Source of the DNA: Candidatus Peribacteria bacterium
Lineage (GTDB): Bacteria > Patescibacteriota > Gracilibacteria > Peribacterales > Peribacteraceae
Reading direction: 5' to 3'
Assembly: GCA_041691135.1 (NCBI GenBank)
Contig: JBEPVF010000001.1
Coordinates: 1 to 64,000 of the forward strand
Length of the DNA: 64,000 nucleotides
In this document: positions 1 through 64,000 of the stretch, one piece after another
Layout: each line of letters begins with the position of its first letter
Numbering within the stretch: position 1 is the stretch's first letter
Notes under the pieces: model-generated
The model's database searches: none
Told to the model about the DNA's origin: nothing
Seen by the model: the letters and a program-made list of their open reading frames with translations, nothing else
Program-made: the position numbers and the translations under genes

Positions 1-347
1 TCGGCATCATGAACATCATGCTCGTGTCCGTCACCGAACGAACGCGCGAGATCGGCTTGCGCAAAGCGGTGGGTGCGACGCGCAGAAATATCCTCTTTCA
101 GTTCCTGTTCGAGTCGATTTTGCTCACGGTCATCGGCGGCCTCATCGGTATGGCTGGCGGCGTTGCATTGGCCTATCTGGCAGCTCTGATTGTCACGAAA
201 CTTCTGTCGACGTACGTCTTTGCCATTTCGCTTCCCGCCATGATAGTCGCATTCATTATGGCTGTGCTGACCGGCCTTGTCTTCGGCGTTTCGCCGGCTC
301 GTCGCGCGGCGTCACTGCATCCGATGGAAGCGTTGCGGTATGAATAG
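1..347 (+). CDS. MacB/FtsX-family ABC transporter permease (5'-truncated by window edge)
   Basis: GIMNIMLVSVTERTREIGLRKAVGA motif and C-terminal P.EALRYE. Confidence 0.92.
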   Translation, partial: GIMNIMLVSVTERTREIGLRKAVGATRRNILFQFLFESILLTVIGGLIGMAGGVALAYLAALIVTKLLSTYVFAISLPAMIVAFIMAVLTGLVFGVSPARRAASLHPMEALRYE

Positions 348-376
348 TATGTATCGATCATCCTCTCTGTAATTTC

Positions 377-1591
377 ATGTTACTTCACGACACTGTTACA
401 ACGGCCATTCGCGGCATCACGGTCAATAAGACCCGATCGATGCTCACCATGCTCGGCATCATCATCGGTGTCGGCTCGGTGGTGCTGATGGTGTCGATGG
501 GACGCAGTTTCCAGAACTACATCCTGACACAGATCGCGTCGATCGGAACCAACACGATGGATATCGCGCCGGTAGGTCTGCAGAAATTCGGCGGCAACTT
601 GGAGTCGCTCACGTTCGACGACTTCGATGCGGTTAAAAAACTTTCCACTGTCGAAAATGTGACACCGATTATCCTGGTCGGAAAGCCGGTGAAGTTCGGC
701 AAAGATGAAACGTCGCCGATGGTGATGGGAACCACCGAGCAGATTTTTCCGAACTATGCGCTCAAGCTCGATCATGGTCGTTTGCTGGACCAGAGTGATG
801 TGGATGGAGCCAAACACGTCGTGGTCTTGGGTGGAAAAACAGCTACGGATCTGTTCGGCAATGTGGAGCCGGTCGGTCAACGGGTGACTATCGGCGAAAT
901 ACCGTTTCAGGTAATCGGCGTACTGCAAACACAGGGCTCGGCGCTCCTCTCCAGTCTGGATACGCCGGTCTACATTCCGTTCAACACGGCCAAACAGATG
1001 ACCGCTCAAAACTACCTTACCTTCATGACACTCAAGACAGTGGGGGATGCATCGGTTGCCAAGCAGGATGTGACCGAACTGCTGCGTCAGCGCCACAAGA
1101 TTAAAAATCCCGAGAACGATCCGGACAAAGACGACTTCATCGCCCGCAGTGCAGAGCAAGTGACGAGCATCGTGGGATCGGTCACATTGGGTCTGACAAT
1201 TTTCCTCTCGCTGGTAGCAGCGATCTCTCTGCTCGTCGGCGGCATCGGCATCATGAACATCATGCTCGTGTCCGTCACCGAACGAACGCGCGAGATCGGT
1301 CTGCGCAAAGCAGTCGGTGCTCGTCGTCAGGATATTTTGCTGCAGTTCCTGCTCGAAGCAGTTTCCCTCACGTTAGCCGGCGGCATTATCGGTATTCTCG
1401 GCGGCCTCAGCGTCGGCTGGGTGCTGTCGCGCATCGCTTCAAAAGTCCTGGGCACCTTCGCCTTCGCCGTCTCGATTCCTTCCATTCTGCTGGCCGTAGG
1501 GATGGCTATGGGCATCGGTTTGGTCTTCGGTATTTACCCGGCCAAGCGTGCCGCCGAGTTGAGTCCGATGGAAGCGTTGCGGTATGAATAG
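377..1591 (+). CDS. MacB/FtsX-family ABC transporter permease
   Basis: RSMLTMLGIIIGVGSVV N-terminus, periplasmic domain, NIMLVSVTERTREIG motif. Confidence 0.95.
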   Translation: MLLHDTVTTAIRGITVNKTRSMLTMLGIIIGVGSVVLMVSMGRSFQNYILTQIASIGTNTMDIAPVGLQKFGGNLESLTFDDFDAVKKLSTVENVTPIILVGKPVKFGKDETSPMVMGTTEQIFPNYALKLDHGRLLDQSDVDGAKHVVVLGGKTATDLFGNVEPVGQRVTIGEIPFQVIGVLQTQGSALLSSLDTPVYIPFNTAKQMTAQNYLTFMTLKTVGDASVAKQDVTELLRQRHKIKNPENDPDKDDFIARSAEQVTSIVGSVTLGLTIFLSLVAAISLLVGGIGIMNIMLVSVTERTREIGLRKAVGARRQDILLQFLLEAVSLTLAGGIIGILGGLSVGWVLSRIASKVLGTFAFAVSIPSILLAVGMAMGIGLVFGIYPAKRAAELSPMEALRYE

Positions 1592-1599
1592 CCACTAAT

Positions 1600-2145
1600 C
1601 TACGACAAAATCGCAAGCATCTCGTCAACGATTGCCTCGGGAGTTTTGTTATCCGTTTGAATCACAAATGATGTGCCTGATTCCAATTGGAACGGTGTCG
1701 GATCGATCATCTGTTCTTCGATCAAATCCAAAAACTTCTGATCATCAGCTTCATCCCGTCCGCGTGCAATCGCTCTGGTATGCCTTAGTATTTTGCTCGT
1801 TTCCAACCAGAACATCACGATCTTATTGTCATGCTTTTTCGTTGCTTCCACTACGGCATCCAGTTCCTGCTGATTCCATATAAGACCGTCGATGATAATA
1901 TTTTGGCATTTTTCTTCGATAAACGTGTTCATCACTGCCAGACTATTTTTCAATTTCACGCGACCGATCTTCGCCCTTCCTTCCTCAATCTGCATGTCGA
2001 AGGGTTTGATGCGAAATAAGTCATCGGCTCCAAAAATGGCGACATCGTCTAGTTTATCCCTCAATAGCTGCGCGCAGGTTGTTTTGCCTGAGCCGCCAAA
2101 GCCACTGATCAGAATGATTCTTTGCATAGGTTTAAGAAAAGCCAT
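1600..2145 (-). CDS. P-loop nucleoside/nucleotide kinase-like (AAA family) protein
   Basis: IILISGFGGSGKTT Walker A, IIIDG Walker B-like, RAIARGR lid. Confidence 0.75.
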   Translation of the reverse strand: MAFLKPMQRIILISGFGGSGKTTCAQLLRDKLDDVAIFGADDLFRIKPFDMQIEEGRAKIGRVKLKNSLAVMNTFIEEKCQNIIIDGLIWNQQELDAVVEATKKHDNKIVMFWLETSKILRHTRAIARGRDEADDQKFLDLIEEQMIDPTPFQLESGTSFVIQTDNKTPEAIVDEMLAILS

Positions 2146-2168
2146 AGTAAATGCCCATTCTCAATACA

Positions 2169-2197
2169 TTGTACAGTAGAGCATTTTCCCATAAAAT
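2169..2197 (+). promoter_or_regulatory. sigma70-type promoter of the host tRNA-Tyr
   Basis: TTGTAC-17 bp-TAAAAT, 38 bp upstream of the tRNA 5' end. Confidence 0.55.
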
Positions 2198-2235
2198 CAC
2201 TTTAGTTGCAGGTCTGTGAGTGCTGTTCTTTATGT

Positions 2236-2307
2236 GGGTCGGTACCGAAGTGGTCAAACGGGCCTGACTGTAAATCAGGTGGCTTACGCCTTCGCTGGTT
2301 CGAGCCC
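2236..2307 (+). pseudogene. 5' part of the host tRNA-Tyr(GTA), split by island A (B arm of attL-A)
   Basis: GGGTCGG acceptor 5' strand, D arm, CCTGA-CTGTAAA-TCAGG anticodon arm, variable arm, GCTGG-TTCGAGC, then non-tRNA sequence; the missing 3' strand is at 18154-18169. Confidence 0.95.
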
Positions 2308-2332
2308 TTCCCAAACTAGTTCGACAAAGACG
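2283..2332. other. attL of island A (crossover dinucleotide CC at 2306-2307)
   Basis: AAACTAGTTCGACAAAGACG (2313-2332) is an 18/20 inverted repeat of 18129-18148; both lie 5 bp from a CC. Confidence 0.88.
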
Positions 2333-2448
2333 CGAGGCGAGAGGACATCAGAAGAGAAGTCTACGAGTTGAAATACCGTTACCCACAGTCACAATCAGTT
2401 CTTTCTCTCCATCGTTAAAACAGGTTAAAAAGCATTAGTTTTCATCAT

Positions 2449-2534
2449 GGGTCGGTAGCGAAGTGGTCAAACGCAGCAGACTGTAAATCTGCCGGCTTAC
2501 GCCTTCAAAGGTTCAAATCCTTTCCGGCCCACCA
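2449..2534 (+). tRNA. tRNA-Tyr(GTA), complete, element-encoded replacement copy
   Basis: Full cloverleaf: GGGTCGG/CCGGCCC acceptor, GCAGA-CTGTAAA-TCTGC, long variable arm, AAAGG-TTCAAAT-CCTTT, encoded ACCA. Confidence 0.97.
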
Positions 2535-2564
2535 GAATACATTTTAATCCTGATAATAACCTCT

Positions 2565-2729
2565 ATGGCAGACGAAATGACACCTCAGGAAGCCGAAGAG
2601 TTGTTTGTGAATCAAGCAGCCCATCTTTTGCTAGCACTGGCTGGCATCAAACATCTGCCCTCACCGAAGGCAAATCATCTTCAGATTGATGACGTTTTTC
2701 CTCCTGTCACACGAAAGAAATCCCGCTAA
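2565..2729 (+). CDS. small hypothetical protein (54 aa, MADEMTPQEAEELFVNQAAHLLL...)
   Basis: ORF read manually (below the track cutoff); first of a tight co-directional cluster. Confidence 0.5.
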   Translation: MADEMTPQEAEELFVNQAAHLLLALAGIKHLPSPKANHLQIDDVFPPVTRKKSR

Positions 2730-2732
2730 AAC

Positions 2733-2906
2733 ATGCCTCTTCGTAAGCCAACAATTAGGCCTGATGTTATCTATACCTATTCATCAGATAACGAGAAAAC
2801 TCAGCAATTGATGTTAGAAGTAGTAGAGTTGATTTTGTCTCAATCCGATAGGACTACAGATATACAAGCAATTCACCAAAACCAATGCCAAGAATTGCAA
2901 ACATAA
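2733..2906 (+). CDS. small hypothetical protein (57 aa, MPLRKPTIRPDVIYTYSSD...)
   Basis: ORF read manually, starts 3 bp after the previous stop. Confidence 0.45.
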   Translation: MPLRKPTIRPDVIYTYSSDNEKTQQLMLEVVELILSQSDRTTDIQAIHQNQCQELQT

Positions 2907-3652
2907 CTGATGGCGACGGCATTGTGCCTAGATGGCGAGGTTGGCCTATTCAGGCCTGGCAGGCTGACCGTTGTGAGTTTTGCTGTGAAGAAAATAAGAA
3001 GGGGTCGAGAAAAAGAAAATTGGAATACAACCGCTATAAGAAAATCGAGATTTACCGCTACGTGAAAAAGAAAGATAAAGAAAAATGTATTAAGTACATC
3101 GGAAAAGCCTTTGAGATTCAGCAGAAAAGCCCTGAAATAACGACTCAGCTTTTTCTTGCGATGCGAGGACGGATAACCTATTTCGATAGGACTAGTTGGT
3201 ATCGAAAAGTGAAATTCATCCCAGCAGCAGCAGTTGAACGGGCTTTAATGTCTGCCAATCAACACCTTTATTTCCATCCCTTCGTAGAAATAATTAAAAA
3301 GCGTGGGAGTTATTTCCTCATTCATATCTATGAAGTTGCCAATGTGCCAACCGAAGACATAAAGATAGAAATTGTTTTCTTGGCTGATACGTTGGACAAT
3401 CTTGGCCCAAAAGAAAACCATAGGAAAAACATCGAAAAAATTAAATCTATGATGGAAATAGCACGCAAAATAGATAAAGTATTTCCTTTATATGTAACAA
3501 CCGACCACACGACCAAGCCTGGACGTGTACGTATAAATACTCTGATAAGACGCAGCGAAAAATTCCTGACTTCGAAGGAAAAACGAGAGTTAAAAATGAA
3601 ACGCTATATAAAGAAGAGTTTTGATGATTTACCGCTAGATTGGATGCATTAA
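2885..3652 (+). CDS. uncharacterised island protein, homologous to 19793-20437
   Basis: 255-aa ORF; shares HP(F/I)V, G..FLIH.Y, K(I/V)EIV and P.Y(V/I)TT motifs with the island B protein. Confidence 0.75.
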   Translation: MPRIANITDGDGIVPRWRGWPIQAWQADRCEFCCEENKKGSRKRKLEYNRYKKIEIYRYVKKKDKEKCIKYIGKAFEIQQKSPEITTQLFLAMRGRITYFDRTSWYRKVKFIPAAAVERALMSANQHLYFHPFVEIIKKRGSYFLIHIYEVANVPTEDIKIEIVFLADTLDNLGPKENHRKNIEKIKSMMEIARKIDKVFPLYVTTDHTTKPGRVRINTLIRRSEKFLTSKEKRELKMKRYIKKSFDDLPLDWMH

Positions 3653-4278
3653 AAGATACGGGGATAATAGCGGCGTATATTTAACTGACAGATTCGTTCA
3701 AAAGGCTGTCTGCTTCCGATTTATGATTGATTCAACCTTCTTTGAAACCTTGCTTATGGCATTACTAAATATCCTTCAGGATTACAGTAGGCAATTGATG
3801 AATAGAATTATAGGCAGATAGAGACATATATTAACTGGTAAATTCATCAAATTTCTCAAAACTGCAAAAGTGCAAAAGTCTCTATATGAAGCCAATAAAC
3901 GCCCTACAAGGCCAGCGTTTTTTGGACAAGCCTCTGTGCCTGTTTAGAAAAATAAAAACTCAACGGCGACCCCAAAGAATGCGTCCACGACAAATCGAGT
4001 GTGTGAGATGGTCATGGCCAAGCGAATGATTTTAAAATCCTGAGTTGCAACGCGTGGTAACAGGGGTAAGCGTTCTAACTAGCCCTAGTGTTTTCTCTAG
4101 CCCTAGAGTTTCCACTTGGGCTGGTACGCAGATTTTCTTTATCTACCTACTGCTTAGTGGACTACATCGTACGATGGGGGGGGGTGCCATTCTACAATGG
4201 GGGCTGTCTTCGTTAATGTCGTTCCTATCAGAGGGGGTCTAAGTTGTAAGCCATGTAATCGAGGTCTATTGTCGGGAC

Positions 4279-4842
4279 ATGGATACGACACTCACGCCAT
4301 CTTGCAATGTAGGTCGTTCAGCCAACGTCTCTCTGGAAAGGATTCAGGAACGCAAAGAATTCATTATCGCCGCGTGTCTCGCTGGTCTGACCAAGGAAAG
4401 CATTCTTCGGCAAGTAAATTTACTTAGTGATGAAAAGCAATGGGGCAAACTCGGAAGTGTGCGAAGCATCGAACGCGCGATTGCTGGACACTTCAATGAG
4501 GAGAATAGAATGTCGCTTCCTGAACTTCAGTCCTATCAAGCTGGCTTGCGTGAAGCCGCTTTCGCGCAGCAGGAATTGCTAATTGAAAAAGCCGTGCTGC
4601 ATCTATATAAGACCAAAGAGTTTCAGCCCTTTGAATACATGCAGGAAATTCTTGGAATTTTTAGGATGATGCAGCGATTGGTTGAGAATCGAGGATGGAA
4701 TTATTCAAAACTGCCCGTGAAACGTATGGCGCAATGTGGATTCATCCCCCAGAGACGGCGGAACAAAGACGCATGGTCAGCTTGGAGTTGCCATATGGAA
4801 TATGAAAGAAAGCGAGAAGCTGAGGACACCTATAATGCATAA
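4279..4842 (+). CDS. HTH-containing hypothetical protein (terminase small subunit-like layout)
   Basis: RKEFIIAACLAGLTKESILRQVN...SVRSIERAI HTH-like segment followed by long helices. Confidence 0.5.
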   Translation: MDTTLTPSCNVGRSANVSLERIQERKEFIIAACLAGLTKESILRQVNLLSDEKQWGKLGSVRSIERAIAGHFNEENRMSLPELQSYQAGLREAAFAQQELLIEKAVLHLYKTKEFQPFEYMQEILGIFRMMQRLVENRGWNYSKLPVKRMAQCGFIPQRRRNKDAWSAWSCHMEYERKREAEDTYNA

Positions 4843-4919
4843 TAGGTGCGCCTTATTTTGCTTGTCCTGTAGCCAAAATGCTTGATTCTCCAGTGGAAAG
4901 ACACAAAAATAGGAGGTAA

Positions 4920-5177
4920 ATGGATACTTCAGGAGGCCAAATAAAACGGCCAGATTTGAACGTAGAAAAAATGCTGAAGTCACCACAGGAGATTGCCCTG
5001 CTTCAGCAAATTAGAGATTCCAACGATGCCATCAAGCATCTAGAAGCTGAGTATCTTTCCCTATTCAGGCAGGGGAAAATTGATGCCTGCGTGAAGAAGC
5101 ACAGGGGAATTGAGTTTGCTAAAAAATATATCAACGGACTCTGTGCGAAACATAAGAAACTCTACAGGCGACGGTAG
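4920..5177 (+). CDS. small basic helical hypothetical protein
   Basis: 85-aa ORF with a strong AGGAGGT RBS. Confidence 0.6.
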   Translation: MDTSGGQIKRPDLNVEKMLKSPQEIALLQQIRDSNDAIKHLEAEYLSLFRQGKIDACVKKHRGIEFAKKYINGLCAKHKKLYRRR

Positions 5178-5218
5178 ACCTATTATGCGTAATATGCCTT
5201 TCCCAATACTCCTAAAAT

Positions 5219-5986
5219 ATGACAAGTACCCCGACAGCAGAGGCATTAATCGGATACTCACGTATCTCAACTGATGGCCAACGAGACGGATATGGTATCA
5301 AAATTCAGGAGGAGAGAATCAATGCGTATGCCGAAGCGAAGGGTTTGCCCGTCATGCGTATGTTCAGAGACGAGGGCGTTAGCGGTTCCCTCAAAGACCG
5401 CCCTGCGCTGCTTCAGCTATTGAATTACATAGAAGAAAACAGGCACATGCAGCTGGGTGTTTGTTTCCTACGACTAGACCGCCTTTCGCGTTCCCTCGTC
5501 GTGTCCGAACAACTTATAGCTGATTTTCAGAAACGTGGAATTGCCGTTATCTCTCTAGAGGAACCTGACCTGTTATCCAACGAACCCAACCGCAAGTTAT
5601 TCAGACAATTTAAGGCCATGATGGCGGAGTACGAAAAGGAGATGATTACAGCCCGCATGAGTGCAGGTCGCTTGAAGAAGGTAGAAAGCGGCGGCGGTTA
5701 CGCTGGAGGTCGAGTAGCTTTCGGTTTCAGGGCAAACGGGGACGATTACGTCCCTGTTCCCGAGGAAATTACTGTAGTACGTGAGATATTTAGACTCCGT
5801 AGGAAGCCTCGAAACGGGGAAAGGCTAGGGTATCTGCGCATCGCTAACATCTTGAACGAAAAATACGCTGCCATCCGTACGTTTAACCCTATGACCGTGA
5901 GATACATAGCAAACAACCCGTTTTATAAAGGATTTCAGGGCTATGGGGCTGTCAGTAGATACGATGCGCGGCTGAAAGTGGCCTGA
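5219..5986 (+). CDS. serine recombinase (catalytic plus short recombinase domain, no zinc ribbon)
   Basis: GYSRISTDGQ catalytic Ser, DEGVSG..DRPAL, RLDRLSR, GGRVAFGF, NPFYKG. Confidence 0.93.
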   Translation: MTSTPTAEALIGYSRISTDGQRDGYGIKIQEERINAYAEAKGLPVMRMFRDEGVSGSLKDRPALLQLLNYIEENRHMQLGVCFLRLDRLSRSLVVSEQLIADFQKRGIAVISLEEPDLLSNEPNRKLFRQFKAMMAEYEKEMITARMSAGRLKKVESGGGYAGGRVAFGFRANGDDYVPVPEEITVVREIFRLRRKPRNGERLGYLRIANILNEKYAAIRTFNPMTVRYIANNPFYKGFQGYGAVSRYDARLKVA

Positions 5987-5989
5987 CCA

Positions 5990-6023
5990 AAGTATCAACT
6001 TAATTAAAACGAGGTTGATACTT
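5990..6023. terminator. hairpin between convergent genes
   Basis: AAGTATCAAC / GTTGATACTT 10-bp inverted repeat. Confidence 0.45.
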
Positions 6024-6062
6024 ATCTTTGAATAACCGCTTTACGAAGCGATATAAATGCTT

Positions 6063-6299
6063 TTACTTCTTTGTGAAGCTGAAAACGAATCCAACAAACC
6101 AATGCACGATATTGACGTAAAGCATGAAAATATCAGAGAAGATTGTTGGGCGAATCCGTATTGCGAGTACCGCTGCCAGAAACAAGAACAGGATGATTAT
6201 GATGCCTTTGATGGAAAATGACTGCTTTCTCATAAGTATGTCAACGTACCGCTTTCCTTCAGGATGCGCAAACTCTCTAGGGTCTAGGGGAGGAATCAT
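6063..6299 (-). CDS. small membrane protein
   Basis: 78 aa with two hydrophobic segments. Confidence 0.55.
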   Translation of the reverse strand: MIPPLDPREFAHPEGKRYVDILMRKQSFSIKGIIIILFLFLAAVLAIRIRPTIFSDIFMLYVNIVHWFVGFVFSFTKK

Positions 6300-6481
6300 A
6301 TAAAATACAACCGCAACCCGATACTCTTTATAAATGCGTGCCTGTCATTATTGGCATTCCTACGTCGTAAGGGGCAACCCTGCGCGGCCGTAGGACATGC
6401 CTTCAGGCATCGAGTACGGGTTGCCCGCCTGGGTTGTCCCTTTGGACTTGAAGGTGGTTTTATCCCCTTCATCTCTTTTTT

Positions 6482-7783
6482 ATGGATTTGGCTTATTTGA
6501 TGCGAAAGTGCGCAATCACTTTTGTCGTCCTTACACTTCTGCCCCTCCATGCGGGCGCAGCCTCTTTGAGTGATATTGCTGGAGATGCACATCAAAACTC
6601 CATCGAATTCTTGCAACAGCGCGGCGTGATTAGTGGCTATCCCGATGGCACATTTCGCCCACAGCAAACTCTCAATAGAGGAGAACTCATGAAAATTCTG
6701 GTTGCAGGGCAAGGAATTGACCCCGACGCTACAACTTATCGCAATTGTTTCAGCGACATTGGCAACGAGTGGTATGCAAAATATGTTTGCTACGCCTTAG
6801 AGAAGAAATGGGTGTTGGGTTATCCCGATGGAACCTTTCGTCCAGAACAGACGGTGACAAGGGCTGAGGCAATAAAAATGCTTATCACCACCCAAGGGAT
6901 TCCTGTCTCCGATAGCGCGCGACAATTTGCTGATGTTATGCCCTATGAATGGTTCTGCAACTACGTGAACGCGGGTGCAGCCAAAGGACTGATTGACACG
7001 GCTAGCCCTTATTTTAATCCGAATGATGGCATGACGCGCAGTGATGTAAGTGAAAGTATTTTTCGTGCCATCGCCATGAAAGAGACGGGTAAGACAAAAT
7101 TCACTAACGACCTTCGTTCACAACTTTCCCTAATTGCAGATTCTTCCGCTTCCAGTACCAGCAGCCATGCGCAAAATAGCATTCCATCCTCCCCGTTGTA
7201 TAACAACACGACGAGTTCTTCATCAAGTTCTAGTCGGGTTCAGCAGAATTCACTTACTCAGAATACCCCCCAGCACTCAGGTATTCTAACGGTTCAACAC
7301 AAAAATACTAGTTATACCATTCCGTACGGCACCAAAAAAGGCCTCTTCGACGAAATGTTCTTCAGCGCAATGAACGGCGACGTCAAAGTCACATCCATTC
7401 CCTTGAAACTCTCTCTATCCATTAACAACGTGCCTCGCAGCTTTATCAATGCAACCTTTTATTTGGAAGTAGATGGGTCTGTCGTACAAACCATCGTGGT
7501 AGATGGTTCGACGTACAACAAGGAAATTACGTTCAGTGACCCTAGCGGCTTGTTCACCATCCCTGATGGTGGTCAGAAGGACGTGAAGTTCTACCTTGAT
7601 GCTATAATCGACAAAGAGAGTTGTGGTGCGGACAATATTGACGACAGCATGTTCCCGACCAAAGTGGGGACGGACGCTAGTGGGTTTGGCAACGAAGCCT
7701 CCGAATTTACTGCCACTTTTTCAAAAATCGAATTTGTGGGGAGTTCAGCGTGTGGGAGTGAATATAATTGGTGGGAAAACTAA
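6482..7783 (+). CDS. secreted S-layer homology (SLH) domain protein
   Basis: Signal peptide, GYPDGTFRP.Q.(L/V).R.E SLH repeats, Ser-rich linker, beta-rich C-terminal domain. Confidence 0.9.
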   Translation: MDLAYLMRKCAITFVVLTLLPLHAGAASLSDIAGDAHQNSIEFLQQRGVISGYPDGTFRPQQTLNRGELMKILVAGQGIDPDATTYRNCFSDIGNEWYAKYVCYALEKKWVLGYPDGTFRPEQTVTRAEAIKMLITTQGIPVSDSARQFADVMPYEWFCNYVNAGAAKGLIDTASPYFNPNDGMTRSDVSESIFRAIAMKETGKTKFTNDLRSQLSLIADSSASSTSSHAQNSIPSSPLYNNTTSSSSSSSRVQQNSLTQNTPQHSGILTVQHKNTSYTIPYGTKKGLFDEMFFSAMNGDVKVTSIPLKLSLSINNVPRSFINATFYLEVDGSVVQTIVVDGSTYNKEITFSDPSGLFTIPDGGQKDVKFYLDAIIDKESCGADNIDDSMFPTKVGTDASGFGNEASEFTATFSKIEFVGSSACGSEYNWWEN

Positions 7784-7976
7784 AATTGAATGTGAGGAGG
7801 TTTTCAGTGATTGAAGGCCTCCTTAGTTCTTGGCAAGCCCCACAAATGCCAATGTCGCGTAACTCTTGGCACAATACCTGATGATTGTGTGGCGACTTGC
7901 ACGTTTTCGGGGCAGTAAAATATGCGAGGAGAAGCAAACTTGGGTTTTGGTGCATTTCCTTATAGAATTCGCATAA

Positions 7977-9914
7977 ATGAATATGAAAAAACCGCCAAAA
8001 CTCTCTGGCCAGTCATTCAACCCACAAGAGGCCTTATTAGGCCTTCTAAAGGAAAAATGCCCTGAAGCCTTCAGTGATGGGAAAATTGATGTAAAAAAAC
8101 TCAAAGCAACCCTTGGGGAGTCCGTTGATGTAAATGGTGAACGCTACGGTCTATCGTGGGCTGGAAAAAATGATTGTTTCAGGCATATTCAGGAACCGAC
8201 AACGGCAACCCTTAAGCCATTGCGACAGAAGTCCGTTGATTTCGATGGAACTAAAAATATCTTTATTGAGGGTGATAATTTACAGGCATTAAAAATTCTT
8301 CAGAAATCCTACTATGGTCAGGTTAAAACTATTTATATAGACCCTCCATATAATACGGGCAGTGATAGCTTTATCTATCCTGACCGTTTTCAGGAGTCAA
8401 AGGAAGAATATATGGAACGTATCGGTCAGAAGGAAGAAGGACACCTAACGCGTGACGGAATGTGGCAGAAAAACAGTAAGGACAATGGTCATTATCATAG
8501 TAATTGGCTTTCAATGATGTTTCCGCGACTGTTCCTAGCACGGAACCTCTTACGGCAAGATGGTGTTATTTTTGTTAGCATTGATGACCATGAGGTACAA
8601 AATTTAAAAATGATAATGGATGAAGTTTTTGGTCCTGACAATTGGGTTGGAACAATCGTTTGGAACAATGTTACTGACAACAACCCAACGAATATTGCTA
8701 TCGAACATGAATATATCCATTGTTACGCACGCAACAAATCAAGCCTAGAATCAGTTTGGAAATCCCGTTCTTCAGATGTTAAGGAAATGCTTGTAAAAGT
8801 TGGTACTGAATTGACGAAAAAATATAAAGACTCAGGAGGATTAGCAGATGCTTATCAAAAGTGGTTTAAGCAAAATAAAGACTATTTATGGCCTCTAGAT
8901 AGGTACAAATATATTGATAATGGTGGTGTTTATACAGGTAGCCAGAGTGTGCATAACCCTGGCAGAGAAGGCTACAGATATGACGTATTACATCCAGTTA
9001 CCAAAAAACCAACTAAGCAGCCTCTTATGGGCTATAGATTTCCCGAAGAGACAATGAAAAAACTTTTAGAGGAAGGTAAGATTTTATTTGGAGAGGATGA
9101 AAACAAGATTATTGAATTGAAAGTCTATGCTAGTGAATATGAAGACAAACTACCTAGTATCTTAACGTTAGATGGCAGGTTGGGGGCTTACGAATTAAGA
9201 GATTTATTTACTGGATACAAGAAACTTTTTGATAATCCAAAACCCACAGCAGTAGTCAAACAATTGCTTAGTTTTAATACGGGTGGAAATGATTTGATTT
9301 TAGATTTCTTTGCGGGTTCAGGAACCACTGCCGATGCGGTGATGCAATTGAATTCGGAAGACAAAGGTCAACGCAGGTGTATTTCGGTTCAACTACCCGA
9401 AGAGTGCGAGAAAGATAGTGAGGCAATGCAGGCTGGCTTTAAAACTATTGCAGATATAGCAATGGAACGGATTCGTCGTGCAGGAAAGAAATTTGCAAAT
9501 ACTGACGCTGGCTTTAAAACTTTTGTTGTTGACGATAGTAACTTCAAAATATGGCGTTCTGACTTGAAGGGTCCAGACGAATTGGCAGCACAAATGGAAA
9601 TGTTTATAGACAACGTAAAAAAGGAAAGTACGCAGGAAAATGTTCTATGTGAGTTAATGCTGAAAACAGGCTTAGACCTAAATACGTCAGTACAAAAAAT
9701 AGAAAGCAAGACTGGTGCTTATTTCAAGCTAAACGGTGGTAAATTGATTGTATGCATTCAGGAAGGCATTACTGAAGCATTGGCCGACAAGATATTAACT
9801 GAGAAGCCAGATAAATTTATCTGCTTGGATAAAGCATTCGAGAGTAATGACCAGTTAAAGACAAACGTATTGCTTCAGATGGAACAGGCAGGTGTTGATT
9901 TCCTTGTAATTTAA
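7977..9914 (+). CDS. mod: type III R-M methyltransferase subunit
   Basis: IEGDNL..LK, YIDPPYNTG, DFFAGSGTT, ERIRRA; followed by res. Confidence 0.95.
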   Translation: MNMKKPPKLSGQSFNPQEALLGLLKEKCPEAFSDGKIDVKKLKATLGESVDVNGERYGLSWAGKNDCFRHIQEPTTATLKPLRQKSVDFDGTKNIFIEGDNLQALKILQKSYYGQVKTIYIDPPYNTGSDSFIYPDRFQESKEEYMERIGQKEEGHLTRDGMWQKNSKDNGHYHSNWLSMMFPRLFLARNLLRQDGVIFVSIDDHEVQNLKMIMDEVFGPDNWVGTIVWNNVTDNNPTNIAIEHEYIHCYARNKSSLESVWKSRSSDVKEMLVKVGTELTKKYKDSGGLADAYQKWFKQNKDYLWPLDRYKYIDNGGVYTGSQSVHNPGREGYRYDVLHPVTKKPTKQPLMGYRFPEETMKKLLEEGKILFGEDENKIIELKVYASEYEDKLPSILTLDGRLGAYELRDLFTGYKKLFDNPKPTAVVKQLLSFNTGGNDLILDFFAGSGTTADAVMQLNSEDKGQRRCISVQLPEECEKDSEAMQAGFKTIADIAMERIRRAGKKFANTDAGFKTFVVDDSNFKIWRSDLKGPDELAAQMEMFIDNVKKESTQENVLCELMLKTGLDLNTSVQKIESKTGAYFKLNGGKLIVCIQEGITEALADKILTEKPDKFICLDKAFESNDQLKTNVLLQMEQAGVDFLVI

Positions 9915-9915
9915 A

Positions 9916-11607
9916 ATGCTTAAAGAAATTTACATCAGTAATTTTCGGTCAATAAAAGAGTTGCATTTGCAGCCGAAAAATCTTTGTGCCCTTATAGGGG
10001 CTAACAGTGCTGGTAAATCCAATATTCTTAAAGCTATTGATTTGGTATTAGGTGAAGGCTGGGCGACTAAAGCTAAAGTGGCTAAGGAACTATTTTATGA
10101 CTTGTCTCAGCCAATAGAAATTCATATTAGTCTTTTGGAGTCAATTCCTTGGCAGTACTACGGTAGGAACGTGCAAGTAAACAAAATTACTTTGCATATG
10201 ACTTATGCACCACTGTCTTGTGAAGTGCGTCTTTGGTCTAATCATCCAAGTGACAATAGTGGTAAGGGTTATTATTTAAACGATGAATTTAAGAAGTCCT
10301 GTCACTTTATCTATGTGCCTTCGATTCGAAGGCTAGAAGCACAGATGTATGTTTCCAATTGGACTCTATTAGGAAAACTAATGCGTACAATTTATGAAGA
10401 ATATGTACGTCATTACGATAATGATGAAGATAGGCTGAAATCTGAGTTTAAAACAATAATGCAGCCCCCAAAGGAGTTTTTGGAAGCAGATTTTGACCAA
10501 AATAAAATTACATTTGCTAGATTCAGCAGTGTTTTCATACGCCACTGTCAGGCAAATAGTGCAGGGCTGGCAGATGGCTTTATGCCCAACCTTAATATCT
10601 ACAATCCAAATTGGTTCTATAAAACACTTCAGATATGTATCCAAGAAGACTCTTCAGATAAAGTATTTGATGCTGAAGAAGTAGGTTCAGGGATGCAAAA
10701 TTTAATTTTACTTTCTATCTTTCAGACTTACGCTGAACTTGTAGGCGGACGGGCGATATTGGCTATAGAAGAACCAGAGTTATTTCTCTACCCGCAGGCA
10801 CAAAGGCATCTTTACAAAAGTTTTAGAGAACTTACAAAAAACTCGGTTGATGATAGTACTGGTGAAATTAGCAGAAAAGGCACCCAAATTTTTTACACGA
10901 CACATAACCCCAATTTTGTTGATGCCCAAAGGGCAGACGAAATCGAATTAATAGCAAAAAATCGAGAAACTGGAACGCATATCTTAGAAAAAAGTGAATT
11001 AATTACATCAGAATTTTTGAAACAGGCACAATTCGCTACTTACACGCACTTCAATACGGAAAGAAATGAATTGTTTTTTGCTAAGAAAATTTTATTAGTC
11101 GAGGGTGCAAGCGACAAAATTTTGTTTGCAACTTTATGCAAAGAAAAATGGGGTATTGATACTGACAAGACAGGAATTTCTATTATTGAGTGTGGCGGAA
11201 AATTAGGCGTATTGTTTTTTATAGGGGTATGCCGACTATCGGGAATTGAAAAGTTTTTTGCAGTTTGGGATAGTGATAATGATTCCTCAGAAGAAGTTAG
11301 AGATGAACATAGCCAATTTCAGTATACCACTGAAAATGGTAGGGGGCTGCAAATAGCAGGCACTCTTGAACAATTCCTGCAAACTAAATTCCCTGCTTCC
11401 TTGTTTAGGGCAAAATATAAAGTTAAGGATGCTTATGATTGGGCATGTACCGTAGTTGTTGAAGAAATACCTATTGAGTTTGATGGGGTCAGGAATTTTC
11501 TTGGTTCTGAAGCCGCCTCCACTCCTGAAGAGGAAACACAAGTAGAGGAAGTAGTGACCACAGTTGCTTATTCAAGTGATATTAGAATCGAAGACTTACC
11601 ATTCTAA
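9916..11607 (+). CDS. OLD-family ATP-dependent nuclease (ABC ATPase + TOPRIM)
   Basis: ISNFRSI, GANSAGKS, GSG signature, IEEPELFLYP, TTH, FFAKKILLVEGASD, D.D TOPRIM motif. Confidence 0.92.
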   Translation: MLKEIYISNFRSIKELHLQPKNLCALIGANSAGKSNILKAIDLVLGEGWATKAKVAKELFYDLSQPIEIHISLLESIPWQYYGRNVQVNKITLHMTYAPLSCEVRLWSNHPSDNSGKGYYLNDEFKKSCHFIYVPSIRRLEAQMYVSNWTLLGKLMRTIYEEYVRHYDNDEDRLKSEFKTIMQPPKEFLEADFDQNKITFARFSSVFIRHCQANSAGLADGFMPNLNIYNPNWFYKTLQICIQEDSSDKVFDAEEVGSGMQNLILLSIFQTYAELVGGRAILAIEEPELFLYPQAQRHLYKSFRELTKNSVDDSTGEISRKGTQIFYTTHNPNFVDAQRADEIELIAKNRETGTHILEKSELITSEFLKQAQFATYTHFNTERNELFFAKKILLVEGASDKILFATLCKEKWGIDTDKTGISIIECGGKLGVLFFIGVCRLSGIEKFFAVWDSDNDSSEEVRDEHSQFQYTTENGRGLQIAGTLEQFLQTKFPASLFRAKYKVKDAYDWACTVVVEEIPIEFDGVRNFLGSEAASTPEEETQVEEVVTTVAYSSDIRIEDLPF

Positions 11608-11608
11608 A

Positions 11609-14296
11609 ATGAAGCTTCACTTTGACCCAAATCAGGCATATCAATTGGACGCAATCAATGCGATTGTGGACGTTTTCAGAGGGCAGCCGCTTGAAAAGGG
11701 CGACTTCGCCGTGGAAATGAAGCAGCCCGACGGCCAAATGAAAATTGAGGGTGATTTAGCTATTGGTAATTGTCTTCAGCTAGACCAAAGCACGATTGTC
11801 CAAAACTTGAATGCTATTCAGGAAAGAAATGGTGTGGAGAAAACAATGGTTCCAGTTGGATTCGTACAGCCCTTTAATGCCCCGATGAAACAGACTGCTA
11901 TCTGGAAAGAAGGTATGAATTTCTCCGTAGAGATGGAGACAGGGACAGGAAAGACGTATGTATATCTTCGCACCATTCACGAATTGCATCGCACCTATGG
12001 CTTCAGAAAATTTGTCATCGTTGTTCCCAGTGTCGCTATCAAAGAGGGTGTTATGAAGAATCTAGAAATCACCAAGGAACACTTCGGACTGCTGTTTGGG
12101 AACCCTGAAATGGATTTCTATGTGTACGACTCAAAGAAGCGCGGATTACTTCGTCAGTTCGCCACAACGAATGCCCTGCAAATCCTCGTCATCAATATTG
12201 ATTCCTTCGCCAAAGAAGACACGAATATCATCTACCAGAAAAGCGACTGGGGAGTACCTATTCGTTATGTACAGGGCGTAAGGCCGATTGTGATTGTGGA
12301 TGAACCCCAGAATATGGAAACGGACATACGTAAGAAGGCCATAGAAAATCTGCATCCCCTTTGCACTCTGCGCTACAGCGCAACCCACAAATACCATTAC
12401 AACTTGGTCTACAAGCTTGACCCTGTGAAAGCCTACGACTTGGGACTGGTGAAGAAAATTGAAGTGGATAGCGTGGTGACTGCGGATAACTTCAATGCCG
12501 CATTCGCACAACTCAAAGCTGTCACTAGCAAAAAAATGACGGTTACAGCAAAGCTGGCCATTGATGTTGCGGCAGATAGTGGTGTGAAACGAAAAGACGT
12601 TACAGTTCGAGTTGGGGCAGACCTCTACACGCTTTCAGAGAATCGTGACGTGTACCGTGACGGCTTTATCGTGGAGGAGATAGACGTGACAGGCCAGTTC
12701 ATTCGTTTCAGTAATGGCCAGCAGCTTTCCGTAGGACAGACTCAGGGGGAACTCACGGATGATGTTCAAAAGTTTCAGTTGAAGAAGGCTATCCAAAATC
12801 ATTTGGAGAAGGAACGGAAGATGGCAGGAATGGGTATTAAGGTGCTTACACTGTTCTTTATTGACCGAGTATCGAATTACCGTAGTTACGAGGCCGACAC
12901 ATTGAAGAAGGGCAAATTTGCAGTCTGGTTCGAGGAATTGTGCCGCGAGATGCTTACTCGGCCTCAATACAAAGGATTACTGCAATCCGACCTGACGGCG
13001 GTGCATAACGGCTATTTTTCCGAGGATAAGAAAGGTAACTGGAAGGATACGCGTGGTGATACTCAGGCCGACGACGACACTTACAGTTTAATTATGAGGG
13101 ACAAGGAAAAACTATTGTCACTCGATACGCCCCTGCGATTCATCTTCAGCCACTCGGCATTACGAGAAGGCTGGGATAACCCGAATGTCTTTCAAATTTG
13201 TACGCTGAACGAAAGCACTTCGGAGATGAAAAAGCGTCAGGAAATCGGACGTGGATTGCGCTTGCCTGTGAATCAGGAGGGCAACCGCATATTTGATGAG
13301 AATATCAACGTACTCACGGTAGTGGCCAACGAAAGCTACGACGATTTCGCCAGAAAGCTGCAAACCGAAATTGAGGACGACTGCGGTGTGGACTTCACTG
13401 GTCGTATCAAGAAAAAAGAAGATAAGCGTAAGGTAACGCTTCGCAAGGGCTATCAACTCGATGCAAATTTTAAAGACTTGTGGGAGAGGATTAAGCACAA
13501 AACTCGCTATAAGGTTCAGTACTCCACGGATGGCCTTGTAGAGAGTGCGGGACAAACTCTCTCAGAAATCACGGTAACGCCTCCGCGTATTCGTTCTGTG
13601 CGCGTTCAACTAGGCATGTCATCTGAAGGAATTGAAGCCAAATTACTTTCGGCTGATGAAAAATTGGTGCAAGTAGAGATTAATGCGGTTCCAGATATTC
13701 TTGGGGGCATTCAGGGTAAAACCAAACTTAGCAGAGATACGATTTTTAGAATTATTAAACGTTCGGGAAAACTCAAAGAAATCCTAAAGAATCCGCAACA
13801 ATTCATGGACAGTGCGGCAACCATCATCACAACCACCATGAAGAAACTGATGGTGGATGGAATCAAATATGAAAAGCTAGCAGGACAAGAATGGGCAATG
13901 CGTTTATTTGAAAATGAGGAATTAGAGGCATACTTGTCAGATTTATACACAGTTCAACAGCCTAAAAAAACTCTATGGGATTATCTTCAGGTGGATTCCA
14001 CCGTGGAAAGCACCTTCGCCAAAGACTTAGAAAGCCGCGAAGATGTGCAGTTCTTCATCAAGTTGCCGTGGTGGTTCAAGATTGAAACTCCCATTGGGGG
14101 CTACAATCCCGACTGGGCAATTGTCTTTGAAAACGATAAGCGCGTGTATTTTGTGGCTGAAACCAAATCATCACTTAATGCAGATGACTTGAGAGTGCAG
14201 GAGGAATTGAAAATACAATGTGGTGCGAGGCATTTCGCCACCATGGACGACGTAAAATTTCAGAAAGTGACAAAACTAAGTGAAATCATTCTCTGA
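11609..14296 (+). CDS. res: type III R-M restriction subunit (helicase-nuclease)
   Basis: VEMETGTGKTYVYL, DEPQ, LRYSATH, ALREGWDNPNVFQIC, QEIGRGLRL, YNPDW..AETK; start reset to the ATG at 11609. Confidence 0.96.
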   Translation: MKLHFDPNQAYQLDAINAIVDVFRGQPLEKGDFAVEMKQPDGQMKIEGDLAIGNCLQLDQSTIVQNLNAIQERNGVEKTMVPVGFVQPFNAPMKQTAIWKEGMNFSVEMETGTGKTYVYLRTIHELHRTYGFRKFVIVVPSVAIKEGVMKNLEITKEHFGLLFGNPEMDFYVYDSKKRGLLRQFATTNALQILVINIDSFAKEDTNIIYQKSDWGVPIRYVQGVRPIVIVDEPQNMETDIRKKAIENLHPLCTLRYSATHKYHYNLVYKLDPVKAYDLGLVKKIEVDSVVTADNFNAAFAQLKAVTSKKMTVTAKLAIDVAADSGVKRKDVTVRVGADLYTLSENRDVYRDGFIVEEIDVTGQFIRFSNGQQLSVGQTQGELTDDVQKFQLKKAIQNHLEKERKMAGMGIKVLTLFFIDRVSNYRSYEADTLKKGKFAVWFEELCREMLTRPQYKGLLQSDLTAVHNGYFSEDKKGNWKDTRGDTQADDDTYSLIMRDKEKLLSLDTPLRFIFSHSALREGWDNPNVFQICTLNESTSEMKKRQEIGRGLRLPVNQEGNRIFDENINVLTVVANESYDDFARKLQTEIEDDCGVDFTGRIKKKEDKRKVTLRKGYQLDANFKDLWERIKHKTRYKVQYSTDGLVESAGQTLSEITVTPPRIRSVRVQLGMSSEGIEAKLLSADEKLVQVEINAVPDILGGIQGKTKLSRDTIFRIIKRSGKLKEILKNPQQFMDSAATIITTTMKKLMVDGIKYEKLAGQEWAMRLFENEELEAYLSDLYTVQQPKKTLWDYLQVDSTVESTFAKDLESREDVQFFIKLPWWFKIETPIGGYNPDWAIVFENDKRVYFVAETKSSLNADDLRVQEELKIQCGARHFATMDDVKFQKVTKLSEIIL

Positions 14297-14527
14297 TTTG
14301 TAGGCATCACACAAACGCTATCGAATCCCTACAATACCCTTTACGGGATTTAAATTTCCAGGACATACATTTTACTGTGAGTACAACGTCAGGGGCGCCT
14401 CAATTGAAGCTAGGGGCATACAGGGGCATGTCCAATAGTAAGGCATAAAGCTGTGACGGGGTTTAGGGTAGTTCAGTTGTGAATTTCGCGTTTGTACACG
14501 AGGACAAGCAAGCTATTCTGGGTTGCA

Positions 14528-16051
14528 ATGTACATAACAGCGTCGATTCTTTACGATTACCTGTGCTGTCCGCATCGCGTTTGGAGAGATAGGTACGGCC
14601 CCCAAGATGAAAAAATACAAGAAACAAACCCTTTTGTTTCATTGCTTTGGGAAAGAGGCGTAAGGCATGAGAAAGAAATGGTAATGAAATTGGGTGAATT
14701 AGTGGATATTAGCAAAGGTTCAATCGAGGAACGCATCGCCCAGACGACAGAGGCCATGAAGAATGACACGCCGCTTATCTATCAGGGTGTCATCATGTAC
14801 GGCGACTTGCTGGGCATCCCTGACTTGCTGCGAAAGTTACCTGATGGTTTCTATGTACCTGTGGATATTAAATCAGGGTCAGGAATGGAAGGCGCGGACG
14901 AAGAGGTGGGAGAAGAAGGAAAACCTAAAAAACACTATGCGGTTCAACTCTGCTTGTACGTCGAAGTGCTTTGCCGTCTGGGGTTTGCAAAAGAGAAGCG
15001 CGGCATCATTTTGGACATAGACAGACAAGAGGTGGAATACATCCTCGACCAACCGCGAGGAAAAAAGTCCCCTGAGACGTGGTGGGATTTATACGAAGAT
15101 TTGAAAGAAGAAGTGAAACCGCTTCTTCAGGGGACGAAGAAAAATAAGCCCGCGATGGCTGGGTGCTGCAAGCTGTGTCCGTGGTTCAACAGTTGCAAGA
15201 AATGGTGCAAAGAATCTGATGACCTCACATCGTTGCCTGGACTTGGGCGAAGCAGAAGGGACACGATTAACGATGATTTGAAGATTGAAACCGTAACCCA
15301 GCTTATCTCTCTTGATGTCCAAACAGTGCTGGAAAGGAAAAAGAAGGAGAAAGTGTTTATGAGTGGGATAGCGGAGAAAACGCTTACCAGCTTCCTAAAA
15401 CGTGCAACGATTTTCAAAGTAACCCAGAAGCCCGTTCTGTATCAGCCTGTTACCTTTCCAGTCGTCTCAACGGAGTTGTTTTTTGACATTGAAGACGACC
15501 CGACACAGGAATTTGTCTATCTGCATGGCGTTTATGAAAGAAAAGGGAAGGAGGAGAAATTTTATTCTTTTGTGGCTAAAGACCAGACTTCAGAGGCGGA
15601 AGAAGCATCTTGGAAAGATTTTTGGAACTATATCTGGTCGCTTCCGAAGGATGATTACGCGGTGTATTACTATTCTCATCACGAAAAGACGACGTACACG
15701 CGCATGAGAAAGAAGTACCCAACTGTTATTGATGAAAACACTCTCAATGCGTTTTTTGAGAATCCCAATGTCATTGACCTGTATTCGGCAGTTGTGAGGC
15801 CATTCACCGACTGGCCGCTGTGGAGTTATTCGCTGAAAGAAATAGCACAGTATCTTGGTTTCAAATGGAGAGATGAAACCCCGTCAGGCGCACTTTCGAT
15901 TCAATGGTTTAACGATTACATGGAAACAAAGGACGAAAGTATTTTGAAAAGAATTCTTGAATACAACGAGGATGACTGCAAAGCCACAATGGTTTTGAAG
16001 GATGGTTTGGCTAAATTGGCTTTGGAAACTGTCAAAGTGCCAATAAAATGA
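14528..16051 (+). CDS. TM0106-family RecB-like nuclease with RNase H-like domain
   Basis: CPHR, GIPDLL..PVDIK, QLCLY, C..CPW...C, FFDIE, YSLK, YNEDDC. Confidence 0.88.
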   Translation: MYITASILYDYLCCPHRVWRDRYGPQDEKIQETNPFVSLLWERGVRHEKEMVMKLGELVDISKGSIEERIAQTTEAMKNDTPLIYQGVIMYGDLLGIPDLLRKLPDGFYVPVDIKSGSGMEGADEEVGEEGKPKKHYAVQLCLYVEVLCRLGFAKEKRGIILDIDRQEVEYILDQPRGKKSPETWWDLYEDLKEEVKPLLQGTKKNKPAMAGCCKLCPWFNSCKKWCKESDDLTSLPGLGRSRRDTINDDLKIETVTQLISLDVQTVLERKKKEKVFMSGIAEKTLTSFLKRATIFKVTQKPVLYQPVTFPVVSTELFFDIEDDPTQEFVYLHGVYERKGKEEKFYSFVAKDQTSEAEEASWKDFWNYIWSLPKDDYAVYYYSHHEKTTYTRMRKKYPTVIDENTLNAFFENPNVIDLYSAVVRPFTDWPLWSYSLKEIAQYLGFKWRDETPSGALSIQWFNDYMETKDESILKRILEYNEDDCKATMVLKDGLAKLALETVKVPIK

Positions 16052-16111
16052 TTTCAGAATCGCGAAATTGCTTTTGAAAAGCAGTCGAAAGACATTATTA
16101 TAAAAGTGCAA

Positions 16112-16345
16112 ATGTCCAAAACTCCTACACCAAAGACTAAATCATTTTGTGTTATTGGTGCTGTCCAATATGAGATGCTTGAAACGCACGAAAAAAACTT
16201 TCAAATTGCAAGCTGGTTCCATCGCCATTGTTCGCATTCAGAGGACAACCCCGAATTGGAACAGGTGATGCTAGATAAGACGCGACCGAATGGTTACCAC
16301 GAAGACGGCGACAAAATTTATGTCCTTTCACGTATGCCAAAATGA
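16112..16345 (+). CDS. small hypothetical protein translationally coupled to LSR-A
   Basis: ATGA overlap with the integrase start at 16342. Confidence 0.5.
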   Translation: MSKTPTPKTKSFCVIGAVQYEMLETHEKNFQIASWFHRHCSHSEDNPELEQVMLDKTRPNGYHEDGDKIYVLSRMPK

Positions 16346-18123
16346 AAGATAGCAGAATTGAGTTTCGTGCTGTGGGGTACATTAGAGAATCCACCAGAAC
16401 CCAAACTGTTGGAGGCTATCGTGCGGGTTATCAGAAAGAGAGAATTGAAGGTTATTGTAGAAAGCATGGTTTTAAACTTGTGAAAATGTTTGAGGATTCA
16501 GGGAGTGGGAAAGATGTCAGACATAGGCCTAACTTTGAGATGATGCTTGCCTATGCGAAAGCAAATGATATTCAGTTTATCGTTGTTGAAGACATCAACA
16601 GGTTTTACCGCGAGTTTAAAGATGGCATGGACTTAGAAAAAAAGCTTTACGATGAAAACGACATCATTGCAATCGACCCTGAGGATTACAACCCGCGTGA
16701 ATACAAGGAATCAGGATTCAGCCCCCAAGCGTGGCGGCAACGCGCACATCGTCGCGTGGATGCTGAGGGAGAAAGAAGGGACATAATCGAAAGAGTGACT
16801 CAGGGGTATCAAAAGAAAAAAGACGGCCAGATGTACGTTGGGCCGCTGCCTTATGCTGTTGAGTGGGTTGACCCTGATTTCCCAAAATACATCAGGTATA
16901 AAAAACATGAAGGCAAGGTGGTGCAGGAAATTTTTAACTTGTACATGACTGGAATGGGCTGCACTGCGATTGCCAAACAGCTAAACGAGAAAGGCTACGT
17001 CATCGAGGAAGGTAAAAGAGTTGAATTGACACGTAAGAGTGGCCTTCCCTATTTCAAGCGCATCACAAAAAACGTACCTTTTACGTTTGACCGTATCCGC
17101 CATATTTTAAGTAATAAAACCTACATTGGTCGCCAAAACACAGGCACTTCGCTACGTTTGTTTACACTCGATGCAAACGACGAAGAGGTCTTAATATCGC
17201 CATTAATTGATGATGATACTTTCAGTAAGGCGAGGGAACAATTAAAGATAAATCGACGTGGCAAAAACCCTAACAATAAAAATAGTAGACAGACAAACCG
17301 TGTTTATCTCTTTCAGGGCATCGTGAGACACGCCGATTGTGGTAGCCCAATGTACGGGGTTCCTGAAAAGTTACGCAACGGCGAAGTTACAAGGCGATAT
17401 CAATGTTCTGCGAGTAAACAGGGGACATGTAATGCTAGGCTGAAGTCACTACGTGCTGATGAAGTTGAATCCCAAATAATTGAGTTATTAAAAGAGATAA
17501 AATTAAAGAGTATTGGGGAAATAGAGTCTGAGTTACGGGAGATTATTAAAATTACCGCAGCCGAGTTAAGCAGGCCACAATCGTTTGAAAATCTAACTCT
17601 TGCCGACAAGGCCGAATTAAAATCTTTAAAAGACGCATTGGGTAATGCTTATGATTGGTTGCTTGCCGAACAAAAGACGGTCATGGAGGAAAGACTGCAA
17701 AAAATTGAACAGAAAGCTAAGGACAAAAGCGTTGAAATGCTTAGGTACTACGATTTCCAAGAGATGAGGCGTATGTTTGTTGACTTATCACAATCATTCA
17801 CCGACCTTCAAAATCTCGCTGCCCGTCAGGAATTACTCAGTATCTTGTTTCAGAAAGTTTTGATTGGGAAGCCGTTGCCCAAGCAACCACATGAACATGC
17901 CAAGGCATTTCACTGGATGAAAGGCGCGGTAGCCGATTATGAGGCATTCAGGGATGCAACAAAGCTAAAAACATTGTTACGACAATTCACGCCCATGCTT
18001 TTTGAGGAGATTCATGTTGGTGACGGCGATGAAGATTCACCAATTAAGAAGGTAATCTTTAAGCCCACAGGGCTATTCCTGTTGATGACTGATGGAGTTC
18101 GTAACTCTAAAAAAAAGAGTTGA
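16342..18123 (+). CDS. large serine recombinase/integrase of island A (LSR-A)
   Basis: YIREST catalytic motif, RP.FE.ML, N..YIG, HADCGSPM...YQC...C zinc ribbon, coiled coil; abuts attR-A. Confidence 0.92.
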   Translation: MKDSRIEFRAVGYIRESTRTQTVGGYRAGYQKERIEGYCRKHGFKLVKMFEDSGSGKDVRHRPNFEMMLAYAKANDIQFIVVEDINRFYREFKDGMDLEKKLYDENDIIAIDPEDYNPREYKESGFSPQAWRQRAHRRVDAEGERRDIIERVTQGYQKKKDGQMYVGPLPYAVEWVDPDFPKYIRYKKHEGKVVQEIFNLYMTGMGCTAIAKQLNEKGYVIEEGKRVELTRKSGLPYFKRITKNVPFTFDRIRHILSNKTYIGRQNTGTSLRLFTLDANDEEVLISPLIDDDTFSKAREQLKINRRGKNPNNKNSRQTNRVYLFQGIVRHADCGSPMYGVPEKLRNGEVTRRYQCSASKQGTCNARLKSLRADEVESQIIELLKEIKLKSIGEIESELREIIKITAAELSRPQSFENLTLADKAELKSLKDALGNAYDWLLAEQKTVMEERLQKIEQKAKDKSVEMLRYYDFQEMRRMFVDLSQSFTDLQNLAARQELLSILFQKVLIGKPLPKQPHEHAKAFHWMKGAVADYEAFRDATKLKTLLRQFTPMLFEEIHVGDGDEDSPIKKVIFKPTGLFLLMTDGVRNSKKKS

Positions 18124-18124
18124 G

Positions 18125-19681
18125 TCACCGTCTTTGTCGAATCAGTTTAACAACCAGCCCGGCCCACCATTCAAAACAGACAGCCTTCTTCTCAGCCTGA
18201 CGGAAAGGAGCTCTTGGCTGCCAGCTCAAGATTTTTGCTTGTACGGAATAGTTCGATGCAAAGGAATTGAGAATCGCCTGCCTGATTTTGGGCGATCCAT
18301 ATAGAAATGCTTCTCGAAGCAGATCCATGAGTTCAAAGCTGCGTATGACTTTTTCGATCCACGCTGTACCTCTATCGTGGAGCTGGTTTGTAGCAGCCTG
18401 CAATTCATCGCGCCGTGCTTTGAGCTGGGATAGCTGGACATCTACGGCATCAGCCATGCCCATCTCGACTGCCTTATCGCGCTGACGAAAGAGAGAACCT
18501 ATTTCCTGCTGCACCTTGGCGTATTCGGCTTGCAGGCTTTCTCGACGTTCAATTTCGTTCTCGCTTTTCTCCTCGTGGATTTTCAACAGTCTTTCCCTAA
18601 GGTTTCCTAAATCGCTCTGGCTCAAAGTCACCTCAGAAAGAATGCCATGCAATTGAGCCTCTACTTCGTTTTGTGAGATTATGACTCCACATTTGGTTTC
18701 TGAGTTTTTGCATTCGTAGTAAATGTACTTTCCCTTAGCTCGATATGAGCAAAGTGAGCGGCCGCAGAGCGGGCAACGAAGTACGTTTGCGTAATGGAAA
18801 AGCTCACGGAGTGTTGGAATCTTTGGACGAGCCGCATTGCTGTTTCGCCCCGCAAGGACAAGTTGCGTACGATTCCACAGGTCTTCAGGCACGATGGCTT
18901 TGTGACGCCCCTTGCTAATTTTGTTGTTGAACCGGACGCAGCCTTTGTAGATGGGGTCATGGAGGATGTTGTTAATGGCTGTGACTCCTAGGACATTGTT
19001 TCTCTTGCTCCGGAGGCCAATTCTTTTCGCTTCTTTTACCAAGTCTCGCAAGGAATAGCTGCCGCTTATAACTAGTTGAAAGAGGCGTAGGATATGCGGA
19101 GCACGCTCAGGATCCACTTCCAATACAGGAGTGCCATCGGGCAGTTTGATGTTGTTGTACCCCGGTCCCACCGGCCCCATATGTTTCCCTTCCGCAGAAC
19201 GCATTTCCATAGCTTTCAAAATACGGTCGCCTTTGTCCCTACTGTCTTTCCAGCTCATGGCGTTCTCTAGGGTGAGCATGAAGATGGTGTTGGAGTCTGC
19301 ACCTGTGTAGCGTTTCCCGTCTGTGATATCCATCGCCTGGATTCCTCCATCGACGAGGCGCTGCACAAAGGCCCCTGAATCAGCGTGGTTGCGGCTGATG
19401 CGATTGGGATGAACGACGATGATCCCTCTCACCTCTCCCTTGTCTGCCATCGTCATTATCTGATTGAACGTGGGACGACCCGGACGGTATGCGCTCTGCG
19501 ACTCTTCCATTACTTTCAAAGGATAATGAGCTGTGTCTGGCAGTGTTGCGTGATGCCCCTCGATCATTTGTCGTTGGTCTTGCAATGTATGCACCTGCTT
19601 ATCTTCTGTATCGGTTGATTTTCGACAGTACCCGATCCAGTACTGAGTGGCAGCCTGTGTTTTCTTCTTTTTCCGTGGCAT
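18125..19681 (-). CDS. large serine recombinase/integrase of island B (LSR-B), with a non-native C-terminus
   Basis: YCRKST, PNRISRN, DPIYKG, H.AIV, CPLCG...YYEC...C; the last codons read antisense through the tRNA 3' end and attR-A. Confidence 0.93.
   Translation of the reverse strand: MPRKKKKTQAATQYWIGYCRKSTDTEDKQVHTLQDQRQMIEGHHATLPDTAHYPLKVMEESQSAYRPGRPTFNQIMTMADKGEVRGIIVVHPNRISRNHADSGAFVQRLVDGGIQAMDITDGKRYTGADSNTIFMLTLENAMSWKDSRDKGDRILKAMEMRSAEGKHMGPVGPGYNNIKLPDGTPVLEVDPERAPHILRLFQLVISGSYSLRDLVKEAKRIGLRSKRNNVLGVTAINNILHDPIYKGCVRFNNKISKGRHKAIVPEDLWNRTQLVLAGRNSNAARPKIPTLRELFHYANVLRCPLCGRSLCSYRAKGKYIYYECKNSETKCGVIISQNEVEAQLHGILSEVTLSQSDLGNLRERLLKIHEEKSENEIERRESLQAEYAKVQQEIGSLFRQRDKAVEMGMADAVDVQLSQLKARRDELQAATNQLHDRGTAWIEKVIRSFELMDLLREAFLYGSPKIRQAILNSFASNYSVQAKILSWQPRAPFRQAEKKAVCFEWWAGLVVKLIRQRR
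18129..18180. other. attR of island A (CC at 18154-18155), overlapping the remnant of attL of island B
   Basis: CGTCTTTGTCGAATCAGTTT-AACAA-CC followed by the tRNA 3' strand. Confidence 0.88.
18154..18169 (+). pseudogene. 3' part of the split host tRNA-Tyr
   Basis: CCAGC-CCGGCCC-ACCA pairs with GCTGG (2294-2298) and GGGTCGG (2236-2242); it does not match the T-stem of the copy at 2449. Confidence 0.93.
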
Positions 19682-19686
19682 AGAGG

Positions 19687-19790
19687 GGAGTGGGAAGCTT
19701 GTTAATCACCTGTTATTTACCTGTTAATTCAATGCCCACAGTGGGCGCTCCAGCTTCCCACTCCGCATAGACGGCGTGGTGGAGCGCCCA
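19687..19790 (-). promoter_or_regulatory. structured leader/operator upstream of LSR-B
   Basis: Two perfect interleaved inverted repeats (13 bp and 11 bp) plus three TGTTA repeats at 11-bp period. Confidence 0.6.
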
Positions 19791-19792
19791 TT

Positions 19793-20437
19793 CTAGGCAC
19801 TTGAAACAACGTCTAAGGTCGGAAGTGGGAAGCACTGACTAGCATACAACTGTGTCGGCATGGTACGCGAGAGATACTCGGAAATCGTGCTGAATTTTGC
19901 CTCGTGATGTACCCAAGGAGCCAATGGTGTCGTGATATATGAGGGGACTAAGTACTCATGGCATTCCAAAGAACTTGCTACGGCACGAAGTGGTAATTCT
20001 TCGATGGAATCCGGCAGGTCAGGGACGACAATTTCCACTTTCATCACTGGATCCGGCTCAAACTTGTAGGCGTGAATCAGAAAGGGTCTGCCATTCCACA
20101 GGATGCCGCGTGTGACGATAGGGTGCTGACGACTATGTCTATCAACACGCCTGGCTACTTCTGCTGCCAGCTTCGTCCAGTGGATTCTTTCGGAAGGCCA
20201 GAAAGGTGAGTGCTCCCAGCCTTCTAATTCATTGGAAGCTTTACGGAGCGTGCGAGCAGTCAGTTCTTCTCTCTTGAATAACCGATATACCTGCAAGATG
20301 TCTCCTCGGTCATGAATGGCGGCCGTATTCGCATGACGTAAGCAAATATTCCCCATGGAGTGGATCTCCATGAGGTAGTCGTGAATAGCTTCACTTGCGA
20401 GGGACAGGCCGTCGTTTGGATCATGGGCTTCTTCCAC
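19793..20437 (-). CDS. uncharacterised island protein, homologous to 2885-3652
   Basis: Shared motifs HPIV, GRPFLIHAY, KVEIV, PSYITT. Confidence 0.72.
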   Translation of the reverse strand: MEEAHDPNDGLSLASEAIHDYLMEIHSMGNICLRHANTAAIHDRGDILQVYRLFKREELTARTLRKASNELEGWEHSPFWPSERIHWTKLAAEVARRVDRHSRQHPIVTRGILWNGRPFLIHAYKFEPDPVMKVEIVVPDLPDSIEELPLRAVASSLECHEYLVPSYITTPLAPWVHHEAKFSTISEYLSRTMPTQLYASQCFPLPTLDVVSSA

Positions 20438-20490
20438 GATCCTATTTCTATCCTTGGGGTAGCTGCCATGCGTTGGTCACTGTTGGCAGT

Positions 20491-21618
20491 TCAGACTAGT
20501 CGCTCCACTCCGGGGGTAGTGCATTCAAAGAGGAGATCAGGCAGATTTTTTTGCCGCTTGGCCCATCGATTCAATGCTCTAACAGCCTGATAAAGCTTCT
20601 TCCAATTGCCGAAGGGATCGAGGTTATATGAGGTAGGTCGCCATTCATTCCAGATAGTTTCACAGTCCACGATGCTGCCAACTTGTTGGCAGTGAGCGTA
20701 GAGTTTGTCGCTCAGCTTCGCGTAATCATAATTTTTAGGAAGCAAAAATTCATCATCGTCATACTTTAGGCGGAAATCTCCTAAATATCGCACCGTCATT
20801 CTTCGGCTGTTGCTCTTTGGACTAGTAGATTGAGTCGCCTCCTGCTGCGCCATAAACAGCGTCAGATCCTTGTAGACCAACTCAAAGTCGTCTTTGATGC
20901 TCTTCACAGCTGGTTTGCCGATAATAAATTGTGGTCTTTGAATGGCATCATATACAGAATCAAAAGCACGAACATGGAGCGCGAACATCGATTGATTGAG
21001 GATCATATCCAACCGATCCATGTCTTCCTCGATCTTTTGAATCAAGTCGCTTGCCTCCGGCGTAACAGTCATTTTTGGAGGCTGAAGTTCAAGGTCTATA
21101 AATATGCGTATTACCTCGTATTGAACTAGAAAGGGGAAAGACGATGTACGGGTGAACGCCTCAATTTGATAAAAATGGTCGCCAAACATTCCGCCGAATA
21201 CTTCCCATTTTTCCCGATGCACAAAGAGGTCGAGCATCTGCTGTGAAGAAAGCCACTCAGGGTCCTTATGTCCCGACCTTGCCCAATGGTTGAAATGCTT
21301 TTCTTTCGATACAATTTTTTCTCGCTCGATCAACGGGTATAGGTCTTCCAGTGATTTATGAATTCCATCGATTAAATCAGTAAATTCCGAACTGACTGCT
21401 AGACGAGGATAAAATTCAGCTCTGCGCATAAATTCTTCGTGAAGGGCAAGATTTCTCCCTAGAAACGGGTAAAACTCATATACTAAGGCATTTCCGAACT
21501 GAGTCTCATTATCAAGAGACATGACGTGATCATGTATATCACCTAGTTCCTGCCGAATCAGCGAAGGAGTGGGAAGCATATCGCCATAATGGCAGATTCC
21601 TGCCTGTCTCAGAAGCAC
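20491..21618 (-). CDS. hypothetical protein, possible C-terminal winged HTH
   Basis: 375-aa ORF; C-terminal LYQAVRALNRWAK segment after a beta-hairpin-like region. Confidence 0.6.
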   Translation of the reverse strand: MLLRQAGICHYGDMLPTPSLIRQELGDIHDHVMSLDNETQFGNALVYEFYPFLGRNLALHEEFMRRAEFYPRLAVSSEFTDLIDGIHKSLEDLYPLIEREKIVSKEKHFNHWARSGHKDPEWLSSQQMLDLFVHREKWEVFGGMFGDHFYQIEAFTRTSSFPFLVQYEVIRIFIDLELQPPKMTVTPEASDLIQKIEEDMDRLDMILNQSMFALHVRAFDSVYDAIQRPQFIIGKPAVKSIKDDFELVYKDLTLFMAQQEATQSTSPKSNSRRMTVRYLGDFRLKYDDDEFLLPKNYDYAKLSDKLYAHCQQVGSIVDCETIWNEWRPTSYNLDPFGNWKKLYQAVRALNRWAKRQKNLPDLLFECTTPGVERLV

Positions 21619-21635
21619 CGAATTTTGCCGAATTT

Positions 21636-22220
21636 CTATAACCGGCTAAATAGCGCGTCATGCATTGCAATGATCTCTTCCGGGGAGTGATTGCCCTGTG
21701 CCTTCAGGTATCTCCTATATGACCGAGTTGGCATTCCACGGTAGTATTGGCGTTTTATCTGGGGGTACAACTGATCTGAGAGCCAGATATTTTTCAAGAC
21801 ACGGAACTTTTGGTCGTACCAGCACTGTGATTGATACCAGCAGCCTGTGCAGTGCCTGCAAACGTAGTACTTGCCCCAGTTGTAGAGGATACGACAGCGT
21901 CGGCCACAACCTACTACAGGGCATTGGAACCACCAGCGCTTAGCGCCGTAATTACAGGGCGTTGTAACCATAGAAATACGGTACTTCAAGGACTCCCATT
22001 CCTCCCCATGCCGTCTGTGCCGGTAATCAAGTTCCATGTAAAAATGGTCGTCATCACTCTGATCAAGGGAGTATCGAACGGACGATTGAACTACACCGTG
22101 CCGAAGCCAATTCAGGACACCTGAATGACTATGATTGTCGAGCAATTGCCATTCTTTGAATCGCTTCATGTCGATTGAATCAAGACTATCTATTTGTGTG
22201 CTGTCGGCGTATTTAGGCAT
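21636..22220 (-). CDS. Cys-rich zinc-finger protein typical of integrative elements
   Basis: PCNYG.KRWWFQCP..GCGRR..ILY...YVCRHC...YQSQ. Confidence 0.75.
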   Translation of the reverse strand: MPKYADSTQIDSLDSIDMKRFKEWQLLDNHSHSGVLNWLRHGVVQSSVRYSLDQSDDDHFYMELDYRHRRHGEEWESLKYRISMVTTPCNYGAKRWWFQCPVVGCGRRCRILYNWGKYYVCRHCTGCWYQSQCWYDQKFRVLKNIWLSDQLYPQIKRQYYRGMPTRSYRRYLKAQGNHSPEEIIAMHDALFSRL

Positions 22221-22328
22221 GTTGGGATCTCGAAATCATTAGAGATAGTATACCTCCTTGTTCTCCCTAAATTTAAATAAGACCAAAAGTGGTGGTAGAC
22301 TTTAAGTACCTATTCCCTTACTTGTTCA

Positions 22329-22712
22329 ATGAAAATCCACAATCAATTCTGGGGCTCTACGATTGGCTTGGCAGTTGGCTGGATAGCTATCCTGGCATTT
22401 TTTGGCGGGGCCGCCAAAGGTGAGCCGAATGCTTTCCTTGAAATGGGGCTGGCTTTACTATTTGGTACATATGCCTATCGTTCGTTAAAGCGTCGTCTCT
22501 TGGGACTTAAGGCGACAACGCGTTGGAGTGTACTATTAGAATATACATCTCTGTTTATCGTAGTTTGGGTTTTCTTAGGTGGATTAGGAAATGGCAGAGG
22601 AGTTGATAGGCCATTTGAGTATTTTATCTTTCCGCTTTGGACATTCATTGCTTACGTCTTTATAGCAATTGTGGGCAGAAAGAACGCATCTCAGTTGGTT
22701 ACTATTTCCTAA
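22329..22712 (+). CDS. 4-TM membrane protein
   Basis: Four hydrophobic segments in 127 aa. Confidence 0.7.
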   Translation: MKIHNQFWGSTIGLAVGWIAILAFFGGAAKGEPNAFLEMGLALLFGTYAYRSLKRRLLGLKATTRWSVLLEYTSLFIVVWVFLGGLGNGRGVDRPFEYFIFPLWTFIAYVFIAIVGRKNASQLVTIS

Positions 22713-22716
22713 GGGC

Positions 22717-23694
22717 ATGTCACTTATATATGGAATCAAAACCCAAGATGGAGTCTATTTGGCTTCTGATACGCGCTTAACTAAGAGAACCGATTCAGGT
22801 GCTGTTACTTACGAAGATGATTTTTGCAAATTCCATACCTTCGGAAAATTCATGTACTCGGTCGTCGCAGGCGACGCAAATTTGGCAAGTTACTTGCTGC
22901 AAAAAATTCATGCATCCGATCTAATAAAGTGTGGCTATTCCGAATTTAGAAAGAAAGTCGAAGAATTTATCAGAAATGAAGTAGGGCTCTACCCGAAAGT
23001 TTCACGTGCTCCTCATGTTGTATTCATATTTGCCGGTCAAGATCCAGACAGAAAGGATGAAATGAGTATGGATAAATGGAAGGAATACGCTTTGTTCATG
23101 CAAAATGGGCAGAACATTAGTGTTCCGGTGCGTATGACTGAACCCCTAAAAGAAGCCCTCTTAAAGGCGGCTACTGAAAAAAAACAGGGCAAGATTCTTG
23201 AGCTCAATAAACCATACATAGGTTTGTTTTCTCTTGAAGTTAAGGTGTCAAAAAGCATTGAAATAACGATTGTCGATTCTGAATGGGCAAGCTACTTGAT
23301 GTTTGGTCCAAAAGGACTCACAGCTAAAGACGCACCTCCTGATTTAGTCGTAAAGCTAGACTTAGGAAAGAAAAGTCCCGGCCTTACTAAACGTGAGGTA
23401 ATTTTTCAAAATACCGCCGAATTGATCTTTTTCTTCTTCAAAATGATTCCAAAACATAAGTTAAATACAGTGGGAGGCGCCATCTTCACAGCCTACATTG
23501 GTGAATGGGGTGCACTGTTTCCTGAAGGTGAACTAGGAATCTTGCAGCCAGATGGAAGTCCTCCCCAGCCTGTCAGCTATGTCTTAGAATATGAAGGAAA
23601 ATTCTGTGTGAAAACTGGCGATAAAATTAAACCCTTACGCTTTGTGAGTTCGTTCTATCAGTCAGGTAGTCAAATGGATCTAAGCCTTATTTAA
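22717..23694 (+). CDS. Ntn-hydrolase / proteasome beta-like fold protein
   Basis: M-SLIYGI...GVYLASDTRLT N-terminus, K(F)H..., AGD, TVGG.I; start reset to the ATG at 22717. Confidence 0.65.
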   Translation: MSLIYGIKTQDGVYLASDTRLTKRTDSGAVTYEDDFCKFHTFGKFMYSVVAGDANLASYLLQKIHASDLIKCGYSEFRKKVEEFIRNEVGLYPKVSRAPHVVFIFAGQDPDRKDEMSMDKWKEYALFMQNGQNISVPVRMTEPLKEALLKAATEKKQGKILELNKPYIGLFSLEVKVSKSIEITIVDSEWASYLMFGPKGLTAKDAPPDLVVKLDLGKKSPGLTKREVIFQNTAELIFFFFKMIPKHKLNTVGGAIFTAYIGEWGALFPEGELGILQPDGSPPQPVSYVLEYEGKFCVKTGDKIKPLRFVSSFYQSGSQMDLSLI

Positions 23695-23770
23695 CTCGCC
23701 ACCACCCTATAAATTAATTGCCTCTTATCCTCATAGACTCTTCTATTTAAACAGATAGAATCAACCATAC

Positions 23771-24175
23771 ATGTTTCAAAAGGGTTTTCTTCTCTTGGCC
23801 TTCGCCACAAACATCATCCTTGGCAGCGTTTGCATGATGCCAATGGCGATGGCCGCTGAACCGCTGCATAACGACGCAAATGTTATGGGGCAGATGGTGA
23901 CCCCTATCGCTCCTATGTCCCATGCCGACTGTACCCATTGTTCACATCGCTCAGAGAAAAAAGAACAAAAGCCTTCATCGTGTACCGGACACTGTCTCTC
24001 ACAGGCAACAAATGCGAATTCGACGAATGTGGTCGCAGGATCAACTCAATTGATAGCCACTCTCCCTACTGCCTTTCCGCTTCCATGGAGCGGGAATGAA
24101 AGTGCAGTGACGCCTCTGACGATCAATACATCACCACCGCTTAATCCCAGCCATTCTGTCGTGCTGAGATTGTGA
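23771..24175 (+). CDS. secreted Cys/His/Met-rich metal-binding protein
   Basis: Signal peptide, CMMPMAM, HADCTHCSH, CTGHC; first gene of the copper cluster. Confidence 0.6.
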   Translation: MFQKGFLLLAFATNIILGSVCMMPMAMAAEPLHNDANVMGQMVTPIAPMSHADCTHCSHRSEKKEQKPSSCTGHCLSQATNANSTNVVAGSTQLIATLPTAFPLPWSGNESAVTPLTINTSPPLNPSHSVVLRL

Positions 24176-24236
24176 AACAGGAAATATTTCTGCCGAGTCA
24201 TACTCACTATTGTTTTACCTGTTTTCACTTATCACT

Positions 24237-25598
24237 ATGATCGAATCATCACATCAGCGCTGCGCATCATTCCGTATAAACGGTATGACATGTGCCAGCT
24301 GCGAGCTTCTCTTGGAACGGAAACTTAAAGCGGTTACGGGCGTCAAAGAAGTGACTATCAATCACAGGACAGGCATCGCCCGGGTGACGGCTGACACCAA
24401 TGCACTCCCAAGCTATGAGCGTATTGCCTCGGTTATCCGCAAAGCTGGCTACTCGCTTGCCGACGAAGAAGCGCCGACAGTCTCGTCTGTTGCGCAGGAT
24501 AAACGAAAATGGATGGAGATTGGCGGCTCGCTTCTCATAATCTTTGCTGTCTATAAGTTCCTGCAAGCGTTTGATCTGGTATCACTGGCGCCTTCTACCT
24601 CTGGCGCACTTTCCTTCGGCGGAATCTTGGTCATCGGACTCGTGGCAGGGACTAGCAGTTGTTTAGCGGTAGCTGGTGGTCTGCTCATTGCCATGGCAGC
24701 CAAATACAATGAAGTCCATCAGGCAGAGACCACATGGGACAAGCTCAAACCGCTCTTACATTTCAATATAGGACGGCTGGCCTCTTACTTTTTCCTCGGC
24801 GGCCTCGTGGGATTACTGGGGCAATCCATCACACTCTCAACAAAGATGACGGGGTATATGAGTATCGGTATCGCGCTGGTGATGCTGTATCTCGCCCTCA
24901 CAATCCTCCAGCTCATTCCGAAGGGTAGCTTTCCCATCCGACCGCCCAAGCGTCTCTCTCACTGGATAGCAGGACTTTCCGAGAGCAGACACCCTGCGGC
25001 ACCTTTTGCTCTCGGTGCGCTGACATTCTTCTTACCGTGTGGCTTTACGCAATCGCTTCAGCTCGTCGCGCTGGCATCGGGGAGCTTTATCACTGGGGCA
25101 CTGACGATGTTCACGTTTGCGTTGGGGACACTGCCATCACTGCTCGGCATCAGTGCCATTTCCTCAATTGTCAGGGGAAACAATTCACGGCTACTCCTTC
25201 GCTTCGCCGGTACCTTCGTATTCGTATTGGCACTCGCCAATATCAATAGCGGGTTTGCCCTCACGGGAATCAATCTTGCATCGGCTTTCAGTAGTCCGCC
25301 GCAAGCTCCCGCCGTTGTACCTGTAATTAGTGGAAACGTGCAGGAGGTATCGATGAAAGTTACGACCGCTGGCTATGAGCCGAGCAACCTCACCATTAAG
25401 GCAGGCATTCCGGTGAAGTGGATGATCGACGGCAGCCAAGCGTACGGCTGCACCAGCCAGATCGTCATTCCCGAACTCAATGTGTCACAGTCGCTATCGC
25501 AAGGCATCAACGAAGTGAATTTTACGGCACCGAATCCGGGACAACTCGCGTTCAGTTGTTCGATGGGCATGGTGCGCGGTTCGTTTACCGTTATTTAA
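24237..25598 (+). CDS. HMA + DsbD_2/TauE-like membrane domain + cupredoxin-like domain protein
   Basis: GMTCASC, SSCLAVAGG, FNIGRL, FFLPCGFTQ, F.LGT.P, FSCSMGM. Confidence 0.88.
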   Translation: MIESSHQRCASFRINGMTCASCELLLERKLKAVTGVKEVTINHRTGIARVTADTNALPSYERIASVIRKAGYSLADEEAPTVSSVAQDKRKWMEIGGSLLIIFAVYKFLQAFDLVSLAPSTSGALSFGGILVIGLVAGTSSCLAVAGGLLIAMAAKYNEVHQAETTWDKLKPLLHFNIGRLASYFFLGGLVGLLGQSITLSTKMTGYMSIGIALVMLYLALTILQLIPKGSFPIRPPKRLSHWIAGLSESRHPAAPFALGALTFFLPCGFTQSLQLVALASGSFITGALTMFTFALGTLPSLLGISAISSIVRGNNSRLLLRFAGTFVFVLALANINSGFALTGINLASAFSSPPQAPAVVPVISGNVQEVSMKVTTAGYEPSNLTIKAGIPVKWMIDGSQAYGCTSQIVIPELNVSQSLSQGINEVNFTAPNPGQLAFSCSMGMVRGSFTVI

Positions 25599-25617
25599 TT
25601 TTTTTTCTTCCTTCTGT

Positions 25618-25782
25618 ATGGGTTCTCTCAATTGGCAAGATATTCCCGCTGAGTCTCCGTCGCCGTTGGCATCTGATTCTGCACATCCACTTACGGCGAG
25701 CTCATCGAGCCCATGGTTCGCTGTCACGATGGGGCTCATGGGCTTCATCGTTGGCTATATGCTGGCAAATCTCTCTTTCTAA
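25618..25782 (+). CDS. small single-TM protein (54 aa)
   Basis: ORF read manually; fills the operon gap; WFAVTMGLMGFIVGYML. Confidence 0.45.
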   Translation: MGSLNWQDIPAESPSPLASDSAHPLTASSSSPWFAVTMGLMGFIVGYMLANLSF

Positions 25783-25799
25783 TTCTTTCGCTTCTCCCT

Positions 25800-26015
25800 A
25801 TGAATACCACCGTCTCCATACCTGGTATCCACTGCCCATCCTGTGCGGCTCTTATCAAGGATGTCAGCAGTGAATTTCCAGCAATCAAGCAAATTGATGT
25901 TGATGTAAATACTAAGAAAGTCACGCTCGACCATGATGAAAACTTCGACATGCAGCAATGGACAACTGAAATCGAAGCTCTTGATGAGAAATACAAAGTT
26001 CAATCCGCTTCCTAA
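25800..26015 (+). CDS. copZ: copper chaperone (HMA domain)
   Basis: IPGIHCPSC, 71 aa, directly before the ATPase. Confidence 0.82.
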
Positions 26016-26022
26016 TTTTACC

Positions 26023-29000
26023 ATGACCTCCCAATGCACTCTCTCCATCACCGGTATGCACTGCGCCAGTTGCAGTGCCCTCATCACTCGTAAGCTCAAG
26101 AAAACTGCTGGTGTGGAGGATGCGAACGTGAATCTCGCAACCTCAAAAGCAAGTGTTTGCTTTGATCCATCCATGGTGCACGAGCATGATCTTGTGGCGG
26201 CAGTAAAATCCGCTGGCTACGGTGCAGAGGTGCGAAGCGAGCATGACCATCACGGTGTAGAGTTAGACCGCAAACGACAAGAAGCAGAAATCACAGAATA
26301 CCGAAATAGGTTTCTTTGGGCGCTCATTTTGAGCCTGCCCTTGCTCGGCTTCATGATTCTGTCGTTCTTTCCGAGTCTGCCGTTCCATACGACTTTGATG
26401 CCGTATATGGGAATTATCTCGCTCATTCTCGCAACGCCCGTAGAGTTCTGGCTTGGCCGAGGGTATTTCAAAGGGTTCTGGTCGAGCATCCGTATGCTCT
26501 CGTTTGGGATGGATAGCCTTGTAGCTATCGGCACTCTCACGGCCTACCTCTACAGCGTCTATAACCTCGCCCGGCACGTTATCACGACTGGCACAGTTTT
26601 AGGTGAGATACCTGATCTGTATTTTGAAGTTGCCGCGCTGCTCATCACCTTTGTCCTGCTTGGAAAATGGATGGAGGCACGGGCAAAAGGACGAACGAGC
26701 GAGGCGATTCAGAAACTGATGAGTCTTCAGGCGAAAACTGCCAGAGTGCTCCGCGATGGGCAGACCGTGGATATTCCGATTGAGGAAGTGCAGATCGGCG
26801 ATACCGTACTTGTCCGTCCCGGTGAGAAAATCCCCGTCGATGGCTCTGTGCTCAAAGGGCTGACATCTATCGATGAATCAATGCTGACTGGCGAGAGTAT
26901 TCCAGTAGAGAAGAAAGAAGGTGATCGTGTGTTTGGCGCGACGATCAATGGCAATGGCTCTATTGAATTCAAAGCCGAAAGAATAGGAAGTGAAACAGCG
27001 CTTGCTCGTATTATTAAATTCGTAGAAGAAGCCCAAGGCTCCAAAGCGCCCATCCAAGACTTTGCGGATTGGGTGTCTTCATGGTTTGTCCCTGCCGTCA
27101 TCATCATTGCCATCGTCACGCTCATTGGCTGGCTCTTTGCCGGGGCTACAGTCACATTTGCTTTGCTTGCCGCCGTATCCGTCCTTGTCATTGCCTGTCC
27201 TTGTGCGCTCGGTCTTGCAACACCAACTGGCATCATGGTTGCGACCGGCAAGGGTGCTGAATATGGAATTCTTATTCGTGGCGGCGCGCCACTGGAAGCG
27301 GCAAACAAAATTAATGTCATTGTGTTCGATAAGACAGGCACGCTTACCAAGGGGAAACCCGAAGTGACCGATGCTCTCGGCCTGACTATGGATGGGATGG
27401 ACGCGTTGCGCATCGCGGCCAGCCTGGAGCAAGGCTCCGAGCACCCGCTGGCCGACTCCATTCTGAGACGCGCCAAGGAGCAGAATCTTGTCCTAAGCGA
27501 GGTCACGCAGTTTCAAGCCGTACCCGGGCGTGGTATCCAGGGCATTGTGGACGGCACAGAGTACTTCTTCGGAAATCGCAAGATGATCGAACGCCTGAAG
27601 GTGAGCATCGGAGAAAGGGAGGATTGGATCACGGCCATTGAAACGCAAGGGAAGACCGTGATGCTACTTTCCGATGCTACAAAGATCATCGGCATCGTCG
27701 CCGTGGCCGACACGATCAAAGACACCTCCAAAGAAGCGGTCAGCCAGCTCAAACACTTAGGCCTGCAGGTCTATATGATCACGGGCGATAATAAGCGAAC
27801 AGCAGAGGCTATTGCACGTCAGGCGGGCATTGAAAACATCCTTGCCGAAGTGCTGCCGGAACAAAAAGCCAGCGAGATAAAGAAGCTACAAGCCCAAGGA
27901 AAGAAAGTGGCTATGGTCGGTGACGGTATCAATGATAGCCCAGCGCTCGCGCAGGCAGAACTTGGCATTGCTATGGGCAGCGGCACGGATATTGCCATGG
28001 AGACCGGAGGCATCGTGCTTGTGCGGAATGATTTGCGCGACGTAGTGACGGCTATCCGGCTAAGCAAAGCAACAGTGAACAAAGTGAAGCAGAACCTATT
28101 CTTTGCCTTGTTCTACAACGTGATCGGTATCCCCATTGCCGCACGTCTCTTGATGCACTGGGGCATTGTGCTGCGACCAGAGCTGGCAGGGCTTGCCATG
28201 GCATTCAGCTCCGTTTCCGTTGTCACCAATTCACTCCTCCTCAAAGGTTTCCACCCGACACGTAGAAACTGGCTCTCGGATATCGCGCCATTCGTCATGA
28301 TCATCGGCTTTACGGCTGTCTTCTTTCTTTTCGCACAGATTAGCGGTGCTACACAAATGGTTCCTGCTACTAGTGAATCAGTTACGAATAGTGACCATTC
28401 GATGGTAAGCGGTGAGCATGGAATGGTCATGAAACCAGGAACACTCCATCTCACCGTACAGGAAGAACATGGAAATTCGCCTGATGACATCGCCTTCTCT
28501 ATTCATGAAGGAACCAGTGTCTTTGAAAATTATGGCATCAGTCATACACAGAAGATGCACTTCATTGTCGTACGCGACGACCTGCAATATTTCAGCCACC
28601 TGCATCCAACTATAGACAACCAAGGGATCTGGCATGCCGCTTTCACACCGAAAGCAGGTGGTACCTATTGGCTCTATGCGGACTTTGCAGATCAGCAAGG
28701 CGGCTCCTACTATCCGCGCTTTGAAAAGACCTTTGCAGGCGATAAGGGACGCTATGAAGTGGTGAAGAATTTCGCTATCTCGAAGACCGTTGACGGCTAT
28801 CTCATCAGCTACGAGCCAACTATTTCCGGCAATATTATGACATTTAAATACAGCATCCTTGATTCACATGGAACACCTGTAGCATTGGAGGATTATCTAG
28901 GAGCAAAAGGACATAGTATTTTACTTACGCAGAACGGAGACTTTATTCATACGCATACCGAAACAGATCCGCCGTCTTTCTCTACGACCGTTGCGCTAAA

Positions 29001-29076
29001 CACGTTCTACCGAATGTTCACACAGTTCCAGATTAATGGAAAAGTAGAAACAGTTGCTTTTGATTGGCAATCTTAA
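26023..29076 (+). CDS. copA: Cu(I)-translocating P1B-1 ATPase with a fused C-terminal His-rich domain
   Basis: GMHCASC, TGES, CPC, DKTGT, HP, GDGIND, YN and M..SS motifs. Confidence 0.93.
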
Positions 29077-29168
29077 TCCACAATCTTTTACTAATTTTAT
29101 GCGCTCTTACGTGTCCAGATGCGGCGGTCGCGGCAAATGATGGAGAGGTAAGATACACTGTCAGCGGT

Positions 29169-29552
29169 ATGACACTACGCCCCATTGTTCTTACAGCCAT
29201 ACCCTTATTCATTCTTCACGCTGTGGAAGAGTATTTTACGAACTTCTACCATGTCGATGAGTCCTATCTGTGGGTAAGAAATACGATCCTACTGGGGATA
29301 AGCAACGATACCTTGGCGTTCGTGGCATATCAGACAGTGTTCATACTCTTGCTTCTCATAGCCTATGTCTTTGTGCAAAGGCAAAAGGTGGTTGCTGTTT
29401 TGATCGGTCTTGTTTTTGTCTTAGAGCTTAGTCATCTTTTCCTTGGTCTTATGGAAGGACGCTACTATCCCGGTCTAGTATCTTCTCTGCCACTCATAGG
29501 AGTCGGCTTTGTCTACTGGCATACTCTTCTCTACCGTAGCACTTCATCATGA
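29169..29552 (+). CDS. HXXEE-domain membrane protein
   Basis: LHAVEEY and Y.PGL motifs, four TM segments. Confidence 0.75.
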   Translation: MTLRPIVLTAIPLFILHAVEEYFTNFYHVDESYLWVRNTILLGISNDTLAFVAYQTVFILLLLIAYVFVQRQKVVAVLIGLVFVLELSHLFLGLMEGRYYPGLVSSLPLIGVGFVYWHTLLYRSTSS

Positions 29553-29668
29553 AATACATTTTTACTGTGCTATTCATGGGGGCAGTCTTCCTTACTGCTT
29601 GTTCTAGTTCTAACTCGGGATCCTCCTTCGGTGAACACATGCAGAGAGGCATAAGCCACATCAAATAG
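29549..29668 (+). CDS. small lipoprotein (39 aa)
   Basis: MKYIFTVLFMGAVFLTAC lipobox; ATGA overlap with the upstream gene. Confidence 0.45.
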   Translation: MKYIFTVLFMGAVFLTACSSSNSGSSFGEHMQRGISHIK

Positions 29669-29757
29669 CCGATAATACTGACAGCTCTTCCATCCGGTAC
29701 GGCGGCGCCATGGCACATGCGTGTCATTTTTAAAGGCTAGGTGATGCTCAATTACGT

Positions 29758-29850
29758 CTAAATAGCTAATCCTAAGAGGTTTGTCGCTTCTCGCAATCTA
29801 TCAAATGTCTCTGCTATTTCGGTTCGAGCGTCGTACAATTCTGACCACCA
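29758..29850 (-). pseudogene. stranded C-terminal segment of LSR-B (WWSELYDARTEIAETFDRLREATNLLGLAI*) within attR-B
   Basis: In frame with the LSR-B ...FEWW codons when joined at CCACCAT. Confidence 0.72.
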
Positions 29851-29910
29851 TCAATATAGCGAAAAAGCAGTAGCAACTTTCCGGAAATCTATAAAGAAAT
29901 AATAAATGAA

Positions 29911-29937
29911 ACCGTCCTGCTGCTAGAGCAGGACGGT
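29911..29937. terminator. strong hairpin, likely a bidirectional terminator (original tRNA-Tyr downstream region)
   Basis: ACCGTCCTGCT / AGCAGGACGGT 11-bp stem about 60 bp past attR-B. Confidence 0.7.
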
Positions 29938-29961
29938 CTCGCCTCTTCTCGTTCCAGAGGA

Positions 29962-30333
29962 TCACGCTACGGCAGTCTGCCAAGGTCGATCGATCATGTG
30001 CCAGACGATCAGGCAGATCACGGTCGTCGCCAGGCACGCGAGGCCGGGGAGCACTTCCATGATAGTGGGTTGATGAAGCCCCAGGGCCAATGCCGTGGTA
30101 GCCAGGCTGGCGATCAGGATCCCGTAAGGGGCTGTCGCCGCTGCAGTGATGAGTAATGCCCGTGGCAGAATACGTCGGCTCATGATGCACAATGACCAGA
30201 CGGCGAAGGCCAGGGCGGCAAGCGTGATGGCGGCGCTTTTTGGTTCCAGTGCGCAATTTTCCACTTGCATCCAGCCGAGCAGTTCCGCCATTGCCATACC
30301 TGCGGCCGCAATTCCGAACAACTCACGTCGCAT
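29962..30333 (-). CDS. membrane protein
   Basis: Hydrophobic 123-aa ORF with an AGGAGG RBS. Confidence 0.65.
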   Translation of the reverse strand: MRRELFGIAAAGMAMAELLGWMQVENCALEPKSAAITLAALAFAVWSLCIMSRRILPRALLITAAATAPYGILIASLATTALALGLHQPTIMEVLPGLACLATTVICLIVWHMIDRPWQTAVA

Positions 30334-30549
30334 AGATTCCTCCTACAGAGAAGTGACGATTGACCAATACCGGCGCGGCCGGCACCTTGGTCAAGGTTTA
30401 CGATAACACTATTTAGAATAATTGGTAGAGGCATAAACAGAAGCTGCCCCCCGGCAGCTTCGTGTTCTTCCCTATTCCCTTAATTGAATGTGAATATGAC
30501 TGTTAAGAAAGATCTGCCGTAAGTATACGTCGCGGATATTAAGAGGACC

Positions 30550-31749
30550 TTAAGAAGCTTTGTGCGAACCGGTAGACGAAAAATGCACAGTGAAGGTTGT
30601 GCCCTTCTTCTCTTGGCTCTGGACCGTCACCGTCCAGCCGTGCAGATCCACGATGCGTTTGACCAGCGAGAGGCCGAGGCCGAACCCTTCTTTGGAGCGG
30701 GAGGTGTCAGATTGATAGAATCGTTCGAAGACGCGGGGCAGATCTCCGCTGGCGATACCGATTCCCGTATCGGATACCGACAACGCATGTGCGTTCAGCG
30801 CCACGTGAACCGTGCCGTCGGCCTTATTGAACTTAATGGCATTGGAGATGAAGTTTTGGATCACTTGACGCAATAATGATGCATCGCCTTGGACGTGGAT
30901 ATCCGGCGCAATGGCCGTTTCGATGGCGACGCTTCGCTCGGCGGCGAGCGGCTGAAATTTTTTGACGGTCGACGATGCCAAATCCGACAAATTGACGGCA
31001 TTCATCTCGAGCGCAAACACATCCAGTCGCGCCAGCTCCAGCAGCCGGTCGACCAGGCTGGCGATCTCTTTCAAGTCATCTTTGGCTGACATGATTCCCT
31101 CACGATATTGTTTGGTTTTGAGTGCCACATCGAGTGACGATCCGAGGACGGCCAGCGGCGTGCGTAACTCATGGCTTGCATCCTGCGTGAACTGGTTCAA
31201 CCGCGCGAACATTTCTTCGGCCGGGTTCAGGCTGCGCTTGGCGAAATACCAGCCGACGAAATAGGTAAGCCCGGAAATAGCGATGCTGACGAGCAGATAG
31301 AGCAAGGCCCTCAGCGGTAAATCGCCCAGTCGCTGGCGGTCCACTTCGGCCAGTTGAATATAGCCCGTCACCTGTCCGCCGCCCAAAATGGCGCTGGTCA
31401 GGACGGTATAGTCATCGTTCTGCACGGTGAGATTCGACAGACCTTCGTGCTTGGTGAACGGTACATCCTCAAATACCCCGCCCGTATAAATGGCAGTGCC
31501 GCTGGCATCGGTCACGCGAACACGTTCGTTGAAGGATGGCGGCAGCGTCGGTCCGATGTCGAGCAGGTTATTGTGCGCATGATCGACGATGAGCTGGGCG
31601 TTGCGTGCCAGCCGGAACGACGTATCGTGACGGGCATTGCTGAAATCTGCCGCCAGGAACAACACTCCATTGACCAAAAATAACAAAAAAACGAAACCTG
31701 TGAACTGCAGTGCCAGGGAGCGGCTTATCTTTTTGAACATACAACCCAA
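30550..31749 (-). CDS. sensor histidine kinase
   Basis: DASHELRTPL, N.ISNAIKF, DTGIGI, FERFYQ, GFGLGL. Confidence 0.95.
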   Translation of the reverse strand: MGCMFKKISRSLALQFTGFVFLLFLVNGVLFLAADFSNARHDTSFRLARNAQLIVDHAHNNLLDIGPTLPPSFNERVRVTDASGTAIYTGGVFEDVPFTKHEGLSNLTVQNDDYTVLTSAILGGGQVTGYIQLAEVDRQRLGDLPLRALLYLLVSIAISGLTYFVGWYFAKRSLNPAEEMFARLNQFTQDASHELRTPLAVLGSSLDVALKTKQYREGIMSAKDDLKEIASLVDRLLELARLDVFALEMNAVNLSDLASSTVKKFQPLAAERSVAIETAIAPDIHVQGDASLLRQVIQNFISNAIKFNKADGTVHVALNAHALSVSDTGIGIASGDLPRVFERFYQSDTSRSKEGFGLGLSLVKRIVDLHGWTVTVQSQEKKGTTFTVHFSSTGSHKAS

Positions 31750-31751
31750 GG

Positions 31752-31830
31752 GGAAGCACGAAGCGCGAAATTTGGAATTCTAAAAATTTCCTCGGTCCTT
31801 CGAATTTCGCATTTCTGATTTCGGATTTCC
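31752..31830. repeat. heptamer-periodic palindromic repeat
   Basis: AAGCACG AAGCGCG AAATTTG GAATTCT ... TTCGAAT TTCGCAT TTCTGAT TTCGGAT. Confidence 0.65.
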
Positions 31831-31866
31831 ATAACTGAGGAAAGAAAGGGAAGAAACCGAGCAGGT

Positions 31867-32532
31867 TTAGGATTCCGCCTCGACCATATATCCTTTTCCC
31901 GGGACGGTACGAATGACATCCTTGCCGAGCTTACGCCGCAGATAGGCGATGTGCACGTCGACCGTTTGCGAGAACATCAGTTCGTCGCGTCCGCCCCATA
32001 CGTGTTCGATGATGCGCGAGCGTTCTTGTACGATACCTTTATTGTGCAAGAGAAAGGAAAGCAATGAATATTCCTTGGGCGACAGACTAATTACTTTCTT
32101 CCCTTTGCGCACTTCCTGTGTATTGGTATCCAGTGTGATGTTGCCAACACTCAGACGGGGATCTTTCTCCGTGCCGTTGCGCCGCAGAAGTGCACGGACA
32201 CGTGCCAGGAGTTCTTCCAGATCAAACGGCTTGGTGAGGTAATCGTCGGCGCCGATATTCAAGCCGTGCACCACTTCCTGCTGCTTGGTGCGTGCGGTGA
32301 GCATGAGGATCGGCATGTTCTTCTTGTGTTCACGCAACATCGAACAGATAACATAGCCATCCATGCCCGGCAAATTGATGTCCAGAATCAGGAGATCCAT
32401 ATCGATGGTCATGGCCTTCTCGAAGCCTTCTTTTCCATCGTGAGCGAGCGTGACCGCGTAATGCTCCAGTTCCAGAAACTGCTTGATGTTGTGGGCCAGT
32501 TTTTCCTGATCTTCGATAATAAGGATGTGCAT
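31867..32532 (-). CDS. OmpR-family response regulator
   Basis: ILIIED, LDINLPG.DG, GADDYLTKPF, VDVHIAYLRRKL. Confidence 0.96.
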   Translation of the reverse strand: MHILIIEDQEKLAHNIKQFLELEHYAVTLAHDGKEGFEKAMTIDMDLLILDINLPGMDGYVICSMLREHKKNMPILMLTARTKQQEVVHGLNIGADDYLTKPFDLEELLARVRALLRRNGTEKDPRLSVGNITLDTNTQEVRKGKKVISLSPKEYSLLSFLLHNKGIVQERSRIIEHVWGGRDELMFSQTVDVHIAYLRRKLGKDVIRTVPGKGYMVEAES

Positions 32533-32573
32533 GCGAGTGGGTAAATCTCTTCCTTCACTATAGGGTATCTGTA

Positions 32574-32643
32574 TTAAGGTCACATTAAGAAGAGAATCCA
32601 GCCTGGTATACAGATTTGCAAAATTGCCTTAATCTGCTCTTAA
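32574..32643. promoter_or_regulatory. two TTAAG-N6-TTAAG boxes in opposite orientation in the divergent promoter
   Basis: TTAAG at 32574 and 32585; CTTAA at 32628 and 32639. Confidence 0.55.
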
Positions 32644-32682
32644 TTTGCTTTCTCTATACTGGAAGATACTTTCCCCTCTCCT

Positions 32683-33036
32683 ATGAAAAAATTACATCCG
32701 ATGTCTTTTGGCCTGGGTTTCGCCTCCGGCCTCGTGGTTCTGGTCGTTGTCGTCGCTGCCATGCACATGATGAGCCCCCGCGGACCCAGAGGTTTTGCCG
32801 GCGGCTTCGGCGGAGGCACACAGAACGTCGGACGTATGGCGCAACGATTCGGTATGACGCAGGATGAACTGCAGAAAGAATTGGATAGCGGTAAAACCAT
32901 CCAGCAGGTTGCCACCGAACATGGTGTTCAGTTTGGCGGACGCGGACAGAATCCGTCTGCTGCAGGCAATGTAAATAGTGGGACAGGCAGTGCTGCCCAA
33001 AGTTCTTCCATTACGAGCACATCATCTCATTCATAG
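32683..33036 (+). CDS. membrane-anchored Gly-rich hypothetical protein
   Basis: N-terminal TM; MAQRFGMT.DELQKEL.SGKTI.Q.A.EHG. Confidence 0.7.
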   Translation: MKKLHPMSFGLGFASGLVVLVVVVAAMHMMSPRGPRGFAGGFGGGTQNVGRMAQRFGMTQDELQKELDSGKTIQQVATEHGVQFGGRGQNPSAAGNVNSGTGSAAQSSSITSTSSHS

Positions 33037-33051
33037 TTTTTCAATTTTTGT

Positions 33052-35109
33052 ATGACCACTTCTCCACGTCGTTTGCTTACATCTTTGATGACCAGATTCC
33101 GGTCTCTGCGAAGTCGTATTCTATGGCGCAGCTACCTTGCCGGTTTTTTGATCCCCGTCGTTCTAGGCAGCGGCTACATGGCCTTTGCGCAGGGCGGGAC
33201 AACTGGCCAAACGACAACGAGTACGTCGAGTGTGCAGCGCCGCACGCTTGAATCATCGGTAAAAGCGGTCGGCAAAGTGACCTATGCCAATGAACAACAG
33301 CTGCGTTTTAATCAGAAAGGAACGGTTGCCAAAGTGAGTTTTAAACTGGGCGATCACGTTAAGGCGGGTCAGGTTATTGCCGAACTCGACAAATCGAGCG
33401 TATCGGCCGACGTGCGCTCGGCGCAGTTGTCGGTAGGTGCTAGTGCTCTTCAATTGCAGCAATTGCAATCGCAGAAATCAACGGATCTGCTGAATGCGCA
33501 GAATGCTTTGAACGATACGCAGCGTCAACTGACGGCAGCGCAAAATGCACTCGCCGTATCACAGGAGCAATTGCCGACCGCATTGGCTCAGGCGCAACGT
33601 GCTGTCCAAGACAAGCAGTCTGCTCTGCAGCAGGCGCAACTCGATCTGGTCAAAGCCAAGACGACCGAAGTGCAGAGCCTCGCCATTACATCGCAATCGA
33701 TACTCGCCTCCTCTGACGGATTGCTCGATTCGATCTACAGCGTCGTGACGCGCAGCAAGGAATCGCGGCCAACGCAGTCGAACTACGAGCTGACAGTCGA
33801 TCACTTCATGTACAACGATCCGACGATGGCCCAGCAAGTGGTGTATGACTACCTCGATGCGGTGAATGCATCGCAGAAAATGCACACGCAGTACGGTACG
33901 TCTCTGGCCACCGAACAAGATGCGGCCAAGCTCGTGCAGGCATTGGACGACTCTCAGGATTTGGCACAGAAAATTTACAAACTCGGCGAAGATACTTACC
34001 AGATGATGCAAGGCGCCGCCACTGATACATCCATCTTCACGTCGGCTGATTTGAATTCCCTTCGTTCTACCATCACATCCGACCGGTCCAAGGCGACCGA
34101 TCTGGTGAGTCAAATCCAAACCGCGCAGGCGGACCTGACAGCAGTGTCATCGTCCGGCGGCATTCCGAGTGCGACGCTCAAGCAGAAGCAGGATGCGGTG
34201 ACAACGGCTCAGAACGCGTTCTCGCAGGCGTCCGAAAATTTGCAGGTCCTTCAGACCAAAAATCCGGCCGATCTGCAGGCGCAAATTTCAGCCCTCAAAA
34301 AAACGGAGGATGATCTGAAGGCTAAGGAGGCGGCGCTGGCCATGACGTCTTCGAATGACGATGTAAGCATTAGGCTGAAGCAGAACGATGTGGCGCAGAA
34401 ATCGACATCGCTGCAGAAAACAGCCAAGGTGCTGGCGGATTACCAGCTGACCGCTCCGTTCGACGGCGTGGTCACGCATATGGATTATAAAGTGGGCGAC
34501 AATCTGCTCGATACCACCGAAGATAAATTCGCGACGCTCGAGAATCCGGATTTCATCATCGTCACCATTCCGCTTGATCAAATGGATGTCGTGCGCGTGC
34601 AAAAAGATATGCCCGCCACCGTTATCTTTGATGCTGTTCCCGGACAAACGTTCGACGGTGTGATCGACGAAATCGATTCGACGCCGATGGAACAGTCGGG
34701 TGTCGTGTCGTACAACGTGTCCGTGAAATTACCGACACCCAAGAATCTGACACTGCTCTCGGGCATGACGGCGACGGTGCAAATACAGACAAGTAAGAAG
34801 GATAATGCATTGGTTGTGCCGAATCTCGCTCTGCGATATCAGGGCAGTACTGCGACCGTACAGTTGGCCAACGGACAACGCGTGGATGTCCAGACCGGCG
34901 TGACCGATGGTCAGTACACCGAGATCACATCAGGGTTGCAGGAGGGCCAGAGCGTCGTATCGATGAATTTGCCGACCGCTTCCGCGGGTGCCGGAAACAA
35001 TCAAAACGCAGCTCAGCAGCTGTTGCGCGGCGCGGGCGGATTCGGCGGAGGCGGAGGATTCACCGTGGGTACCAGGGCAGGCGGAGGTGGCGGTAACCGT
35101 ACTCCCTAA
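33052..35109 (+). CDS. efflux membrane-fusion (HlyD/MacA-like) protein
   Basis: G.V..V.FK.GD.VKAGQVIA.LD lipoyl half, long coiled coil, APFDGVV, GMTA. Confidence 0.9.
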   Translation: MTTSPRRLLTSLMTRFRSLRSRILWRSYLAGFLIPVVLGSGYMAFAQGGTTGQTTTSTSSVQRRTLESSVKAVGKVTYANEQQLRFNQKGTVAKVSFKLGDHVKAGQVIAELDKSSVSADVRSAQLSVGASALQLQQLQSQKSTDLLNAQNALNDTQRQLTAAQNALAVSQEQLPTALAQAQRAVQDKQSALQQAQLDLVKAKTTEVQSLAITSQSILASSDGLLDSIYSVVTRSKESRPTQSNYELTVDHFMYNDPTMAQQVVYDYLDAVNASQKMHTQYGTSLATEQDAAKLVQALDDSQDLAQKIYKLGEDTYQMMQGAATDTSIFTSADLNSLRSTITSDRSKATDLVSQIQTAQADLTAVSSSGGIPSATLKQKQDAVTTAQNAFSQASENLQVLQTKNPADLQAQISALKKTEDDLKAKEAALAMTSSNDDVSIRLKQNDVAQKSTSLQKTAKVLADYQLTAPFDGVVTHMDYKVGDNLLDTTEDKFATLENPDFIIVTIPLDQMDVVRVQKDMPATVIFDAVPGQTFDGVIDEIDSTPMEQSGVVSYNVSVKLPTPKNLTLLSGMTATVQIQTSKKDNALVVPNLALRYQGSTATVQLANGQRVDVQTGVTDGQYTEITSGLQEGQSVVSMNLPTASAGAGNNQNAAQQLLRGAGGFGGGGGFTVGTRAGGGGGNRTP

Positions 35110-35118
35110 TACTGCTTC

Positions 35119-35790
35119 ATGATCACGCTGCGCAACATCACCAAATCGTATCCGCTTGGCAAAGAGCAGCTCCTGATTCTGAAAGGTGTGAGCCTGACGA
35201 TCAACGCCGGTGAATTCGTGGCCATCATGGGACCGTCCGGATCGGGCAAATCCACACTGATGAACATCATCGGTCTGCTTGATACGCCGAGCGACGGTTC
35301 GTATCTGCTGGAAAAGAAAGAAGTGGCCAATCTGAGTGAAAATGAACAGGCCGATGTGCGCAGTCGCCGCATCGGATTCGTGTTTCAGTCATTCAATTTG
35401 CTGCCGCGAATGGATGCGCTGCGCCAGGTGATGCAGCCGATGTTGTATCAGGGCGTGCACCGCACCGATGCCGAGCGCCGGGCCCGCGAAGCCCTCCACG
35501 CGGTGGGTCTGAGCGAACGCATCTCGCACAATCCCAATGAACTGTCCGGCGGACAACAGCAGCGTGTTGCCATCGCGCGGGCACTGGGAACGAATCCGGC
35601 ACTCATCCTGGCCGATGAGCCGACCGGTGCCCTGGATACTCACACCGGGGAAGAAGTGATGGGCATTCTGCGCAATCTGAATGGCCATGGAAAAACAATC
35701 GTCATGGTCACGCATGAACCGCGCGTTGCTTCGTATGCCGATCGCGCCATTCATATCCAGGACGGACTCATTCAAACTGATCACTCATGA
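35119..35790 (+). CDS. MacB/LolD-type ABC ATP-binding protein
   Basis: [32 protein letters not shown]. Confidence 0.96.
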
Positions 35791-37016
35791 ATATTCTCGA
35801 GAACATCCGCAATGCGCTCGGCGCCATCGGCTCCAACAAACTGCGCTCGGCCCTTACGATGCTCGGCATCATCATCGGCGTGGCATCGGTGGTTCTGATG
35901 ATCGCCATCGGCCAGGGTGCCCAGCGCGGCGTTACCTCGCGTATCGAAAGTCTGGGGACGAATCTGATTACGGTGTCGCCCGGCAGTCCGAATCAGACGA
36001 ACGTGCGTTTCGGCGGGGGAGGGGGCGGAACGGCAAGCGCGACGCTGAAGCAGGATGATGTGACGGCGATTCAGACGGCTGTCCAGGGCATCAAAGCGAT
36101 TGAGCCGGAGTATCGGAATCGTCAGCAAGTGATTGCCGGCAGCCAAAATCTGAATACCAGCATCATCGGCACGACGCCCGAGTACCTCACCGTGCGCAAT
36201 TCGCCGCTCGCATACGGAAGCTTTATTACTGAGCAGAATCTGCTCAACGGCGATAAGGTAGCCGTGCTCGGCACGCAGACGGTGGCCAGTTTGTTTCCCG
36301 ACGATCCCAGCCCGCTTGGCAAAGACGTGCGCATCGGTACCAACATCTTCACCGTCATCGGCGTGATGCAGACCAAAGGGCAACAAGGCGTGACGAACCA
36401 AGACGACATGATCCTCATACCGCTCACTACCATGCAGCGGCGATTTGTGGGACAGGCCGTCGTCAGTTCCATTTCCGTCTCGGTCACGAATCAAAAAGAC
36501 ATGGACTTGGTGCAGCGTGAGATCACGGCAGTTCTTTTAAATGCACATGGTATCACCGACGCCAGTAAGCAGGACTTTACCGCGCTGAATCAGGCTGATG
36601 CGGTGCAGACATTGAATCAGGTGACAGGCATCTTCACGCTCCTTCTGGGCGGCATCGCCGCCATTTCGCTCCTGGTCGGCGGCATCGGTGTGATGAATAT
36701 CATGCTCGTGTCGGTCACCGAGCGAACGCGCGAGATCGGCATTCGCAAAGCCATCGGTGCCAAGAAGCGCGATATCATGCTCCAATTTTTGGTGGAATCG
36801 ATGGTACTCAGTGTATTGGGAGGAGTCATCGGCGTAGCGATCAGCCTGATCGGATCGTGGATCGTCAAGTCACAATTCAATTTGGATGCAACGATTTCAC
36901 TTTTATACGTCGTACTTGCCACGTTTTTCTCTATCGGAGTCGGTGTATTTTTTGGTATGCTGCCGGCCTACAAAGCGGCGCGTCTGCGGCCTATCGAAGC
37001 CCTCCGCTACGAATAA
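35787..37016 (+). CDS. MacB-family ABC permease
   Basis: NKLRSALTMLGIIIG, NIMLVSVTERTREIG. Confidence 0.95.
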   Translation: MNILENIRNALGAIGSNKLRSALTMLGIIIGVASVVLMIAIGQGAQRGVTSRIESLGTNLITVSPGSPNQTNVRFGGGGGGTASATLKQDDVTAIQTAVQGIKAIEPEYRNRQQVIAGSQNLNTSIIGTTPEYLTVRNSPLAYGSFITEQNLLNGDKVAVLGTQTVASLFPDDPSPLGKDVRIGTNIFTVIGVMQTKGQQGVTNQDDMILIPLTTMQRRFVGQAVVSSISVSVTNQKDMDLVQREITAVLLNAHGITDASKQDFTALNQADAVQTLNQVTGIFTLLLGGIAAISLLVGGIGVMNIMLVSVTERTREIGIRKAIGAKKRDIMLQFLVESMVLSVLGGVIGVAISLIGSWIVKSQFNLDATISLLYVVLATFFSIGVGVFFGMLPAYKAARLRPIEALRYE

Positions 37017-37057
37017 CATCCTCATTCTTTTCTTTATTTTTTCTCACATTCCTCATC

Positions 37058-37603
37058 ATGAAAAAAGTTCTTCTCTTCCCGGCTGCAGCCAGCCTGCTGT
37101 TGCTCGTCGCTTGCAGCGGTACTACCACGACTACGTCTACTGATGGCTCTTCTTCCACTGATACAACGATGTCCGCACCATCCGACATCGGTACTACTGG
37201 TGATGCAATGAGCGCTGACAACAGTATGAGTGATGACTCGATGTCCGCCATTAGTGAATCCAGTGATACCGAAACGTCTGATGATTCTTCCTCTGCCGCA
37301 ACATCCACTAAGCCTGTTTCTGATGTACGCGTGATCAATGTCACAGCCGACAACTTCAAATTCACGCCGAATATCATCACGGTGAAGAAGGGCGAAAAGG
37401 TGGTTGTGCATTTGTCGGATGCCAATGGTGTTCACGGTTTCGGAAGCAAGGATCTCGGTTTCAATGTGACGATCAATCCGGGTGAAACAAAGGACGTCAC
37501 GATTCCGACCGACAAAGCCGGAACCTTTTCCTTCCGCTGCACGGTTCCGTGCGGTCCTGGACACATGGATATGACCGGACAGATCATTATTCAAGAGGCG
37601 TAG
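37058..37603 (+). CDS. cupredoxin-domain lipoprotein
   Basis: LVAC lipobox, Ser/Thr linker, HG..., FRCTVPCGPGHMDM CuA-like motif. Confidence 0.85.
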   Translation: MKKVLLFPAAASLLLLVACSGTTTTTSTDGSSSTDTTMSAPSDIGTTGDAMSADNSMSDDSMSAISESSDTETSDDSSSAATSTKPVSDVRVINVTADNFKFTPNIITVKKGEKVVVHLSDANGVHGFGSKDLGFNVTINPGETKDVTIPTDKAGTFSFRCTVPCGPGHMDMTGQIIIQEA

Positions 37604-37622
37604 TTTCTATTGAGATGTACGT

Positions 37623-37655
37623 AAAAAAGAGTGACTTCTCAGTCACTCTTTTTTT
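37623..37655. terminator. bidirectional rho-independent terminator
   Basis: AAAAAAGAGTGACT-TCTC-AGTCACTCTTTTTT. Confidence 0.85.
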
Positions 37656-37675
37656 AATTGAAAATTGAGAATTTT

Positions 37676-39469
37676 TTAAAATTTCTGCTTCTCCCACAGT
37701 TCGTAGAATCGTCCCTTTTTCGCGTACAGTTCATCGAAGTTGCCTTCTTCGATAATCTGTCCGTTCTCCAGTACCAAAATGCGATCCATCTCGCGGATCG
37801 TCGTCAGCCGGTGGGCAATCACGACGGCCGTGACCGACTGGAAGAATTGATGGAGCGAGTCGCGGATCTTCTCTTCGGATTCCAGATCCAAATGCGATGT
37901 GGCTTCGTCCAGAAATAGCAGCTGTGGTTGCTTGTACACGGCTCGTGCGATGCCGAGGCGCTGCTTTTCGCCGCCCGAAAGCTTGATGCCCTTTTCGCCG
38001 ATAAGAGTGTCGAGGCCTTGGGGAAGTTTGTTCAGAAAATCATCGACGTGCGCGACGGCGATCGATTCCTGCAGTCGCTTCTTTTCGTTCGATGCATCCT
38101 GCGTCGCCAATACGATATTGTCCCGCAACGAGAAGTTGAAGACCTCCGTGTCTTGTAGTACAACCGCCGTGTGCTGAAACATCGATGTCCGTTTAATATC
38201 GCGCAGAGGAACGCCGTCAAACAAAATTTCGCCGTCGTAGTTCTCGTATTCTTTAAGGAGCAATTTGAACAGCGTTGATTTGCCGGCGCCCGATAAACCT
38301 ACGACACCGGTCCGTTCGCCGCGAGTAATCGTAAACGAGATGTTTTTCAAAACAGGTTTTGTTCCGTACGAAAATGACAAATTTTTCACAGTCAATTTCT
38401 TCCAATTTTTGGGAAACTCGCGTTTGCCTACCTCGCTATCGATGCCGATGGGTTCATCCAAAATCTGTTTCATGCGCCAGAAGCCGTACTTGCCGATGAC
38501 AAAATCAAGCGACACGCGCGACAGTTGATTGATGGATTCCCAGATGTAGTTGAAGTAGTTGTAGAACAGCACCAGGAATCCCACTTCATACCAACCGTGG
38601 ATGATGCCGTACACAATGTAGAACAGAATACCGAGGCGAAATATTTGTCCCCACATATTCACCACCGCGTCGCGGGTGCGGAACCAGGCGATACGTCGGC
38701 GGATAGTGAGGAACCATTGGCCAAATTTTACGCTTACCAAAGCCAAAAGTCCGTTTCCCATCCCCAGCACCTTCACGCTGCGGATGTTGTTGAGAATCTC
38801 GAATTCCAGTCCGGCCACTTCTTCCTCCATCTGCGTCGTCACATTGGCTGCCTCGCCGGCCTTACTGGTGAGATAAAATGCGATAGCGATATAGCTGACA
38901 AGAAAAAGAATCGTAAGCAGTCCGATGAGCAGATCGAAACGCGCAAGGATGAAGATCATGCCCACGAAATTGACCGCGCAGTCGATGATATTGTCGAACC
39001 AAATACGGATGACTTTATCAATGCCTTCGCCGCCCCGTTGTATGCGCTTGAGTTTATTGCCCGAGTTTTCTTTCTCGTGCCAGCGCATGTCGAGCAGCAG
39101 TAAATGTTCCAGTGTTTTTTGCATGCTACTGAGTGCCACGCGCTCGGCGGTCTGGTATCCATAGTGCGCCGCCACTTCCAGACCGATGTAATGAAATGTC
39201 GAAATGAGTGCCCAGAGCGTTCCAATCCACAGGAGCGGTGTCAGATCATCGCCCGGTTGGTACCGGGCAAAAAACGTGACGATCGATGCCAATGCGTACG
39301 GCGGATAGAGCCAGATAACCTGGCCGATAAAGCGCAACAACGATGCAAACCAGAATGAGGTTCGGTACGGACGAATCAGCGGCAGCAAATCGCGCACCAG
39401 AGCGACAGTGCCGTAGGTCGCCGATTCTTCACGTTTGTAGTATTTCACGGAGTCGGCATGGTACAGCAT
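37676..39469 (-). CDS. ABC exporter, fused permease/ATPase
   Basis: TM domain plus GLSGAGKS, LSGGEKQR, LDEATS. Confidence 0.93.
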   Translation of the reverse strand: MLYHADSVKYYKREESATYGTVALVRDLLPLIRPYRTSFWFASLLRFIGQVIWLYPPYALASIVTFFARYQPGDDLTPLLWIGTLWALISTFHYIGLEVAAHYGYQTAERVALSSMQKTLEHLLLLDMRWHEKENSGNKLKRIQRGGEGIDKVIRIWFDNIIDCAVNFVGMIFILARFDLLIGLLTILFLVSYIAIAFYLTSKAGEAANVTTQMEEEVAGLEFEILNNIRSVKVLGMGNGLLALVSVKFGQWFLTIRRRIAWFRTRDAVVNMWGQIFRLGILFYIVYGIIHGWYEVGFLVLFYNYFNYIWESINQLSRVSLDFVIGKYGFWRMKQILDEPIGIDSEVGKREFPKNWKKLTVKNLSFSYGTKPVLKNISFTITRGERTGVVGLSGAGKSTLFKLLLKEYENYDGEILFDGVPLRDIKRTSMFQHTAVVLQDTEVFNFSLRDNIVLATQDASNEKKRLQESIAVAHVDDFLNKLPQGLDTLIGEKGIKLSGGEKQRLGIARAVYKQPQLLFLDEATSHLDLESEEKIRDSLHQFFQSVTAVVIAHRLTTIREMDRILVLENGQIIEEGNFDELYAKKGRFYELWEKQKF

Positions 39470-39540
39470 GTTGGCTTTTAGTTCACTGATTCGTTCGTCT
39501 CATAGAGAAATGTCACCCTGAGTCCCAGCTCATACATAAA

Positions 39541-39565
39541 AAGAAGGGCACCGAATGCCCTTCTT
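39541..39565 (-). terminator. terminator hairpin
   Basis: AAGAAGGGCA-CCGAA-TGCCCTTCTT. Confidence 0.7.
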
Positions 39566-39578
39566 AACGCTATTCCTG

Positions 39579-39839
39579 TTATTTTGCCGGCTGTGGCGCG
39601 GTATTGGTAGCCGGTGGCGGACTCACCTTGGGTACATTCACATTGATGTCATACTGTTGCGGCGTGCCGGTGGCTGGTGCGGTGCTGAAATTAAAAGGAT
39701 AGGCGCGGGCAAGGAACAGCGCGAATCCAGCCACAATCAGAATGAGGAGCAGAGCCACGATCCACATGCCCGATGCGTCGCTCGAGTCGGTTTCCTCGAC
39801 ATGCCGTTCCACAATTGCCGGTTGACGGATAGTTGCCAT
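39579..39839 (-). CDS. small single-TM protein
   Basis: MATIRQPAIVERHVE...GMWIVALLLILIVAGF. Confidence 0.6.
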   Translation of the reverse strand: MATIRQPAIVERHVEETDSSDASGMWIVALLLILIVAGFALFLARAYPFNFSTAPATGTPQQYDINVNVPKVSPPPATNTAPQPAK

Positions 39840-39908
39840 AAGAAAAGAAGGGAATTGAATAAAAAGGAAAGCAGTATTGTTGACGGCGAGTATCTTGTTT
39901 TCTGTCAA

Positions 39909-40790
39909 TTAAGGCTGGCCAAGTGTGTACTTGCGTAATTGGTTTCGAAAATGTTGGTACAAATCATCATTGTTCGGAACAACTGCTTTTCGCAGGACGC
40001 ACGTGAGAGCCCTGTTTTCGATGACTTGTGTGAATTCATGATCACCCATTTTCAGCTGGGCGAGACGATCAAACGCGGCTTGCGGAGCCATGAAACCAAG
40101 CCGGCCAACACTGATCGTATCGCCGTCACAGACAAATGATCGGCGTTTAGCGTCAGCGTCAGGACGAGTGTTTGTCCTACCAGCCTGCCATACCAATGTC
40201 TGATACAACTCAGATCGATGAAAGTTTGTATCGATTGAATTGATTCTCGTTTGATTAAAGTATTCCAATTCCATGATCATGTTTGCATCTTCGTCACTGG
40301 CCGGTACGAAGCCCTGACTCTTGAAAAAATTCATCACTGGCAACTGTTGCACCGTCGCTTGCAAATGAATGGCTCTATTTCGCTTTTTCGCTGTCTCCTG
40401 AGCGCATGATTCAATTACATCCAGCATTTTCTCGCCAATCCGCGGTCCTTCCCGATGCATGATGTCCCAGAAAGTCGAATTCCCTTTCACTTTTTCTTCA
40501 ATAACGAATACGGCGTGATCCCGCTCTTCTCTTCCTTCTTGGCTGGAAAGTGCAAGCCGTAACTGTATGGTGCCGTACTCCTCGCTTGGCATAAGGGACA
40601 GGCGCAGGATTTTGGTTGGACTGCCGCCAATACGAATGCTTTCCGGGTATTGTGATTCGCCATTGAGTGCTGCCTGAATGTACTCGGCTGCCAGCTTACC
40701 TGCATCCTCTGCCGATGTTTGCCACTCGTTCAATGCGTCATACGAAAGAGACGGCTCGATAAGACTGTCTGTTGCAGACATCATTGACAT
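39909..40790 (-). CDS. hypothetical protein (possible degenerate GNAT fold)
   Basis: IGEKML...NFFKSQGF segment. Confidence 0.55.
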   Translation of the reverse strand: MSMMSATDSLIEPSLSYDALNEWQTSAEDAGKLAAEYIQAALNGESQYPESIRIGGSPTKILRLSLMPSEEYGTIQLRLALSSQEGREERDHAVFVIEEKVKGNSTFWDIMHREGPRIGEKMLDVIESCAQETAKKRNRAIHLQATVQQLPVMNFFKSQGFVPASDEDANMIMELEYFNQTRINSIDTNFHRSELYQTLVWQAGRTNTRPDADAKRRSFVCDGDTISVGRLGFMAPQAAFDRLAQLKMGDHEFTQVIENRALTCVLRKAVVPNNDDLYQHFRNQLRKYTLGQP

Positions 40791-40882
40791 ACCGGTTCAA
40801 TGTACAGACGTCGCTTTCCATCACTAAACAGAAAGAGTAAGAAATTCACTTTTGCTCTACCTGAAGAGAAAAACTCATCGCA

Positions 40883-42754
40883 TCAGAACCAACACTTCAC
40901 GAGCAGCACGCGCAATGCATTGAAGATCACCACGACATCAATCACTTCCTGTAACAGTGCACCGACTACCGGCAGAATGAAGCCGAATGTGGCCAGCAGC
41001 ATCAGTACGATGCTCAAGCCGATGCCGATGAAGATACTTTGCTTGGCGATGGCTAGTACTTGATTGCCCAAGCACAGTGCTTCGCCCACGCGTTCGATCT
41101 GATCCACCATGATCACAATATCGCTGGCCTCGGCCGAGGCGGTAGAACCGTGTGCACCCATCGCAATTCCCACGTCCGCTGCGGCCAGGGCCGGCGCATC
41201 GTTCACGCCATCGCCCACCATCACGACCGGCGAGTATGTCTGCTTTAATCTTTGCACTTCTTCCACTTTTTGCTCAGGCAACGCTTCGGCCAGCACATCA
41301 TCGTCATTCAATCCGATCTCGCGCGCCACTCGCAATGCGGGTACTCGCTTGTCGCCGGTGAGCATCATTATTTTTTGAATATTGAGTCCGCGCATGCCGT
41401 GGAACAAATGCTTCACCTGACTGCGAACGTGATCGGCAAAACGAATGGCACCCAGCACACCTTGCTTTGTCGCCAGATAGACCGTCATCGCTCCTTCTGT
41501 TTCGGCGCGGTCGTGCTCCTGTTTTGTTTTGTCGTCGATGGGAATTCCTTCGGACTGCAAAAATTTCAAACTGCCGAAGCAGTATTCTTTGCCGTCGATC
41601 ATGCCGCGTACACCTTTGCCGAGGCTTTCGTGAAACTCATCCGGAAACGCCAGGTCGATCTTTTTGTCATGCGCATGCTCGACAATGGCTCGCGCCAGCA
41701 CGTGCGTCGATAGCTGATCCAGTGACGCTGCAATTCTGATGATATCCTCTGGTTTCTGATCACTGGCCTCTGATGCATGCACCATGACTTTTTCCACCGT
41801 CGGTACACCCAAGGTCAGCGTTCCCGTCTTATCGAATACTAAGCAGCGCGCGTCGCCAAGCTTTTCCAACACGCCGCCGTTCTTGACGATGATGCCGCGC
41901 TTGGCTGCCCGGCTGATGCCGGACGAGAAGGCAATCGGCGTCGCCAGGATAAGCGGGCACGGCGTCGCGACGACCAGGACGGCCAGAGCACGCACCGGAT
42001 CATGGCTCAACAGCCAGGCGCTGATGGCGAGAATAAAAGTGAGACTGGTGAACCATACGCTGTAGCGATCGGCTAACCGTACAAACGGCGCCTTTTTCGC
42101 TTCGGCTTCTTTGATCAGGCGAATGATCTGTTGGTACTTGCTTTCGTGACTCGTTTTGAGCGCCATGATCTCGAGCACACCGTCTTTGGACACGCTGCCG
42201 CTCATCACGTGCGCGTGTTTGAACTTTTCGACGAGCATCGCTTCGCCGGTAAGCGCGGATTCGTCCACCATTGCCGTCCCGCTCACCACTTCGCCGTCGA
42301 CCGGTATGGTCTCGCCCGGTTTGACCAACACGACATCACCCGGGTGCACATTCTCGGCCGCGATGTCGCGTACAGTTTCTCCTTCTTTCTTATGGGCGAT
42401 AGTTGGTGCGTTCGAAATCAATGCCGTCAGCTCTCGGCGTGCCCGTCCCAACGCGAACCATTCCAGTGCCTCTCCGCCCGATAACATCAGGAGAATCACC
42501 GTGCCGGCCAGGTACTGATGAAACAGCAGCGATGCGACGATGGCGACGATGGCAATCAGGTCCACACCGAAATGACGGTTCAGGAGGGATTTGAGGATAT
42601 CGAGCAGTAAGGGTGCAGCGCCCACGACCAGCGTGACGATCAAAATCGTGTCACTCATCTGAGGATTATGGCTTGCGTAAGCCAATCCAGATGCCCATAG
42701 TCCGGCAAGTACAAAAGCGGGGATGACGGTACGGATGGAGAAAGGAAAGTGCAT
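40883..42754 (-). CDS. heavy-metal P1B ATPase (P1B-5-like motifs)
   Basis: TGE, ATPCPLILA, DKTGT, GDGVND, QEVID. Confidence 0.92.
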   Translation of the reverse strand: MHFPFSIRTVIPAFVLAGLWASGLAYASHNPQMSDTILIVTLVVGAAPLLLDILKSLLNRHFGVDLIAIVAIVASLLFHQYLAGTVILLMLSGGEALEWFALGRARRELTALISNAPTIAHKKEGETVRDIAAENVHPGDVVLVKPGETIPVDGEVVSGTAMVDESALTGEAMLVEKFKHAHVMSGSVSKDGVLEIMALKTSHESKYQQIIRLIKEAEAKKAPFVRLADRYSVWFTSLTFILAISAWLLSHDPVRALAVLVVATPCPLILATPIAFSSGISRAAKRGIIVKNGGVLEKLGDARCLVFDKTGTLTLGVPTVEKVMVHASEASDQKPEDIIRIAASLDQLSTHVLARAIVEHAHDKKIDLAFPDEFHESLGKGVRGMIDGKEYCFGSLKFLQSEGIPIDDKTKQEHDRAETEGAMTVYLATKQGVLGAIRFADHVRSQVKHLFHGMRGLNIQKIMMLTGDKRVPALRVAREIGLNDDDVLAEALPEQKVEEVQRLKQTYSPVVMVGDGVNDAPALAAADVGIAMGAHGSTASAEASDIVIMVDQIERVGEALCLGNQVLAIAKQSIFIGIGLSIVLMLLATFGFILPVVGALLQEVIDVVVIFNALRVLLVKCWF

Positions 42755-42836
42755 GAATAGAGGCTAAATGATTCCAGTGAACCATCATAGGCCGGAAGTG
42801 CTTGACCGGCTACTGCGGCGTTAGGAGAATGCAGGC

Positions 42837-43739
42837 ATGTCCCCCGTATTCCACATTGCGGCTTTCTACAAGTTTGTGCCGATTCCCTTGGAAGAGATTG
42901 CGAAGCGCCAATCTCAATTGCATGAATTTTTGATGAGTCATGATCTGCGGGGTCTGCTCCTGATCGCACCCGAAGGTATCAATGGGACGTGCGCCGGATC
43001 TACCGCAGGAATAGAGGCACTTAAAAAAATGCTCACCGAAACGTATGGCGACATCACCTTCAAAGACAGCTCTGCCGCCGCACAACCCTTTAAACGTTTG
43101 AAGGTGGATGTGCGTGAGGAAGTTGTGGCGATCGGAAATCCGTCTCTTGTGCCTGAGCAGGCCGATGATCATGTATCGCCTGCCGAGTGGGATCGGATAC
43201 TTGAAAACGAAGATGTGATCGTTCTCGACGTACGCAATACCTACGAGACGGAGATCGGCACATTTGCTTCGGCCATCGATCCTCAACTGTCGCAATTTCA
43301 GGAATTTCCATCCTACGTTGCCAAGTCGGATCTGCCGAAAGATAAAAAAGTGCTGATGTACTGCACGGGTGGCATCCGTTGCGAAAAAGCGGCCTTGGAA
43401 ATGCGCCGTCAGGGATATCAACATGTCTATCAGCTCGATGGCGGCATCTTGGGTTATCTGGCCGCGCGACCGCAGAGCAAATTTGTCGGGGAGTGTTTTG
43501 TGTTCGATCACCGTGTGTCGGTGAATCAGGAATTACTTCCGTCCGAGCGCTATGCATTGTGTCCGCACTGCGGCGATCCCGGTGATGTGACGATCGCATG
43601 CAGTCGCTGCCAGACCGAAAATAAAATATGTGGGCGATGCAACCGCGATGAAAATCGTCGGACCTGCAGCAAGGATTGTCGGCATCATGTTGAGCGCCAA
43701 ACACAGACGAAAAGTCAGCAAAGAGCTGCCGTCTCTTAA
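42837..43739 (+). CDS. trhO: rhodanese-domain tRNA uridine(34) hydroxylase
   Basis: FYKF, EGINGT, DVRN.YE..IG.F, YCTGGIRCEKA, GECFVFD.R. Confidence 0.9.
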   Translation: MSPVFHIAAFYKFVPIPLEEIAKRQSQLHEFLMSHDLRGLLLIAPEGINGTCAGSTAGIEALKKMLTETYGDITFKDSSAAAQPFKRLKVDVREEVVAIGNPSLVPEQADDHVSPAEWDRILENEDVIVLDVRNTYETEIGTFASAIDPQLSQFQEFPSYVAKSDLPKDKKVLMYCTGGIRCEKAALEMRRQGYQHVYQLDGGILGYLAARPQSKFVGECFVFDHRVSVNQELLPSERYALCPHCGDPGDVTIACSRCQTENKICGRCNRDENRRTCSKDCRHHVERQTQTKSQQRAAVS

Positions 43740-43885
43740 AGTATATTAAAAAATAATTATAATATTAGTTCAATACGATGATGAACAAGATCCGAACTCA
43801 TGAGGGCGTGTTTGTTTGTAGTGCAAGCCGACAACGCGCTTCAGATACTTTCGGTGGCCGACCCTTGCCTGGGTAAGGTGTACAC

Positions 43886-44251
43886 GTGTACACTAACGGC
43901 ATGTTCACCTCGATGACCGATTTGGCCCTCCAGAATCAGCGATCCAGGATCGTCATCGATTGGTCGGACTTGTGTACTGATGATCGCTCGGACACCGGTG
44001 GAACTGAGGTGGACGAGATGCTCCAGTGGGTGCACACGTACCCGCGGCGTTCGGACATCCATGTCTACCTCCAGAGTCCCAAGCGAACGGAGGCAGGACG
44101 TCGTCTCAAGAACACGCTGCAGGCACTGGGATGCACGGTGACCGTCAAGCTTGCCTCATCTGTTCGTCAACGTGCTCTGGAAGGGACGCGCGCAGCACTG
44201 AGTCTTCCGTCTCCTGCGTTTCTGAATGATTTTGTCGGAGCATGCGCATAG
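43886..44251 (+). CDS. hypothetical protein
   Basis: 121-aa ORF occupying an otherwise empty gap. Confidence 0.45.
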   Translation: MYTNGMFTSMTDLALQNQRSRIVIDWSDLCTDDRSDTGGTEVDEMLQWVHTYPRRSDIHVYLQSPKRTEAGRRLKNTLQALGCTVTVKLASSVRQRALEGTRAALSLPSPAFLNDFVGACA

Positions 44252-44460
44252 GAGACACTTACATTGTTATGATCTGAAGGAAAACGGAGAATGGAAACAC
44301 AGAGCGGAGAAAAGGCGCGGCGGAACGCGTCTTTTCTAATAGGCGGTTGGAACATTTTTGTTGAAAATCATTACAAATAACTTGCATTCGCTGACGGTAA
44401 CGCAAAGCGATCTTTGTACGATATGCATTCGAACGCCAGTTTTCGATTATACTAACGTGT

Positions 44461-45663
44461 ATGCGCTGGCGGTCACTCTTTCCGCTCATGTTTCTTGCGG
44501 CAATTGTTCATCTGAACACGGCACACGCCGCCTCGCTTTCGTTGGCGGATGTGCGTCCGTCAAACCTTGCGTACGGTGCGATTACCTATGTGGTGGGCCA
44601 TAATATTATGGAGGCGGACAAGGACCAGAAGTTTCATCCCGACCGCCTGCTCAATCGGGCGGAATTCATAAAAACAGTGGTTAGCGCATCGGCGTCGGCC
44701 GCACAGGTCGATGATTGCCGTTTCCCCAAAAAGCGGCCGTATGCCGATGTTCCGTCTGGACTGTGGTTCGGACCGGCTCTATGTGTGGCCTATCAACATG
44801 GTTGGGTGGTGAGCAACAGCGGTAAATTCCGACCTGCCGATACGATATCAAGAGCAGAGGCAGCCAAGATATTGGCGCAGGCTTTTGGCCTGCATTTGCC
44901 TGATCCAAAAAAAGGAGATGCCTGGTATGTTCCGGCCATTACGGCTCTCACGAATGCTCATGCGCTCACCGTTTCCGTGCCGCCCACCACATCTATGACG
45001 CGCGCCAATCTGGCGCAGATCATCTGGCGCCTCCGGGTCCCTCCGCCTGTTCCCAAGGCGCCGATTGCCAAAAAAAAAGCGGCGAACATAAGTGTAAAAG
45101 TTGTCACGGCGGCGATGAAATGCGACGGGTTTACGGATGAAAACATTCCGCAGGTGGATCTGGCGGAGGTACGCCGCGTGTGGCTGTCGTGGATCAACGA
45201 TGCGCGCGCCGATCAGGAATTGTCCGCCTATCAGTACGAATCACAACTCAATCGTACTGCGACGACCTGGTCGCGTGAGGCCAAGGAGCGCGGCTCCATC
45301 ACCCACAAGCGGCCGGGACAAACTGCTTACTACGATTACACACTGATGGCCAAGTGGTTTGAGAATCTCGGTCTGGAATTCAAGAACGTGAAGGGCATGA
45401 CCTTTACGGAGAATATCGGTTGGGGATACTACAAATGCGGCGGCGCCGATGATTGTACGCAAGCGCTCATTGATGGAGTACGCTCAACGTTTGATATGTA
45501 TATGGCCGAGAAGCCCAAATCGTACCGACCGCATTACAACAGCATCATGAATCCGGAGTTCAAGCTCATTGGCATGGGCGTGGCAGTGGACAATGGAAAG
45601 TACTACGTGACCACTCATTACGGCACCGAAATTACATCGCAGCCACCACCGGTATGTCAGTAA
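44461..45663 (+). CDS. SLH + CAP (SCP) domain secreted protein
   Basis: SLH repeats; WIN.AR, ITH, ENIG, HY..IMNP.F..IGMG. Confidence 0.85.
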   Translation: MRWRSLFPLMFLAAIVHLNTAHAASLSLADVRPSNLAYGAITYVVGHNIMEADKDQKFHPDRLLNRAEFIKTVVSASASAAQVDDCRFPKKRPYADVPSGLWFGPALCVAYQHGWVVSNSGKFRPADTISRAEAAKILAQAFGLHLPDPKKGDAWYVPAITALTNAHALTVSVPPTTSMTRANLAQIIWRLRVPPPVPKAPIAKKKAANISVKVVTAAMKCDGFTDENIPQVDLAEVRRVWLSWINDARADQELSAYQYESQLNRTATTWSREAKERGSITHKRPGQTAYYDYTLMAKWFENLGLEFKNVKGMTFTENIGWGYYKCGGADDCTQALIDGVRSTFDMYMAEKPKSYRPHYNSIMNPEFKLIGMGVAVDNGKYYVTTHYGTEITSQPPPVCQ

Positions 45664-45716
45664 TTTGCAGGATTCGCCAGTCTGTTCTAGGCTAAGAGCA
45701 CCTTCCTCCGGTTTCT

Positions 45717-46121
45717 ATGCAGTGGCAGGAAAAAGTTCACGCGCCTAAACCGACGATTCGCCATGGTCTGCTGTCGCTCGTTTCTTCGATATTCAGCTTA
45801 CTGGGGATGACATTGTTTCTCATATTGCTCTTGTACCAGCTCAAAACGTGGCTCGAAACTGGTTTCTGGCCGTCGTTGCCGGTTCGGATTCTGTTGGTGG
45901 ATGTGCTGCATCTGTCGGCTATCACGGATTATACGTCGTGGTACAACGCGCCGACCAAATGGTTCGGTTTGCATACGATGGCCAAAGCCTTCGTCGAAGA
46001 CCTGCCGCTATCTATTTTCTTTTTGGTGCTCGGTAAACTCATTGCCATCTTGGTCGATGGCATTGCCCATTTTATTCCACAATCAAGAAACAAAGTGATT
46101 ACGATGGCGAACTTTAAATAA
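45717..46121 (+). CDS. membrane protein
   Basis: Hydrophobic segments, WL.TG.W motif. Confidence 0.6.
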   Translation: MQWQEKVHAPKPTIRHGLLSLVSSIFSLLGMTLFLILLLYQLKTWLETGFWPSLPVRILLVDVLHLSAITDYTSWYNAPTKWFGLHTMAKAFVEDLPLSIFFLVLGKLIAILVDGIAHFIPQSRNKVITMANFK

Positions 46122-46165
46122 CCGCCGAAGCATTCGTAGGACATTATTCTTTGTAGTGAAGTGAT

Positions 46166-47191
46166 TTATTCTCCAGCGAGCGGATGCATCTGTTTGCGAA
46201 CAACAATCCAGAGTACAGCCGTGCTGAGGATAATCACCACCCACAGACCAGGGCCGCTATTGGCGGTGCTGGGTGTGTGCTGAATTTGTGACGCACCTGC
46301 ATGTAAGGCATCGCGCTTTAGGGATCCATCGGGATTGAAGGCGTCGGGGATCGGTTGACCGTTGGCATCGAAAGGATGTGTGTAATTGCTGCCGACCACA
46401 TAGGGGTTTTGCGGCAGAGCGGTACCGACGTTATTTTCTTCGGCCGATGCAGCGGGAACGGCATTCACGGGCTGCTCGGGAGCCGATGGGAGAAGACCGG
46501 ACGCAGTATCCGATGGCGGCGTCTGATCGAAGAGGGAAGGATCAGACGACACAGAGTCGTTGATGGAATCAGTTATATCTGTTGCAAACGAAACAGGATG
46601 AACAGTTTCCGCTGGTTGAGTATCGCTTGTTGGTTGCGAAACCGGTTGTCCGTTACCCTGAATATTGATCGTTCCGGCCAAGCCAGAATTGGTGGTCGAA
46701 GCGTACGTGTATGTTCCGGGAATTTGCGCGGCTGATAATGTCACACTTTGCGTGGCGCCCGGAAAAATAGCCGGAGTGCTCATCGGCGTGCCATCGGCTA
46801 CGAACAGCGTCTGTGATTCCAGCAGCTGTGGAATATCCGTGTCATTCCGGAAGGTGATGATTTGTCCAGGTTGGGCGGTAATACTTGCCGGGTCCACGCC
46901 AGTCTTTGTCAGGGCAATGGTGAGATCCTGCGGTGCAGTAGTGGCTGGGGGAGTCGTGACATTGATCTGGGCACGCATGCCGTTGATCTGTTGGTAAATA
47001 TCGTCCCAGCCATTCGAGTAGGTGATGCCGAGTACGACGGCAATCACGATGCCGATGGCGGCTGCCGGACGGCGGGACATATGTCCCGTGGCAATCGGAA
47101 TCGACATGTGTGACGAGTGTGACGGCGTGACAACCGCAGAGAGCGGAGCATCATCATCGCCGGTGGCATCCCAGTGCGGATGGAGATCCAT
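46166..47191 (-). CDS. cupredoxin-like fold surface protein with C-terminal TM anchor
   Basis: P.SITAQPGQ.ITF.N...PGTYTY...G.I; SGP-TM-basic tail. Confidence 0.65.
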   Translation of the reverse strand: MDLHPHWDATGDDDAPLSAVVTPSHSSHMSIPIATGHMSRRPAAAIGIVIAVVLGITYSNGWDDIYQQINGMRAQINVTTPPATTAPQDLTIALTKTGVDPASITAQPGQIITFRNDTDIPQLLESQTLFVADGTPMSTPAIFPGATQSVTLSAAQIPGTYTYASTTNSGLAGTINIQGNGQPVSQPTSDTQPAETVHPVSFATDITDSINDSVSSDPSLFDQTPPSDTASGLLPSAPEQPVNAVPAASAEENNVGTALPQNPYVVGSNYTHPFDANGQPIPDAFNPDGSLKRDALHAGASQIQHTPSTANSGPGLWVVIILSTAVLWIVVRKQMHPLAGE

Positions 47192-47192
47192 A

Positions 47193-48395
47193 TTAATGTG
47201 CGGATGAAGAGAGCTGCCGGCGGAACGCGAACAGGGTACCGATGCCTGCCGATGCAATCAGCAACAGAACGAACAGAGAGGGGAGTCCTGACTGTCCAGG
47301 CACGCCACTCGTGCCAATGGTTTTTCCTGTGAGCGGATTCTTACCGGTGCTGCCCGGAATTTTCCCCAACATGGGCGATGTGGACGTGGCCGGACTTCCG
47401 ACCTTCACGCCGACTTCCTGACTGAAGGCGCTCTCCTGATTGCTCTGATTCACGCCACGGACGGCCAGGTAGTACACCGTGTCCAGCGGCAAACCGCGCA
47501 ATGCCAGCGAGGTGATATCGGTTCCCACGCTCTTGCGTTGCAGATATTCGCCGGACTTCGTGCCGTAATAGACATTGTAACCTTGCAGCTCCGATGAACG
47601 GAGAGGATCCCATGCCACATAGATGGCGCTTCCTTCGGTCGTCACCGTCACGTGCTGCACTTGTAACAGGGTGAACGAACTTTGGACCGGAGCAGTGTCC
47701 GGTTGCTGGATGGTTGCCGGAGCAGAGCTGGCTTGCGTGCTGGCTTCTGAAGCATTGCTGCTGGTTGTAGCAGTGGCGCCGGTTGTTTGCAGGTACACGT
47801 GGAGTGAACTCTGTTGGGGTGCCAGCAAGTTCTGTTCGGTGGCTGCGTTTCCTGTCGTTACGTATGTATGTCCGTCCGTTCCCGACTTCACATCGAACAA
47901 ACTCAGTACGGTTGATCCGCCGCCGGGAACACTTTTGACGTGCAGCGTGATGCGGGCGATAGGCACAACGAAGCCTGATACGGGCTGCGTGGTGTTCATC
48001 GCTTGAATCTTAATGTAGCCGTCCTGTGCCGACACATCCGCTTCGCCTGGCGTAGTAACCGGGAACGATGGGGAGACGGTAACGGTATTACCATCAAGTA
48101 CACCCGAGTCGTAAGCGACCCAAGCGCGCACATGTTGTATCGGCGTGCCTGATGTATTGATGTATACCAGATCCATGTCGAGCGTATCACCGGTATGCAA
48201 AGGAGGAGTCTGAAGCGTGTGCGGATCTTCTACCAAATACTGCGGACATTGTTCCTGATCCTGCAATTCGCAGTGCGGGCGCAGCAGCAATTGTCCATCG
48301 GCATCGGCGGCGATGCTTACGTTGGGCAGGAATGAGCAGAGCATGCTGATCATCACAAGTAATACATTCCAACGATTGAATGAAGATGTTTTCAT
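47193..48395 (-). CDS. cohesin-like + fibronectin type III surface protein with C-terminal TM anchor
   Basis: VAYDSGVL...IARITLHVK cohesin-like strands; W.P....GYNVYYG...L..DTVYYLAVRGVN FN3. Confidence 0.72.
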   Translation of the reverse strand: MKTSSFNRWNVLLVMISMLCSFLPNVSIAADADGQLLLRPHCELQDQEQCPQYLVEDPHTLQTPPLHTGDTLDMDLVYINTSGTPIQHVRAWVAYDSGVLDGNTVTVSPSFPVTTPGEADVSAQDGYIKIQAMNTTQPVSGFVVPIARITLHVKSVPGGGSTVLSLFDVKSGTDGHTYVTTGNAATEQNLLAPQQSSLHVYLQTTGATATTSSNASEASTQASSAPATIQQPDTAPVQSSFTLLQVQHVTVTTEGSAIYVAWDPLRSSELQGYNVYYGTKSGEYLQRKSVGTDITSLALRGLPLDTVYYLAVRGVNQSNQESAFSQEVGVKVGSPATSTSPMLGKIPGSTGKNPLTGKTIGTSGVPGQSGLPSLFVLLLIASAGIGTLFAFRRQLSSSAH

Positions 48396-48727
48396 TGGCG
48401 GGGGGTGAGGGAGGCGAGAAGCCACAGCGCATCGCGCAGAGTAAGTTCGTGGTCCCCATCAAGGTCGGTGATTTTCCACTGCGTGGCCGCCGCATCATCC
48501 TGTCCGAGTACGGAAAGGAGCGATAATATACTTTCGCGATCAATGGCGGGTTTGGAATTCATATTGCTTGTATCGGCAGGAGTACGTGCGCTTGCCGAAC
48601 CGGGCACGAGAGCGTCCAGGGTATCCGGCGTATACAGACCCGCGGCAAAAGAACTGACAATCGATAGAATGCCGATGACCGACAGGCTCAGAAATATACG
48701 AAACTTGGGATGTATGTGTATGCGCAT
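48392..48727 (-). CDS. small secreted protein with a dockerin/EF-hand-like motif
   Basis: DLDGDHELTLRDALWLL. Confidence 0.55.
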   Translation of the reverse strand: MRIHIHPKFRIFLSLSVIGILSIVSSFAAGLYTPDTLDALVPGSASARTPADTSNMNSKPAIDRESILSLLSVLGQDDAAATQWKITDLDGDHELTLRDALWLLASLTPRQ

Positions 48728-48865
48728 TTCCTCTTATTATAGCCGTTTTTACGGTTTCCCTCAATCGTGTGGAAGTTGACCTAAGTATTAATATATGTCG
48801 TAAATTATAATAAGAATCTTCCAATCCGTCTCCACCGAATGCATTGAATAGGGCAGTATACGTAT

Positions 48866-49834
48866 ATGGCTGCTTTATACTTCTTTACCGGCGAAAATGA
48901 GTACGTTCTGCGGCTCGAGAAACACAAATGGATGCAGGAATTCATTCAAAAGCACGGAGCCGATAATTTGCTTCTCTTAGATGGTGCCACCCTCGTATTC
49001 CGGGCCCTCCTCGACGAAGTCTCCGTCGCTCCTTTTATCGCGGCGAAGCGACTGGTGATCATTAACGGCATGCCGAAGTTTTCGAAAGAAGAAATAGAAT
49101 CACTCGAGCGTGATATGCATGAGGATACGATTCTTGTTATCAGTGATCCCAAACCCGACAAGCGCCTGGCCGGTACCAAATCTCTGCTTGCGACGGCGAC
49201 GGTCAAAGAGTTTCCGGTACTCAGCGGGAATGCATTGCAGTCATGGGTGCAGTCGCAGATCACAGCCGGCGGCAAAGCAATAGATCCGGCGGCTCTTACG
49301 CTGCTCCTTCTCCGTGTTGGTGATAATCAGGACATGCTGTATCAGGAAGTGGCGAAGCTCACGCTCGGTGTCGTCGCTGAACGGATTACTGCAAGGGATG
49401 TTGAGCGGCTCACGCTGGCGTCGGCGGAACAGGAAGTATGGACACTCACAAATTTACTCGCCGGCGGAAAACGCGAAGAAGCATTGGTCTTTGCTTCCTC
49501 GCTGCTTGATCGCGGGGAAGACGCCTTTTCGGTCTGGGCCATTCTGCTCTGGATGCTCAAAAATCTGGTGGCCACCGTCGCAGCCGTGGACGAAGGAAAA
49601 CGTAATCCGGCAGTTATTGCCAGCGAGTATGGCGTGCCGTTCCCCTCGGCAAAGACATTATTGCCGTGCGCGCAGGGTATCCGGATCGCATCACTCGGAA
49701 CATTCGTCGCCTGGGCCGCCGAAACGGACATCGCCCTCAAAACGGGAGGCTATCGTGCCACGCAGGAATTTCCGCAAGAAGTGAGAGCGTTGATTGATCG
49801 GTTTGTGATCGGATTTTCGACACTCGTTCACTGA
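48866..49834 (+). CDS. holA: DNA polymerase III delta subunit
   Basis: LYFFTGENEY, PF.A.KRLVI, DKR, QEVAKL, D.ALKTG. Confidence 0.88.
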   Translation: MAALYFFTGENEYVLRLEKHKWMQEFIQKHGADNLLLLDGATLVFRALLDEVSVAPFIAAKRLVIINGMPKFSKEEIESLERDMHEDTILVISDPKPDKRLAGTKSLLATATVKEFPVLSGNALQSWVQSQITAGGKAIDPAALTLLLLRVGDNQDMLYQEVAKLTLGVVAERITARDVERLTLASAEQEVWTLTNLLAGGKREEALVFASSLLDRGEDAFSVWAILLWMLKNLVATVAAVDEGKRNPAVIASEYGVPFPSAKTLLPCAQGIRIASLGTFVAWAAETDIALKTGGYRATQEFPQEVRALIDRFVIGFSTLVH

Positions 49835-49938
49835 AGACGAAGCACTAAGGGCCAAACAAAAACCAAATACAAAAAGAAAACGTTTCGTTTTTGAAGAAGT
49901 ATTCTTCGTACTTTCCTGTCTCTTGGTTTTTCGAGTTT
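49834..49938. repeat. degenerate heptamer-periodic palindromic repeat
   Basis: GAAGACG AAGCACT AAGGGCC AAACAAA AACCAAA TACAAAA followed by a T-rich mirror arm. Confidence 0.45.
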
Positions 49939-50316
49939 TTATGCCGACTGAATTTTCTCCAGAATCGCATCTGCACTATCATCTCCCTGATCCGACAGTT
50001 CCTGCTTCTTTAATTCTTCACGTCGCTGCCGGCGGTCTTCGGCAGTCTGAGGATTCGGTTGGGCTATCTGCTCGATCTGTTTGGAGTATTTGTCATCGAT
50101 CGCCGCAAGTTGGTGCTTCTCGTTTTCCAAAATTTCCTTCAGGTTCTGAATCTGATCAGGAGTCATCACCGGCAGGATGTTGATCCAGTACTGCCGTTCC
50201 TCATTATTCATGCTCTCGGATTGCTTAATCAATTCGATGAGATCGCCATGCTGAGCTTGAACGTCAGCTGGAATGGTAAGTCCGCTCTGGCCAGTGCTTG
50301 TCGTATTGTCCGTCAT
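49939..50316 (-). CDS. hypothetical helical protein
   Basis: LIELI..SESM..EERQYW..ILP.M. Confidence 0.7.
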   Translation of the reverse strand: MTDNTTSTGQSGLTIPADVQAQHGDLIELIKQSESMNNEERQYWINILPVMTPDQIQNLKEILENEKHQLAAIDDKYSKQIEQIAQPNPQTAEDRRQRREELKKQELSDQGDDSADAILEKIQSA

Positions 50317-50430
50317 CAGACAAAGATTACGGCGAATGAGTGAAAAGTGCAAAAAAGCCGGACGCTATCTCTGGACGATCATTAAACGCTCAATCGTTTG
50401 AATCGGCCGAAGACATCTGGATTTCGGTTG

Positions 50431-50982
50431 CTATGACACCTGCAGAACCTCGTATTCCACGATTCCCGACGGCGTCGTCACGTCCACCGTATCGCCTTTC
50501 TGCCTGCCGAGCAGGGATTTACCGATAGGCGATTCGTTGCTGATTTTGTGATCAAGCGGATCAGCTTCGGTGGTGCCGACGATGGTGTACTTCTCGGCTG
50601 CTTCGTTGCCACTCTGATTTTGCAGAGACACGGTCGATCCGATATCTATGACCTTGCCGCCGCGTTTCGTCGTTTCGACCTTTTTCTCCGAGATAATCTT
50701 GGCATTCTTCACTTTCTGCTCGAGTTCCAAAATGCGTCCTTCTACGAAGGCTTGCTCATTTTTGGCTTCTTCGTATTCGGAGTTTTCGGAGAGGTCTCCG
50801 TAGGAAATCGCTTCCTTCAAGCGCTGCGCCACTTCTTGGCGACGAGCAGTCTTGAGTTCATCCAGTTCATCTTTCAACTTCTTCAGTCCTTCTTTGGTGA
50901 CAAGAGTTTGATCGTCGTCGCCAAAATTTCCGTCACCGGAAGAAGCTTGGTCGTCGTCGAGGAGAATATCATCATCAGCCAT
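50431..50982 (-). CDS. greA: transcription elongation factor GreA
   Basis: GDLSENSEYEEAK, IS.ESPIGKSLLG. Confidence 0.96.
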   Translation of the reverse strand: MADDDILLDDDQASSGDGNFGDDDQTLVTKEGLKKLKDELDELKTARRQEVAQRLKEAISYGDLSENSEYEEAKNEQAFVEGRILELEQKVKNAKIISEKKVETTKRGGKVIDIGSTVSLQNQSGNEAAEKYTIVGTTEADPLDHKISNESPIGKSLLGRQKGDTVDVTTPSGIVEYEVLQVS

Positions 50983-51129
50983 GAGAAAAACGGGGAAAGC
51001 TCGGGTATTGTAGTGAATTAACAGGTGTTGGCAAGTTGAAGAAACCGATGAAGTCGAGGGAACCGCAGAAGCCGAGGAGATGAGGATTATCCGAGGGCGA
51101 CCTCTTATTTTCTACTCCTGGTGCCATTA

Positions 51130-54100
51130 TTAACTTTCCCTCAACAAATCCGGCCAACGCATGGTGGGGAGATCTTCGACCTTCTCTTGGACCAGGGCCT
51201 CAACCAAGCGTTTGGCGAGTTGCACGTTGGTGACGAGTGAAATGCCATGATCAGTGGCGATGCGGCGGATGAAGTAGCCGTCGGTTTGTTCGGGCGTGCT
51301 GAAGTGCGTGGGGATATTGATGACCAGATCAATGCGCTTCTGTTCCAGGTACTCGCGGATATTGGGACTGCGCGGTTCGGAAACCTTATGCAGTAACGCC
51401 GAAGGAATATTGCGGCTGGTCAAAAATTCGTGCGTGCGCTCGGTGGCGAAGAAGGAGTATCCCAGTTCATGCAGTTGTTGGATGGATGGCAGCATGTCCA
51501 TCTTGTCTTCGAGCGAGCCGATGGTGACCAGAATATTCTTCTTTGGAATTTTGAAGCCGACGGCGAGCATCGAAATGAGCAATGCCTGCTCGGCGTTCGT
51601 GCCGAAACTCGCAACTTCGCCGGTGCTGGCCATCTCCACGCCCAATCGCGGGTCCGCGCCTTTGAGTCGGCTGAAACTGAACTGAGCGGCTTTGACACCG
51701 ACGTGATCGAGGTCGATGGTCTGATAGCGTTGATCGGTCGGTGCAACTCCAAGCAAAGCCTGTGTCGCCAATGCCGCGAAGTTCACGCCTGTCACTTTGC
51801 TGGCGAATGGAAAACTCCGGCTTGCGCGCAAGTTGCATTCGATCACTTTGAGTCGGTTGTTTTTTGCTAATAACTGAAGGTTGAACGGCCCGGAAATCTC
51901 CAGACCAAGACAGATATTTTTGGCGATCTGCTTCAGTTGTCTCAGCGTGGCGACGTTCACCCGCTGCGGTGGCAATACAATGGTCGCATCTCCCGAGTGC
52001 ACGCCTGCATTTTCGATGTGTTCCGAGATGGCGTACAGCAGCAATTTGCCGTTTTGCGCCACGCCGTCGAACTCGATTTCCTTGGCGCCCAGCTCGAATT
52101 TCGAGATCACGACCGGCGCCTCTTTACTCACCAGCGCCGCCTGCTTGATGAATTCTTCCAGATCATCGCTGGAGTGCACCACGGCCATTGCCGCTCCGGA
52201 TAACACGTAACTCGGACGGACGATGACGGGATAGCCTACGCTCGTCGCGAATGTTTTGGCTGAGGCGATGTCGGCAAATTCCTTCCACTCCGGCTGGTCC
52301 ACTTTTATGTCATCCAGAAGCGTGCTGAACTTATGCCGGCTCTCGGCGCGGTCAATGCTTTCGGGCGACGTGCCGAGGATCGGAATACCTTTGGCCGCCA
52401 GTTTCTTGGCGAGCGAATTCGGAATCTGTCCGCCCATCGATACCACCACGCCCATCGGTTGTATCAACTCGATGATATCGCGGACGCGTTCTTCGGTCAG
52501 CTGCTCGAAGAACAATGTATCGCACTCATCGTAATCGGTGCTTACCGTTTCCGGATTCGAGTTGATCATCACCACTTTGTATCCCTGTCGCTGCAGTTCA
52601 TGCGTAGCCTGCACGCAGCACCAGTCGAATTCGACCGAAGAACCGATGGAATAGGGGCCGCCTCCTAAGACGATCACATACGGGTGGTCGGCGGCCAGTG
52701 ATGAGCTGTCAGAATGTTCTTTCTCTTCACCGCTGATCAATGACTTCTGATCACTGAATACGACGTCATGCTCTTCTGCATGGTATGTCATGTATAAATA
52801 ATTCGTATGCGCCGGAAATTCTCCACCGAGTGTGTCGACTTGTTTGATGAACGGCGTGATGTTCCATTCTTTGCGCATGTTGCGAATGTCTTCCGCTTTC
52901 GTTTCGCGAAGCTGCGCGATGGATGTGTCGGAGAAACCGGCTCGTTTTGCGGTGCGGAGCGTCTCCCGATCAAGCGGCGAAAGCTTATTCTTGAACATGT
53001 CGCGCGCCAATTGACCGCAATTGCGGACGCGCTGAAGGAACCAAGGATCAATGCCGGTGGCGATATTCACTTCTTCCACCGACCAGTCGCCCTGCAATAC
53101 TTGTGCCACCGCGAACAGACGCCGCGGAGTGGGGCGCTTTACTTCCCGATTCACATCCTCGAACTGGATAGGCACCGGATACAGACCGTCGGCGCCGATG
53201 TTGAGCATGCGTATTGCTTTTTGCAGTGCTTCCTCGAACGTGCGGCCGAGCGCCATCACTTCGCCTACTGATTTCATCTCGCTCGTCACCTGATCCGATA
53301 CGAAGCGGAATTTCTGTAAATCCCAGCGTGGCATTTTGACAGCCACGTAGTCGAGCGACGGTTCGAAGTCGGCGCTCGTCACTTGCGTGATGGCGTTTTT
53401 GAGTGCCGGTAATGTGTGGCCAAGCGCCAGTTTGGCGGCGACGAACGCGAGCGGATAACCGGTTGCCTTGGACGCCAGAGCCGAACTGCGGCTGAGACGC
53501 GCGTTAACTTCGATCACGCGATACTTGCGCGACTTGGGATGCAATGCGTACTGAATGTTGCACTCACCCACGATCTGTAGATGGCGAATCACTTTGAGCG
53601 CGATATTGCGGAGCATCTGGTACTCAAAATTATCAAGCGTCTGACTCGGCGCCACCACGATCGATTCGCCGGTGTGAATGCCGAGCGGATCGACGTTCTC
53701 CATGTTGCAGACAGTGATGCAGTTGTCGACGCCGTCGCGCACGACTTCGTACTCGATCTCTTTCCAGCCGGTCAGATCTTCTTCGATCAGCACTTGATGC
53801 GATTCCACGAAGGCAACTTTGAGCAGCTCTTTCAATTCCTCCTCATTCTGCGCCCGTCCGCTTCCTTTACCGCCGAGTGCGAAGGCGGCGCGCGTGATCA
53901 CCGGGTAACCGATTTTGATGGCAGCGGCCAAGGCGGTGTCCATGGATTCACATGCTTCGGAGACGGGCATCTCGACACCGATGCTGCGGAGTTCCTGATT
54001 GAAGAGCGCACGGTCCTCGGTTTTCCGAATGCTCTCTACCGGTGTCCCCAGTACCTGAATGCCGTATTTTTCCAGGATTCCGGAATCATTGAGTTGTACG

Positions 54101-54444
54101 CCGCAATTGAGCGCCGTCTGTCCGCCAAAGCTCAGCGCGATGGCATCGGGCTTCTCCTTCTTAATGATGTCTTCCACGAACTGCGGCGTCACCGGCACGA
54201 AGTATACGCAGTCTGCCAATCCCCAGCTCGTCTGATTGGTGGCGATGTTGGGGTTGATGAGCACGATTCGTTTCCCCTCTTCCTTAAATGCTTTGATGGC
54301 CTGGCTGCCGGAGTAATCGAATTCACCGGCCTCGCCGATCTTGAGCGCCCCCGATCCGAGCAGCAGAATCGTCTTAATTTTTGAAAAATCAGCCCCCGTG
54401 CCCTGTTCAGGCTTCGGAGAGCCGGTTACGTTCGCTGCGGTCAT
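51130..54444 (-). CDS. carB: carbamoyl-phosphate synthase large subunit
   Basis: GSG.LKIGEAGEFDYSG, two ATP-grasp halves, NPETVSTDYD, MGS domain. Confidence 0.97.
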   Translation of the reverse strand: MTAANVTGSPKPEQGTGADFSKIKTILLLGSGALKIGEAGEFDYSGSQAIKAFKEEGKRIVLINPNIATNQTSWGLADCVYFVPVTPQFVEDIIKKEKPDAIALSFGGQTALNCGVQLNDSGILEKYGIQVLGTPVESIRKTEDRALFNQELRSIGVEMPVSEACESMDTALAAAIKIGYPVITRAAFALGGKGSGRAQNEEELKELLKVAFVESHQVLIEEDLTGWKEIEYEVVRDGVDNCITVCNMENVDPLGIHTGESIVVAPSQTLDNFEYQMLRNIALKVIRHLQIVGECNIQYALHPKSRKYRVIEVNARLSRSSALASKATGYPLAFVAAKLALGHTLPALKNAITQVTSADFEPSLDYVAVKMPRWDLQKFRFVSDQVTSEMKSVGEVMALGRTFEEALQKAIRMLNIGADGLYPVPIQFEDVNREVKRPTPRRLFAVAQVLQGDWSVEEVNIATGIDPWFLQRVRNCGQLARDMFKNKLSPLDRETLRTAKRAGFSDTSIAQLRETKAEDIRNMRKEWNITPFIKQVDTLGGEFPAHTNYLYMTYHAEEHDVVFSDQKSLISGEEKEHSDSSSLAADHPYVIVLGGGPYSIGSSVEFDWCCVQATHELQRQGYKVVMINSNPETVSTDYDECDTLFFEQLTEERVRDIIELIQPMGVVVSMGGQIPNSLAKKLAAKGIPILGTSPESIDRAESRHKFSTLLDDIKVDQPEWKEFADIASAKTFATSVGYPVIVRPSYVLSGAAMAVVHSSDDLEEFIKQAALVSKEAPVVISKFELGAKEIEFDGVAQNGKLLLYAISEHIENAGVHSGDATIVLPPQRVNVATLRQLKQIAKNICLGLEISGPFNLQLLAKNNRLKVIECNLRASRSFPFASKVTGVNFAALATQALLGVAPTDQRYQTIDLDHVGVKAAQFSFSRLKGADPRLGVEMASTGEVASFGTNAEQALLISMLAVGFKIPKKNILVTIGSLEDKMDMLPSIQQLHELGYSFFATERTHEFLTSRNIPSALLHKVSEPRSPNIREYLEQKRIDLVINIPTHFSTPEQTDGYFIRRIATDHGISLVTNVQLAKRLVEALVQEKVEDLPTMRWPDLLRES

Positions 54445-54600
54445 GTCCGCGGCAGAGTAGGGGAGAATTGAAGCGTGGGCAAGCGAAAGAAAATCATCCG
54501 CTCACTGATTTTGCACTCATAAACGTACCTCGCATCGTGCAAGTCTTTTTTTGGCGTAACTCTCCTGACAAAAACATCCGTATGGTACAGTGACGTTCAG

Positions 54601-55452
54601 ATGAAATACGCATTCCCTCTCACATTGTTGTCATTCGCCATTGTTCCCAACGCATTGGCGGCGAGTGGCAGTTACGTGTCGCTTCAGAAGAATCTCCAGA
54701 CCGTGTCGCCGCTGCTGCAGCAGGATGTGGATCAATTGCATCAGGAAGACAATGATGCGCAGGAAATCGAAGCGAAAGATCTGTTTCCGCTCAGCGACTC
54801 CGGCGCCACGGATCAGCGGCCGAGTGTCCAGCCGGGACAGAAAAATTTGACGGTGGTGATCGGCACGGCGAGCGTTACTTTTTCCGACGTACCGCTTGTC
54901 AGTTGGTTTGCACCATATGTGCGGGAAGCGGCCGAGCGGGGGATTGTGTCGGGGTATAAAGATGCGAACGGAAATTATTTGGGTATCTACGGGCCGGAAA
55001 GAAATGTGTCCGTGGAGGAGCTGGCAAAAATGGCGGTGAAGGCCGCATTGATCGTGGAATCATCCTGCGGAACGACCGTCAAGAATCCGGGTGCGCAGAC
55101 CAGCTGGTCGCGCCCCTACATCACATGTGCCGAACAGGCGAATTGGTCGATCTATAATGATGAGAATCTGCGCATTACCCGGCCTGCCACGCGTGCCGAA
55201 GTCATAGCCACATTGATGGATGCCTTCAAGATCGAATACAGCGACCGCATCGTCGCCGGGTCCGTCTTCAAGGACGTGAAGGATTCCACTCGTTTCGCTT
55301 CGGCTATCGAGAAGGCCATTGTCGACGGGATCGTATCCGGGTATACCAATCCGGATGGCTCGAGGACCGGTTACTTCGGACCGAATAACCCGGTAACTCG
55401 TGCGGAAGTGGCAAAGATGATCACCATGGTTATCCAGAAATATTCTCAATGA
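54601..55452 (+). CDS. SLH-domain protein
   Basis: FSDVP..WFA.YV, GIVSGY, TRAEVAKM. Confidence 0.88.
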   Translation: MKYAFPLTLLSFAIVPNALAASGSYVSLQKNLQTVSPLLQQDVDQLHQEDNDAQEIEAKDLFPLSDSGATDQRPSVQPGQKNLTVVIGTASVTFSDVPLVSWFAPYVREAAERGIVSGYKDANGNYLGIYGPERNVSVEELAKMAVKAALIVESSCGTTVKNPGAQTSWSRPYITCAEQANWSIYNDENLRITRPATRAEVIATLMDAFKIEYSDRIVAGSVFKDVKDSTRFASAIEKAIVDGIVSGYTNPDGSRTGYFGPNNPVTRAEVAKMITMVIQKYSQ

Positions 55453-55515
55453 GGAATTCAAGGGATCCGACCATTCTGAAAAATCGCGGTACACAATTCT
55501 CGTTAGATTCTTTTG

Positions 55516-56514
55516 CTACGCATTCCCTCTCTCTTGCGCCAAATGTTCTTCCAGATGTTGGTCTGACGGATGTGTTCCCAGAAATTCCAGTGTGATCGTT
55601 CCCAGCAGAATCAAAAATCCGCCGGCAATGTGATACCAGTGCAGCGGCTCGTGTAAGTACAAATGCGCGAACAGCATGGCACCGATGATTTCGAAAGAAA
55701 TGAAGAATGAAACGGTCGAAACGGGCAGCCTATCCATGGCCTGATAGAAGGTGAAAATATTTACAAACTGCGCAATGAAACAATAGCCGAGCAGCGCGGG
55801 AATCAGGAACAGAGGAAAAGCATGTATTTCCTGACCGAAGGTTTCCGGCAAAAACGGCGCCAGGAGAAAGAATGCCGCAATACTGGTGATCGATCGCCAG
55901 AGAATAACAATTTCGGCCGGTATGCCGTGCAGGTACATTCTGAACAACATGCTGCCGACCGCGTAGACGAAACAGGAGAGTATAATCAACAGATCCCCCG
56001 AATGGAGTTTCATGCCGATGGACCCGCCGTGAAGCATGATGCACAGTATGCCGATGACGATGATGATGCCGCCGATCACATGTCCGCGAGTCCATTGCTC
56101 CTTCAGGAAAATAAAAGCCAGAAAAAGCATGAATATCATTTCCATCCTGCCGAACAGGGCCGAATTGATGGCGGTAGTCGTCTGCAGTCCGGTGAACCAA
56201 AGGAAAGGAGCGAGAACGCCACTCGTGACGCCTACGGCTATCAGTATCGGCCAGGTCCTGCGCGGAATGTGCGTCAGTTTTTTGACCGACGGCAGGACGC
56301 CGAACGAAAACAGCACTATGACGGCGATCAACGTCTGGCTTACGAATAGCAAGGACAGCGGAGAAAGAGCCGACGAAATATTCTTGGCGAAGCCATTATA
56401 GGTCGAACTCGAAAGGACTGTGATGATCAATGAGCCCCAGCCAATCGTTGTCTCCGTCAACAGAGTCGGACGGCGCCATGTGAAGGCCGGTATCTGACGG
56501 AGAGAAATGTGCAT
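55516..56514 (-). CDS. EamA/DMT-family transporter
   Basis: About 10 TM segments, LAFIFLKE and LHEPL repeats. Confidence 0.88.
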   Translation of the reverse strand: MHISLRQIPAFTWRRPTLLTETTIGWGSLIITVLSSSTYNGFAKNISSALSPLSLLFVSQTLIAVIVLFSFGVLPSVKKLTHIPRRTWPILIAVGVTSGVLAPFLWFTGLQTTTAINSALFGRMEMIFMLFLAFIFLKEQWTRGHVIGGIIIVIGILCIMLHGGSIGMKLHSGDLLIILSCFVYAVGSMLFRMYLHGIPAEIVILWRSITSIAAFFLLAPFLPETFGQEIHAFPLFLIPALLGYCFIAQFVNIFTFYQAMDRLPVSTVSFFISFEIIGAMLFAHLYLHEPLHWYHIAGGFLILLGTITLEFLGTHPSDQHLEEHLAQERGNA

Positions 56515-56566
56515 TTGAAGTAATATTATAACATAAAAATAGGATTATTGGAATAGAGCAACCTAT

Positions 56567-56675
56567 GAAGAACCAAGAGCCCAGAGCCAAACAGGCACGA
56601 AATTCGAAATGCGAAAAATCCAATTGTTCGTCCTTTGCGGTTCGAATTTTGAATTCACTGATTCTTGGCTCTTTT
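56567..56675. repeat. heptamer-periodic palindromic repeat
   Basis: AAGAACC AAGAGCC CAGAGCC ... CACGAAA TTCGAAA TGCGAAA ... TTCGAAT TTTGAAT ... TTCTTGG CTCTTTT. Confidence 0.6.
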
Positions 56676-56699
56676 CCGACGAAACTGTACTCTCCCTGC

Positions 56700-57149
56700 A
56701 TGCCAAATTTTCTTCGCGAATTCAAGGCGTTTGCCGCCCGTGGCAATGTGATCGATATGGCCGTCGGTATTGCGATCGGTGCGGCGTTCGGCAAGATCGT
56801 CTCGTCGTTCGTCGATGATATTCTGATGCCGCCACTGGGAGTGGTGGCGGGTAAAGTGGATTTTGCCGATCTCTACTTCAATTTGTCGGGTGGTCACTAT
56901 AGCTCGCTCGCGCAGGCTAAGGCGGCCGGTGCGGCGACGTTGAACTACGGACTCTTCGTCAATCAGGTCATTAATTTTTTGATTGTGTCCTTCGCGATTT
57001 TTCTGATGTTACGCCAGATCAATAAACTGAAAAGAGGCACGAAACAAAACGAAGCACCCACGCTTCGCGATTGTCCCTTCTGTCTGTCAGCCATTCCGGT
57101 AAAGGCAACACGGTGCTCGGCCTGCACGTCGCAGCTGTCTGCAGCTTAA
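56700..57149 (+). CDS. mscL: large-conductance mechanosensitive channel with C-terminal Zn-ribbon
   Basis: [29 protein letters not shown]...RC..CTS. Confidence 0.95.
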
Positions 57150-57184
57150 TGAATAGCTGCGCTGTACAAATATACCGAGGTAGT

Positions 57185-57405
57185 AGTGATCGCCATCAGT
57201 GTTCCTGCTATTGCCAGATAGAAGAGCGGGTTATCCGTGGTCAGCCGATGCCAGTATGGGAGAGTGTGCATACGAGAGAGGAATAAAGTCTCCTTCGGAA
57301 CCCTGGTCACTAGTCCTCTTGTTTCCTATCTTCCTGTTCCAGAGAAAGAAAGGAAGGAAGAGGAGGTCGAAGGCCCGAAGGAGCACATCCGATGACGCGG
57401 TCGCT
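57185..57405 (+). ncRNA. candidate structured ncRNA (possibly 6S-like; unassigned)
   Basis: 5' and 3' ends pair over three segments with G.U wobbles; internal purine/pyrimidine hairpin; no credible ORF. Confidence 0.4.
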
Positions 57406-57593
57406 GAACGCTTTCTTACCGAAAGTCCTTGCCTGATACCGTAAAAAATGCGGAATCCCTTTTGTAGAGCGGATTTATCGATTATCTGACCATAAAAAAA
57501 CGATTCGTACAAAGTATATTTGCTGAAACTTCATGGCGGATCGGTAGTGTTGGTCTTTGTCAGGAATTTTTATTTTTTACTCCTTGTACTTAT

Positions 57594-58061
57594 ATGAAAC
57601 GCACGTTGCTTGCAGCAGCCACGGCTGTCCTGCTCACAGTTTCTTTGACAGCGCCGGCCTTTGCTGACGATACCAGTTCATCCTCCTCCTCATCTTCGGC
57701 GATGAATCACCTGACGGCTGATAAAAAGGTGGCAAAAAAATCAGTTGATTCTGTCTGTGCTCAAACAGCTGTCGATACACGTGAAGCAGCGCTCGGTACT
57801 GCCATCGGTGCATTTGGGACGAGCTTGTCGGCGGCATACGCCACTCGCGCCACCGCTCTGCATACTGCATGGAGCTTGACGGATGTGAAGCAACGCAGGA
57901 CATCGGTCAAAGCGGCCTGGAAAACTTTCCGCGATGCGAAGAAGGGTGCTGCCAAAGGCTGGAGCGATGCGCGTAAAGCGGCGTGGAGTGCATTTTCTGC
58001 CAGTGCCAAAACATGTAAGGGAGTGGATACCACACTCGAGGATGCCAATGCTGACCAGTAG
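57594..58061 (+). CDS. secreted helical protein
   Basis: Signal peptide AFA, Ser linker, Ala/Lys/Trp helices with a Cys pair. Confidence 0.75.
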   Translation: MKRTLLAAATAVLLTVSLTAPAFADDTSSSSSSSSAMNHLTADKKVAKKSVDSVCAQTAVDTREAALGTAIGAFGTSLSAAYATRATALHTAWSLTDVKQRRTSVKAAWKTFRDAKKGAAKGWSDARKAAWSAFSASAKTCKGVDTTLEDANADQ

Positions 58062-58076
58062 GAATATGTGTTCTTC

Positions 58077-58105
58077 AAAAGCCGTCCAGATGGACGGCTT
58101 TTTTT
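58077..58105 (+). terminator. rho-independent terminator
   Basis: AAAAGCCGTCC-AGAT-GGACGGCTTTTTTT. Confidence 0.85.
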
Positions 58106-58169
58106 GAATCTATTGTGTGAATGCAAAAAAAGAGCGAGGGCCTAGAATCCCCGCTCTTTCTATTCTCTG

Positions 58170-58268
58170 CTACTGATTGTCCATCTTGCTGCTACTGCCG
58201 CTACTGGACGAAGAGCCTTGCTGCTCGGTATTTTGACCTTGCTGCTGACCTTGCTGGCGATTTTCCAT
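58170..58268 (-). CDS. tiny Gln/Ser-rich peptide (MENRQQGQQQGQNTEQQGSSSSSGSSSKMDNQ)
   Basis: ORF read manually; CAGCAAGG repeats; followed by a hairpin plus T-tract on the minus strand. Confidence 0.35.
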   Translation of the reverse strand: MENRQQGQQQGQNTEQQGSSSSSGSSSKMDNQ

Positions 58269-58434
58269 ACACAATGGGGGAAAGAGAAATAGAAAGTAGA
58301 ATTGCTTCCGATCGGTGCGCATACTCCATGACGATTACCGACAGCGGCCTCTTACAGAACGGTTGAATTTTGTGGCGAGCGGTATAGAAAGGCGATTGAA
58401 TCGTTTGTCTTTTGCGGGTAGCGTGGTGTCGTCT

Positions 58435-59811
58435 ATGAAGAAGATGCGCACCGAAGGCGATTCGCTCGGTGATGTCTCGATTCCGGCTGATCGTCTGTAT
58501 GGCGCTTCCACCGCGCGCGCAGTGGAGAATTTTCGCGTGAGTGCTCTGCGATTGCCGACTTCCTTTGTACACAGCCTCGCCCGCATCAAACGTGCGGCTG
58601 CCCAGGCGAATGCGGAGTTGGAACTGCTTACCGCTGATCGCTGCGATGTCATCTGCGCAGCGTGCGATGCGATCGTTGATGGAAAATACGACGAAGAGTT
58701 TGTACTGGACGTGTTCCAAACCGGTTCCGGTACCAGTACGAATATGAATATGAACGAAGTGATTGCAAATGTAGCGAACCAGGCGCTCGGCAGAGCATTG
58801 GGTTCGCATGATCCCGTGCATCCTAATGATCACGTGAACCTGGGTCAGTCGAGCAACGATGTATTTCCGACGGCGATGCACGTAGCGGCAGTCGTCGTCA
58901 TGACGCGCGAGTTGCTGCCAGCATTGGAAAAATTGAAACAATCATTGGATCAAAAAGCGAAAGCATGGCGGCCGATTTTTAAAAACGGACGCACGCATTT
59001 GCAGGATGCGACGCCTGTATCCCTGGGCGAGGAGTTTTCCGCTTACGCCGAGCAGATCCGTAAAGCGGTCATCCGTTTGCAGCAAGCGCGTGATGAGCTG
59101 CTGGAGTTGCCGCTGGGCGGGACAGCCGTGGGGACTGGCATCAATACACATCCGAATTTCTCGGCGTTGGTGCTGAAGCGACTCTCGAAGGAAGATGGTG
59201 TGACGTACCGCGAGGCGTCGAATCACTTTGAGGCGAATGCCAGTCGCGATGCATGCGTCGCCGTCAGCGGCGCACTCAAGACAATGGCAGTTTCACTGTC
59301 GAAAATTGCGGACGACATTCGTTGGATGTCATCGGATGTGATCGGCGAACTTCGTCTTCCGGTCATGCAACCCGGCAGCAGTATTATGCCGGGGAAGGTG
59401 AATCCAGTCATTTGCGAATCACTTCTACAAGTTTGTGCCCGAGTAATCGGCAACGATACGACCGTCACCTTGGCCGGATTGGGCGGTAACTTCGAGCTCA
59501 ACACCATGTTGCCGGTTATGACGCATGCATTGCTTGAATCGCTGGCGATTCTAAGCGGTGCAGTGACCATGTTCGATATGAAATGCGTGCAATTACTGGA
59601 GGCATGTGACGAGCGCATGAAAGAGAAACTCGCACGCAACCCGATGCTCGCCACGGCACTCGTGCCGCTCGTCGGCTACGATCGTGCCGCATTGATCGCA
59701 AAAAAAAGCCGCGACGAGCACATGTCTGTGCGCGATGCGGCTGTTGCTGCCGGGGTTGCCGCGGATGAAGTGGATCGATTGCTTGCGTCCGCCTTACAGA
59801 GACACGATTAA
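58435..59811 (+). CDS. fumC: class II fumarate hydratase
   Basis: QTGSGTSTNMN, HPNDHVN..QSSND, GRTHLQDA, GSSIMPGKVNP. Confidence 0.9.
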   Translation: MKKMRTEGDSLGDVSIPADRLYGASTARAVENFRVSALRLPTSFVHSLARIKRAAAQANAELELLTADRCDVICAACDAIVDGKYDEEFVLDVFQTGSGTSTNMNMNEVIANVANQALGRALGSHDPVHPNDHVNLGQSSNDVFPTAMHVAAVVVMTRELLPALEKLKQSLDQKAKAWRPIFKNGRTHLQDATPVSLGEEFSAYAEQIRKAVIRLQQARDELLELPLGGTAVGTGINTHPNFSALVLKRLSKEDGVTYREASNHFEANASRDACVAVSGALKTMAVSLSKIADDIRWMSSDVIGELRLPVMQPGSSIMPGKVNPVICESLLQVCARVIGNDTTVTLAGLGGNFELNTMLPVMTHALLESLAILSGAVTMFDMKCVQLLEACDERMKEKLARNPMLATALVPLVGYDRAALIAKKSRDEHMSVRDAAVAAGVAADEVDRLLASALQRHD

Positions 59812-59823
59812 GAAAACCAGGGC

Positions 59824-60105
59824 TTAGTAGGTCGAGTAATAAGATGACGACTCAGGCGATCCCGTACCGGTCATATCGCCTATGCTGGATGTTTGCCCAT
59901 AGTCTTCGCTGACGCTGGAATAGTCATCCGATGCATAGGATCCGTTCGTGGTTGCACCCGTATCAGCTGTATTGCTGCAAGCAACAACAAACAGAGCGGA
60001 CAGGAAGACAAGGCCAGTGGATGCCGATGATGTGCGGGCAGAAGTGTGCATATGTTCGTTGGAGACGAATGGGCGTCCTGTTTCTTGCAGGGATTTCTCT
60101 GTCAA
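59824..60105 (-). CDS. small putative lipoprotein
   Basis: LFVVAC lipobox, Ser/Thr/Tyr-rich tail; start uncertain. Confidence 0.45.
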   Translation of the reverse strand: MTEKSLQETGRPFVSNEHMHTSARTSSASTGLVFLSALFVVACSNTADTGATTNGSYASDDYSSVSEDYGQTSSIGDMTGTGSPESSSYYSTY

Positions 60106-60329
60106 CGCCCGCTAGCGATTATTGCAATTTACTTAAAAATGTTTTTATTTGTCATAACTACAAAATGCAATAATAGACAAAAACGGCTTCAAATTTTGAG
60201 GAATCTCGGTCGCTTTATCTATTGCAAATCAATTTAAATTTCTTGCAATAAAATGTTTGTAAGTCTTGTCTCCCTTTCCGTCTATGCCTAGCCTCGGGAA
60301 GCTCCCTTATTTTTTACCCCCGCAACCGC

Positions 60330-62222
60330 ATGCGGAAATTTTCTTTCGTCTTGCACAGAGATGTGCAACGCTTTCCCCGAAAAATCGCCACCTCTCTTTT
60401 GGTGCTAACACTATGCTCCACTTTGGCGTGGGCATGGTCAACTGGTCCGGTCGTGAAGGCTGCCGATCAGAGTCCCAACCTCGAAAGCTGGTGGCCGGCT
60501 GATGGCGCCAAGCTGTCTGGTGTTCAGCCTTTTAAGGCGCTCATGAAGGATCGCGCCGCGGATACGTACGATATGTATTGGCAAGTCGATGGCGGTCAGC
60601 TCAATCCAATGCAAACCAATTCGCAAGATGACCCGCATAAAGAGTCGCAGGTGGATCTATCGAGCTGGAATTGGAATGCCTCCGGAAAATATAGCATCAC
60701 CTTTGTGGCTGTGGACCCGCAGGGACAAACTGTCGGCCAACGGACTCTGACAATCCAGAAGGATGGCGTGACACCCGTGGTGGCCCAAGCTCCTTCAAGC
60801 AGTTCGTCTTCCAGTCAAAGCAGCATAAGCTCTTTCTCTTCATCCCTGATTTCTTCGTCAATCAATCAAACGGCGAGTGTCGCATCGGTAAATTCACAAT
60901 CGACTTCGTCAGCCGTTTCGGTTGCGAGCAGCACACCCGTCGCCCAGCAGAGGAAGCTCAATATTTGGTGGCCGATCAACGGCGTAACAGTACAGGGCAG
61001 TCAGCCGCTTAAGGCGCAGTTGGAAAACACTGACATGCAAGCCTACAACGTAACATGGGATGTCGACGGCGGTCAGTTGAACCCGATGGTCAGTAATTAT
61101 AAAGATGCGCCGCACAAAGAGGCACAGGTCGATGTAAGCGGTTGGAAGTGGCATGGCAGCGGTCCGTACGTTCTCACCTTTAGAGCAACGGACGCCAACA
61201 AGCATCTCATTGCAACGCAAAGTGTGACGATATATAACGGATCACCTGATCAAATCGGCGTACCGGTATCGTCTGTACAGTCGACATTGTCGAACTCAAC
61301 ATCATCGAATTCATCGCAGATTGTGGTTAATTTGGGCCCGACGAATAATCTTTTTGCCGGGGCGAAATTATACGTGAATCAGAATTCCGATGCCAAACAT
61401 CAGGCCGATGCATGGCGACAGAGTCGTCCGGCGGATGCGGTGCAATTGGATAAGATCGCCGCGCAGCCCGAGACGTGGTGGTTCGGCAACTGGAACAGCA
61501 ACCTTTCCGGTGATGTGAGCAACGCGATCAATACGGCAAAAAATCAAAATGCCCTTCCGGTCTTCGTCGCCTATAATATCCCGCAGCGTGATTGCGGCGG
61601 TTATTCATCCGGTGGTTCATCGGACAGCGATGCGTACCGTACATGGATCCGCACGCTTGCCAGTGGCATCGGCAACAATAAAGCTGTCGTTATCCTCGAG
61701 CCCGATGCGTTGGCAGGCATGACGTGTCTGTCTCAGGGCGATCAGGATACACGCGTGTCACTCCTCAAGGAGGCGGTGCAAACGCTGAAATCGCAGGGCA
61801 ACGTCGCGGTGTATCTCGATGCCGGACATCCGGGCTGGATAGACAGCGCCGATATGGCATCCCGGCTGAAGCGTGCAGGCATTGACCAAGCCGACGGGTT
61901 TGCACTGAATGTTTCAAACTTCAGTACCGATGATGCGAACAAGTCCTACGGGGAGGCCATCTCGCGCAACGTGAACGGCAAACACTTCATCGTCGACACG
62001 GGACGCAATGGACTCGGCCCGGCGGGCAATAACGAATGGTGTAACCCGTGGGGACGTGCACTCGGTCGCAAACCGACGACGGATACCGGCAACGGTCTGA
62101 TCGATGCCTACCTGTGGGTGAAGGGGCCGGGCGGTTCCGATGGGCAATGCAACGGCGGTCCGGCAGCCGGAATTTGGTGGGGGGACTATGCATTGGGCTT
62201 GGCGCAGAAGGCGGCTTGGTAA
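60330..62222 (+). CDS. glycoside hydrolase family 6 with two tandem N-terminal beta-domains
   Basis: Y.IPQRDCG, ILEPDAL, YLDAGH.GW, NVSNF, DTGRNG, WCNP.GR, WVK.PG.SDG. Confidence 0.93.
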   Translation: MRKFSFVLHRDVQRFPRKIATSLLVLTLCSTLAWAWSTGPVVKAADQSPNLESWWPADGAKLSGVQPFKALMKDRAADTYDMYWQVDGGQLNPMQTNSQDDPHKESQVDLSSWNWNASGKYSITFVAVDPQGQTVGQRTLTIQKDGVTPVVAQAPSSSSSSSQSSISSFSSSLISSSINQTASVASVNSQSTSSAVSVASSTPVAQQRKLNIWWPINGVTVQGSQPLKAQLENTDMQAYNVTWDVDGGQLNPMVSNYKDAPHKEAQVDVSGWKWHGSGPYVLTFRATDANKHLIATQSVTIYNGSPDQIGVPVSSVQSTLSNSTSSNSSQIVVNLGPTNNLFAGAKLYVNQNSDAKHQADAWRQSRPADAVQLDKIAAQPETWWFGNWNSNLSGDVSNAINTAKNQNALPVFVAYNIPQRDCGGYSSGGSSDSDAYRTWIRTLASGIGNNKAVVILEPDALAGMTCLSQGDQDTRVSLLKEAVQTLKSQGNVAVYLDAGHPGWIDSADMASRLKRAGIDQADGFALNVSNFSTDDANKSYGEAISRNVNGKHFIVDTGRNGLGPAGNNEWCNPWGRALGRKPTTDTGNGLIDAYLWVKGPGGSDGQCNGGPAAGIWWGDYALGLAQKAAW

Positions 62223-62308
62223 ATGGAAATAAAAAATCAGAAGATAAAATTCAGCTACCGCACAACTCCCAATGTTCGAATGATTGCATTGGGAGTTGGC
62301 CGTGGCAT

Positions 62309-64000
62309 TCACACTGTTATCCCGTTCGCATTCTCGGTGTGGCTCCACTGCCACAACATAAACCAGTACCAACTTTTTTCGTAGAACGAGGATGAGTTGG
62401 GCAGTCGCAATTCGCCGGGTGCGAAGACGAATGACTCCAGTACACTCTTGGCTTGCGACGGGTTCGTTACGGTCCACACGCTAACCGGTGCGGCGAGCGA
62501 ACCCATATCAAAGTGGCAGGTGTCGGTGGTCGAAGAGAAAATGTACAAATTGCAGAGGCGATTGTCGCTGTTCCATTCGGTATCGTACGCGGTGATCTTG
62601 CTAAGATAGCTGCTCGCGGCCGGGTCATGCGATGTTGTGGAGTCCTGTGCGACGCGCCACAGCGTTCGAAATGCATCGAATGACACGTCGAGACTGCCGG
62701 GCTTGGCGCTGAACGGCGCGTAGGTATTCGTGCTCAGATCAAGCTGCATCCAATCGGGCGGCATGTATTTGCCTTTCTGACTTTCCACCAATTGCGAACC
62801 GGCCAGCAAGTCCTGATACCCCGTTTGTATCACGCCTTGCCAATCGTGCGATGGATCGAACTGTGCGAACAAGCGGTACGCCTGGGGAGAAAAATAGGAT
62901 GGATTGATGACCAGTGTGCCCGATTCGCTGGCCCAATTGCCGGCGATGACATGTCTGCCGCTGTCGGAAACTGCTGTTTCCCGTGACCAAATTCCGGCGA
63001 TGATGGGCTTGGCATCCGCAATGTACGCCGGCTTCGCCCATCGTTGTCCGGCCAGTAGCAGCGTGTTTGCCATATCCGTGTCGGCGTCGGTGGCTGAATT
63101 GGAATCATCGATCACCGCTCGTCCTGCTGCATCCACCGTGAACTTCCAGGCGAACAATCCGTCGGGCCGTCGTAAGTGCGTCTTCGTCCACTGCCATACA
63201 CGGTCGAATGTTTCGGGATCATCCACGCGCAGCGCCTGCATCATCGCATAACTCTGTGATTCGGTATTGCCTTTGCGGTTTTCATCCAGATAGTAGCCGT
63301 TCTCAAAATCAGGTTTCAGGCGGTTCCAATAAAAATCAAGCAGCTCACTCTTTACCGTGCCTTTGGAATCGGCCAGTTCCTGTGCCGTCAACTTGATCGG
63401 TTGAGGTTCGCGCATCGTTGCGTAGACAGTGGAGGGATTCCAGTTGCTCAGGGCCGGATTGAGCGCTGGAATAGTACTGACACTGTATCCGCGTTTTTTT
63501 ACGGCTTGCAGCAGGTGGTTCTCGTTGAGTTTGTACAGACGCCGCTCGCCGTTTTGGAGGACAAGATCGTAGTACTGCGTAAATTCTTTCGAATCGCCCC
63601 ATTGGCGCAGGACCGGTTCGTGCTGCTTTGCCCAGTCGTCACGTTGTTTGGTGGGATCGTGCATGATCACCCACTGCGCGAAGAACCATGGCTCCTTCAT
63701 GACCTGGTCGAAGTAGCGGTAGTTGCCCTCATAAATATAATCGTTGAGTGGCACGCCCGCCGCGGCAAAAATAGGATCGTTGTCCACGCGGGCCGACAGA
63801 ACTTTACCGTTGGTGTAGTGAGCTTTGAGATAGTCTGCCACCTCGATCTGTGCCGCAACCGGCGAATTGAAATTACGCCTGATCACATCGAAGTGACCGA
63901 TGAACACGATGCGAATGAACTGATAGGCCATGAAGATGATGAGCAATCCAAGCAGCACCCGTCCGAGTGAGCGGATGAACGAGTGGAGCCATACACGTGC
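62309..64000 (-). CDS. membrane-anchored protein with a C-terminal glycoside hydrolase family 8 domain (N-terminus likely beyond window)
   Basis: TESQSYAM, FDRVWQWT..HL, FAWK, SATDAD, NPSYFSP, SFDAFR. Confidence 0.88.
   Translation of the reverse strand, partial: ARVWLHSFIRSLGRVLLGLLIIFMAYQFIRIVFIGHFDVIRRNFNSPVAAQIEVADYLKAHYTNGKVLSARVDNDPIFAAAGVPLNDYIYEGNYRYFDQVMKEPWFFAQWVIMHDPTKQRDDWAKQHEPVLRQWGDSKEFTQYYDLVLQNGERRLYKLNENHLLQAVKKRGYSVSTIPALNPALSNWNPSTVYATMREPQPIKLTAQELADSKGTVKSELLDFYWNRLKPDFENGYYLDENRKGNTESQSYAMMQALRVDDPETFDRVWQWTKTHLRRPDGLFAWKFTVDAAGRAVIDDSNSATDADTDMANTLLLAGQRWAKPAYIADAKPIIAGIWSRETAVSDSGRHVIAGNWASESGTLVINPSYFSPQAYRLFAQFDPSHDWQGVIQTGYQDLLAGSQLVESQKGKYMPPDWMQLDLSTNTYAPFSAKPGSLDVSFDAFRTLWRVAQDSTTSHDPAASSYLSKITAYDTEWNSDNRLCNLYIFSSTTDTCHFDMGSLAAPVSVWTVTNPSQAKSVLESFVFAPGELRLPNSSSFYEKSWYWFMLWQWSHTENANGITV

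What the first reader, a model, noticed from the sequence alone, without database searches (positions are those of the whole stretch)
2236..18169. Serine-integrase island that breaks tRNA-Tyr at the T-arm and brings its own full replacement tRNA
Seen: the tRNA-Tyr at 2236 stops after ...GCTGG-TTCGAGC-CC, and its missing 3' strand CC-AGC-CCGGCCC-ACCA is 15.8 kb away at 18154-18169. Joining the two at the shared CC gives a perfect cloverleaf. The reciprocal join gives CGTCTTTGTCGAATCAGTTT-AACAA-[CC]-TTCCC-AAACTAGTTCGACAAAGACG, two 25-bp arms symmetric about the dinucleotide with an 18/20 inverted repeat. LSR-A ends 5 bp before attR, and a complete tRNA-Tyr(GTA) sits 141 bp inside attL, downstream of the host tRNA promoter. 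Established: this is canonical large-serine-integrase attP geometry, and most tRNA-targeting islands instead restore the gene with a duplicated 3' end. Inference: the element destroys a probably essential tRNA and complements it with its own copy. From memory, some actinobacteriophages with serine integrases do something similar; I know of no non-phage CPR example but could not search.
Basis: partly seen in the sequence, partly recalled or inferred. Interest (0 to 1): 0.92.

Follow-up and report, generated by a model that had tools for sequence, protein, structure and literature searches.

The report
Serine-integrase island that swaps tRNA-Tyr
A 15.8-kb defence island in an uncultured Peribacteria (CPR) genome has cut the cell's only tyrosine tRNA gene in two with a serine integrase and supplies its own complete copy, and six related islands elsewhere sit at the same spot.

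Summary
The tRNA-Tyr gene stops at 2307 and its last 14 nt lie at 18156-18169. Rejoining the pieces at the shared CC gives a perfect cloverleaf that matches the intact tRNA-Tyr of relatives. The two island ends are 25-nt inverted arms (20/25) around CC. A 593-aa large serine recombinase (LSR-A) ends 5 bp before the right arm, and a complete tRNA-Tyr starts 141 nt inside the left end. It is the only intact tRNA-Tyr found in the 1.74-Mb assembly.

Six more elements with LSR-A homologues (36-84% identity; four MAGs, two metagenome contigs) all show the same order: LSR stop, arm, CC, tRNA-Tyr 3' piece. All four elements whose left junction is visible have a broken host tRNA ending at CC and a whole tRNA-Tyr inside.

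The cargo is anti-phage defence (type III RM plus an OLD-family nuclease), with no phage or conjugation genes found. Excision, activity and tRNA expression are not shown.

Serine integrases next to tRNA genes turn out to be common in this class, so the new part is breaking the gene and replacing it whole. Verdict: a real new variant of a known kind; interest 0.72.

The parts
2236..2307 (+). Broken host tRNA-Tyr(GTA), 5' piece (acceptor 5' strand to the first two bases of the T-stem 3' strand); the last two bases, 2306-2307 (CC), are the crossover
   Evidence: 94.2% identical, once rejoined, to the native tRNA-Tyr of same-genus genomes. Synteny with the upstream gene is kept in G003.
2308..2332 (+). 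Island-side arm of attL (one half of attP)
   Evidence: 20/25 complementary to 18129-18153. Near-identical arm in G519.
2449..2534 (+). Island-borne complete tRNA-Tyr(GTA) with encoded CCA; the only intact tRNA-Tyr found in the assembly
   Evidence: Rfam 62.5 bits. 80.2% identical to the rejoined host gene.
2885..3652 (+). Backbone ORF, 255 aa, no family
   Evidence: No Pfam, PHROGs or PADLOC match. Homologues in the G519 (71%) and G274 (30%) islands.
4279..4842 (+). Backbone ORF, 187 aa, no family
   Evidence: Homologues in the G446 (66%), G274 (35%) and G296 (31%) islands.
4920..5177 (+). Backbone ORF, 85 aa
   Evidence: Homologues in G519 (62%) and G446 (44%).
5219..5986 (+). Short serine recombinase (255 aa: resolvase domain plus the start of the recombinase domain, no zinc ribbon)
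   Evidence: Pfam. 58% homologue of similar length in the G296 island. G519 and G446 carry a Xer-like tyrosine recombinase at this backbone position.
6482..7783 (+). SLH-domain surface protein (cargo)
   Evidence: Pfam PF00395, three repeats.
7977..9914 (+). Type III restriction-modification methyltransferase (Mod)
   Evidence: Pfam N6_N4_Mtase. PADLOC MTase_III, 2.5e-185.
9916..11607 (+). OLD-family ATPase/TOPRIM nuclease lying between Mod and Res
   Evidence: Pfam AAA_15 and OLD-like_TOPRIM. PADLOC Old, 3.1e-45.
11564..14296 (+). Type III restriction enzyme (Res)
   Evidence: Pfam ResIII and RE_endonuc. PADLOC REase_III, 5.6e-294.
14492..16051 (+). 519-aa protein with a Cas4-like N-terminal part and an RNase_H_2 C-terminal domain
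16106..16345 (+). Conserved 79-aa ORF whose stop overlaps the LSR-A start (ATGA); candidate accessory or directionality factor
   Evidence: Homologue directly upstream of the LSR in 5 of 6 other elements. No Pfam family. Complex prediction gave weak support.
16342..18123 (+). LSR-A, large serine recombinase (593 aa), the proposed integrase
   Evidence: Pfam Resolvase, Recombinase and Zn_ribbon_recom. R15, S17 and Q21 are invariant in 6 homologues. Always next to the arm-CC-tRNA piece.
18129..18153 (+). Island-side arm of attR (other half of attP)
   Evidence: Aligned in register with the arms of six other elements.
18154..18169 (+). Crossover CC (18154-18155) plus the 14-nt tRNA-Tyr 3' piece (T-stem 3' strand, acceptor 3' strand, ACCA)
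18125..19681 (-). Neighbour, not part of island A: a second large serine recombinase (LSR-B, 518 aa). Its reading frame runs antisense through the tRNA 3' piece into the end of island A.

Best explanation
Window 2308-18155 (15,848 bp, lower in G+C than its flanks) is a non-phage integrative island.

Proposed integration: the large serine recombinase LSR-A (16342-18123) inserted the island into the host's single tRNA-Tyr gene. LSR-A dimers bind a roughly 50-bp attP, made of the two 25-nt inverted arms now at the island ends. They also bind an attB that is the T arm, acceptor 3' strand and trailer of tRNA-Tyr. Strand exchange takes place at the non-palindromic dinucleotide CC, tRNA positions 61-62 by the usual numbering (my numbering).

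Consequence: a serine integrase needs only 2 bp of identity and attP does not mimic the tRNA, so the gene is split. The 5' piece of 72 nt stays at attL and the 3' piece of 14 nt goes to attR. The island makes up for this with a complete tRNA-Tyr of its own, 141 nt inside attL. This copy is 80% identical to the host gene and has a different T arm. Precise excision would rebuild the host gene.

Other content: the cargo is anti-phage defence (type III RM with an OLD-family nuclease and a Cas4-like nuclease). The 79-aa ORF coupled to the LSR-A start is a candidate accessory or directionality factor.

Shown: the anatomy, the empty site in relatives, the recurrence in six other elements, and the sole-copy status of the island tRNA.
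Inferred: catalysis by LSR-A at CC, expression and charging of the island tRNA, present-day mobility, and the role of the 79-aa protein.
For: 1. The split and the rejoin are confirmed.

2. Empty sites exist. 14 of 14 relatives' tRNA-Tyr genes end like the rejoined gene, and L009 is identical over the last 37 nt. Same-genus G003 has the upstream gene, then tRNA-Tyr, then about 4.3 kb, then the homologue of window 40.9-50.5 kb.

3. The arms match at 20/25. P is 1.2e-8 and 0 of 2,000,000 random pairs reached that. CC is the only shared core.

4. LSR-A has all three LSR domains, and the catalytic-motif residues R15, S17 and Q21 are invariant in 6 homologues.

5. The arrangement recurs. Homologues at 36-84% identity occur in G274, G296, G519, G446, L039 and L040. 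In 7 of 7 elements with a readable 3' flank, the LSR stop is followed by an arm in the same register, then CC, then three variable bases, then CCGGCCCACCA.

6. In the 4 of 4 elements with a visible left junction (window, G296, G519, G446), the host tRNA-Tyr ends at CC. A whole tRNA-Tyr lies 141, 125, 1247 and 140 nt inside. Arm symmetry is 20, 11, 21 and 17 of 25.

7. The island copy is the only full-length tRNA-Tyr detected in G000 and in G519, G446, G296 and G274.

8. The rejoined host gene is 94.2% identical to same-genus native genes. The island copy is 76.7% identical to those genes.

9. G+C is 0.39-0.47 in the island and 0.53 in the left flank.

10. The cargo is defence-related. Searches showed no phage structural or conjugation family, apart from one weak tail-protein hit of the SLH protein.

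11. Both junctions are bridged by contigs of run X1.
Against: - No excised circle or empty site was seen. Only contigs, not reads, could be laid, and they drop rare forms. The island may therefore be fixed.
- No experiment links LSR-A to CC.
- The G296 arms match at only 11/25, and its shared core is 4 nt (TCCT) rather than 2 nt.
- For G274 and L039 the left junction lies beyond the contig or locus end, and their left-hand tRNA has the same T stem as the attR piece. 'Island-borne' is inferred there.
- In L040 no tRNA lies within the 10 kb held upstream.
- The L039 LSR frame is broken near its C-terminus: the ORF is 517 aa and later parts lie in other frames.
- In G519 the island tRNA is identical (86/86) to the rejoined host gene. 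This needs an extra step such as gene conversion.
- G519 and G446 also carry a tyrosine recombinase and the window carries a second, short serine recombinase. Other enzymes are therefore present.
- The assembly is 92% complete, so a second tRNA-Tyr could be unassembled.
- Expression of the island tRNA is untested, and promoter-like sites are no more frequent than in shuffles.
Confidence: 0.85

Rival explanations
1. The anatomy is a fossil. The island did integrate through LSR-A at CC but can no longer excise, and the island tRNA is now simply the resident tRNA-Tyr of this lineage.
For: No excision product appears in the contigs of run X1, and depth in the island (20.3) is like the left flank (17.2). 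The L039 LSR frame is broken. The neighbouring LSR-B island has no detectable far-end repeat and looks decayed. G519 shows homogenised tRNA copies, which fits long residence.
Against: LSR-A is a full-length open frame with conserved catalytic residues. The arms still match at 20/25. The island is absent from all 4 same-genus genomes and its G+C is still distinct. These points argue for a recent arrival.
Confidence: 0.3
2. Another recombinase did the integration: the short serine recombinase (5219-5986), the adjacent LSR-B, or in relatives the Xer-like tyrosine recombinase. LSR-A would only be a passenger.
For: Island A has a second serine recombinase. LSR-B abuts the same tRNA piece. The G519 and G446 islands carry a tyrosine recombinase. 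In Dehalococcoides ssrA islands and SCCmec, a large and a small serine recombinase are proposed or known to work together (PMC3146451, passages).
Against: Only the LSR-A homologue is present in all seven elements, always within about 10 nt of the arm. The short serine recombinase occurs in 2 of 7 elements, and a tyrosine recombinase was found in the two islands where it was looked for with Pfam. A 2-bp core between inverted arms is serine-integrase geometry, not tyrosine-integrase geometry. LSR-B lies outside the arms and is only 21% identical to LSR-A.
Confidence: 0.07
3. Artefact: a chimeric metagenome assembly joined two organisms at their similar tRNA-Tyr genes.
For: The window comes from a 35-contig MAG. 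The Logan contigs break inside the island tRNA at 2477-2506, where tRNA-Tyr genes of other organisms overlap.
Against: Both junctions, 2307/2308 and 18155/18156, lie inside single contigs. The two ends carry matching inverted arms. The same structure recurs in independent assemblies, complete on one contig in G519. A chimera at a tRNA would not yield a 14-nt 3' piece 15.8 kb away.
Confidence: 0.02

Closest known systems
Dehalococcoides ssrA genomic islands with the serine integrase DsiB (PMC3146451; passages read)
   Same: A large serine recombinase family tied to one single-copy, essential tRNA-like gene. The inferred insertion point is in the T loop. The islands are non-phage cargo islands arranged in tandem, and a small second serine recombinase (DsiA) is present.
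   Different: There the gene stays whole, because the island brings a 20-bp copy of the 3' end, embedded in dsiB, and leaves a direct repeat. Here only CC is shared, the gene is split, and a complete separate tRNA gene is carried. The target is tRNA-Tyr, not tmRNA. Relatedness of LSR-A to DsiB was not tested.
Classical phage and element large serine integrases (phiC31, Bxb1, A118, TnpX, CcrAB; names recalled, partly named in PMC12884075 and PMC5704250 passages)
   Same: Resolvase, recombinase and zinc-ribbon domains. Short att sites made of imperfect inverted arms around a 2-bp non-palindromic core. The integrase gene lies next to attP, and the target gene is disrupted.
   Different: The review passage read (PMC5704250) says that integration of serine-recombinase IMEs disrupts genes dispensable for the host. 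Here the target is the only tRNA-Tyr gene, so a replacement travels with the element. By sequence only the catalytic domains of TnpX and one resolvase-family protein match in the PDB.
Tyrosine-integrase islands and prophages at tRNA genes
   Same: A tRNA gene is used as a conserved landing site, and the element ensures the tRNA function survives.
   Different: Those elements share 25-76 bp with the gene and rebuild its 3' end, rarely its 5' end (PMC8092301 passages; PMC5704250). This element shares 2 bp and replaces the whole gene.
LSR-B-type serine integrases of the same bacterial class
   Same: Large serine recombinases next to tRNA genes, including tRNA-Tyr (window, G002, G007, G295).
   Different: Their gene is convergent with an intact tRNA and overlaps its 3' end (23 of 29 loci). 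They are common (133 of 401 genomes), against 3 of 401 for LSR-A. They are 21% identical to LSR-A.

Membership tests
Large serine recombinase (serine integrase) | N-terminal resolvase catalytic domain with the serine nucleophile | tested here: met
   PF00239, 8e-17, residues 10-161. R15, S17 and Q21 are invariant in 6 homologues. Naming S17 as the nucleophile rests on the recalled R-x-S-T-x-x-Q motif.
Large serine recombinase (serine integrase) | Recombinase domain followed by a zinc-ribbon domain | tested here: met
   PF07508, 6e-15 (189-302), and PF13408, 1.1e-9 (323-383).
Large serine recombinase (serine integrase) | attP made of imperfect inverted arms around a 2-bp non-palindromic crossover, with only that core shared with attB | tested here: met
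   Arms 20/25 around CC. The core is exactly CC in the window, G519 and G446, and TCCT in G296.
Large serine recombinase (serine integrase) | Catalyses attP x attB recombination | not testable with these tools
Contigs show only the integrated form.
Classical tRNA-site genomic island (gene restored by a duplicated end) | Direct repeat of the tRNA 3' (or 5') segment at the far boundary, with the tRNA left intact at the near boundary | tested here: not met
   The tRNA is split into 72 nt and 14 nt with only CC in common. No other copy of the 3' segment exists in the genome.
Prophage | Capsid, terminase, portal or tail genes | tested here: not met
   In PHROGs, 7 of the island's ORFs (of 10 proteins sent) gave only integrase hits plus one weak tail hit of the SLH protein. 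Pfam on the large ORFs shows defence and recombination genes only. Small ORFs without a family remain.
Integrative conjugative or mobilisable element | Relaxase, coupling protein or type IV secretion genes | tested here: not met
   None among the Pfam matches of the island's ORFs. Three backbone ORFs (255, 187 and 85 aa) have no family, so a novel mobilisation function is not excluded.
Type III restriction-modification system (cargo) | Mod methyltransferase together with a Res helicase-nuclease | tested here: met
   PADLOC MTase_III, 2.5e-185, and REase_III, 5.6e-294. An OLD-family gene lies between them.

The most novel reading that the evidence does not exclude
In Peribacteria and their class, serine integrases rather than tyrosine integrases may be the usual users of tRNA genes as landing sites. 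One lineage (LSR-A) would then have gone further: it obligately destroys the host's only tRNA-Tyr gene and installs a foreign one. An essential tRNA would thus be horizontally replaced each time the island arrives. It could then be homogenised with, or recombined into, the host copy, as the 86/86 identity in G519 hints. Mobile elements would then be a route of turnover for essential tRNA genes in minimal genomes. They would also be a ready-made, naturally conserved attB/integrase pair for genetics in CPR bacteria.
Probability: 0.4. Interest if true: 0.82.

Novelty: new variant of a known kind. Interest (0 to 1): 0.72.

Why it matters
1. It breaks two working rules about integrative elements. 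One rule is that tRNA sites belong to tyrosine integrases, which rebuild the gene from a duplicated end. The other is that serine integrases disrupt dispensable protein genes.

2. It shows an essential, single-copy tRNA gene being functionally replaced by a horizontally arriving copy in a reduced CPR genome. This bears on how tRNA genes turn over, and on how dependent a host can become on an island.

3. The attB is a conserved tRNA segment present in the tRNA-Tyr genes of the relatives examined here. LSR-A and its arms are therefore a candidate site-specific integration tool for bacteria that so far have almost no genetics.

4. It adds a defence island family with a defined integrase, defined ends and variable cargo.

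Tried and rejected
**Excision.** One run (X1) held the stretch. Laying it on 1000-19500 gave contigs only. No joint 2307>18156 or 18155>2308 was listed, so this neither shows nor excludes excision.

**Far end of island B.** I looked for a second copy of the tRNA-Tyr 3' half. None was found in the window or the whole assembly beyond chance-level words.

**Direct repeats at LSR-B-type islands.** Only 1 of 14 loci examined (G315; 34 nt, 13.5 kb away) has a clear repeat of the tRNA 3' end within the up-to-20 kb fetched. I therefore dropped the idea that these islands generally restore the tRNA by duplication. Their crossover point is unresolved.

**Promoters.** Two sigma-70-like hits (2170-2197 and 2368-2395) are no more than the shuffles give. 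No claim is built on them.

**Complex prediction, 79-aa ORF with LSR-A.** Weak support only. The median score was 0.59 and the best of 3 controls 0.00. The runs agree in at least 69% of contacts and the partner pLDDT is at least 66. The tool states that the mark was reached by 58 of 80 solved complexes and 2 of 110 mismatched pairs. At 0.60 or under it was reached by only 7 of those 80 and by both mismatches. Own alignments were used.

**Pfam on small ORFs** found nothing.

**An Rfam tRNA search of four genomes** gave a list without isotypes and was replaced by a DNA search.

**Literature.** Searches were search listings. Passages were read in PMC12884075, PMC8092301, PMC3091744, PMC5704250 and PMC3146451. 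None describes a serine integrase that splits a tRNA gene and carries a whole replacement, nor serine integrases at tRNA genes in CPR bacteria. The listing for Durrant et al. (PMC10083194) shows 0 occurrences of 'tRNA' in its main text. Supplements were closed and could hold such cases. The library lacks most subscription journals.

**Other.** Viral contigs gave only distant recombinases at 22-31% identity, and I did not follow them.

Full report
**Observation.** ARAGORN finds two tRNA-Tyr(GTA) genes in the window, at 2235-2319 and 2449-2534. The first is a forced call: its T stem and acceptor stem contain mismatches. Rfam scores it at 35.6 bits, with non-standard pairs marked in both stems, against 62.5 bits for the second.

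The true gene runs from 2236 to 2307, and its last 14 nt lie at 18156-18169. Joined by slicing at the shared CC, the pieces give a perfect 86-nt cloverleaf.

The 25 nt inside each junction (2308-2332 and 18129-18153) are inverted copies at 20 of 25 positions. The binomial P is 1.2e-8, and none of 2,000,000 random in-register pairs from the window reached 20. The repeat finder reports the same pair. The bases flanking CC differ between the two junctions, so CC is the whole shared core.

A 593-aa ORF with resolvase, recombinase and zinc-ribbon domains (LSR-A, 16342-18123) ends 5 nt before the right arm. The second tRNA-Tyr starts 141 nt inside the left junction.

**Is it an insertion into a native gene?** Yes, on four grounds.

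- Fourteen tRNA-Tyr genes from related genomes all end like the rejoined gene. Eight share its T stem, and one (L009) is identical over the last 37 nt.
- The rejoined gene is 94.2% identical to the native genes of same-genus genomes, whereas the island copy is 76.7% identical to them and 80.2% to the host gene.
- In same-genus G003 the upstream transporter gene is followed by an intact tRNA-Tyr. About 4.3 kb further on comes the homologue of window 40.9-50.5 kb.
- The island has 0.39-0.47 G+C, against 0.53 in the left flank.

Contigs of the one public run that holds the stretch bridge both junctions. Depth is similar in the flank (17.2) and the island (20.3). That run may be the source sample.

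**Is the island tRNA the only one?** A scan of all 35 contigs (1.74 Mb, 92% complete) gives 51 tRNA and tmRNA calls. Only these two are tRNA-Tyr.

**A family of such elements.** Searching genomes of the class, the family and the G296 family, plus genome and metagenome contig collections, found LSR-A homologues as follows:

| Source | Identity to LSR-A |
|---|---|
| G519 | 84% |
| L039 | 64% |
| G274 | 45-46% |
| G446 | 44% |
| L040 | 44-46% |
| L041 | 42% |
| G296 (with L042) | 35-38% |

The family is rare: 3 of 401 genomes sampled from the class, 4 of 200 of the family, and 1 of 43 of the G296 family. The first two counts include the window's own genome; the third is G296 itself. Record titles of two of these genomes name them uncultured Candidatus Peribacteria (taxonomy).

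In all seven distinct elements whose 3' flank can be read, the LSR stop is followed within about ten bases by an arm in the same register. Then come CC, three variable bases and the invariant acceptor strand plus ACCA of tRNA-Tyr. L041 ends at the contig edge.

The left junction is visible in four elements (window, G296, G519, G446). In each, a host tRNA-Tyr stops at CC and is followed by an arm complementary to the right one (20, 11, 21 and 17 of 25). A complete tRNA-Tyr lies 141, 125, 1247 and 140 nt inside.

In G274 and L039 a complete tRNA-Tyr stands at the island's left, but the junction lies beyond the contig or locus end. In L040 none lies in the 10 kb held. In G519, G446, G296 and G274 no other full-length tRNA-Tyr is detected.

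The island copy differs from the host gene in the window, G296 and G446. In G519 it is identical, 86 of 86. This suggests gene conversion between the broken piece and the island copy, or very recent capture.

**What the island carries.** The cargo is a type III Mod and Res pair with an OLD-family nuclease between them, a Cas4-like/RNase H-fold protein and an SLH surface protein. No phage structural or conjugation family was found.

Relatives carry other defence-like cargo:
- L040 has a type III RM.
- G519 has a C5 methylase and an AAA_13 protein.
- G446 has ResIII helicases.

The shared backbone has five parts:
- the tRNA;
- ORFs of 255, 187 and 85 aa without a family;
- a slot that holds a short serine recombinase (window, G296) or a Xer-like tyrosine recombinase (G519, G446);
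- a 79-aa ORF;
- the LSR.

The 79-aa ORF overlaps the LSR start by ATGA and is conserved in 5 of 6 other elements. A complex prediction with LSR-A gave weak support only: score 0.59, best control 0.00.

**Mechanism.** The most likely reading is canonical serine-integrase recombination between a symmetric attP and an attB inside tRNA-Tyr, with a 2-bp staggered exchange at CC. This is shown only by anatomy and recurrence.

Because attP does not mimic the tRNA, the gene cannot be rebuilt from a duplicated end, and an element that killed the only tRNA-Tyr would kill its host. Carrying a whole tRNA gene solves this. Precise excision would restore the host gene.

Whether the island copy is read from the host promoter or its own is open. 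The 1247-nt spacing in G519 favours its own. The window and G446 spacers are colinear and alike.

**Context found on the way.** Immediately right of the tRNA 3' piece lies a second large serine recombinase on the other strand (LSR-B, 18125-19681; 21% identical to LSR-A). Its frame runs antisense through the tRNA piece.

Relatives of LSR-B are in 133 of 401 genomes of the class. In 23 of 29 loci fetched, the gene is convergent with an intact tRNA gene of many isotypes and abuts or overlaps its 3' end. Two of the other six loci are cut by a contig end.

Serine integrases at tRNA genes are therefore ordinary in this class. How these elements keep the tRNA whole is unclear. Only 1 of 14 loci shows a long repeat of the tRNA end.

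Window 18.2 to about 39.5 kb (LSR-B, unknown genes, copper-resistance and efflux genes) is also absent at this locus in G001, G003 and G004. It has no far-end tRNA repeat.

**Comparison and novelty.** The nearest described system is the Dehalococcoides ssrA island family. There a CcrB-like serine integrase inserts in the T loop of tmRNA, but brings a 20-bp copy of the gene's end (PMC3146451, passages).

Passages in reviews and surveys describe two patterns. Tyrosine-integrase elements at tRNA genes rebuild the gene. Integration of serine-recombinase IMEs disrupts genes dispensable for the host (PMC5704250, PMC8092301).

Nine full-text searches found no report of a serine integrase that splits a tRNA gene and carries a whole replacement, nor of this in CPR bacteria. 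Supplements and most subscription journals were not searchable.

I rate it a new variant of a known kind. Confidence in the structural reading is 0.85. Present-day mobility, catalysis at CC and tRNA expression remain to be shown.

Noticed in passing
window 18125-19681 (-); loci L050-L078: LSR-B-type large serine recombinases occur in 133 of 401 genomes of the class. In 23 of 29 fetched loci the gene is convergent with an intact tRNA gene (Tyr, Asn, Val, Ala, Gln, Asp, Trp, Ser, Gly, Arg, Thr) and abuts or overlaps its 3' end. The LSR-B C-terminal residues WWAG are encoded antisense of the tRNA 3' end. The crossover point is not resolved.
   Followed up: partly
L083 (G315:C3) 31-105 and 13622-13655: One LSR-B-type island is bounded by tRNA-Asn and a 34-nt, 94% direct repeat of its 3' end 13.5 kb away. 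The 13 other loci examined show no such repeat within the up-to-20 kb fetched.
   Followed up: partly
window 18170 to about 39500: About 21 kb right of the tRNA piece is absent at this locus in same-genus genomes. It holds LSR-B, three ORFs without a family, a copper module (HMA-DsbD-cupredoxin protein, P-type ATPase), a two-component system, an HlyD/ABC/MacB efflux set and an ABC transporter. This may be a second, decayed island in tandem. No far-end tRNA repeat was found.
   Followed up: partly
L087 (G519:C50), reverse-complement coordinates 3937-4008 and 5256-5341: In the G519 island the internal tRNA-Tyr is identical (86/86) to the rejoined host gene and sits 1247 nt, not about 140 nt, from the junction. 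This hints at gene conversion or recent capture, with an insertion between attL and the tRNA.
   Followed up: partly
L036/L027 (G274:C9) just downstream of attR; L037 (G296:C25) 4256 and 5783: A second copy of the last 11-12 nt of tRNA-Tyr lies about 110 nt (G274) and about 1.5 kb (G296) beyond the attR piece. These may be remnants of other elements that used the same tRNA.
   Followed up: no
L087:11920-12843(-), L088:9177-10106(-); window 5219-5986: At the same backbone position, islands of this family carry either a Xer-like tyrosine recombinase (G519, G446) or a short serine recombinase (window, G296). This may be an interchangeable resolution module for a circular form.
   Followed up: partly
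L039 10001-11831: The LSR of the metagenome element L039 (64% identical) has its frame broken near the C-terminus: the ORF is 517 aa and later parts lie in other frames. This is either decay or a sequencing error.
   Followed up: no
window 1-347, 377-1591, 35787-37016: MacB/FtsX-type permease genes recur as paralogues (148-nt repeat family D1 at 1, 1245 and 36685), including one inside the extra 21-kb region.
   Followed up: no
G004 (L018, L019) and G001 (L004, L020) versus window 1-50000: In two same-genus genomes the segment between the upstream permease gene and window position ~44.6 kb appears inverted relative to the window. tRNA-Tyr sits at one end of that segment.
   Followed up: no

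What the first reader, a model, noticed from the sequence alone, without database searches (positions are those of the whole stretch)
2449..2534. Replacement tRNA is recoded by compensatory changes, most heavily where the integrases bind
Seen: relative to the host copy, the acceptor stem, D-loop, anticodon loop and variable-arm hairpin (GGCTTACGCC) are identical. The T-arm changes from GCTGG-TTCGAGC-CCAGC to AAAGG-TTCAAAT-CCTTT, the anticodon stem from CCTGA/TCAGG to GCAGA/TCTGC, and the D stem from CCG/CGG to GCG/CGC. All stem changes preserve pairing. The T-arm changes flank the CC crossover of island A and remove the GGTTCGAGC motif apparently used by island B. Inference: a functional tRNA that is immune to self-integration and to competing elements.
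Basis: partly seen in the sequence, partly recalled or inferred. Interest (0 to 1): 0.8.

Follow-up and report, generated by a model that had tools for sequence, protein, structure and literature searches.

The report
Island-borne spare tRNA-Tyr gene
A mobile DNA island that cuts this bacterium's only tyrosine tRNA gene in two carries a complete spare copy, and the spare's unusual stems are the normal version found in a neighbouring genus, not a purpose-made disguise.

Summary
A 15.8-kb large-serine-recombinase (LSR) island (2308-18155) splits the host tRNA-Tyr at a CC in the T arm. It carries an intact tRNA-Tyr (2449-2534), the only intact one in the 92%-complete genome. Spare and rebuilt host copy differ at 17 of 86 positions, 9 in the T arm, and all stem changes keep pairing.

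The "recoding for integrase immunity" reading is not supported. 15 of the 17 changes are the native state of single-copy chromosomal tRNA-Tyr genes in three genomes of another genus of the same family. The other two are one base pair.

The same island family sits at the same CC in 6 more species genomes and 4 metagenome contigs. Host-versus-spare divergence there runs from T-arm-heavy (3 loci) to T-arm-light (1) to none: 86 of 86 identical beside an LSR 84% identical to this one.

A second island (about 18170-40780) appears to cross over at the tRNA's terminal CA, not at GGTTCGAGC.

What does seem undescribed is the architecture: an LSR island that splits an essential single-copy tRNA gene and supplies a whole spare. 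A separate lead is a conserved A-AAA-AAG slip site at the LSR's end, whose -1 frame reads across attP into a conserved peptide.

The parts
2236..2307 (+). 5' 72 nt of the split host tRNA-Tyr (B arm of attL-A); the crossover CC is 2306-2307
   Evidence: 92-94% identical to intact tRNA-Tyr genes of same-family genomes. Junction table.
2308..2332 (+). Left end of island A: P' arm of attP (TTCCCAAACTAG + TTCGACAAAGACG)
   Evidence: A 13-nt perfect inverted repeat with 18129-18141. The same arm follows the CC in 6 of 6 left ends seen: G000, G519, G244, G174, G296 and G446.
2320..2418 (+). Conserved coding-like stretch (FDKDARREDIRREVYELKYRYPQSQSVLSLHR-stop) with no in-frame start codon. In this window a TAG stands directly upstream of it.
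   Evidence: Pairwise differences by codon position are 24, 14 and 63 over 60 nt in 4 islands. Reverse frames are less conserved. Also present in G446 and, more distantly, G296.
2449..2534 (+). Island-borne spare tRNA-Tyr(GTA), intact, CCA encoded
   Evidence: ARAGORN. Rfam 62.5 bits. Cloverleaf fold at -28.3 kcal/mol. Only intact tRNA-Tyr in the genome.
2565..2729 (+). Small conserved island ORF (54 aa) of unknown function
   Evidence: A conserved peptide stands after the spare tRNA in G244 as well. No Pfam or PHROGs match.
2885..3652 (+). Conserved island ORF (255 aa) of unknown function
   Evidence: tblastn: 72% identity in G519, 47% in G244 and 30% in G274. No Pfam or PHROGs match.
5219..5986 (+). 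Small serine recombinase (resolvase domain plus part of a recombinase domain)
   Evidence: Pfam. 59% identical homologue in the G296 island.
7977..14296 (+). Defence cargo: type III methyltransferase, OLD-family ATPase-nuclease, type III restriction enzyme
   Evidence: Pfam. PADLOC MTase_III 2.5e-185, Old 3.1e-45, REase_III 5.6e-294. Mod and Res homologues (50% and 67%) in metagenome island L072.
14492..16051 (+). Protein with a Cas4-like nuclease part and an RNase_H_2 domain
   Evidence: Pfam, PADLOC.
16106..16345 (+). 79-aa ORF that overlaps the LSR-A start; conserved in the island family
   Evidence: tblastn: 81% G519, 54% G446; 56% L071, 39% L073, 36% L072; 45% G274. No family match.
16342..18123 (+). 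LSR-A, the large serine recombinase of island A. It ends in an A8-G run (A-AAA-AAG in frame) 47 nt before the crossover.
   Evidence: Resolvase + Recombinase + Zn_ribbon_recom. Y13, R15, S17 and Q21 are invariant in 3 homologues. A-run and frames.
18129..18155 (+). Right end of island A: P arm of attP (CGTCTTTGTCGAATCAGTTTAACAA) plus the crossover CC at 18154-18155
18156..18169 (+). 3' 14 nt of the split host tRNA-Tyr (AGCCCGGCCCACCA)
18125..19681 (-). LSR-B. Its reading frame runs antisense through the tRNA 3' end (..EWWAG..) into island A.
   Evidence: Pfam. Homologues with the same overlap lie beside intact tRNA-Tyr genes in G007 and G002.
18170..40780 (.). Island B (inferred limits): unknown ORFs, HMA-DsbD-cupredoxin protein, P-type ATPase, histidine kinase, HlyD and ABC genes
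   Evidence: Inverted arms at 18175-18187 and 40761-40773, each 5 nt from a shared CA. The flank after 40780 matches the native 3' flank in same-genus G003. Synteny with G003 resumes at about 40.9 kb. Pfam.

Best explanation
The tRNA at 2449-2534 is cargo of a 15.8-kb mobile defence island. The island's large serine recombinase (LSR-A) recombines a palindromic attP with the T arm of the host's single tRNA-Tyr gene, at a CC that is tRNA positions 61-62. This kind of enzyme needs only a 2-bp overlap, so the island cannot rebuild the gene from an attP-borne copy of its 3' end. The gene is split, and the island supplies a whole spare 141 bp inside attL, in the same orientation as the host fragment.

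The spare is a foreign allele of tRNA-Tyr from another lineage of the same family. It was not recoded on the island. Its paired stem differences from the host copy are the ordinary covariation that separates orthologous tRNAs.

Shown: the split, both junctions, the attP arms, the intact spare, the recurrence of the architecture, and the match of 15 of 17 changes to native alleles. Inferred: that the spare is expressed and charged, that the island is still mobile, and that the donor was close to genus g40.
For: Split gene and junctions. attP arms: a 13-nt perfect inverted repeat either side of the CC. LSR-A has Resolvase + Recombinase + Zn_ribbon_recom domains and ends 30 nt before the crossover.

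ARAGORN finds 50 tRNAs in the genome. The only two tRNA-Tyr calls are in this window, and one of them is the split copy.

The same alternative stems occur in chromosomal orthologues: D stem CCG/CGG or GCG/CGC; anticodon stem CCTGA/TCAGG or GCAGA/TCTGC; T stems GCTGG, GAAGG, GGGGG, AGAGG; T loops TTCGAGT, TTCGAAT, TTCAAAT.

In a scan of all 200 family genomes, GAAGG-TTCAAAT-CCTTC occurs in G425, G426 and G389. Each has a single intact copy with no split copy, no attP arm and no island protein within 1.5 kb. G389 lies in the conserved FtsX-to-downstream neighbourhood. 15 of the 17 host-to-spare changes equal those alleles; they are 6, 6 and 7 differences from the spare, against 17 for the host.

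The architecture recurs at the same CC in 7 of 7 right junctions and 6 of 6 left junctions. LSR-A homologues are 36-84% identical.

Spares identical to the host gene: G519 86 of 86 by comparison of the printed sequences; G174 0 differences in 71; G274 16 of 16; L071 16 of 16 by eye.

LSRs 84% identical use attBs with different T arms: GCTGG-TTCGAGC in G000 and GGGGG-TTCGAAT in G519.
Against: The exact AAAGG-TTCAAAT-CCTTT arm was found in none of the other 199 family genomes, so one base pair is so far specific to the island. The g40 alleles differ from the spare at 4 (G425, G426) or 3 (G389) variable-arm positions, so they are not the exact donor.

The T-arm share of the differences is unusually high here: 9 of 17, reached by 0.3% of comparable chromosomal pairs. 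It is also high in two related islands: G244 6 of 9 in the 72 nt visible, and G446 8 of 10 in 69 nt. This bias is what the immunity idea predicts.

The identical-spare loci could be islands homogenised after integration and no longer mobile. G174 is a remnant without an LSR. No expression or charging data exist.
Confidence: 0.7

Rival explanations
1. Immunity by mismatch. Once the island is excised, attP and a spare that looks like attB lie on one circle. The LSR would recombine them and destroy the island. Selection therefore keeps spares that differ from the attB their LSR uses, mainly in the T arm.
For: T-arm share 9 of 17 here, against a mean of 4.9 in comparable chromosomal pairs. T-arm-heavy in 3 of the 4 non-identical host/spare pairs: G000, G244 and G446. 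In the fourth, G296, 9 of 11 differences still lie between the variable arm and the 3' end. All 6 attB left halves seen carry GGTTCGA, whereas the spares of G000 (GGTTCAA), G244 and L071 (GGTGCAA) do not. The identical-spare case G174 is a decayed remnant.
Against: 15 of the 17 changes are inherited native allele states, not changes made on the island. G519, whose LSR is the closest to this one (84%), carries an 86 of 86 copy of its host's gene on one contig together with an intact LSR. The spares of G274 and L071 equal the host remnant over 16 of 16 nt. L071's host remnant CC-TTG implies an attB with the same T stem as its spare. The three T-arm-heavy pairs are not independent: the spares all have an xAAGG T stem and the hosts all xCTGG. 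Gene conversion from the adjacent host 5' fragment, which lacks the 3' strand of the T stem, would give the same bias without any selection for immunity (inference).
Confidence: 0.2
2. The copy at 2449-2534 is not island cargo. It is a second chromosomal tRNA-Tyr of a tandem pair, and the island happened to hit the first copy.
For: The two copies lie 213 bp apart in the same orientation.
Against: The copy lies inside attL, after the P' arm and a conserved island segment, in G000, G244, G296, G519 and G446. Its allele is foreign to this genus: 17 differences from the host gene against 5-7 between the host gene and its nearest relatives. In the class search most genomes with a match gave a single match, and those with two that I examined were island or contig-end cases.
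Confidence: 0.03
3. The spare is a decaying pseudogene, and tyrosine decoding depends on an unassembled tRNA-Tyr elsewhere in the genome.
For: The genome is 92% complete in 35 contigs. The T stem has three A-U pairs.
Against: Rfam scores it 62.5 bits, within the range of this genome's other long-arm tRNAs. All stems pair. GUA, G1-C72, A73, G53-C61 and T54, T55, C56 are kept. Spares are kept intact in 7 of 7 related loci where that end is visible.
Confidence: 0.04

Closest known systems
Genomic islands and prophages that integrate into tRNA or tmRNA genes with tyrosine integrases
   Same: The target is a tRNA gene, here within the T arm, and the host keeps a working tRNA after integration. Passages of PMC12884075 say that many attP sites complete the gene they insert into. 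The T-loop sublocation class of Williams 2002 is recalled, not read.
   Different: Those elements carry a copy of the displaced 3' segment in attP, so direct repeats flank the island. Here only CC is shared. No further copy of the 3' segment exists in the window: 2 matches at up to 3 mismatches, namely the spare and the remnant. The gene stays split and a whole separate gene replaces it.
Large-serine-recombinase elements that interrupt genes (recalled examples: A118 in comK, skin in sigK, SPbeta in spsM; IMEs in rumA per PMC5704250)
   Same: LSR domain set, 2-bp crossover, palindromic attP, recombinase gene next to the att site, target gene split.
   Different: Passages of the review PMC5704250 say that site-specific serine-recombinase IMEs disrupt genes dispensable for the host. 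Here the target is the only tRNA-Tyr gene, and the loss is made good by cargo.
Serine-recombinase islands at the 3' end of ssrA in Dehalococcoides
   Same: Resembles island B: an LSR gene lies directly beside the 3' end of a small RNA gene, which stays intact.
   Different: Island B's crossover is inferred at the terminal CA of the CCA end, and LSR-B's reading frame runs antisense into the tRNA. I did not check whether the Dehalococcoides elements do the same.
Caldiarchaeum subterraneum tRNA-Thr locus (PMC3293823; abstract and outline read)
   Same: A 5' tRNA fragment, then a 1.8-kb insert that encodes a recombinase, then a complete tRNA gene of the same identity.
   Different: It is archaeal, the tRNAs contain introns, and the element is described there as a probable transposable element similar in composition to pNOB8-type plasmids. 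It is not described as an LSR island with a defined attP, and no recurrence across genera is reported in the abstract.
tRNA genes carried by phages and plasmids
   Same: A mobile element encodes a complete tRNA.
   Different: Those are usually read as codon-usage or anti-defence cargo (recalled). Here the tRNA has the same identity as the gene that the element itself destroys, and it sits next to the junction.

Membership tests
Large serine recombinase (LSR-A, 16342-18123) | N-terminal resolvase catalytic domain with the active-site serine motif | tested here: met
   PF00239 8e-17 at residues 10-161. Y13, R15, S17 and Q21 are invariant in 3 homologues. That this is the nucleophile motif is recalled knowledge.
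Large serine recombinase (LSR-A, 16342-18123) | Recombinase domain plus zinc-ribbon domain C-terminal to the catalytic domain | tested here: met
   PF07508 6e-15 and PF13408 1.1e-09.
Large serine recombinase (LSR-A, 16342-18123) | Short (2-bp) crossover with no longer attP/attB identity, and an attP built as an imperfect inverted repeat | tested here: met
   Only CC is shared by attL, attR and the rebuilt attB. The 25-nt arms have 13 perfect outer pairs.
Large serine recombinase (LSR-A, 16342-18123) | Catalyses attP x attB integration | not testable with these tools
   Only the occupied form was seen in contigs of the probable source run.
Bacterial tRNA-Tyr (long-variable-arm type), copy at 2449-2534 | Cloverleaf with GUA anticodon and long variable arm | tested here: met
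Bacterial tRNA-Tyr (long-variable-arm type), copy at 2449-2534 | Elements important for charging: A73, G1-C72, anticodon (this list is recalled knowledge) | tested here: met
   Read directly from the sequence. These positions are identical to the host copy.
Bacterial tRNA-Tyr (long-variable-arm type), copy at 2449-2534 | Expressed, processed and aminoacylated | not testable with these tools
   No RNA run was listed.
tRNA-restoring island (attP carries the displaced tRNA 3' segment) | Direct repeat of the tRNA 3' segment at both island ends | tested here: not met
   Apart from the spare and the remnant, no other match to the 17-nt 3' segment at up to 3 mismatches.
   15 of 17 are the native state in G425, G426 and G389.
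   Different in G000, G244, G446 and G296. Identical in G519 (86 of 86) and G174 (71 of 71), and over the 16-nt remnant in G274 and L071.
   Needs a recombination assay.

The most novel reading that the evidence does not exclude
These islands take over the host's only tRNA-Tyr. A mismatch between the spare and the attB is kept by selection against attP x spare self-recombination. Islands whose spare becomes homogenised to the host gene (G519) are trapped and decay (G174), and the island's gene is left as the host's tRNA-Tyr. On this reading the island family drives horizontal turnover of tRNA-Tyr alleles, which would explain the patchy spread of T-arm alleles among genera of the family.
Probability: 0.18. 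Interest if true: 0.75.

Novelty: new variant of a known kind. Interest (0 to 1): 0.5.

Why it matters
Integration into tRNA genes is textbook, but the textbook solution is to rebuild the gene from an attP-borne fragment. Here a recombinase that cannot do this splits an essential single-copy tRNA gene and supplies a complete foreign allele. After integration, the host reads tyrosine codons with an island gene. This happens in at least seven species of two families of a small-genome lineage.

It offers a concrete route for horizontal replacement of a core translation gene. It also yields a natural set of matched attP/attB pairs for a diverse LSR clade. For the scan itself, it shows that compensatory "recoding" between two tRNA copies should first be tested against the allele diversity of relatives.

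The separate lead, a conserved slippery site whose -1 frame reads across attP, would be a new way for an element to sense whether it is excised, if it is real.

Tried and rejected
- A genome-contig scan with the single LSR-A protein found only one unrelated locus, 21% identical. That used the cap, so I could not scan all species genomes for the exact T arm. I used the genome search on the family (200 genomes) and a class sample (401 genomes) instead.
- Metagenome records could not be extended. The spare of L072 and the host 5' fragment of L071 therefore remain unseen.
- Sequencing runs: no RNA holder was listed. I laid contigs of the probable source run and three other runs. They showed only the occupied form in the source, with no joint for an empty site or a circle. 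Short contigs in other runs match 2234-2307 and stop at the crossover, which I did not follow up. Contigs cannot show absence.
- Promoter scan: two consensus matches against 1.5 expected, so not informative.
- Pfam and PHROGs gave nothing for the conserved small island ORFs or for the first five ORFs of island B.
- PDB sequence search for LSR-A gave only weak matches to the catalytic domain (TnpX, 4.4e-06).
- Island B's 13-nt inverted repeat alone is about what chance gives. My estimate is 1.5 such matches for the region scanned. I accept the boundary only because three things agree: the equal 5-nt spacing from a shared CA, the match of the flank to G003, and the synteny break.
- I considered that the conserved segment at 2320-2418 belongs to a reverse-strand gene. 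I rejected this because the reverse frames carry stops and are less conserved.
- Literature: full-text searches found no description of an LSR island that splits a tRNA gene and carries a whole spare, and none of a frameshifted LSR reading across attP. For most papers I saw only listings. I read passages of PMC12884075, PMC13626063 and PMC5704250, and the abstract and outline of PMC3293823. Supplements were not seen and may hold att-site tables that bear on this.

Full report
WHAT IS THERE

The window holds two tRNA-Tyr(GTA) bp apart (repeat family D2). The first (Rfam 35.6 bits) is tRNA only up to 2307 (..TTCGCTGGTTCGAGC-CC) and then runs into unrelated DNA. Its missing end, CC-AGCCCGGCCCACCA, lies at 18154-18169.

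Between the two parts lie 15.8 kb of lower G+C, about 0.39-0.47 against about 0.52 outside. This DNA ends with a 593-aa large serine recombinase, LSR-A, which has Resolvase, Recombinase and Zn_ribbon_recom domains. Its stop codon is 30 nt from the junction.

The island ends form a palindromic attP. CGTCTTTGTCGAATCAGTTTAACAA (18129-18153) and TTCCCAAACTAGTTCGACAAAGACG (2308-2332) have 13 perfect outer pairs around a CC. Only CC is shared by attL, attR and the rebuilt attB, as expected for a serine recombinase.

Cargo:
- a type III methyltransferase and restriction enzyme, with an OLD-family nuclease gene between them;
- a protein with a Cas4-like part and an RNase_H_2 domain;
- an SLH protein;
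- a small serine recombinase;
- several conserved ORFs with no family match.

THE SPARE tRNA

The second tRNA (2449-2534; 62.5 bits) starts 141 bp inside attL, in the same orientation as the host fragment. It folds as a cloverleaf with a long variable arm. ARAGORN finds 50 tRNAs in the 1.74-Mb, 92%-complete genome. The only two tRNA-Tyr calls are these two, so the island copy is the only intact one assembled.

Against the rebuilt host gene it differs at 17 of 86 positions: D stem 2, one unpaired G to A after the D stem, anticodon stem 4, one T to C before the variable hairpin, T stem 6, T loop 3. The acceptor stem, D loop, anticodon loop and variable hairpin are identical, and all stem changes keep pairing.

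IS THE T-ARM BIAS UNUSUAL?

I collected 46 unique chromosomal tRNA-Tyr genes from relatives, giving 1035 pairs. Pairs that differ at 15-19 sites have on average 4.9 T-arm differences, and 0.3% of them reach 9. The bias is therefore real for this pair.

Two caveats apply. The sequences were picked by similarity to one or other copy, and the pairs are not independent.

WHERE THE SPARE'S SEQUENCE COMES FROM

I scanned all 200 genomes of the family for the spare's last 31 nt, allowing up to 3 mismatches. 32 of the 200 had a match. The exact sequence occurs only in this island. The nearest form, GAAGG-TTCAAAT-CCTTC, occurs in G425, G426 and G389, all of one genus, g40. Those genes are single intact copies with no split copy, attP arm or island protein within 1.5 kb. 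G389's gene sits in the conserved neighbourhood, with FtsX upstream and the same downstream genes.

15 of the 17 host-to-spare changes are the state of those alleles. The other two are one base pair, A-U for G-C. These alleles differ from the spare at 6, 6 and 7 positions, while the host gene differs at 17. Three or four of those differences lie in the variable arm, so g40 is a close relative of the donor and not the donor itself.

The T arm of the spare in a related island (G244: CAAGG TGCAAAT CCTTG) is the single-copy allele in G221 (with FtsX synteny), G432 and G434. The same 31-nt segment occurs in 4 more family genomes that I did not inspect.

The unusual arm is a chromosomal variant of another lineage.

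THE ISLAND FAMILY

- The class sample (401 genomes) gave LSR-A homologues in G274 (46%) and G296 (36%).
- The family (200 genomes) added G519 (84%) and G446 (44%).
- The tRNA search showed split-plus-full pairs in G244, G296 and G174.
- A metagenome scan with an alignment of three LSRs added L071 (64%), L072 (44%), L073 (42%) and L074 (36%, with the same right junction as G296).

All 7 right junctions and all 6 left junctions lie at the same CC.

Host copy against spare:

| Locus | Compared | Differences |
|---|---|---|
| G000 | 86 nt | 17, of which 9 in the T arm |
| G244 | 72 nt visible | 9, of which 6 T arm and 2 D loop |
| G446 | 69 nt | 10, of which 8 T arm |
| G296 | 85 nt | 11, of which 2 T arm, 5 variable arm, 3 acceptor |
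| G519 | 86 nt | 0; spare 1.2 kb inside attL, all on one contig with an intact LSR |
| G174 | 71 nt | 0; attL, 1.39 kb, then an intact tRNA followed by an FAD-monooxygenase gene; no LSR, so a remnant |
| G274 | 16-nt host remnant | 0 |
| L071 | 16-nt host remnant | 0 |

LSRs 84% identical sit in attBs with different T stems and loops: GCTGG-TTCGAGC in G000 and GGGGG-TTCGAAT in G519. The variable T-stem positions are therefore unlikely to be what these enzymes read (inference).

READING

The spare is a foreign allele carried by the island, and its covarying stems are ordinary tRNA divergence.

The immunity idea survives only in a weaker form, in which selection sorts which allele an island can carry. 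In its favour, 3 of the 4 non-identical pairs are T-arm-heavy, and the logic is sound: attP x spare recombination on the excised circle would be self-destructive. Against it:
- the identical spares, above all G519;
- the shared ancestry of the three T-arm-heavy cases, where the spares all have xAAGG and the hosts all xCTGG;
- a neutral alternative: gene conversion from the adjacent host 5' fragment can homogenise everything except the T stem, because the fragment lacks that stem's 3' strand (inference).

ISLAND B

LSR-B (18125-19681, minus strand) has a reading frame that runs antisense through the tRNA's 3' end (..EWWAG..). Homologues with the same overlap lie beside intact tRNA-Tyr genes in G007 and G002.

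Four observations define the island:
- AACAGACAGCCTT (18175-18187) and AAGACTGTCTGTT (40761-40773) are inverted arms, each 5 nt from a shared CA.
- The sequence after 40780 (TCATTGACATA) matches the native 3' flank of the tRNA in same-genus G003 (TCACTTGACATA).
- Synteny with G003 resumes at about 40.9 kb.
- The arms alone are near chance expectation; the three observations together carry the inference.

I therefore place island B at about 18170-40780, crossing over at the terminal CA of the CCA end. This leaves the tRNA intact, and it is not at GGTTCGAGC.

Island A's insertion lies 13 nt from that crossover and replaces the outer part of island B's left site. So island B probably came first (inference). 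The spare's 3' flank is unrelated to island B's right half-site.

A SEPARATE LEAD

After the P' arm comes a 20-codon stretch, FDKDARREDIRREVYELKY. It is conserved in G000, G519, G244 and G174, with differences of 24, 14 and 63 at codon positions 1, 2 and 3. It is also present in G446 and, more distantly, G296. In the two islands checked, G000 and G519, it has no in-frame start codon, either in the integrated form or across attP in the circular form.

In 7 of 7 right ends, LSR-A ends in a run of 8 or 9 A followed by G, 47-48 nt before the crossover. In G000 and G519, read by hand, this is A-AAA-AAG in the zero frame. In all 7, the -1 frame is open from that run to the crossover, in the phase that continues into the conserved stretch. 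Five of 6 left ends are open in that phase; this window has a TAG there.

A -1 slip would thus make a longer LSR only when the island is circular. This is a hypothesis. The openness of 7 related sequences is not 7 independent tests, and the P arm is conserved for binding in any case.

LIMITS

- There are no expression data.
- No excised or empty forms were seen; contigs cannot show absence.
- Genome names are hidden, so the lineage is described only as a small-genome class whose relatives have genomes of about 0.7-2 Mb.
- Paper supplements were not available.

Noticed in passing
window 18076-18155 with 2308-2418; L081, L083, L064, L066, L071, L072: LSR-A ends in a conserved run of 8 or 9 A followed by G (A-AAA-AAG in frame in G000 and G519). 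In 7 of 7 right ends its -1 frame is open to the crossover, in the phase that continues, in the circular form, into the conserved peptide FDKDARREDIRREVYELKY. That peptide shows third-position variation (24, 14, 63) and has no start codon of its own. This window has a TAG just before it. It may be an LSR isoform made by frameshifting only from the excised circle.
   Followed up: partly
window 18125-40780: A second island sits at the same tRNA. The LSR-B frame reads antisense through the tRNA 3' end. The inferred crossover is at the terminal CA. Cargo includes an HMA-DsbD-cupredoxin protein, a P-type ATPase, a histidine kinase, and HlyD and ABC genes. Island A's insertion replaces the outer part of island B's left site.
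   Followed up: partly
L040 (G244 spare), L071, L014, L016, L021, L091, L092, L095: In tRNA-Tyr genes of several genera, a D loop reading GTAG or GCAG instead of GTGG goes with a T loop reading TGCAAAT or TGCAAGT instead of TTCGAxT. This looks like covariation of the tertiary 18-55 pair (A18 with G55), which is unusual for a nearly universal G18-psi55 contact.
   Followed up: no
L067 (G174:C4) 1239-2786: Island remnant: split host 5' fragment, attL arm, 1.39 kb with one long ORF of unknown function, then an intact tRNA-Tyr identical to the fragment, then host-like genes. A deletion between the spare's 3' end and the identical host remnant would produce this arrangement.
   Followed up: partly
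L051 (G351) and L034 (G347): Extra copies of the last 16 nt of tRNA-Tyr lie shortly downstream of the gene. In G347 the extra copy is next to a sequence like the LSR-B-type flank of G007. tRNA-Tyr appears to be an integration hot spot throughout this family.
   Followed up: no
window 7977-14296; L072 1329-6927: A type III restriction-modification pair with an OLD-family (GajA/Old-like) ATPase-nuclease gene between mod and res. Mod (50%) and Res (67%) homologues ride on metagenome island L072, whose LSR is only 44% identical, so cargo is shared between diverged islands.
   Followed up: no
window 5219-5986; L065 4605-5346: A 255-aa serine recombinase with a full resolvase domain and only part of the recombinase domain. 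It is conserved (59%) in the distant G296 island. It may be a truncated LSR or a resolvase with a role in the island.
   Followed up: no
window 1-148, 1245-1392, 36685-36832: Three copies of a 148-nt segment (73-79% identical) come from the conserved C-terminal region of FtsX/MacB-type permease genes. Two are tandem genes upstream of the tRNA and one lies inside island B.
   Followed up: no
L068/L069 (G315:C10 end, C7 start): One contig ends inside a tRNA-Tyr 5' part and another begins with a full tRNA-Tyr. This may be an assembly break caused by mixed occupied and empty sites in that population.
   Followed up: no

Follow-up and report, generated by a model that had tools for sequence, protein, structure and literature searches.

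A large serine recombinase gene that probably carries its own attachment site at a tRNA-Tyr gene of a Candidatus Peribacteria bacterium

Within the window, by which we mean the whole 64,000-nucleotide stretch of DNA analysed, two islands lie side by side at a single tRNA-Tyr gene (Table 1). Island A sits in the T-stem CC of tRNA-Tyr #1, with its crossover at 2306-2307 and 18154-18155, and only the last 16 bases of the tRNA lie on its far side. The same 16 terminal bases are present in the tRNA-Tyr genes of five of nine fetched relatives; as just these bases remain, neither ARAGORN nor Rfam calls a tRNA at 18154. Island B begins at the CCA end of this fragment, with the gene for a large serine recombinase, LSR-B.

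Table 1. Features of the tRNA-Tyr #1 locus, with positions in the window.
Feature	Position	Strand	Remarks
tRNA-Tyr #1, 5′ part	2236..2307	+	interrupted by island A within its T stem; own T-loop box GGTTCGAGC at 2297-2305
Island A	2306..18155		~15.85 kb; in T-stem CC of tRNA-Tyr #1, separating it from island B
Island A's own tRNA-Tyr	2449-2534
LSR-A	16342-18123	+	in island A
Island A element-side arm, right junction	18125..18153		inverted repeat of 2308-2332
tRNA-Tyr #1, 3′ fragment	18154..18169	+	T-stem 3′ strand, acceptor 3′ strand, CCA; CCAGCCCGGCCCACCA
attL(B) identity core CCACCAT	18164..18170		antisense ATGGTGG = WW codons
Presumed P′ half-site of attP	18171..18195	-	LSR-B codons ...EKKAVCFE; position relative to core
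LSR-B, large serine recombinase	18125..19681	-	518 aa; ORF, Pfam, PHROG
Partner gene	19793..20437	-	~200 aa, conserved, directly upstream of LSR-B; candidate accessory or directionality factor
Island B cargo	24210..29552	+	HMA-DsbD_2-cupredoxin protein, heavy-metal P-type ATPase, HXXEE protein (Pfam)
Detached 3′ end of LSR-B gene	29758..29850	-	WWSELYDARTEIAETFDRLREATNLLGLAI + stop
T-loop box copy	29821..29829	+	GGTTCGAGC, exact 9-bp copy of target tRNA T-loop box, within tail codons A-R-T
attR(B) identity core CCACCAT	29845..29851

Judged from its sequence, LSR-B belongs to the large serine recombinases (serine integrases) and is intact. It has Pfam matches to Resolvase, Recombinase and Zn_ribbon_recom: the N-terminal resolvase-type catalytic domain covers residues 16-166 (PF00239, E 5e-14), the Recombinase domain is found with E 3e-11 (PF07508), and the zinc ribbon (PF13408) scores 21.4 bits, under the cut-off of 25.3. 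PHROG 95 integrase matches with E 4e-58. The zinc-ribbon cysteines C303, C306, C324 and C331 are invariant, and R20, S22 and Trp505 are invariant across 51 sequences; from its place within the domain, S22 is likely to be the nucleophilic serine. In the AF2 model of the homologue P0007 (pLDDT 83.5) there are long helices at 357-435, in line with the coiled coil that this class carries embedded in its zinc-ribbon domain, and the tail at 512-539 is helical, with pLDDT up to 88. The top Foldseek matches are the SPbeta, phiC31, Bxb1 and LI integrases (E 7.5e-19 to 5.7e-11).

The LSR-B reading frame, as the initial annotation had pointed out, meets no stop ahead of the CCA end of the tRNA fragment, and it ends ...CFEWWAGLVVKLIRQRR*. 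Its own coding part stops at two Trp codons, which on the opposite strand read CCACCA (18164-18169) and there close the 16-base fragment at its 3′ end; the final 12 codons are foreign. The attL(B) core spans the CCA end, the discriminator and the first acceptor bases of the tRNA. The second CCACCAT to which attention had been drawn does continue in the same frame, the antisense strand from 29850 giving WWSELYDARTEIAETFDRLREATNLLGLAI*. There are 11 matches to this 7-mer in the window against 6.8 expected; this is chance level, so that the evidential weight lies in the tail peptide and not in the core. The 30 codons 29850..29761 align to columns 527-553 of the 583 in the family profile (hhalign 97.3%, E 1.9e-11), and in a tblastn search the stub (E 9e-9) is the sole match in the window below E 0.2.

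A far-end stub on the same strand was found in 10 of 22 searched sequences (E <= 1e-3), these being the window and nine other loci (L036, L041, L116, L120, L121, L123, L125, L135 and L136). The nine have element spans of 7.8-11.1 kb, and the targets of the stub loci include genes for tRNA-Val, Asn, Tyr, His and Ala. It might be argued that the stub of the window is what is left of another, older LSR gene that came with a tandem insertion and has since decayed, and is not the other half of LSR-B, given that the tRNA-Tyr site is used repeatedly, by island A here and with LSR genes adjoining tRNA-Tyr in three of nine relatives (L027, L030, L031). However, the stub begins precisely at the 7-bp core and in frame, its layout is repeated in the nine other loci, and no more LSR-like sequence is found past it, where a terminator hairpin is followed by a host gene. 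We consider a relic extremely unlikely.

We read island B, which spans about 18170-29844 (11.7 kb), as a small integrative element with metal-resistance cargo at the 3′ end of the tRNA-Tyr gene. No empty site was found in relatives, whose synteny is lost to the right of the tRNA, and the boundary of island B is consequently placed by the core and the tail homology. In the arrangement we propose, LSR-B itself would have placed the island, by crossover within the 7-bp core ATGGTGG that forms both the WW codons and the antisense of the tRNA CCA end. The attachment site of the element would then fall within the 3′-terminal 30 codons of LSR-B, with coding sequence just 5′ of WW as the P′ arm and that of the conserved tail as the P arm. 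We infer the extent of the P′ half-site using the half-site length given in PMC3783163; no clear P/P′ symmetry in attP is evident by eye. Integration would keep the tRNA whole and sever the integrase gene after WW, leaving the tail codons 11.7 kb off, and the chromosomal copy would continue antisense into whatever comes next. Taking the anatomy together with the T-loop-box logic described below, we think it very probable that attP lies inside the end of the LSR-B gene.

Island A would have arrived after island B, entering the tRNA 16 bases in and so giving LSR-B a third tail. Its arm read antisense is the present tail, VVKLIRQRR*. The peptide proposed in the initial annotation for the state with island B alone, WWAGLGSNQRRRKPPDLQSGPFDHFGTDPHKEQHSQTCN*, was reproduced by joining the two tRNA-Tyr pieces in a script. 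The proposal of an attP within the gene and three C-termini set by the state of the locus is supported, with the tail falling on the C-terminal columns of the family and stubs present at other loci. Island A would also have taken the T-loop box away from the left junction of island B, which probably locks the latter in place.

The family provides further comparison, bearing in mind that the loci are not independent and include near-duplicates (L039/L040, L119/L120, L123/L125, L126-L128, L035/L115). It had been predicted, as a test set in advance, that homologues would align through a W....D.RT tail, and 42 of 66 close homologues have the tail W..LYD(V/A)RTEI..ET..L. Others were expected to end in tRNA-antisense W..G.(D/G)SN tails; such C-terminal peptides occur in 16 of the 66 by regex, and in P0051, which the regex missed. 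P0043 bears the predicted tRNA-antisense peptide ...RRRKPPDLQSGPFDHFGTDP. Among 92 assessable relatives, 72 have ORFs that run antisense into a tRNA gene, with 15 isotypes represented. Full-length forms of the LSR are common on contigs lacking a tRNA (L032, L033, L113, L114), which suggests episomal or otherwise unintegrated copies. On this evidence from gene layout, an att site in the integrase gene beside a tRNA gene is widespread in small-genome bacteria.

The conserved tail and the common full-length forms on tRNA-less contigs would also be expected if loss of the tail inactivated the integrase in the manner of SSV1, excision then needing a full-length copy supplied in trans by an episomal sibling. 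Yet the catalytic and DNA-binding domains are all intact in the chromosomal copies, and the SSV1 integrase gene is split mid-gene into two large parts, and thereby disabled, rather than 30 codons from its end. Such disablement appears distinctly improbable.

Large serine recombinases as a class use short att sites with a 2-bp crossover. The attL/attR identity cores of the family are 6-12 bp long, and in all eight pairs they start at TGG. In the window the copy of the T-loop box in the element arm lies 5 bp farther from the core than does the box in the tRNA. In five of the eight pairs +5 bp is the best placement of the tRNA 9-mer box in the element-side arm (0 mismatches in the window, then 1, 1, 3 and 4), and one further pair ties. 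The shift is absent in two pairs, L120 and L116, and the target of L116 is not a tRNA by ARAGORN. The same shift is seen in a 25-30%-identical subfamily (L053 versus L057). The conserved tail Arg is encoded by CGA in 8 of 10 Arg codons, against 60 of 480 in the same genes.

We know of no report of an attP within the integrase ORF for the Listeria A118/LI, SPbeta, phiC31 or Bxb1 integrases. These share with LSR-B the fold (Foldseek) and, as far as their cited descriptions go, a short identity core, and their zinc-ribbon motif lies 4-5 bp nearer the centre in attB than in attP (PMC3783163, PMC11722253, bioRxiv 10.1101/2025.05.02.651858); the offset is given as 5 bp for LI integrase (PMC3783163) and 4 bp for SPbeta integrase (PMC11722253). 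By analogy, the 5-bp displacement of the box would be this known attP/attB offset of serine integrases. From the sequences and the solved relatives, the zinc-ribbon domain may read the T-loop box in the tRNA, and in attP the copy 5 bp farther out, an offset that would match the one setting directionality in the Listeria and SPbeta integrases. Their targets as described are protein genes or intergenic DNA, whereas that of LSR-B is a tRNA gene.

Does the exchanged tail matter to the protein? The initial annotation surmised that the C-terminal swap might serve as a built-in switch of directionality or stability, and two observations given below bear on this indirectly, the synonymous codon changes in the tail and the modelled partner interface. 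Alternatively, the att site may overlap the 3′ end of the gene simply because these elements are compact, with a dispensable tail that has no regulatory meaning, in which case the chromosomal isoform would work, or fail, exactly as the full-length one does. In chromosomal copies the tail has neither a set sequence nor a set length: some stop at once (P0041, P0052, P0059) and others run on for as many as about 60 residues, which simple tolerance of truncation would explain as well as regulation. Constraint on the DNA explains part of the tail conservation (the CGA-ACC box, and the invariant Trp as CCA), and cryo-EM of SPbeta integrase is reported to show its final 28 residues as disordered (PMC11722253). 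Against this, tail residues more than about 30 nt from the core are kept while their codons change: Thr15 uses all four codons, and Leu19, Ala22 and Glu11 also vary. Such synonymous variation outside the att footprint suggests selection on the peptide. The tail is, moreover, a confident helix in the model, with one face on the predicted partner interface described below. We give such a neutral overlap a little under an even chance.

In 34 loci tblastn places the partner gene immediately 5′ of the LSR gene. No known family was found for its product, nor any similar solved structure. Co-folding of LSR and partner gave a score of 0.77, compared with 0.02 for the best of three controls. Among solved complexes 58 of 80 attain that mark, and among mismatched pairs 2 of 110 do; these counts are rough here, where our own alignments were used. 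The runs share at least 68% of contacts, with partner pLDDT at least 78. Since the partner is unlike any solved structure, it is improbable that this score simply echoes an RDF complex of known structure. The modelled interface comprises residues 449-477, 491-494, 291-297, 315-321, 338-342 and 516-531, the last being tail residues (P0013 numbering), and one face of the tail helix lies on it. The partner is thus predicted to bind the integrase, partly via the swapped tail. A directionality factor turns its enzyme to attL x attR recombination. In known serine integrases it docks on the zinc-ribbon domain and on the base of the coiled coil, and in phiC31 on the extreme C-terminus as well (PMC3783163, PMC11722253, bioRxiv 10.1101/2025.05.02.651858). 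It is conceivable, and we put it forward tentatively, that the tail helix helps to keep the ~200-aa partner encoded alongside in place at the base formed by zinc ribbon and coiled coil, in which case the enzymes made from chromosomal and episomal copies would respond to it differently.

A bolder reading, which we regard as rather unlikely, is that the gene records its integration state, the recombination product itself setting direction without a separately regulated directionality factor. In the full-length episomal integrase the tail helix would put the co-transcribed partner in a position that allows attP x attB and nothing else; integration would remove the tail, and the enzyme-partner pair from the same operon would then permit attL x attR. 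The tail would be read in two ways, as a partner-docking helix in the protein and as a displaced T-loop mimic in the DNA for the enzyme's own zinc-ribbon domain. This logic would be common to a large clade of tRNA-targeting serine integrases of the candidate phyla radiation and planctomycetes.

That a serine integrase gene can contain the att site is not new. In streptococcal ICEs in rumA the integrase differs in length and C-terminus between the excised and integrated states, and a functional difference between the forms was proposed, though untested there (Ambroset et al. 2016, PMC4701971). The initial annotation named SSV1-type and Mx8 integrases as precedents and omitted these ICEs. They resemble LSR-B in a state-dependent C-terminus, but their target is the protein gene rumA and their hosts are Firmicutes, and the passage on them in PMC4701971 describes no T-loop mimic, conserved tail motif or conserved partner gene such as the LSR-B family has. 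Mx8 IntP/IntX likewise has attP inside the integrase gene and a C-terminus replaced on integration, 112 residues giving way to 13 in a less active form (PMC4701971, PMC4383910); it is, however, a tyrosine recombinase of other chemistry and site architecture, in which far more of the protein is replaced. SSV1-type archaeal integrases, also tyrosine recombinases, share with LSR-B an ORF across attP and tRNA gene targets (PMC4383910). The phiRSM integrase is a serine recombinase with a tRNA-Ser target and a 13-base core, placed at the 5′ end in the text and at the 3′ end in Table 1 of PMC4471427; as described there it is of the small resolvase/invertase type without recombinase and zinc-ribbon domains, and its attP lies between genes. 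Islander-type islands carry a tyrosine integrase and a displaced duplicate tRNA fragment at the far end. Island B has LSR-B instead, with no tyrosine recombinase family reported among 20 ORFs scanned with Pfam, and its junctions share 7 bp only; the 9-bp T-loop box is present at the far end, 5 bp out of register. In the LSR-B family the predicted ORF crosses attP and the integrated C-terminus differs, which places it among integrases with the att site in their own gene.

In the Islander paper (2014-15) serine integrases were said not to target tRNA genes, and full-text literature searches found no tRNA-targeting large serine recombinase. Here a whole clade of them targets tRNA genes of 15 isotypes, with many members in candidate phyla radiation bacteria, a group about whose mobile elements little is known. 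For the question of how serine integrases recognise their sites, this layout amounts to a natural experiment: the motif targeted, the T-loop box, is a known and conserved structure, and its displaced copy is legible in the integrase's own codons, so that attP and attB might be predicted from protein sequence alone. This could help in mining for orthogonal integrases. For annotation, integrated copies of the gene are called with spurious tRNA-antisense tails, and the invariant Trp is a disguised CCA end. Should the swap of tails change how the partner controls the enzyme, a serine integrase would have in it a very simple means of setting direction.

LSR-B (P0001), the large serine recombinase of island B, an integrative element at the 3′ end of tRNA-Tyr, lies in a genome of 1.74 Mb in 35 contigs, the genomes of relatives being 0.7-1.6 Mb. 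It matches PHROG 95, 'integrase'. The sequence CCACCA at 18164-18169, read in the antisense direction, provides the two Trp codons of LSR-B, and it closes a 16-base tRNA fragment. Neither ARAGORN nor Rfam calls a tRNA at this fragment; exactly the same 16-base 3′ end, preceded by the T loop GGTTCGAGT, is present in the tRNA-Tyr genes of five of nine relatives. In its present state the protein terminates in ...CFEWWAGLVVKLIRQRR*.

Features of the two islands and the interrupted tRNA gene (window coordinates)
Feature	Coordinates	Strand	Size	Remarks
tRNA-Tyr #1, 5′ part	2236-2307			island A separates the two pieces
Island A	~2306-18155			insertion within T stem of tRNA-Tyr #1
Complete tRNA-Tyr	2449-2534			carried by island A
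Serine recombinase	5219-5986		255 aa	Recombinase domain only partial
Defence-like cargo of island A	7977-14296			N6_N4 DNA methylase, AAA_15/OLD-TOPRIM nuclease, ResIII helicase with RE_endonuc domain
RNase_H_2 superfamily protein	14492-16051		519 aa	just upstream of LSR-A
LSR-A	16342-18123	+		recombinase of island A
LSR-B (P0001)	18125..19681	minus	518 aa	Resolvase, Recombinase and sub-threshold Zn_ribbon_recom matches
Island B	~18170-29844			
Partner ORF	19793..20437		214 aa	directly upstream of LSR-B
ORF upstream of partner	20491-21618		375 aa	
Stub	29758-29850	minus		detached 3′ end of LSR-B gene

Antisense reading from 29850, at the far end of the element, gives WWSELYDARTEIAETFDRLREATNLLGLAI*, and this stub would join LSR-B through the core CCACCAT. 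Thirteen of 17 residues are identical to residues 507-523 of the homologue P0007. Full-length homologues are typically 535-545 aa, and LSR-B as far as WW plus 28 further residues amounts to 534 aa. The 7-mer core repeat is not significant by itself, with 11 occurrences observed against 6.8 expected in the window.

With P0001 as query, 92 proteins were retrieved, and the 66 close homologues (P0003-P0068) were sorted by regular expression. The initial annotation had predicted that some homologues would align through a W....D.RT tail and that others would end in tRNA-antisense tails, and both kinds are found. The tail W..LYD(V/A)RTEI.ET...L..A is present in 42 of the 66, and the stub itself aligns with the C-terminal columns of a 37-sequence family profile (columns 527-553 of 583, 97.3%, E 1.9e-11). 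Tails antisense to tRNA, such as WWAGLDSNQR, are found in 16. Five fall into an 'other/short' class, three of them terminating no more than two codons after the Trp, and three have no anchor for the expression, including P0051, with a visible end ...WLLRLDSNQ that adds to the tRNA-antisense group.

We searched for corresponding stubs with 44 homologue tails as tblastn queries, the subjects being the window plus 21 loci whose copies look integrated. A same-strand stub lies upstream of the recombinase at E <= 1e-3 in ten of these 22 sequences (the window, L036, L041, L116, L120, L121, L123, L125, L135 and L136); several loci are near-duplicates, so that the independent cases number fewer than nine. 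The stub-bearing elements span 7.8-11.1 kb, and their targets are tRNA-Val, Asn, Tyr, His and Ala; ARAGORN calls no tRNA at the L116 target. At L116 (582-10018) the stub and the recombinase are 9.4 kb apart, and the ORF terminates immediately after the Trp. No stub was found at this threshold in the other 12 (L035, L037, L038, L039, L040, L115, L118, L119, L122, L126, L127 and L128), in several of which the available flank may fall short of the element length; the match in L040 is interrupted by the start of the locus (E 0.026).

The association with tRNA genes is broad. Among 110 loci on contigs of genomes and metagenomes, the 3′ end could be assessed in 92. In 72 of these the recombinase ORF continues into a tRNA gene on the opposite strand, with 15 isotypes represented; this is not so in the remaining 20, in five of which fewer than 120 bases of contig remain. 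The organisms in the record titles are Candidatus Peribacteria, Saccharibacteria, Paceibacterota, other Patescibacteria and Frigoriglobus. A search of viral contigs for relatives of LSR-B gave one distant match, of 23% identity, and nothing closer. LSR-A is not close kin, since tblastn of the genome with LSR-B returns LSR-B alone. The LSR-A and LSR-B genes are convergent, with one base between their stop codons (18121-18127).

Streptococcal ICEs are a known case in which the att site falls within a serine integrase gene and the C-terminus is altered, as described in a section of PMC4701971. A passage in PMC4383910 states that no serine integrase is known to use a tRNA gene as its target, and an excerpt of PMC4471427 gives tRNA-Ser as the target of a small serine recombinase. 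Full-text searches of the main text of openly accessible articles turned up no large serine recombinase that targets tRNA genes. Serine-integrase tRNA islands or other att-in-gene cases may be present in the TIGER/Islander database, in the supplement to PMC3783163 (Supplementary Figure S6B) or in the tables of PMC4701971.

The identity core common to attL and attR is 6-12 bp in eight pairs, and its first bases are TGG in every pair. TGG reads the CCA end in antisense, which accounts for the complete conservation of Trp505 across 51 sequences. The T-loop box, a 9-bp motif of the target tRNA, occupies bases 17-25 of the tRNA arm counted from TGG, and in the element arm of the window the identical 9-mer GGTTCGAGC (plus strand, 29821-29829) occupies bases 22-30. 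The box fits best at this +5 shift in five of the eight att pairs (mismatches 0, 1, 1, 3 and 4), the other three comprising one tie and two failures. The same shift occurs in a subfamily of only 25-30% identity, where ...QMLTFSINVRT of L053 compares with ...QMLRDLDSNQ of L057 (tRNA-Gln). Parts of two papers report comparable offsets: in a Listeria integrase, attB has the zinc-ribbon motif 5 bp nearer the centre than attP does (PMC3783163), and for the SPbeta integrase the corresponding offset is 4 bp (PMC11722253). When the two element-side arms were compared by eye for inverted symmetry, only TGA-N7-TCA around the core emerged, a pattern from which we draw no conclusion. At L053 (1792-2097), and also at L055, a recombinase with an unbroken attP-type tail is separated by only ~140 bases from a complete tRNA-Gln in antisense orientation, the end of which resembles the core; a Gly/Pro-rich stretch is encoded in the spacer, and the homologues P0072 and P0075 read through such a stretch.

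The copy of the T-loop box coincides with the codons of the conserved (V/A)-R-T. Among 13 sequences the conserved Arg is encoded by CGA in eight of ten and AGA in two of ten, the other three having Lys or Gln; across these genes as a whole CGA accounts for 60 of the 480 Arg codons (a naive binomial, ignoring relatedness, gives 2e-6). Farther along the tail the codons vary while the residues are conserved, which suggests selection on the peptide in addition to the DNA constraint.

A homologue of the ~200-aa putative partner protein is encoded directly upstream of the recombinase in 34 loci (tblastn). The partner has no family in Pfam, PHROG or NCBIfam; Foldseek gave nothing at E <= 0.001, a protein atlas gave no usable match, and the best VIA-align Z of 6.5 is inside the range that the tool labels common. 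For co-folding we used a natural full-length pair, P0013 (residues 290-551) and L113:9215-9898. The scores were 0.77, 0.79 and 0.77, compared with 0.02 for the best of three controls; 58 of 80 solved complexes attained the mark, as did 2 of 110 mismatched pairs, counts that are only rough because the alignments were self-made. Contact agreement between runs was at least 68%, and the partner pLDDT at least 78. The predicted interface comprises the helices following the coiled coil (449-477) and strands of the zinc ribbon, and the tail helix contributes one of its faces (516-531). This general region of the integrase is where known directionality factors bind, according to portions of PMC11722253 and bioRxiv 10.1101/2025.05.02.651858. 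Upstream of the partner gene, the 375-aa ORF has 28-47% identity to seven related loci (L119, L120, L121, L124, L133, L037 and L122), and no family was found for it.

Conservation extends over the left flank and tRNA-Tyr, but 3′ of the tRNA the sequence is different in all nine relatives fetched, with a recombinase adjoining tRNA-Tyr in three. Identity of the right flank (29852-31800) to relatives is 66-72% and is confined to a 399-aa gene; the seven loci scanned contain no tRNA. The contigs of one run, from which the window itself may derive, showed no joints over 1500-19900, a span that stops short of the far end of island B, and one 19,253-base contig covers 2477 onward; this result has no bearing on excision. 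In L028 (G001:C21) the terminal ~20 bases of tRNA-Tyr recur ~100 bases downstream of the gene, a hallmark of another type of island, one with a longer identity segment, or of its remnant.

Island A carries LSR-A, a type III restriction-modification set and an OLD-family nuclease, among others. Its insertion point is the CC of the T stem, and its two junction arms are mutually inverted repeats. Its insertion has created the present tail of LSR-B, and has left the T-loop box 15.8 kb from the left junction of island B. We infer that island B is older than island A, and that it is now probably locked in place. tRNA-Tyr #1 is split and is not restored by island A, scoring 35.6 bits with Rfam versus 62.5 for the other copy. 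Because these two, the split copy and that of island A, are the only tRNA-Tyr calls in an assembly that is 92% complete, the host may depend on the tRNA-Tyr carried by island A.
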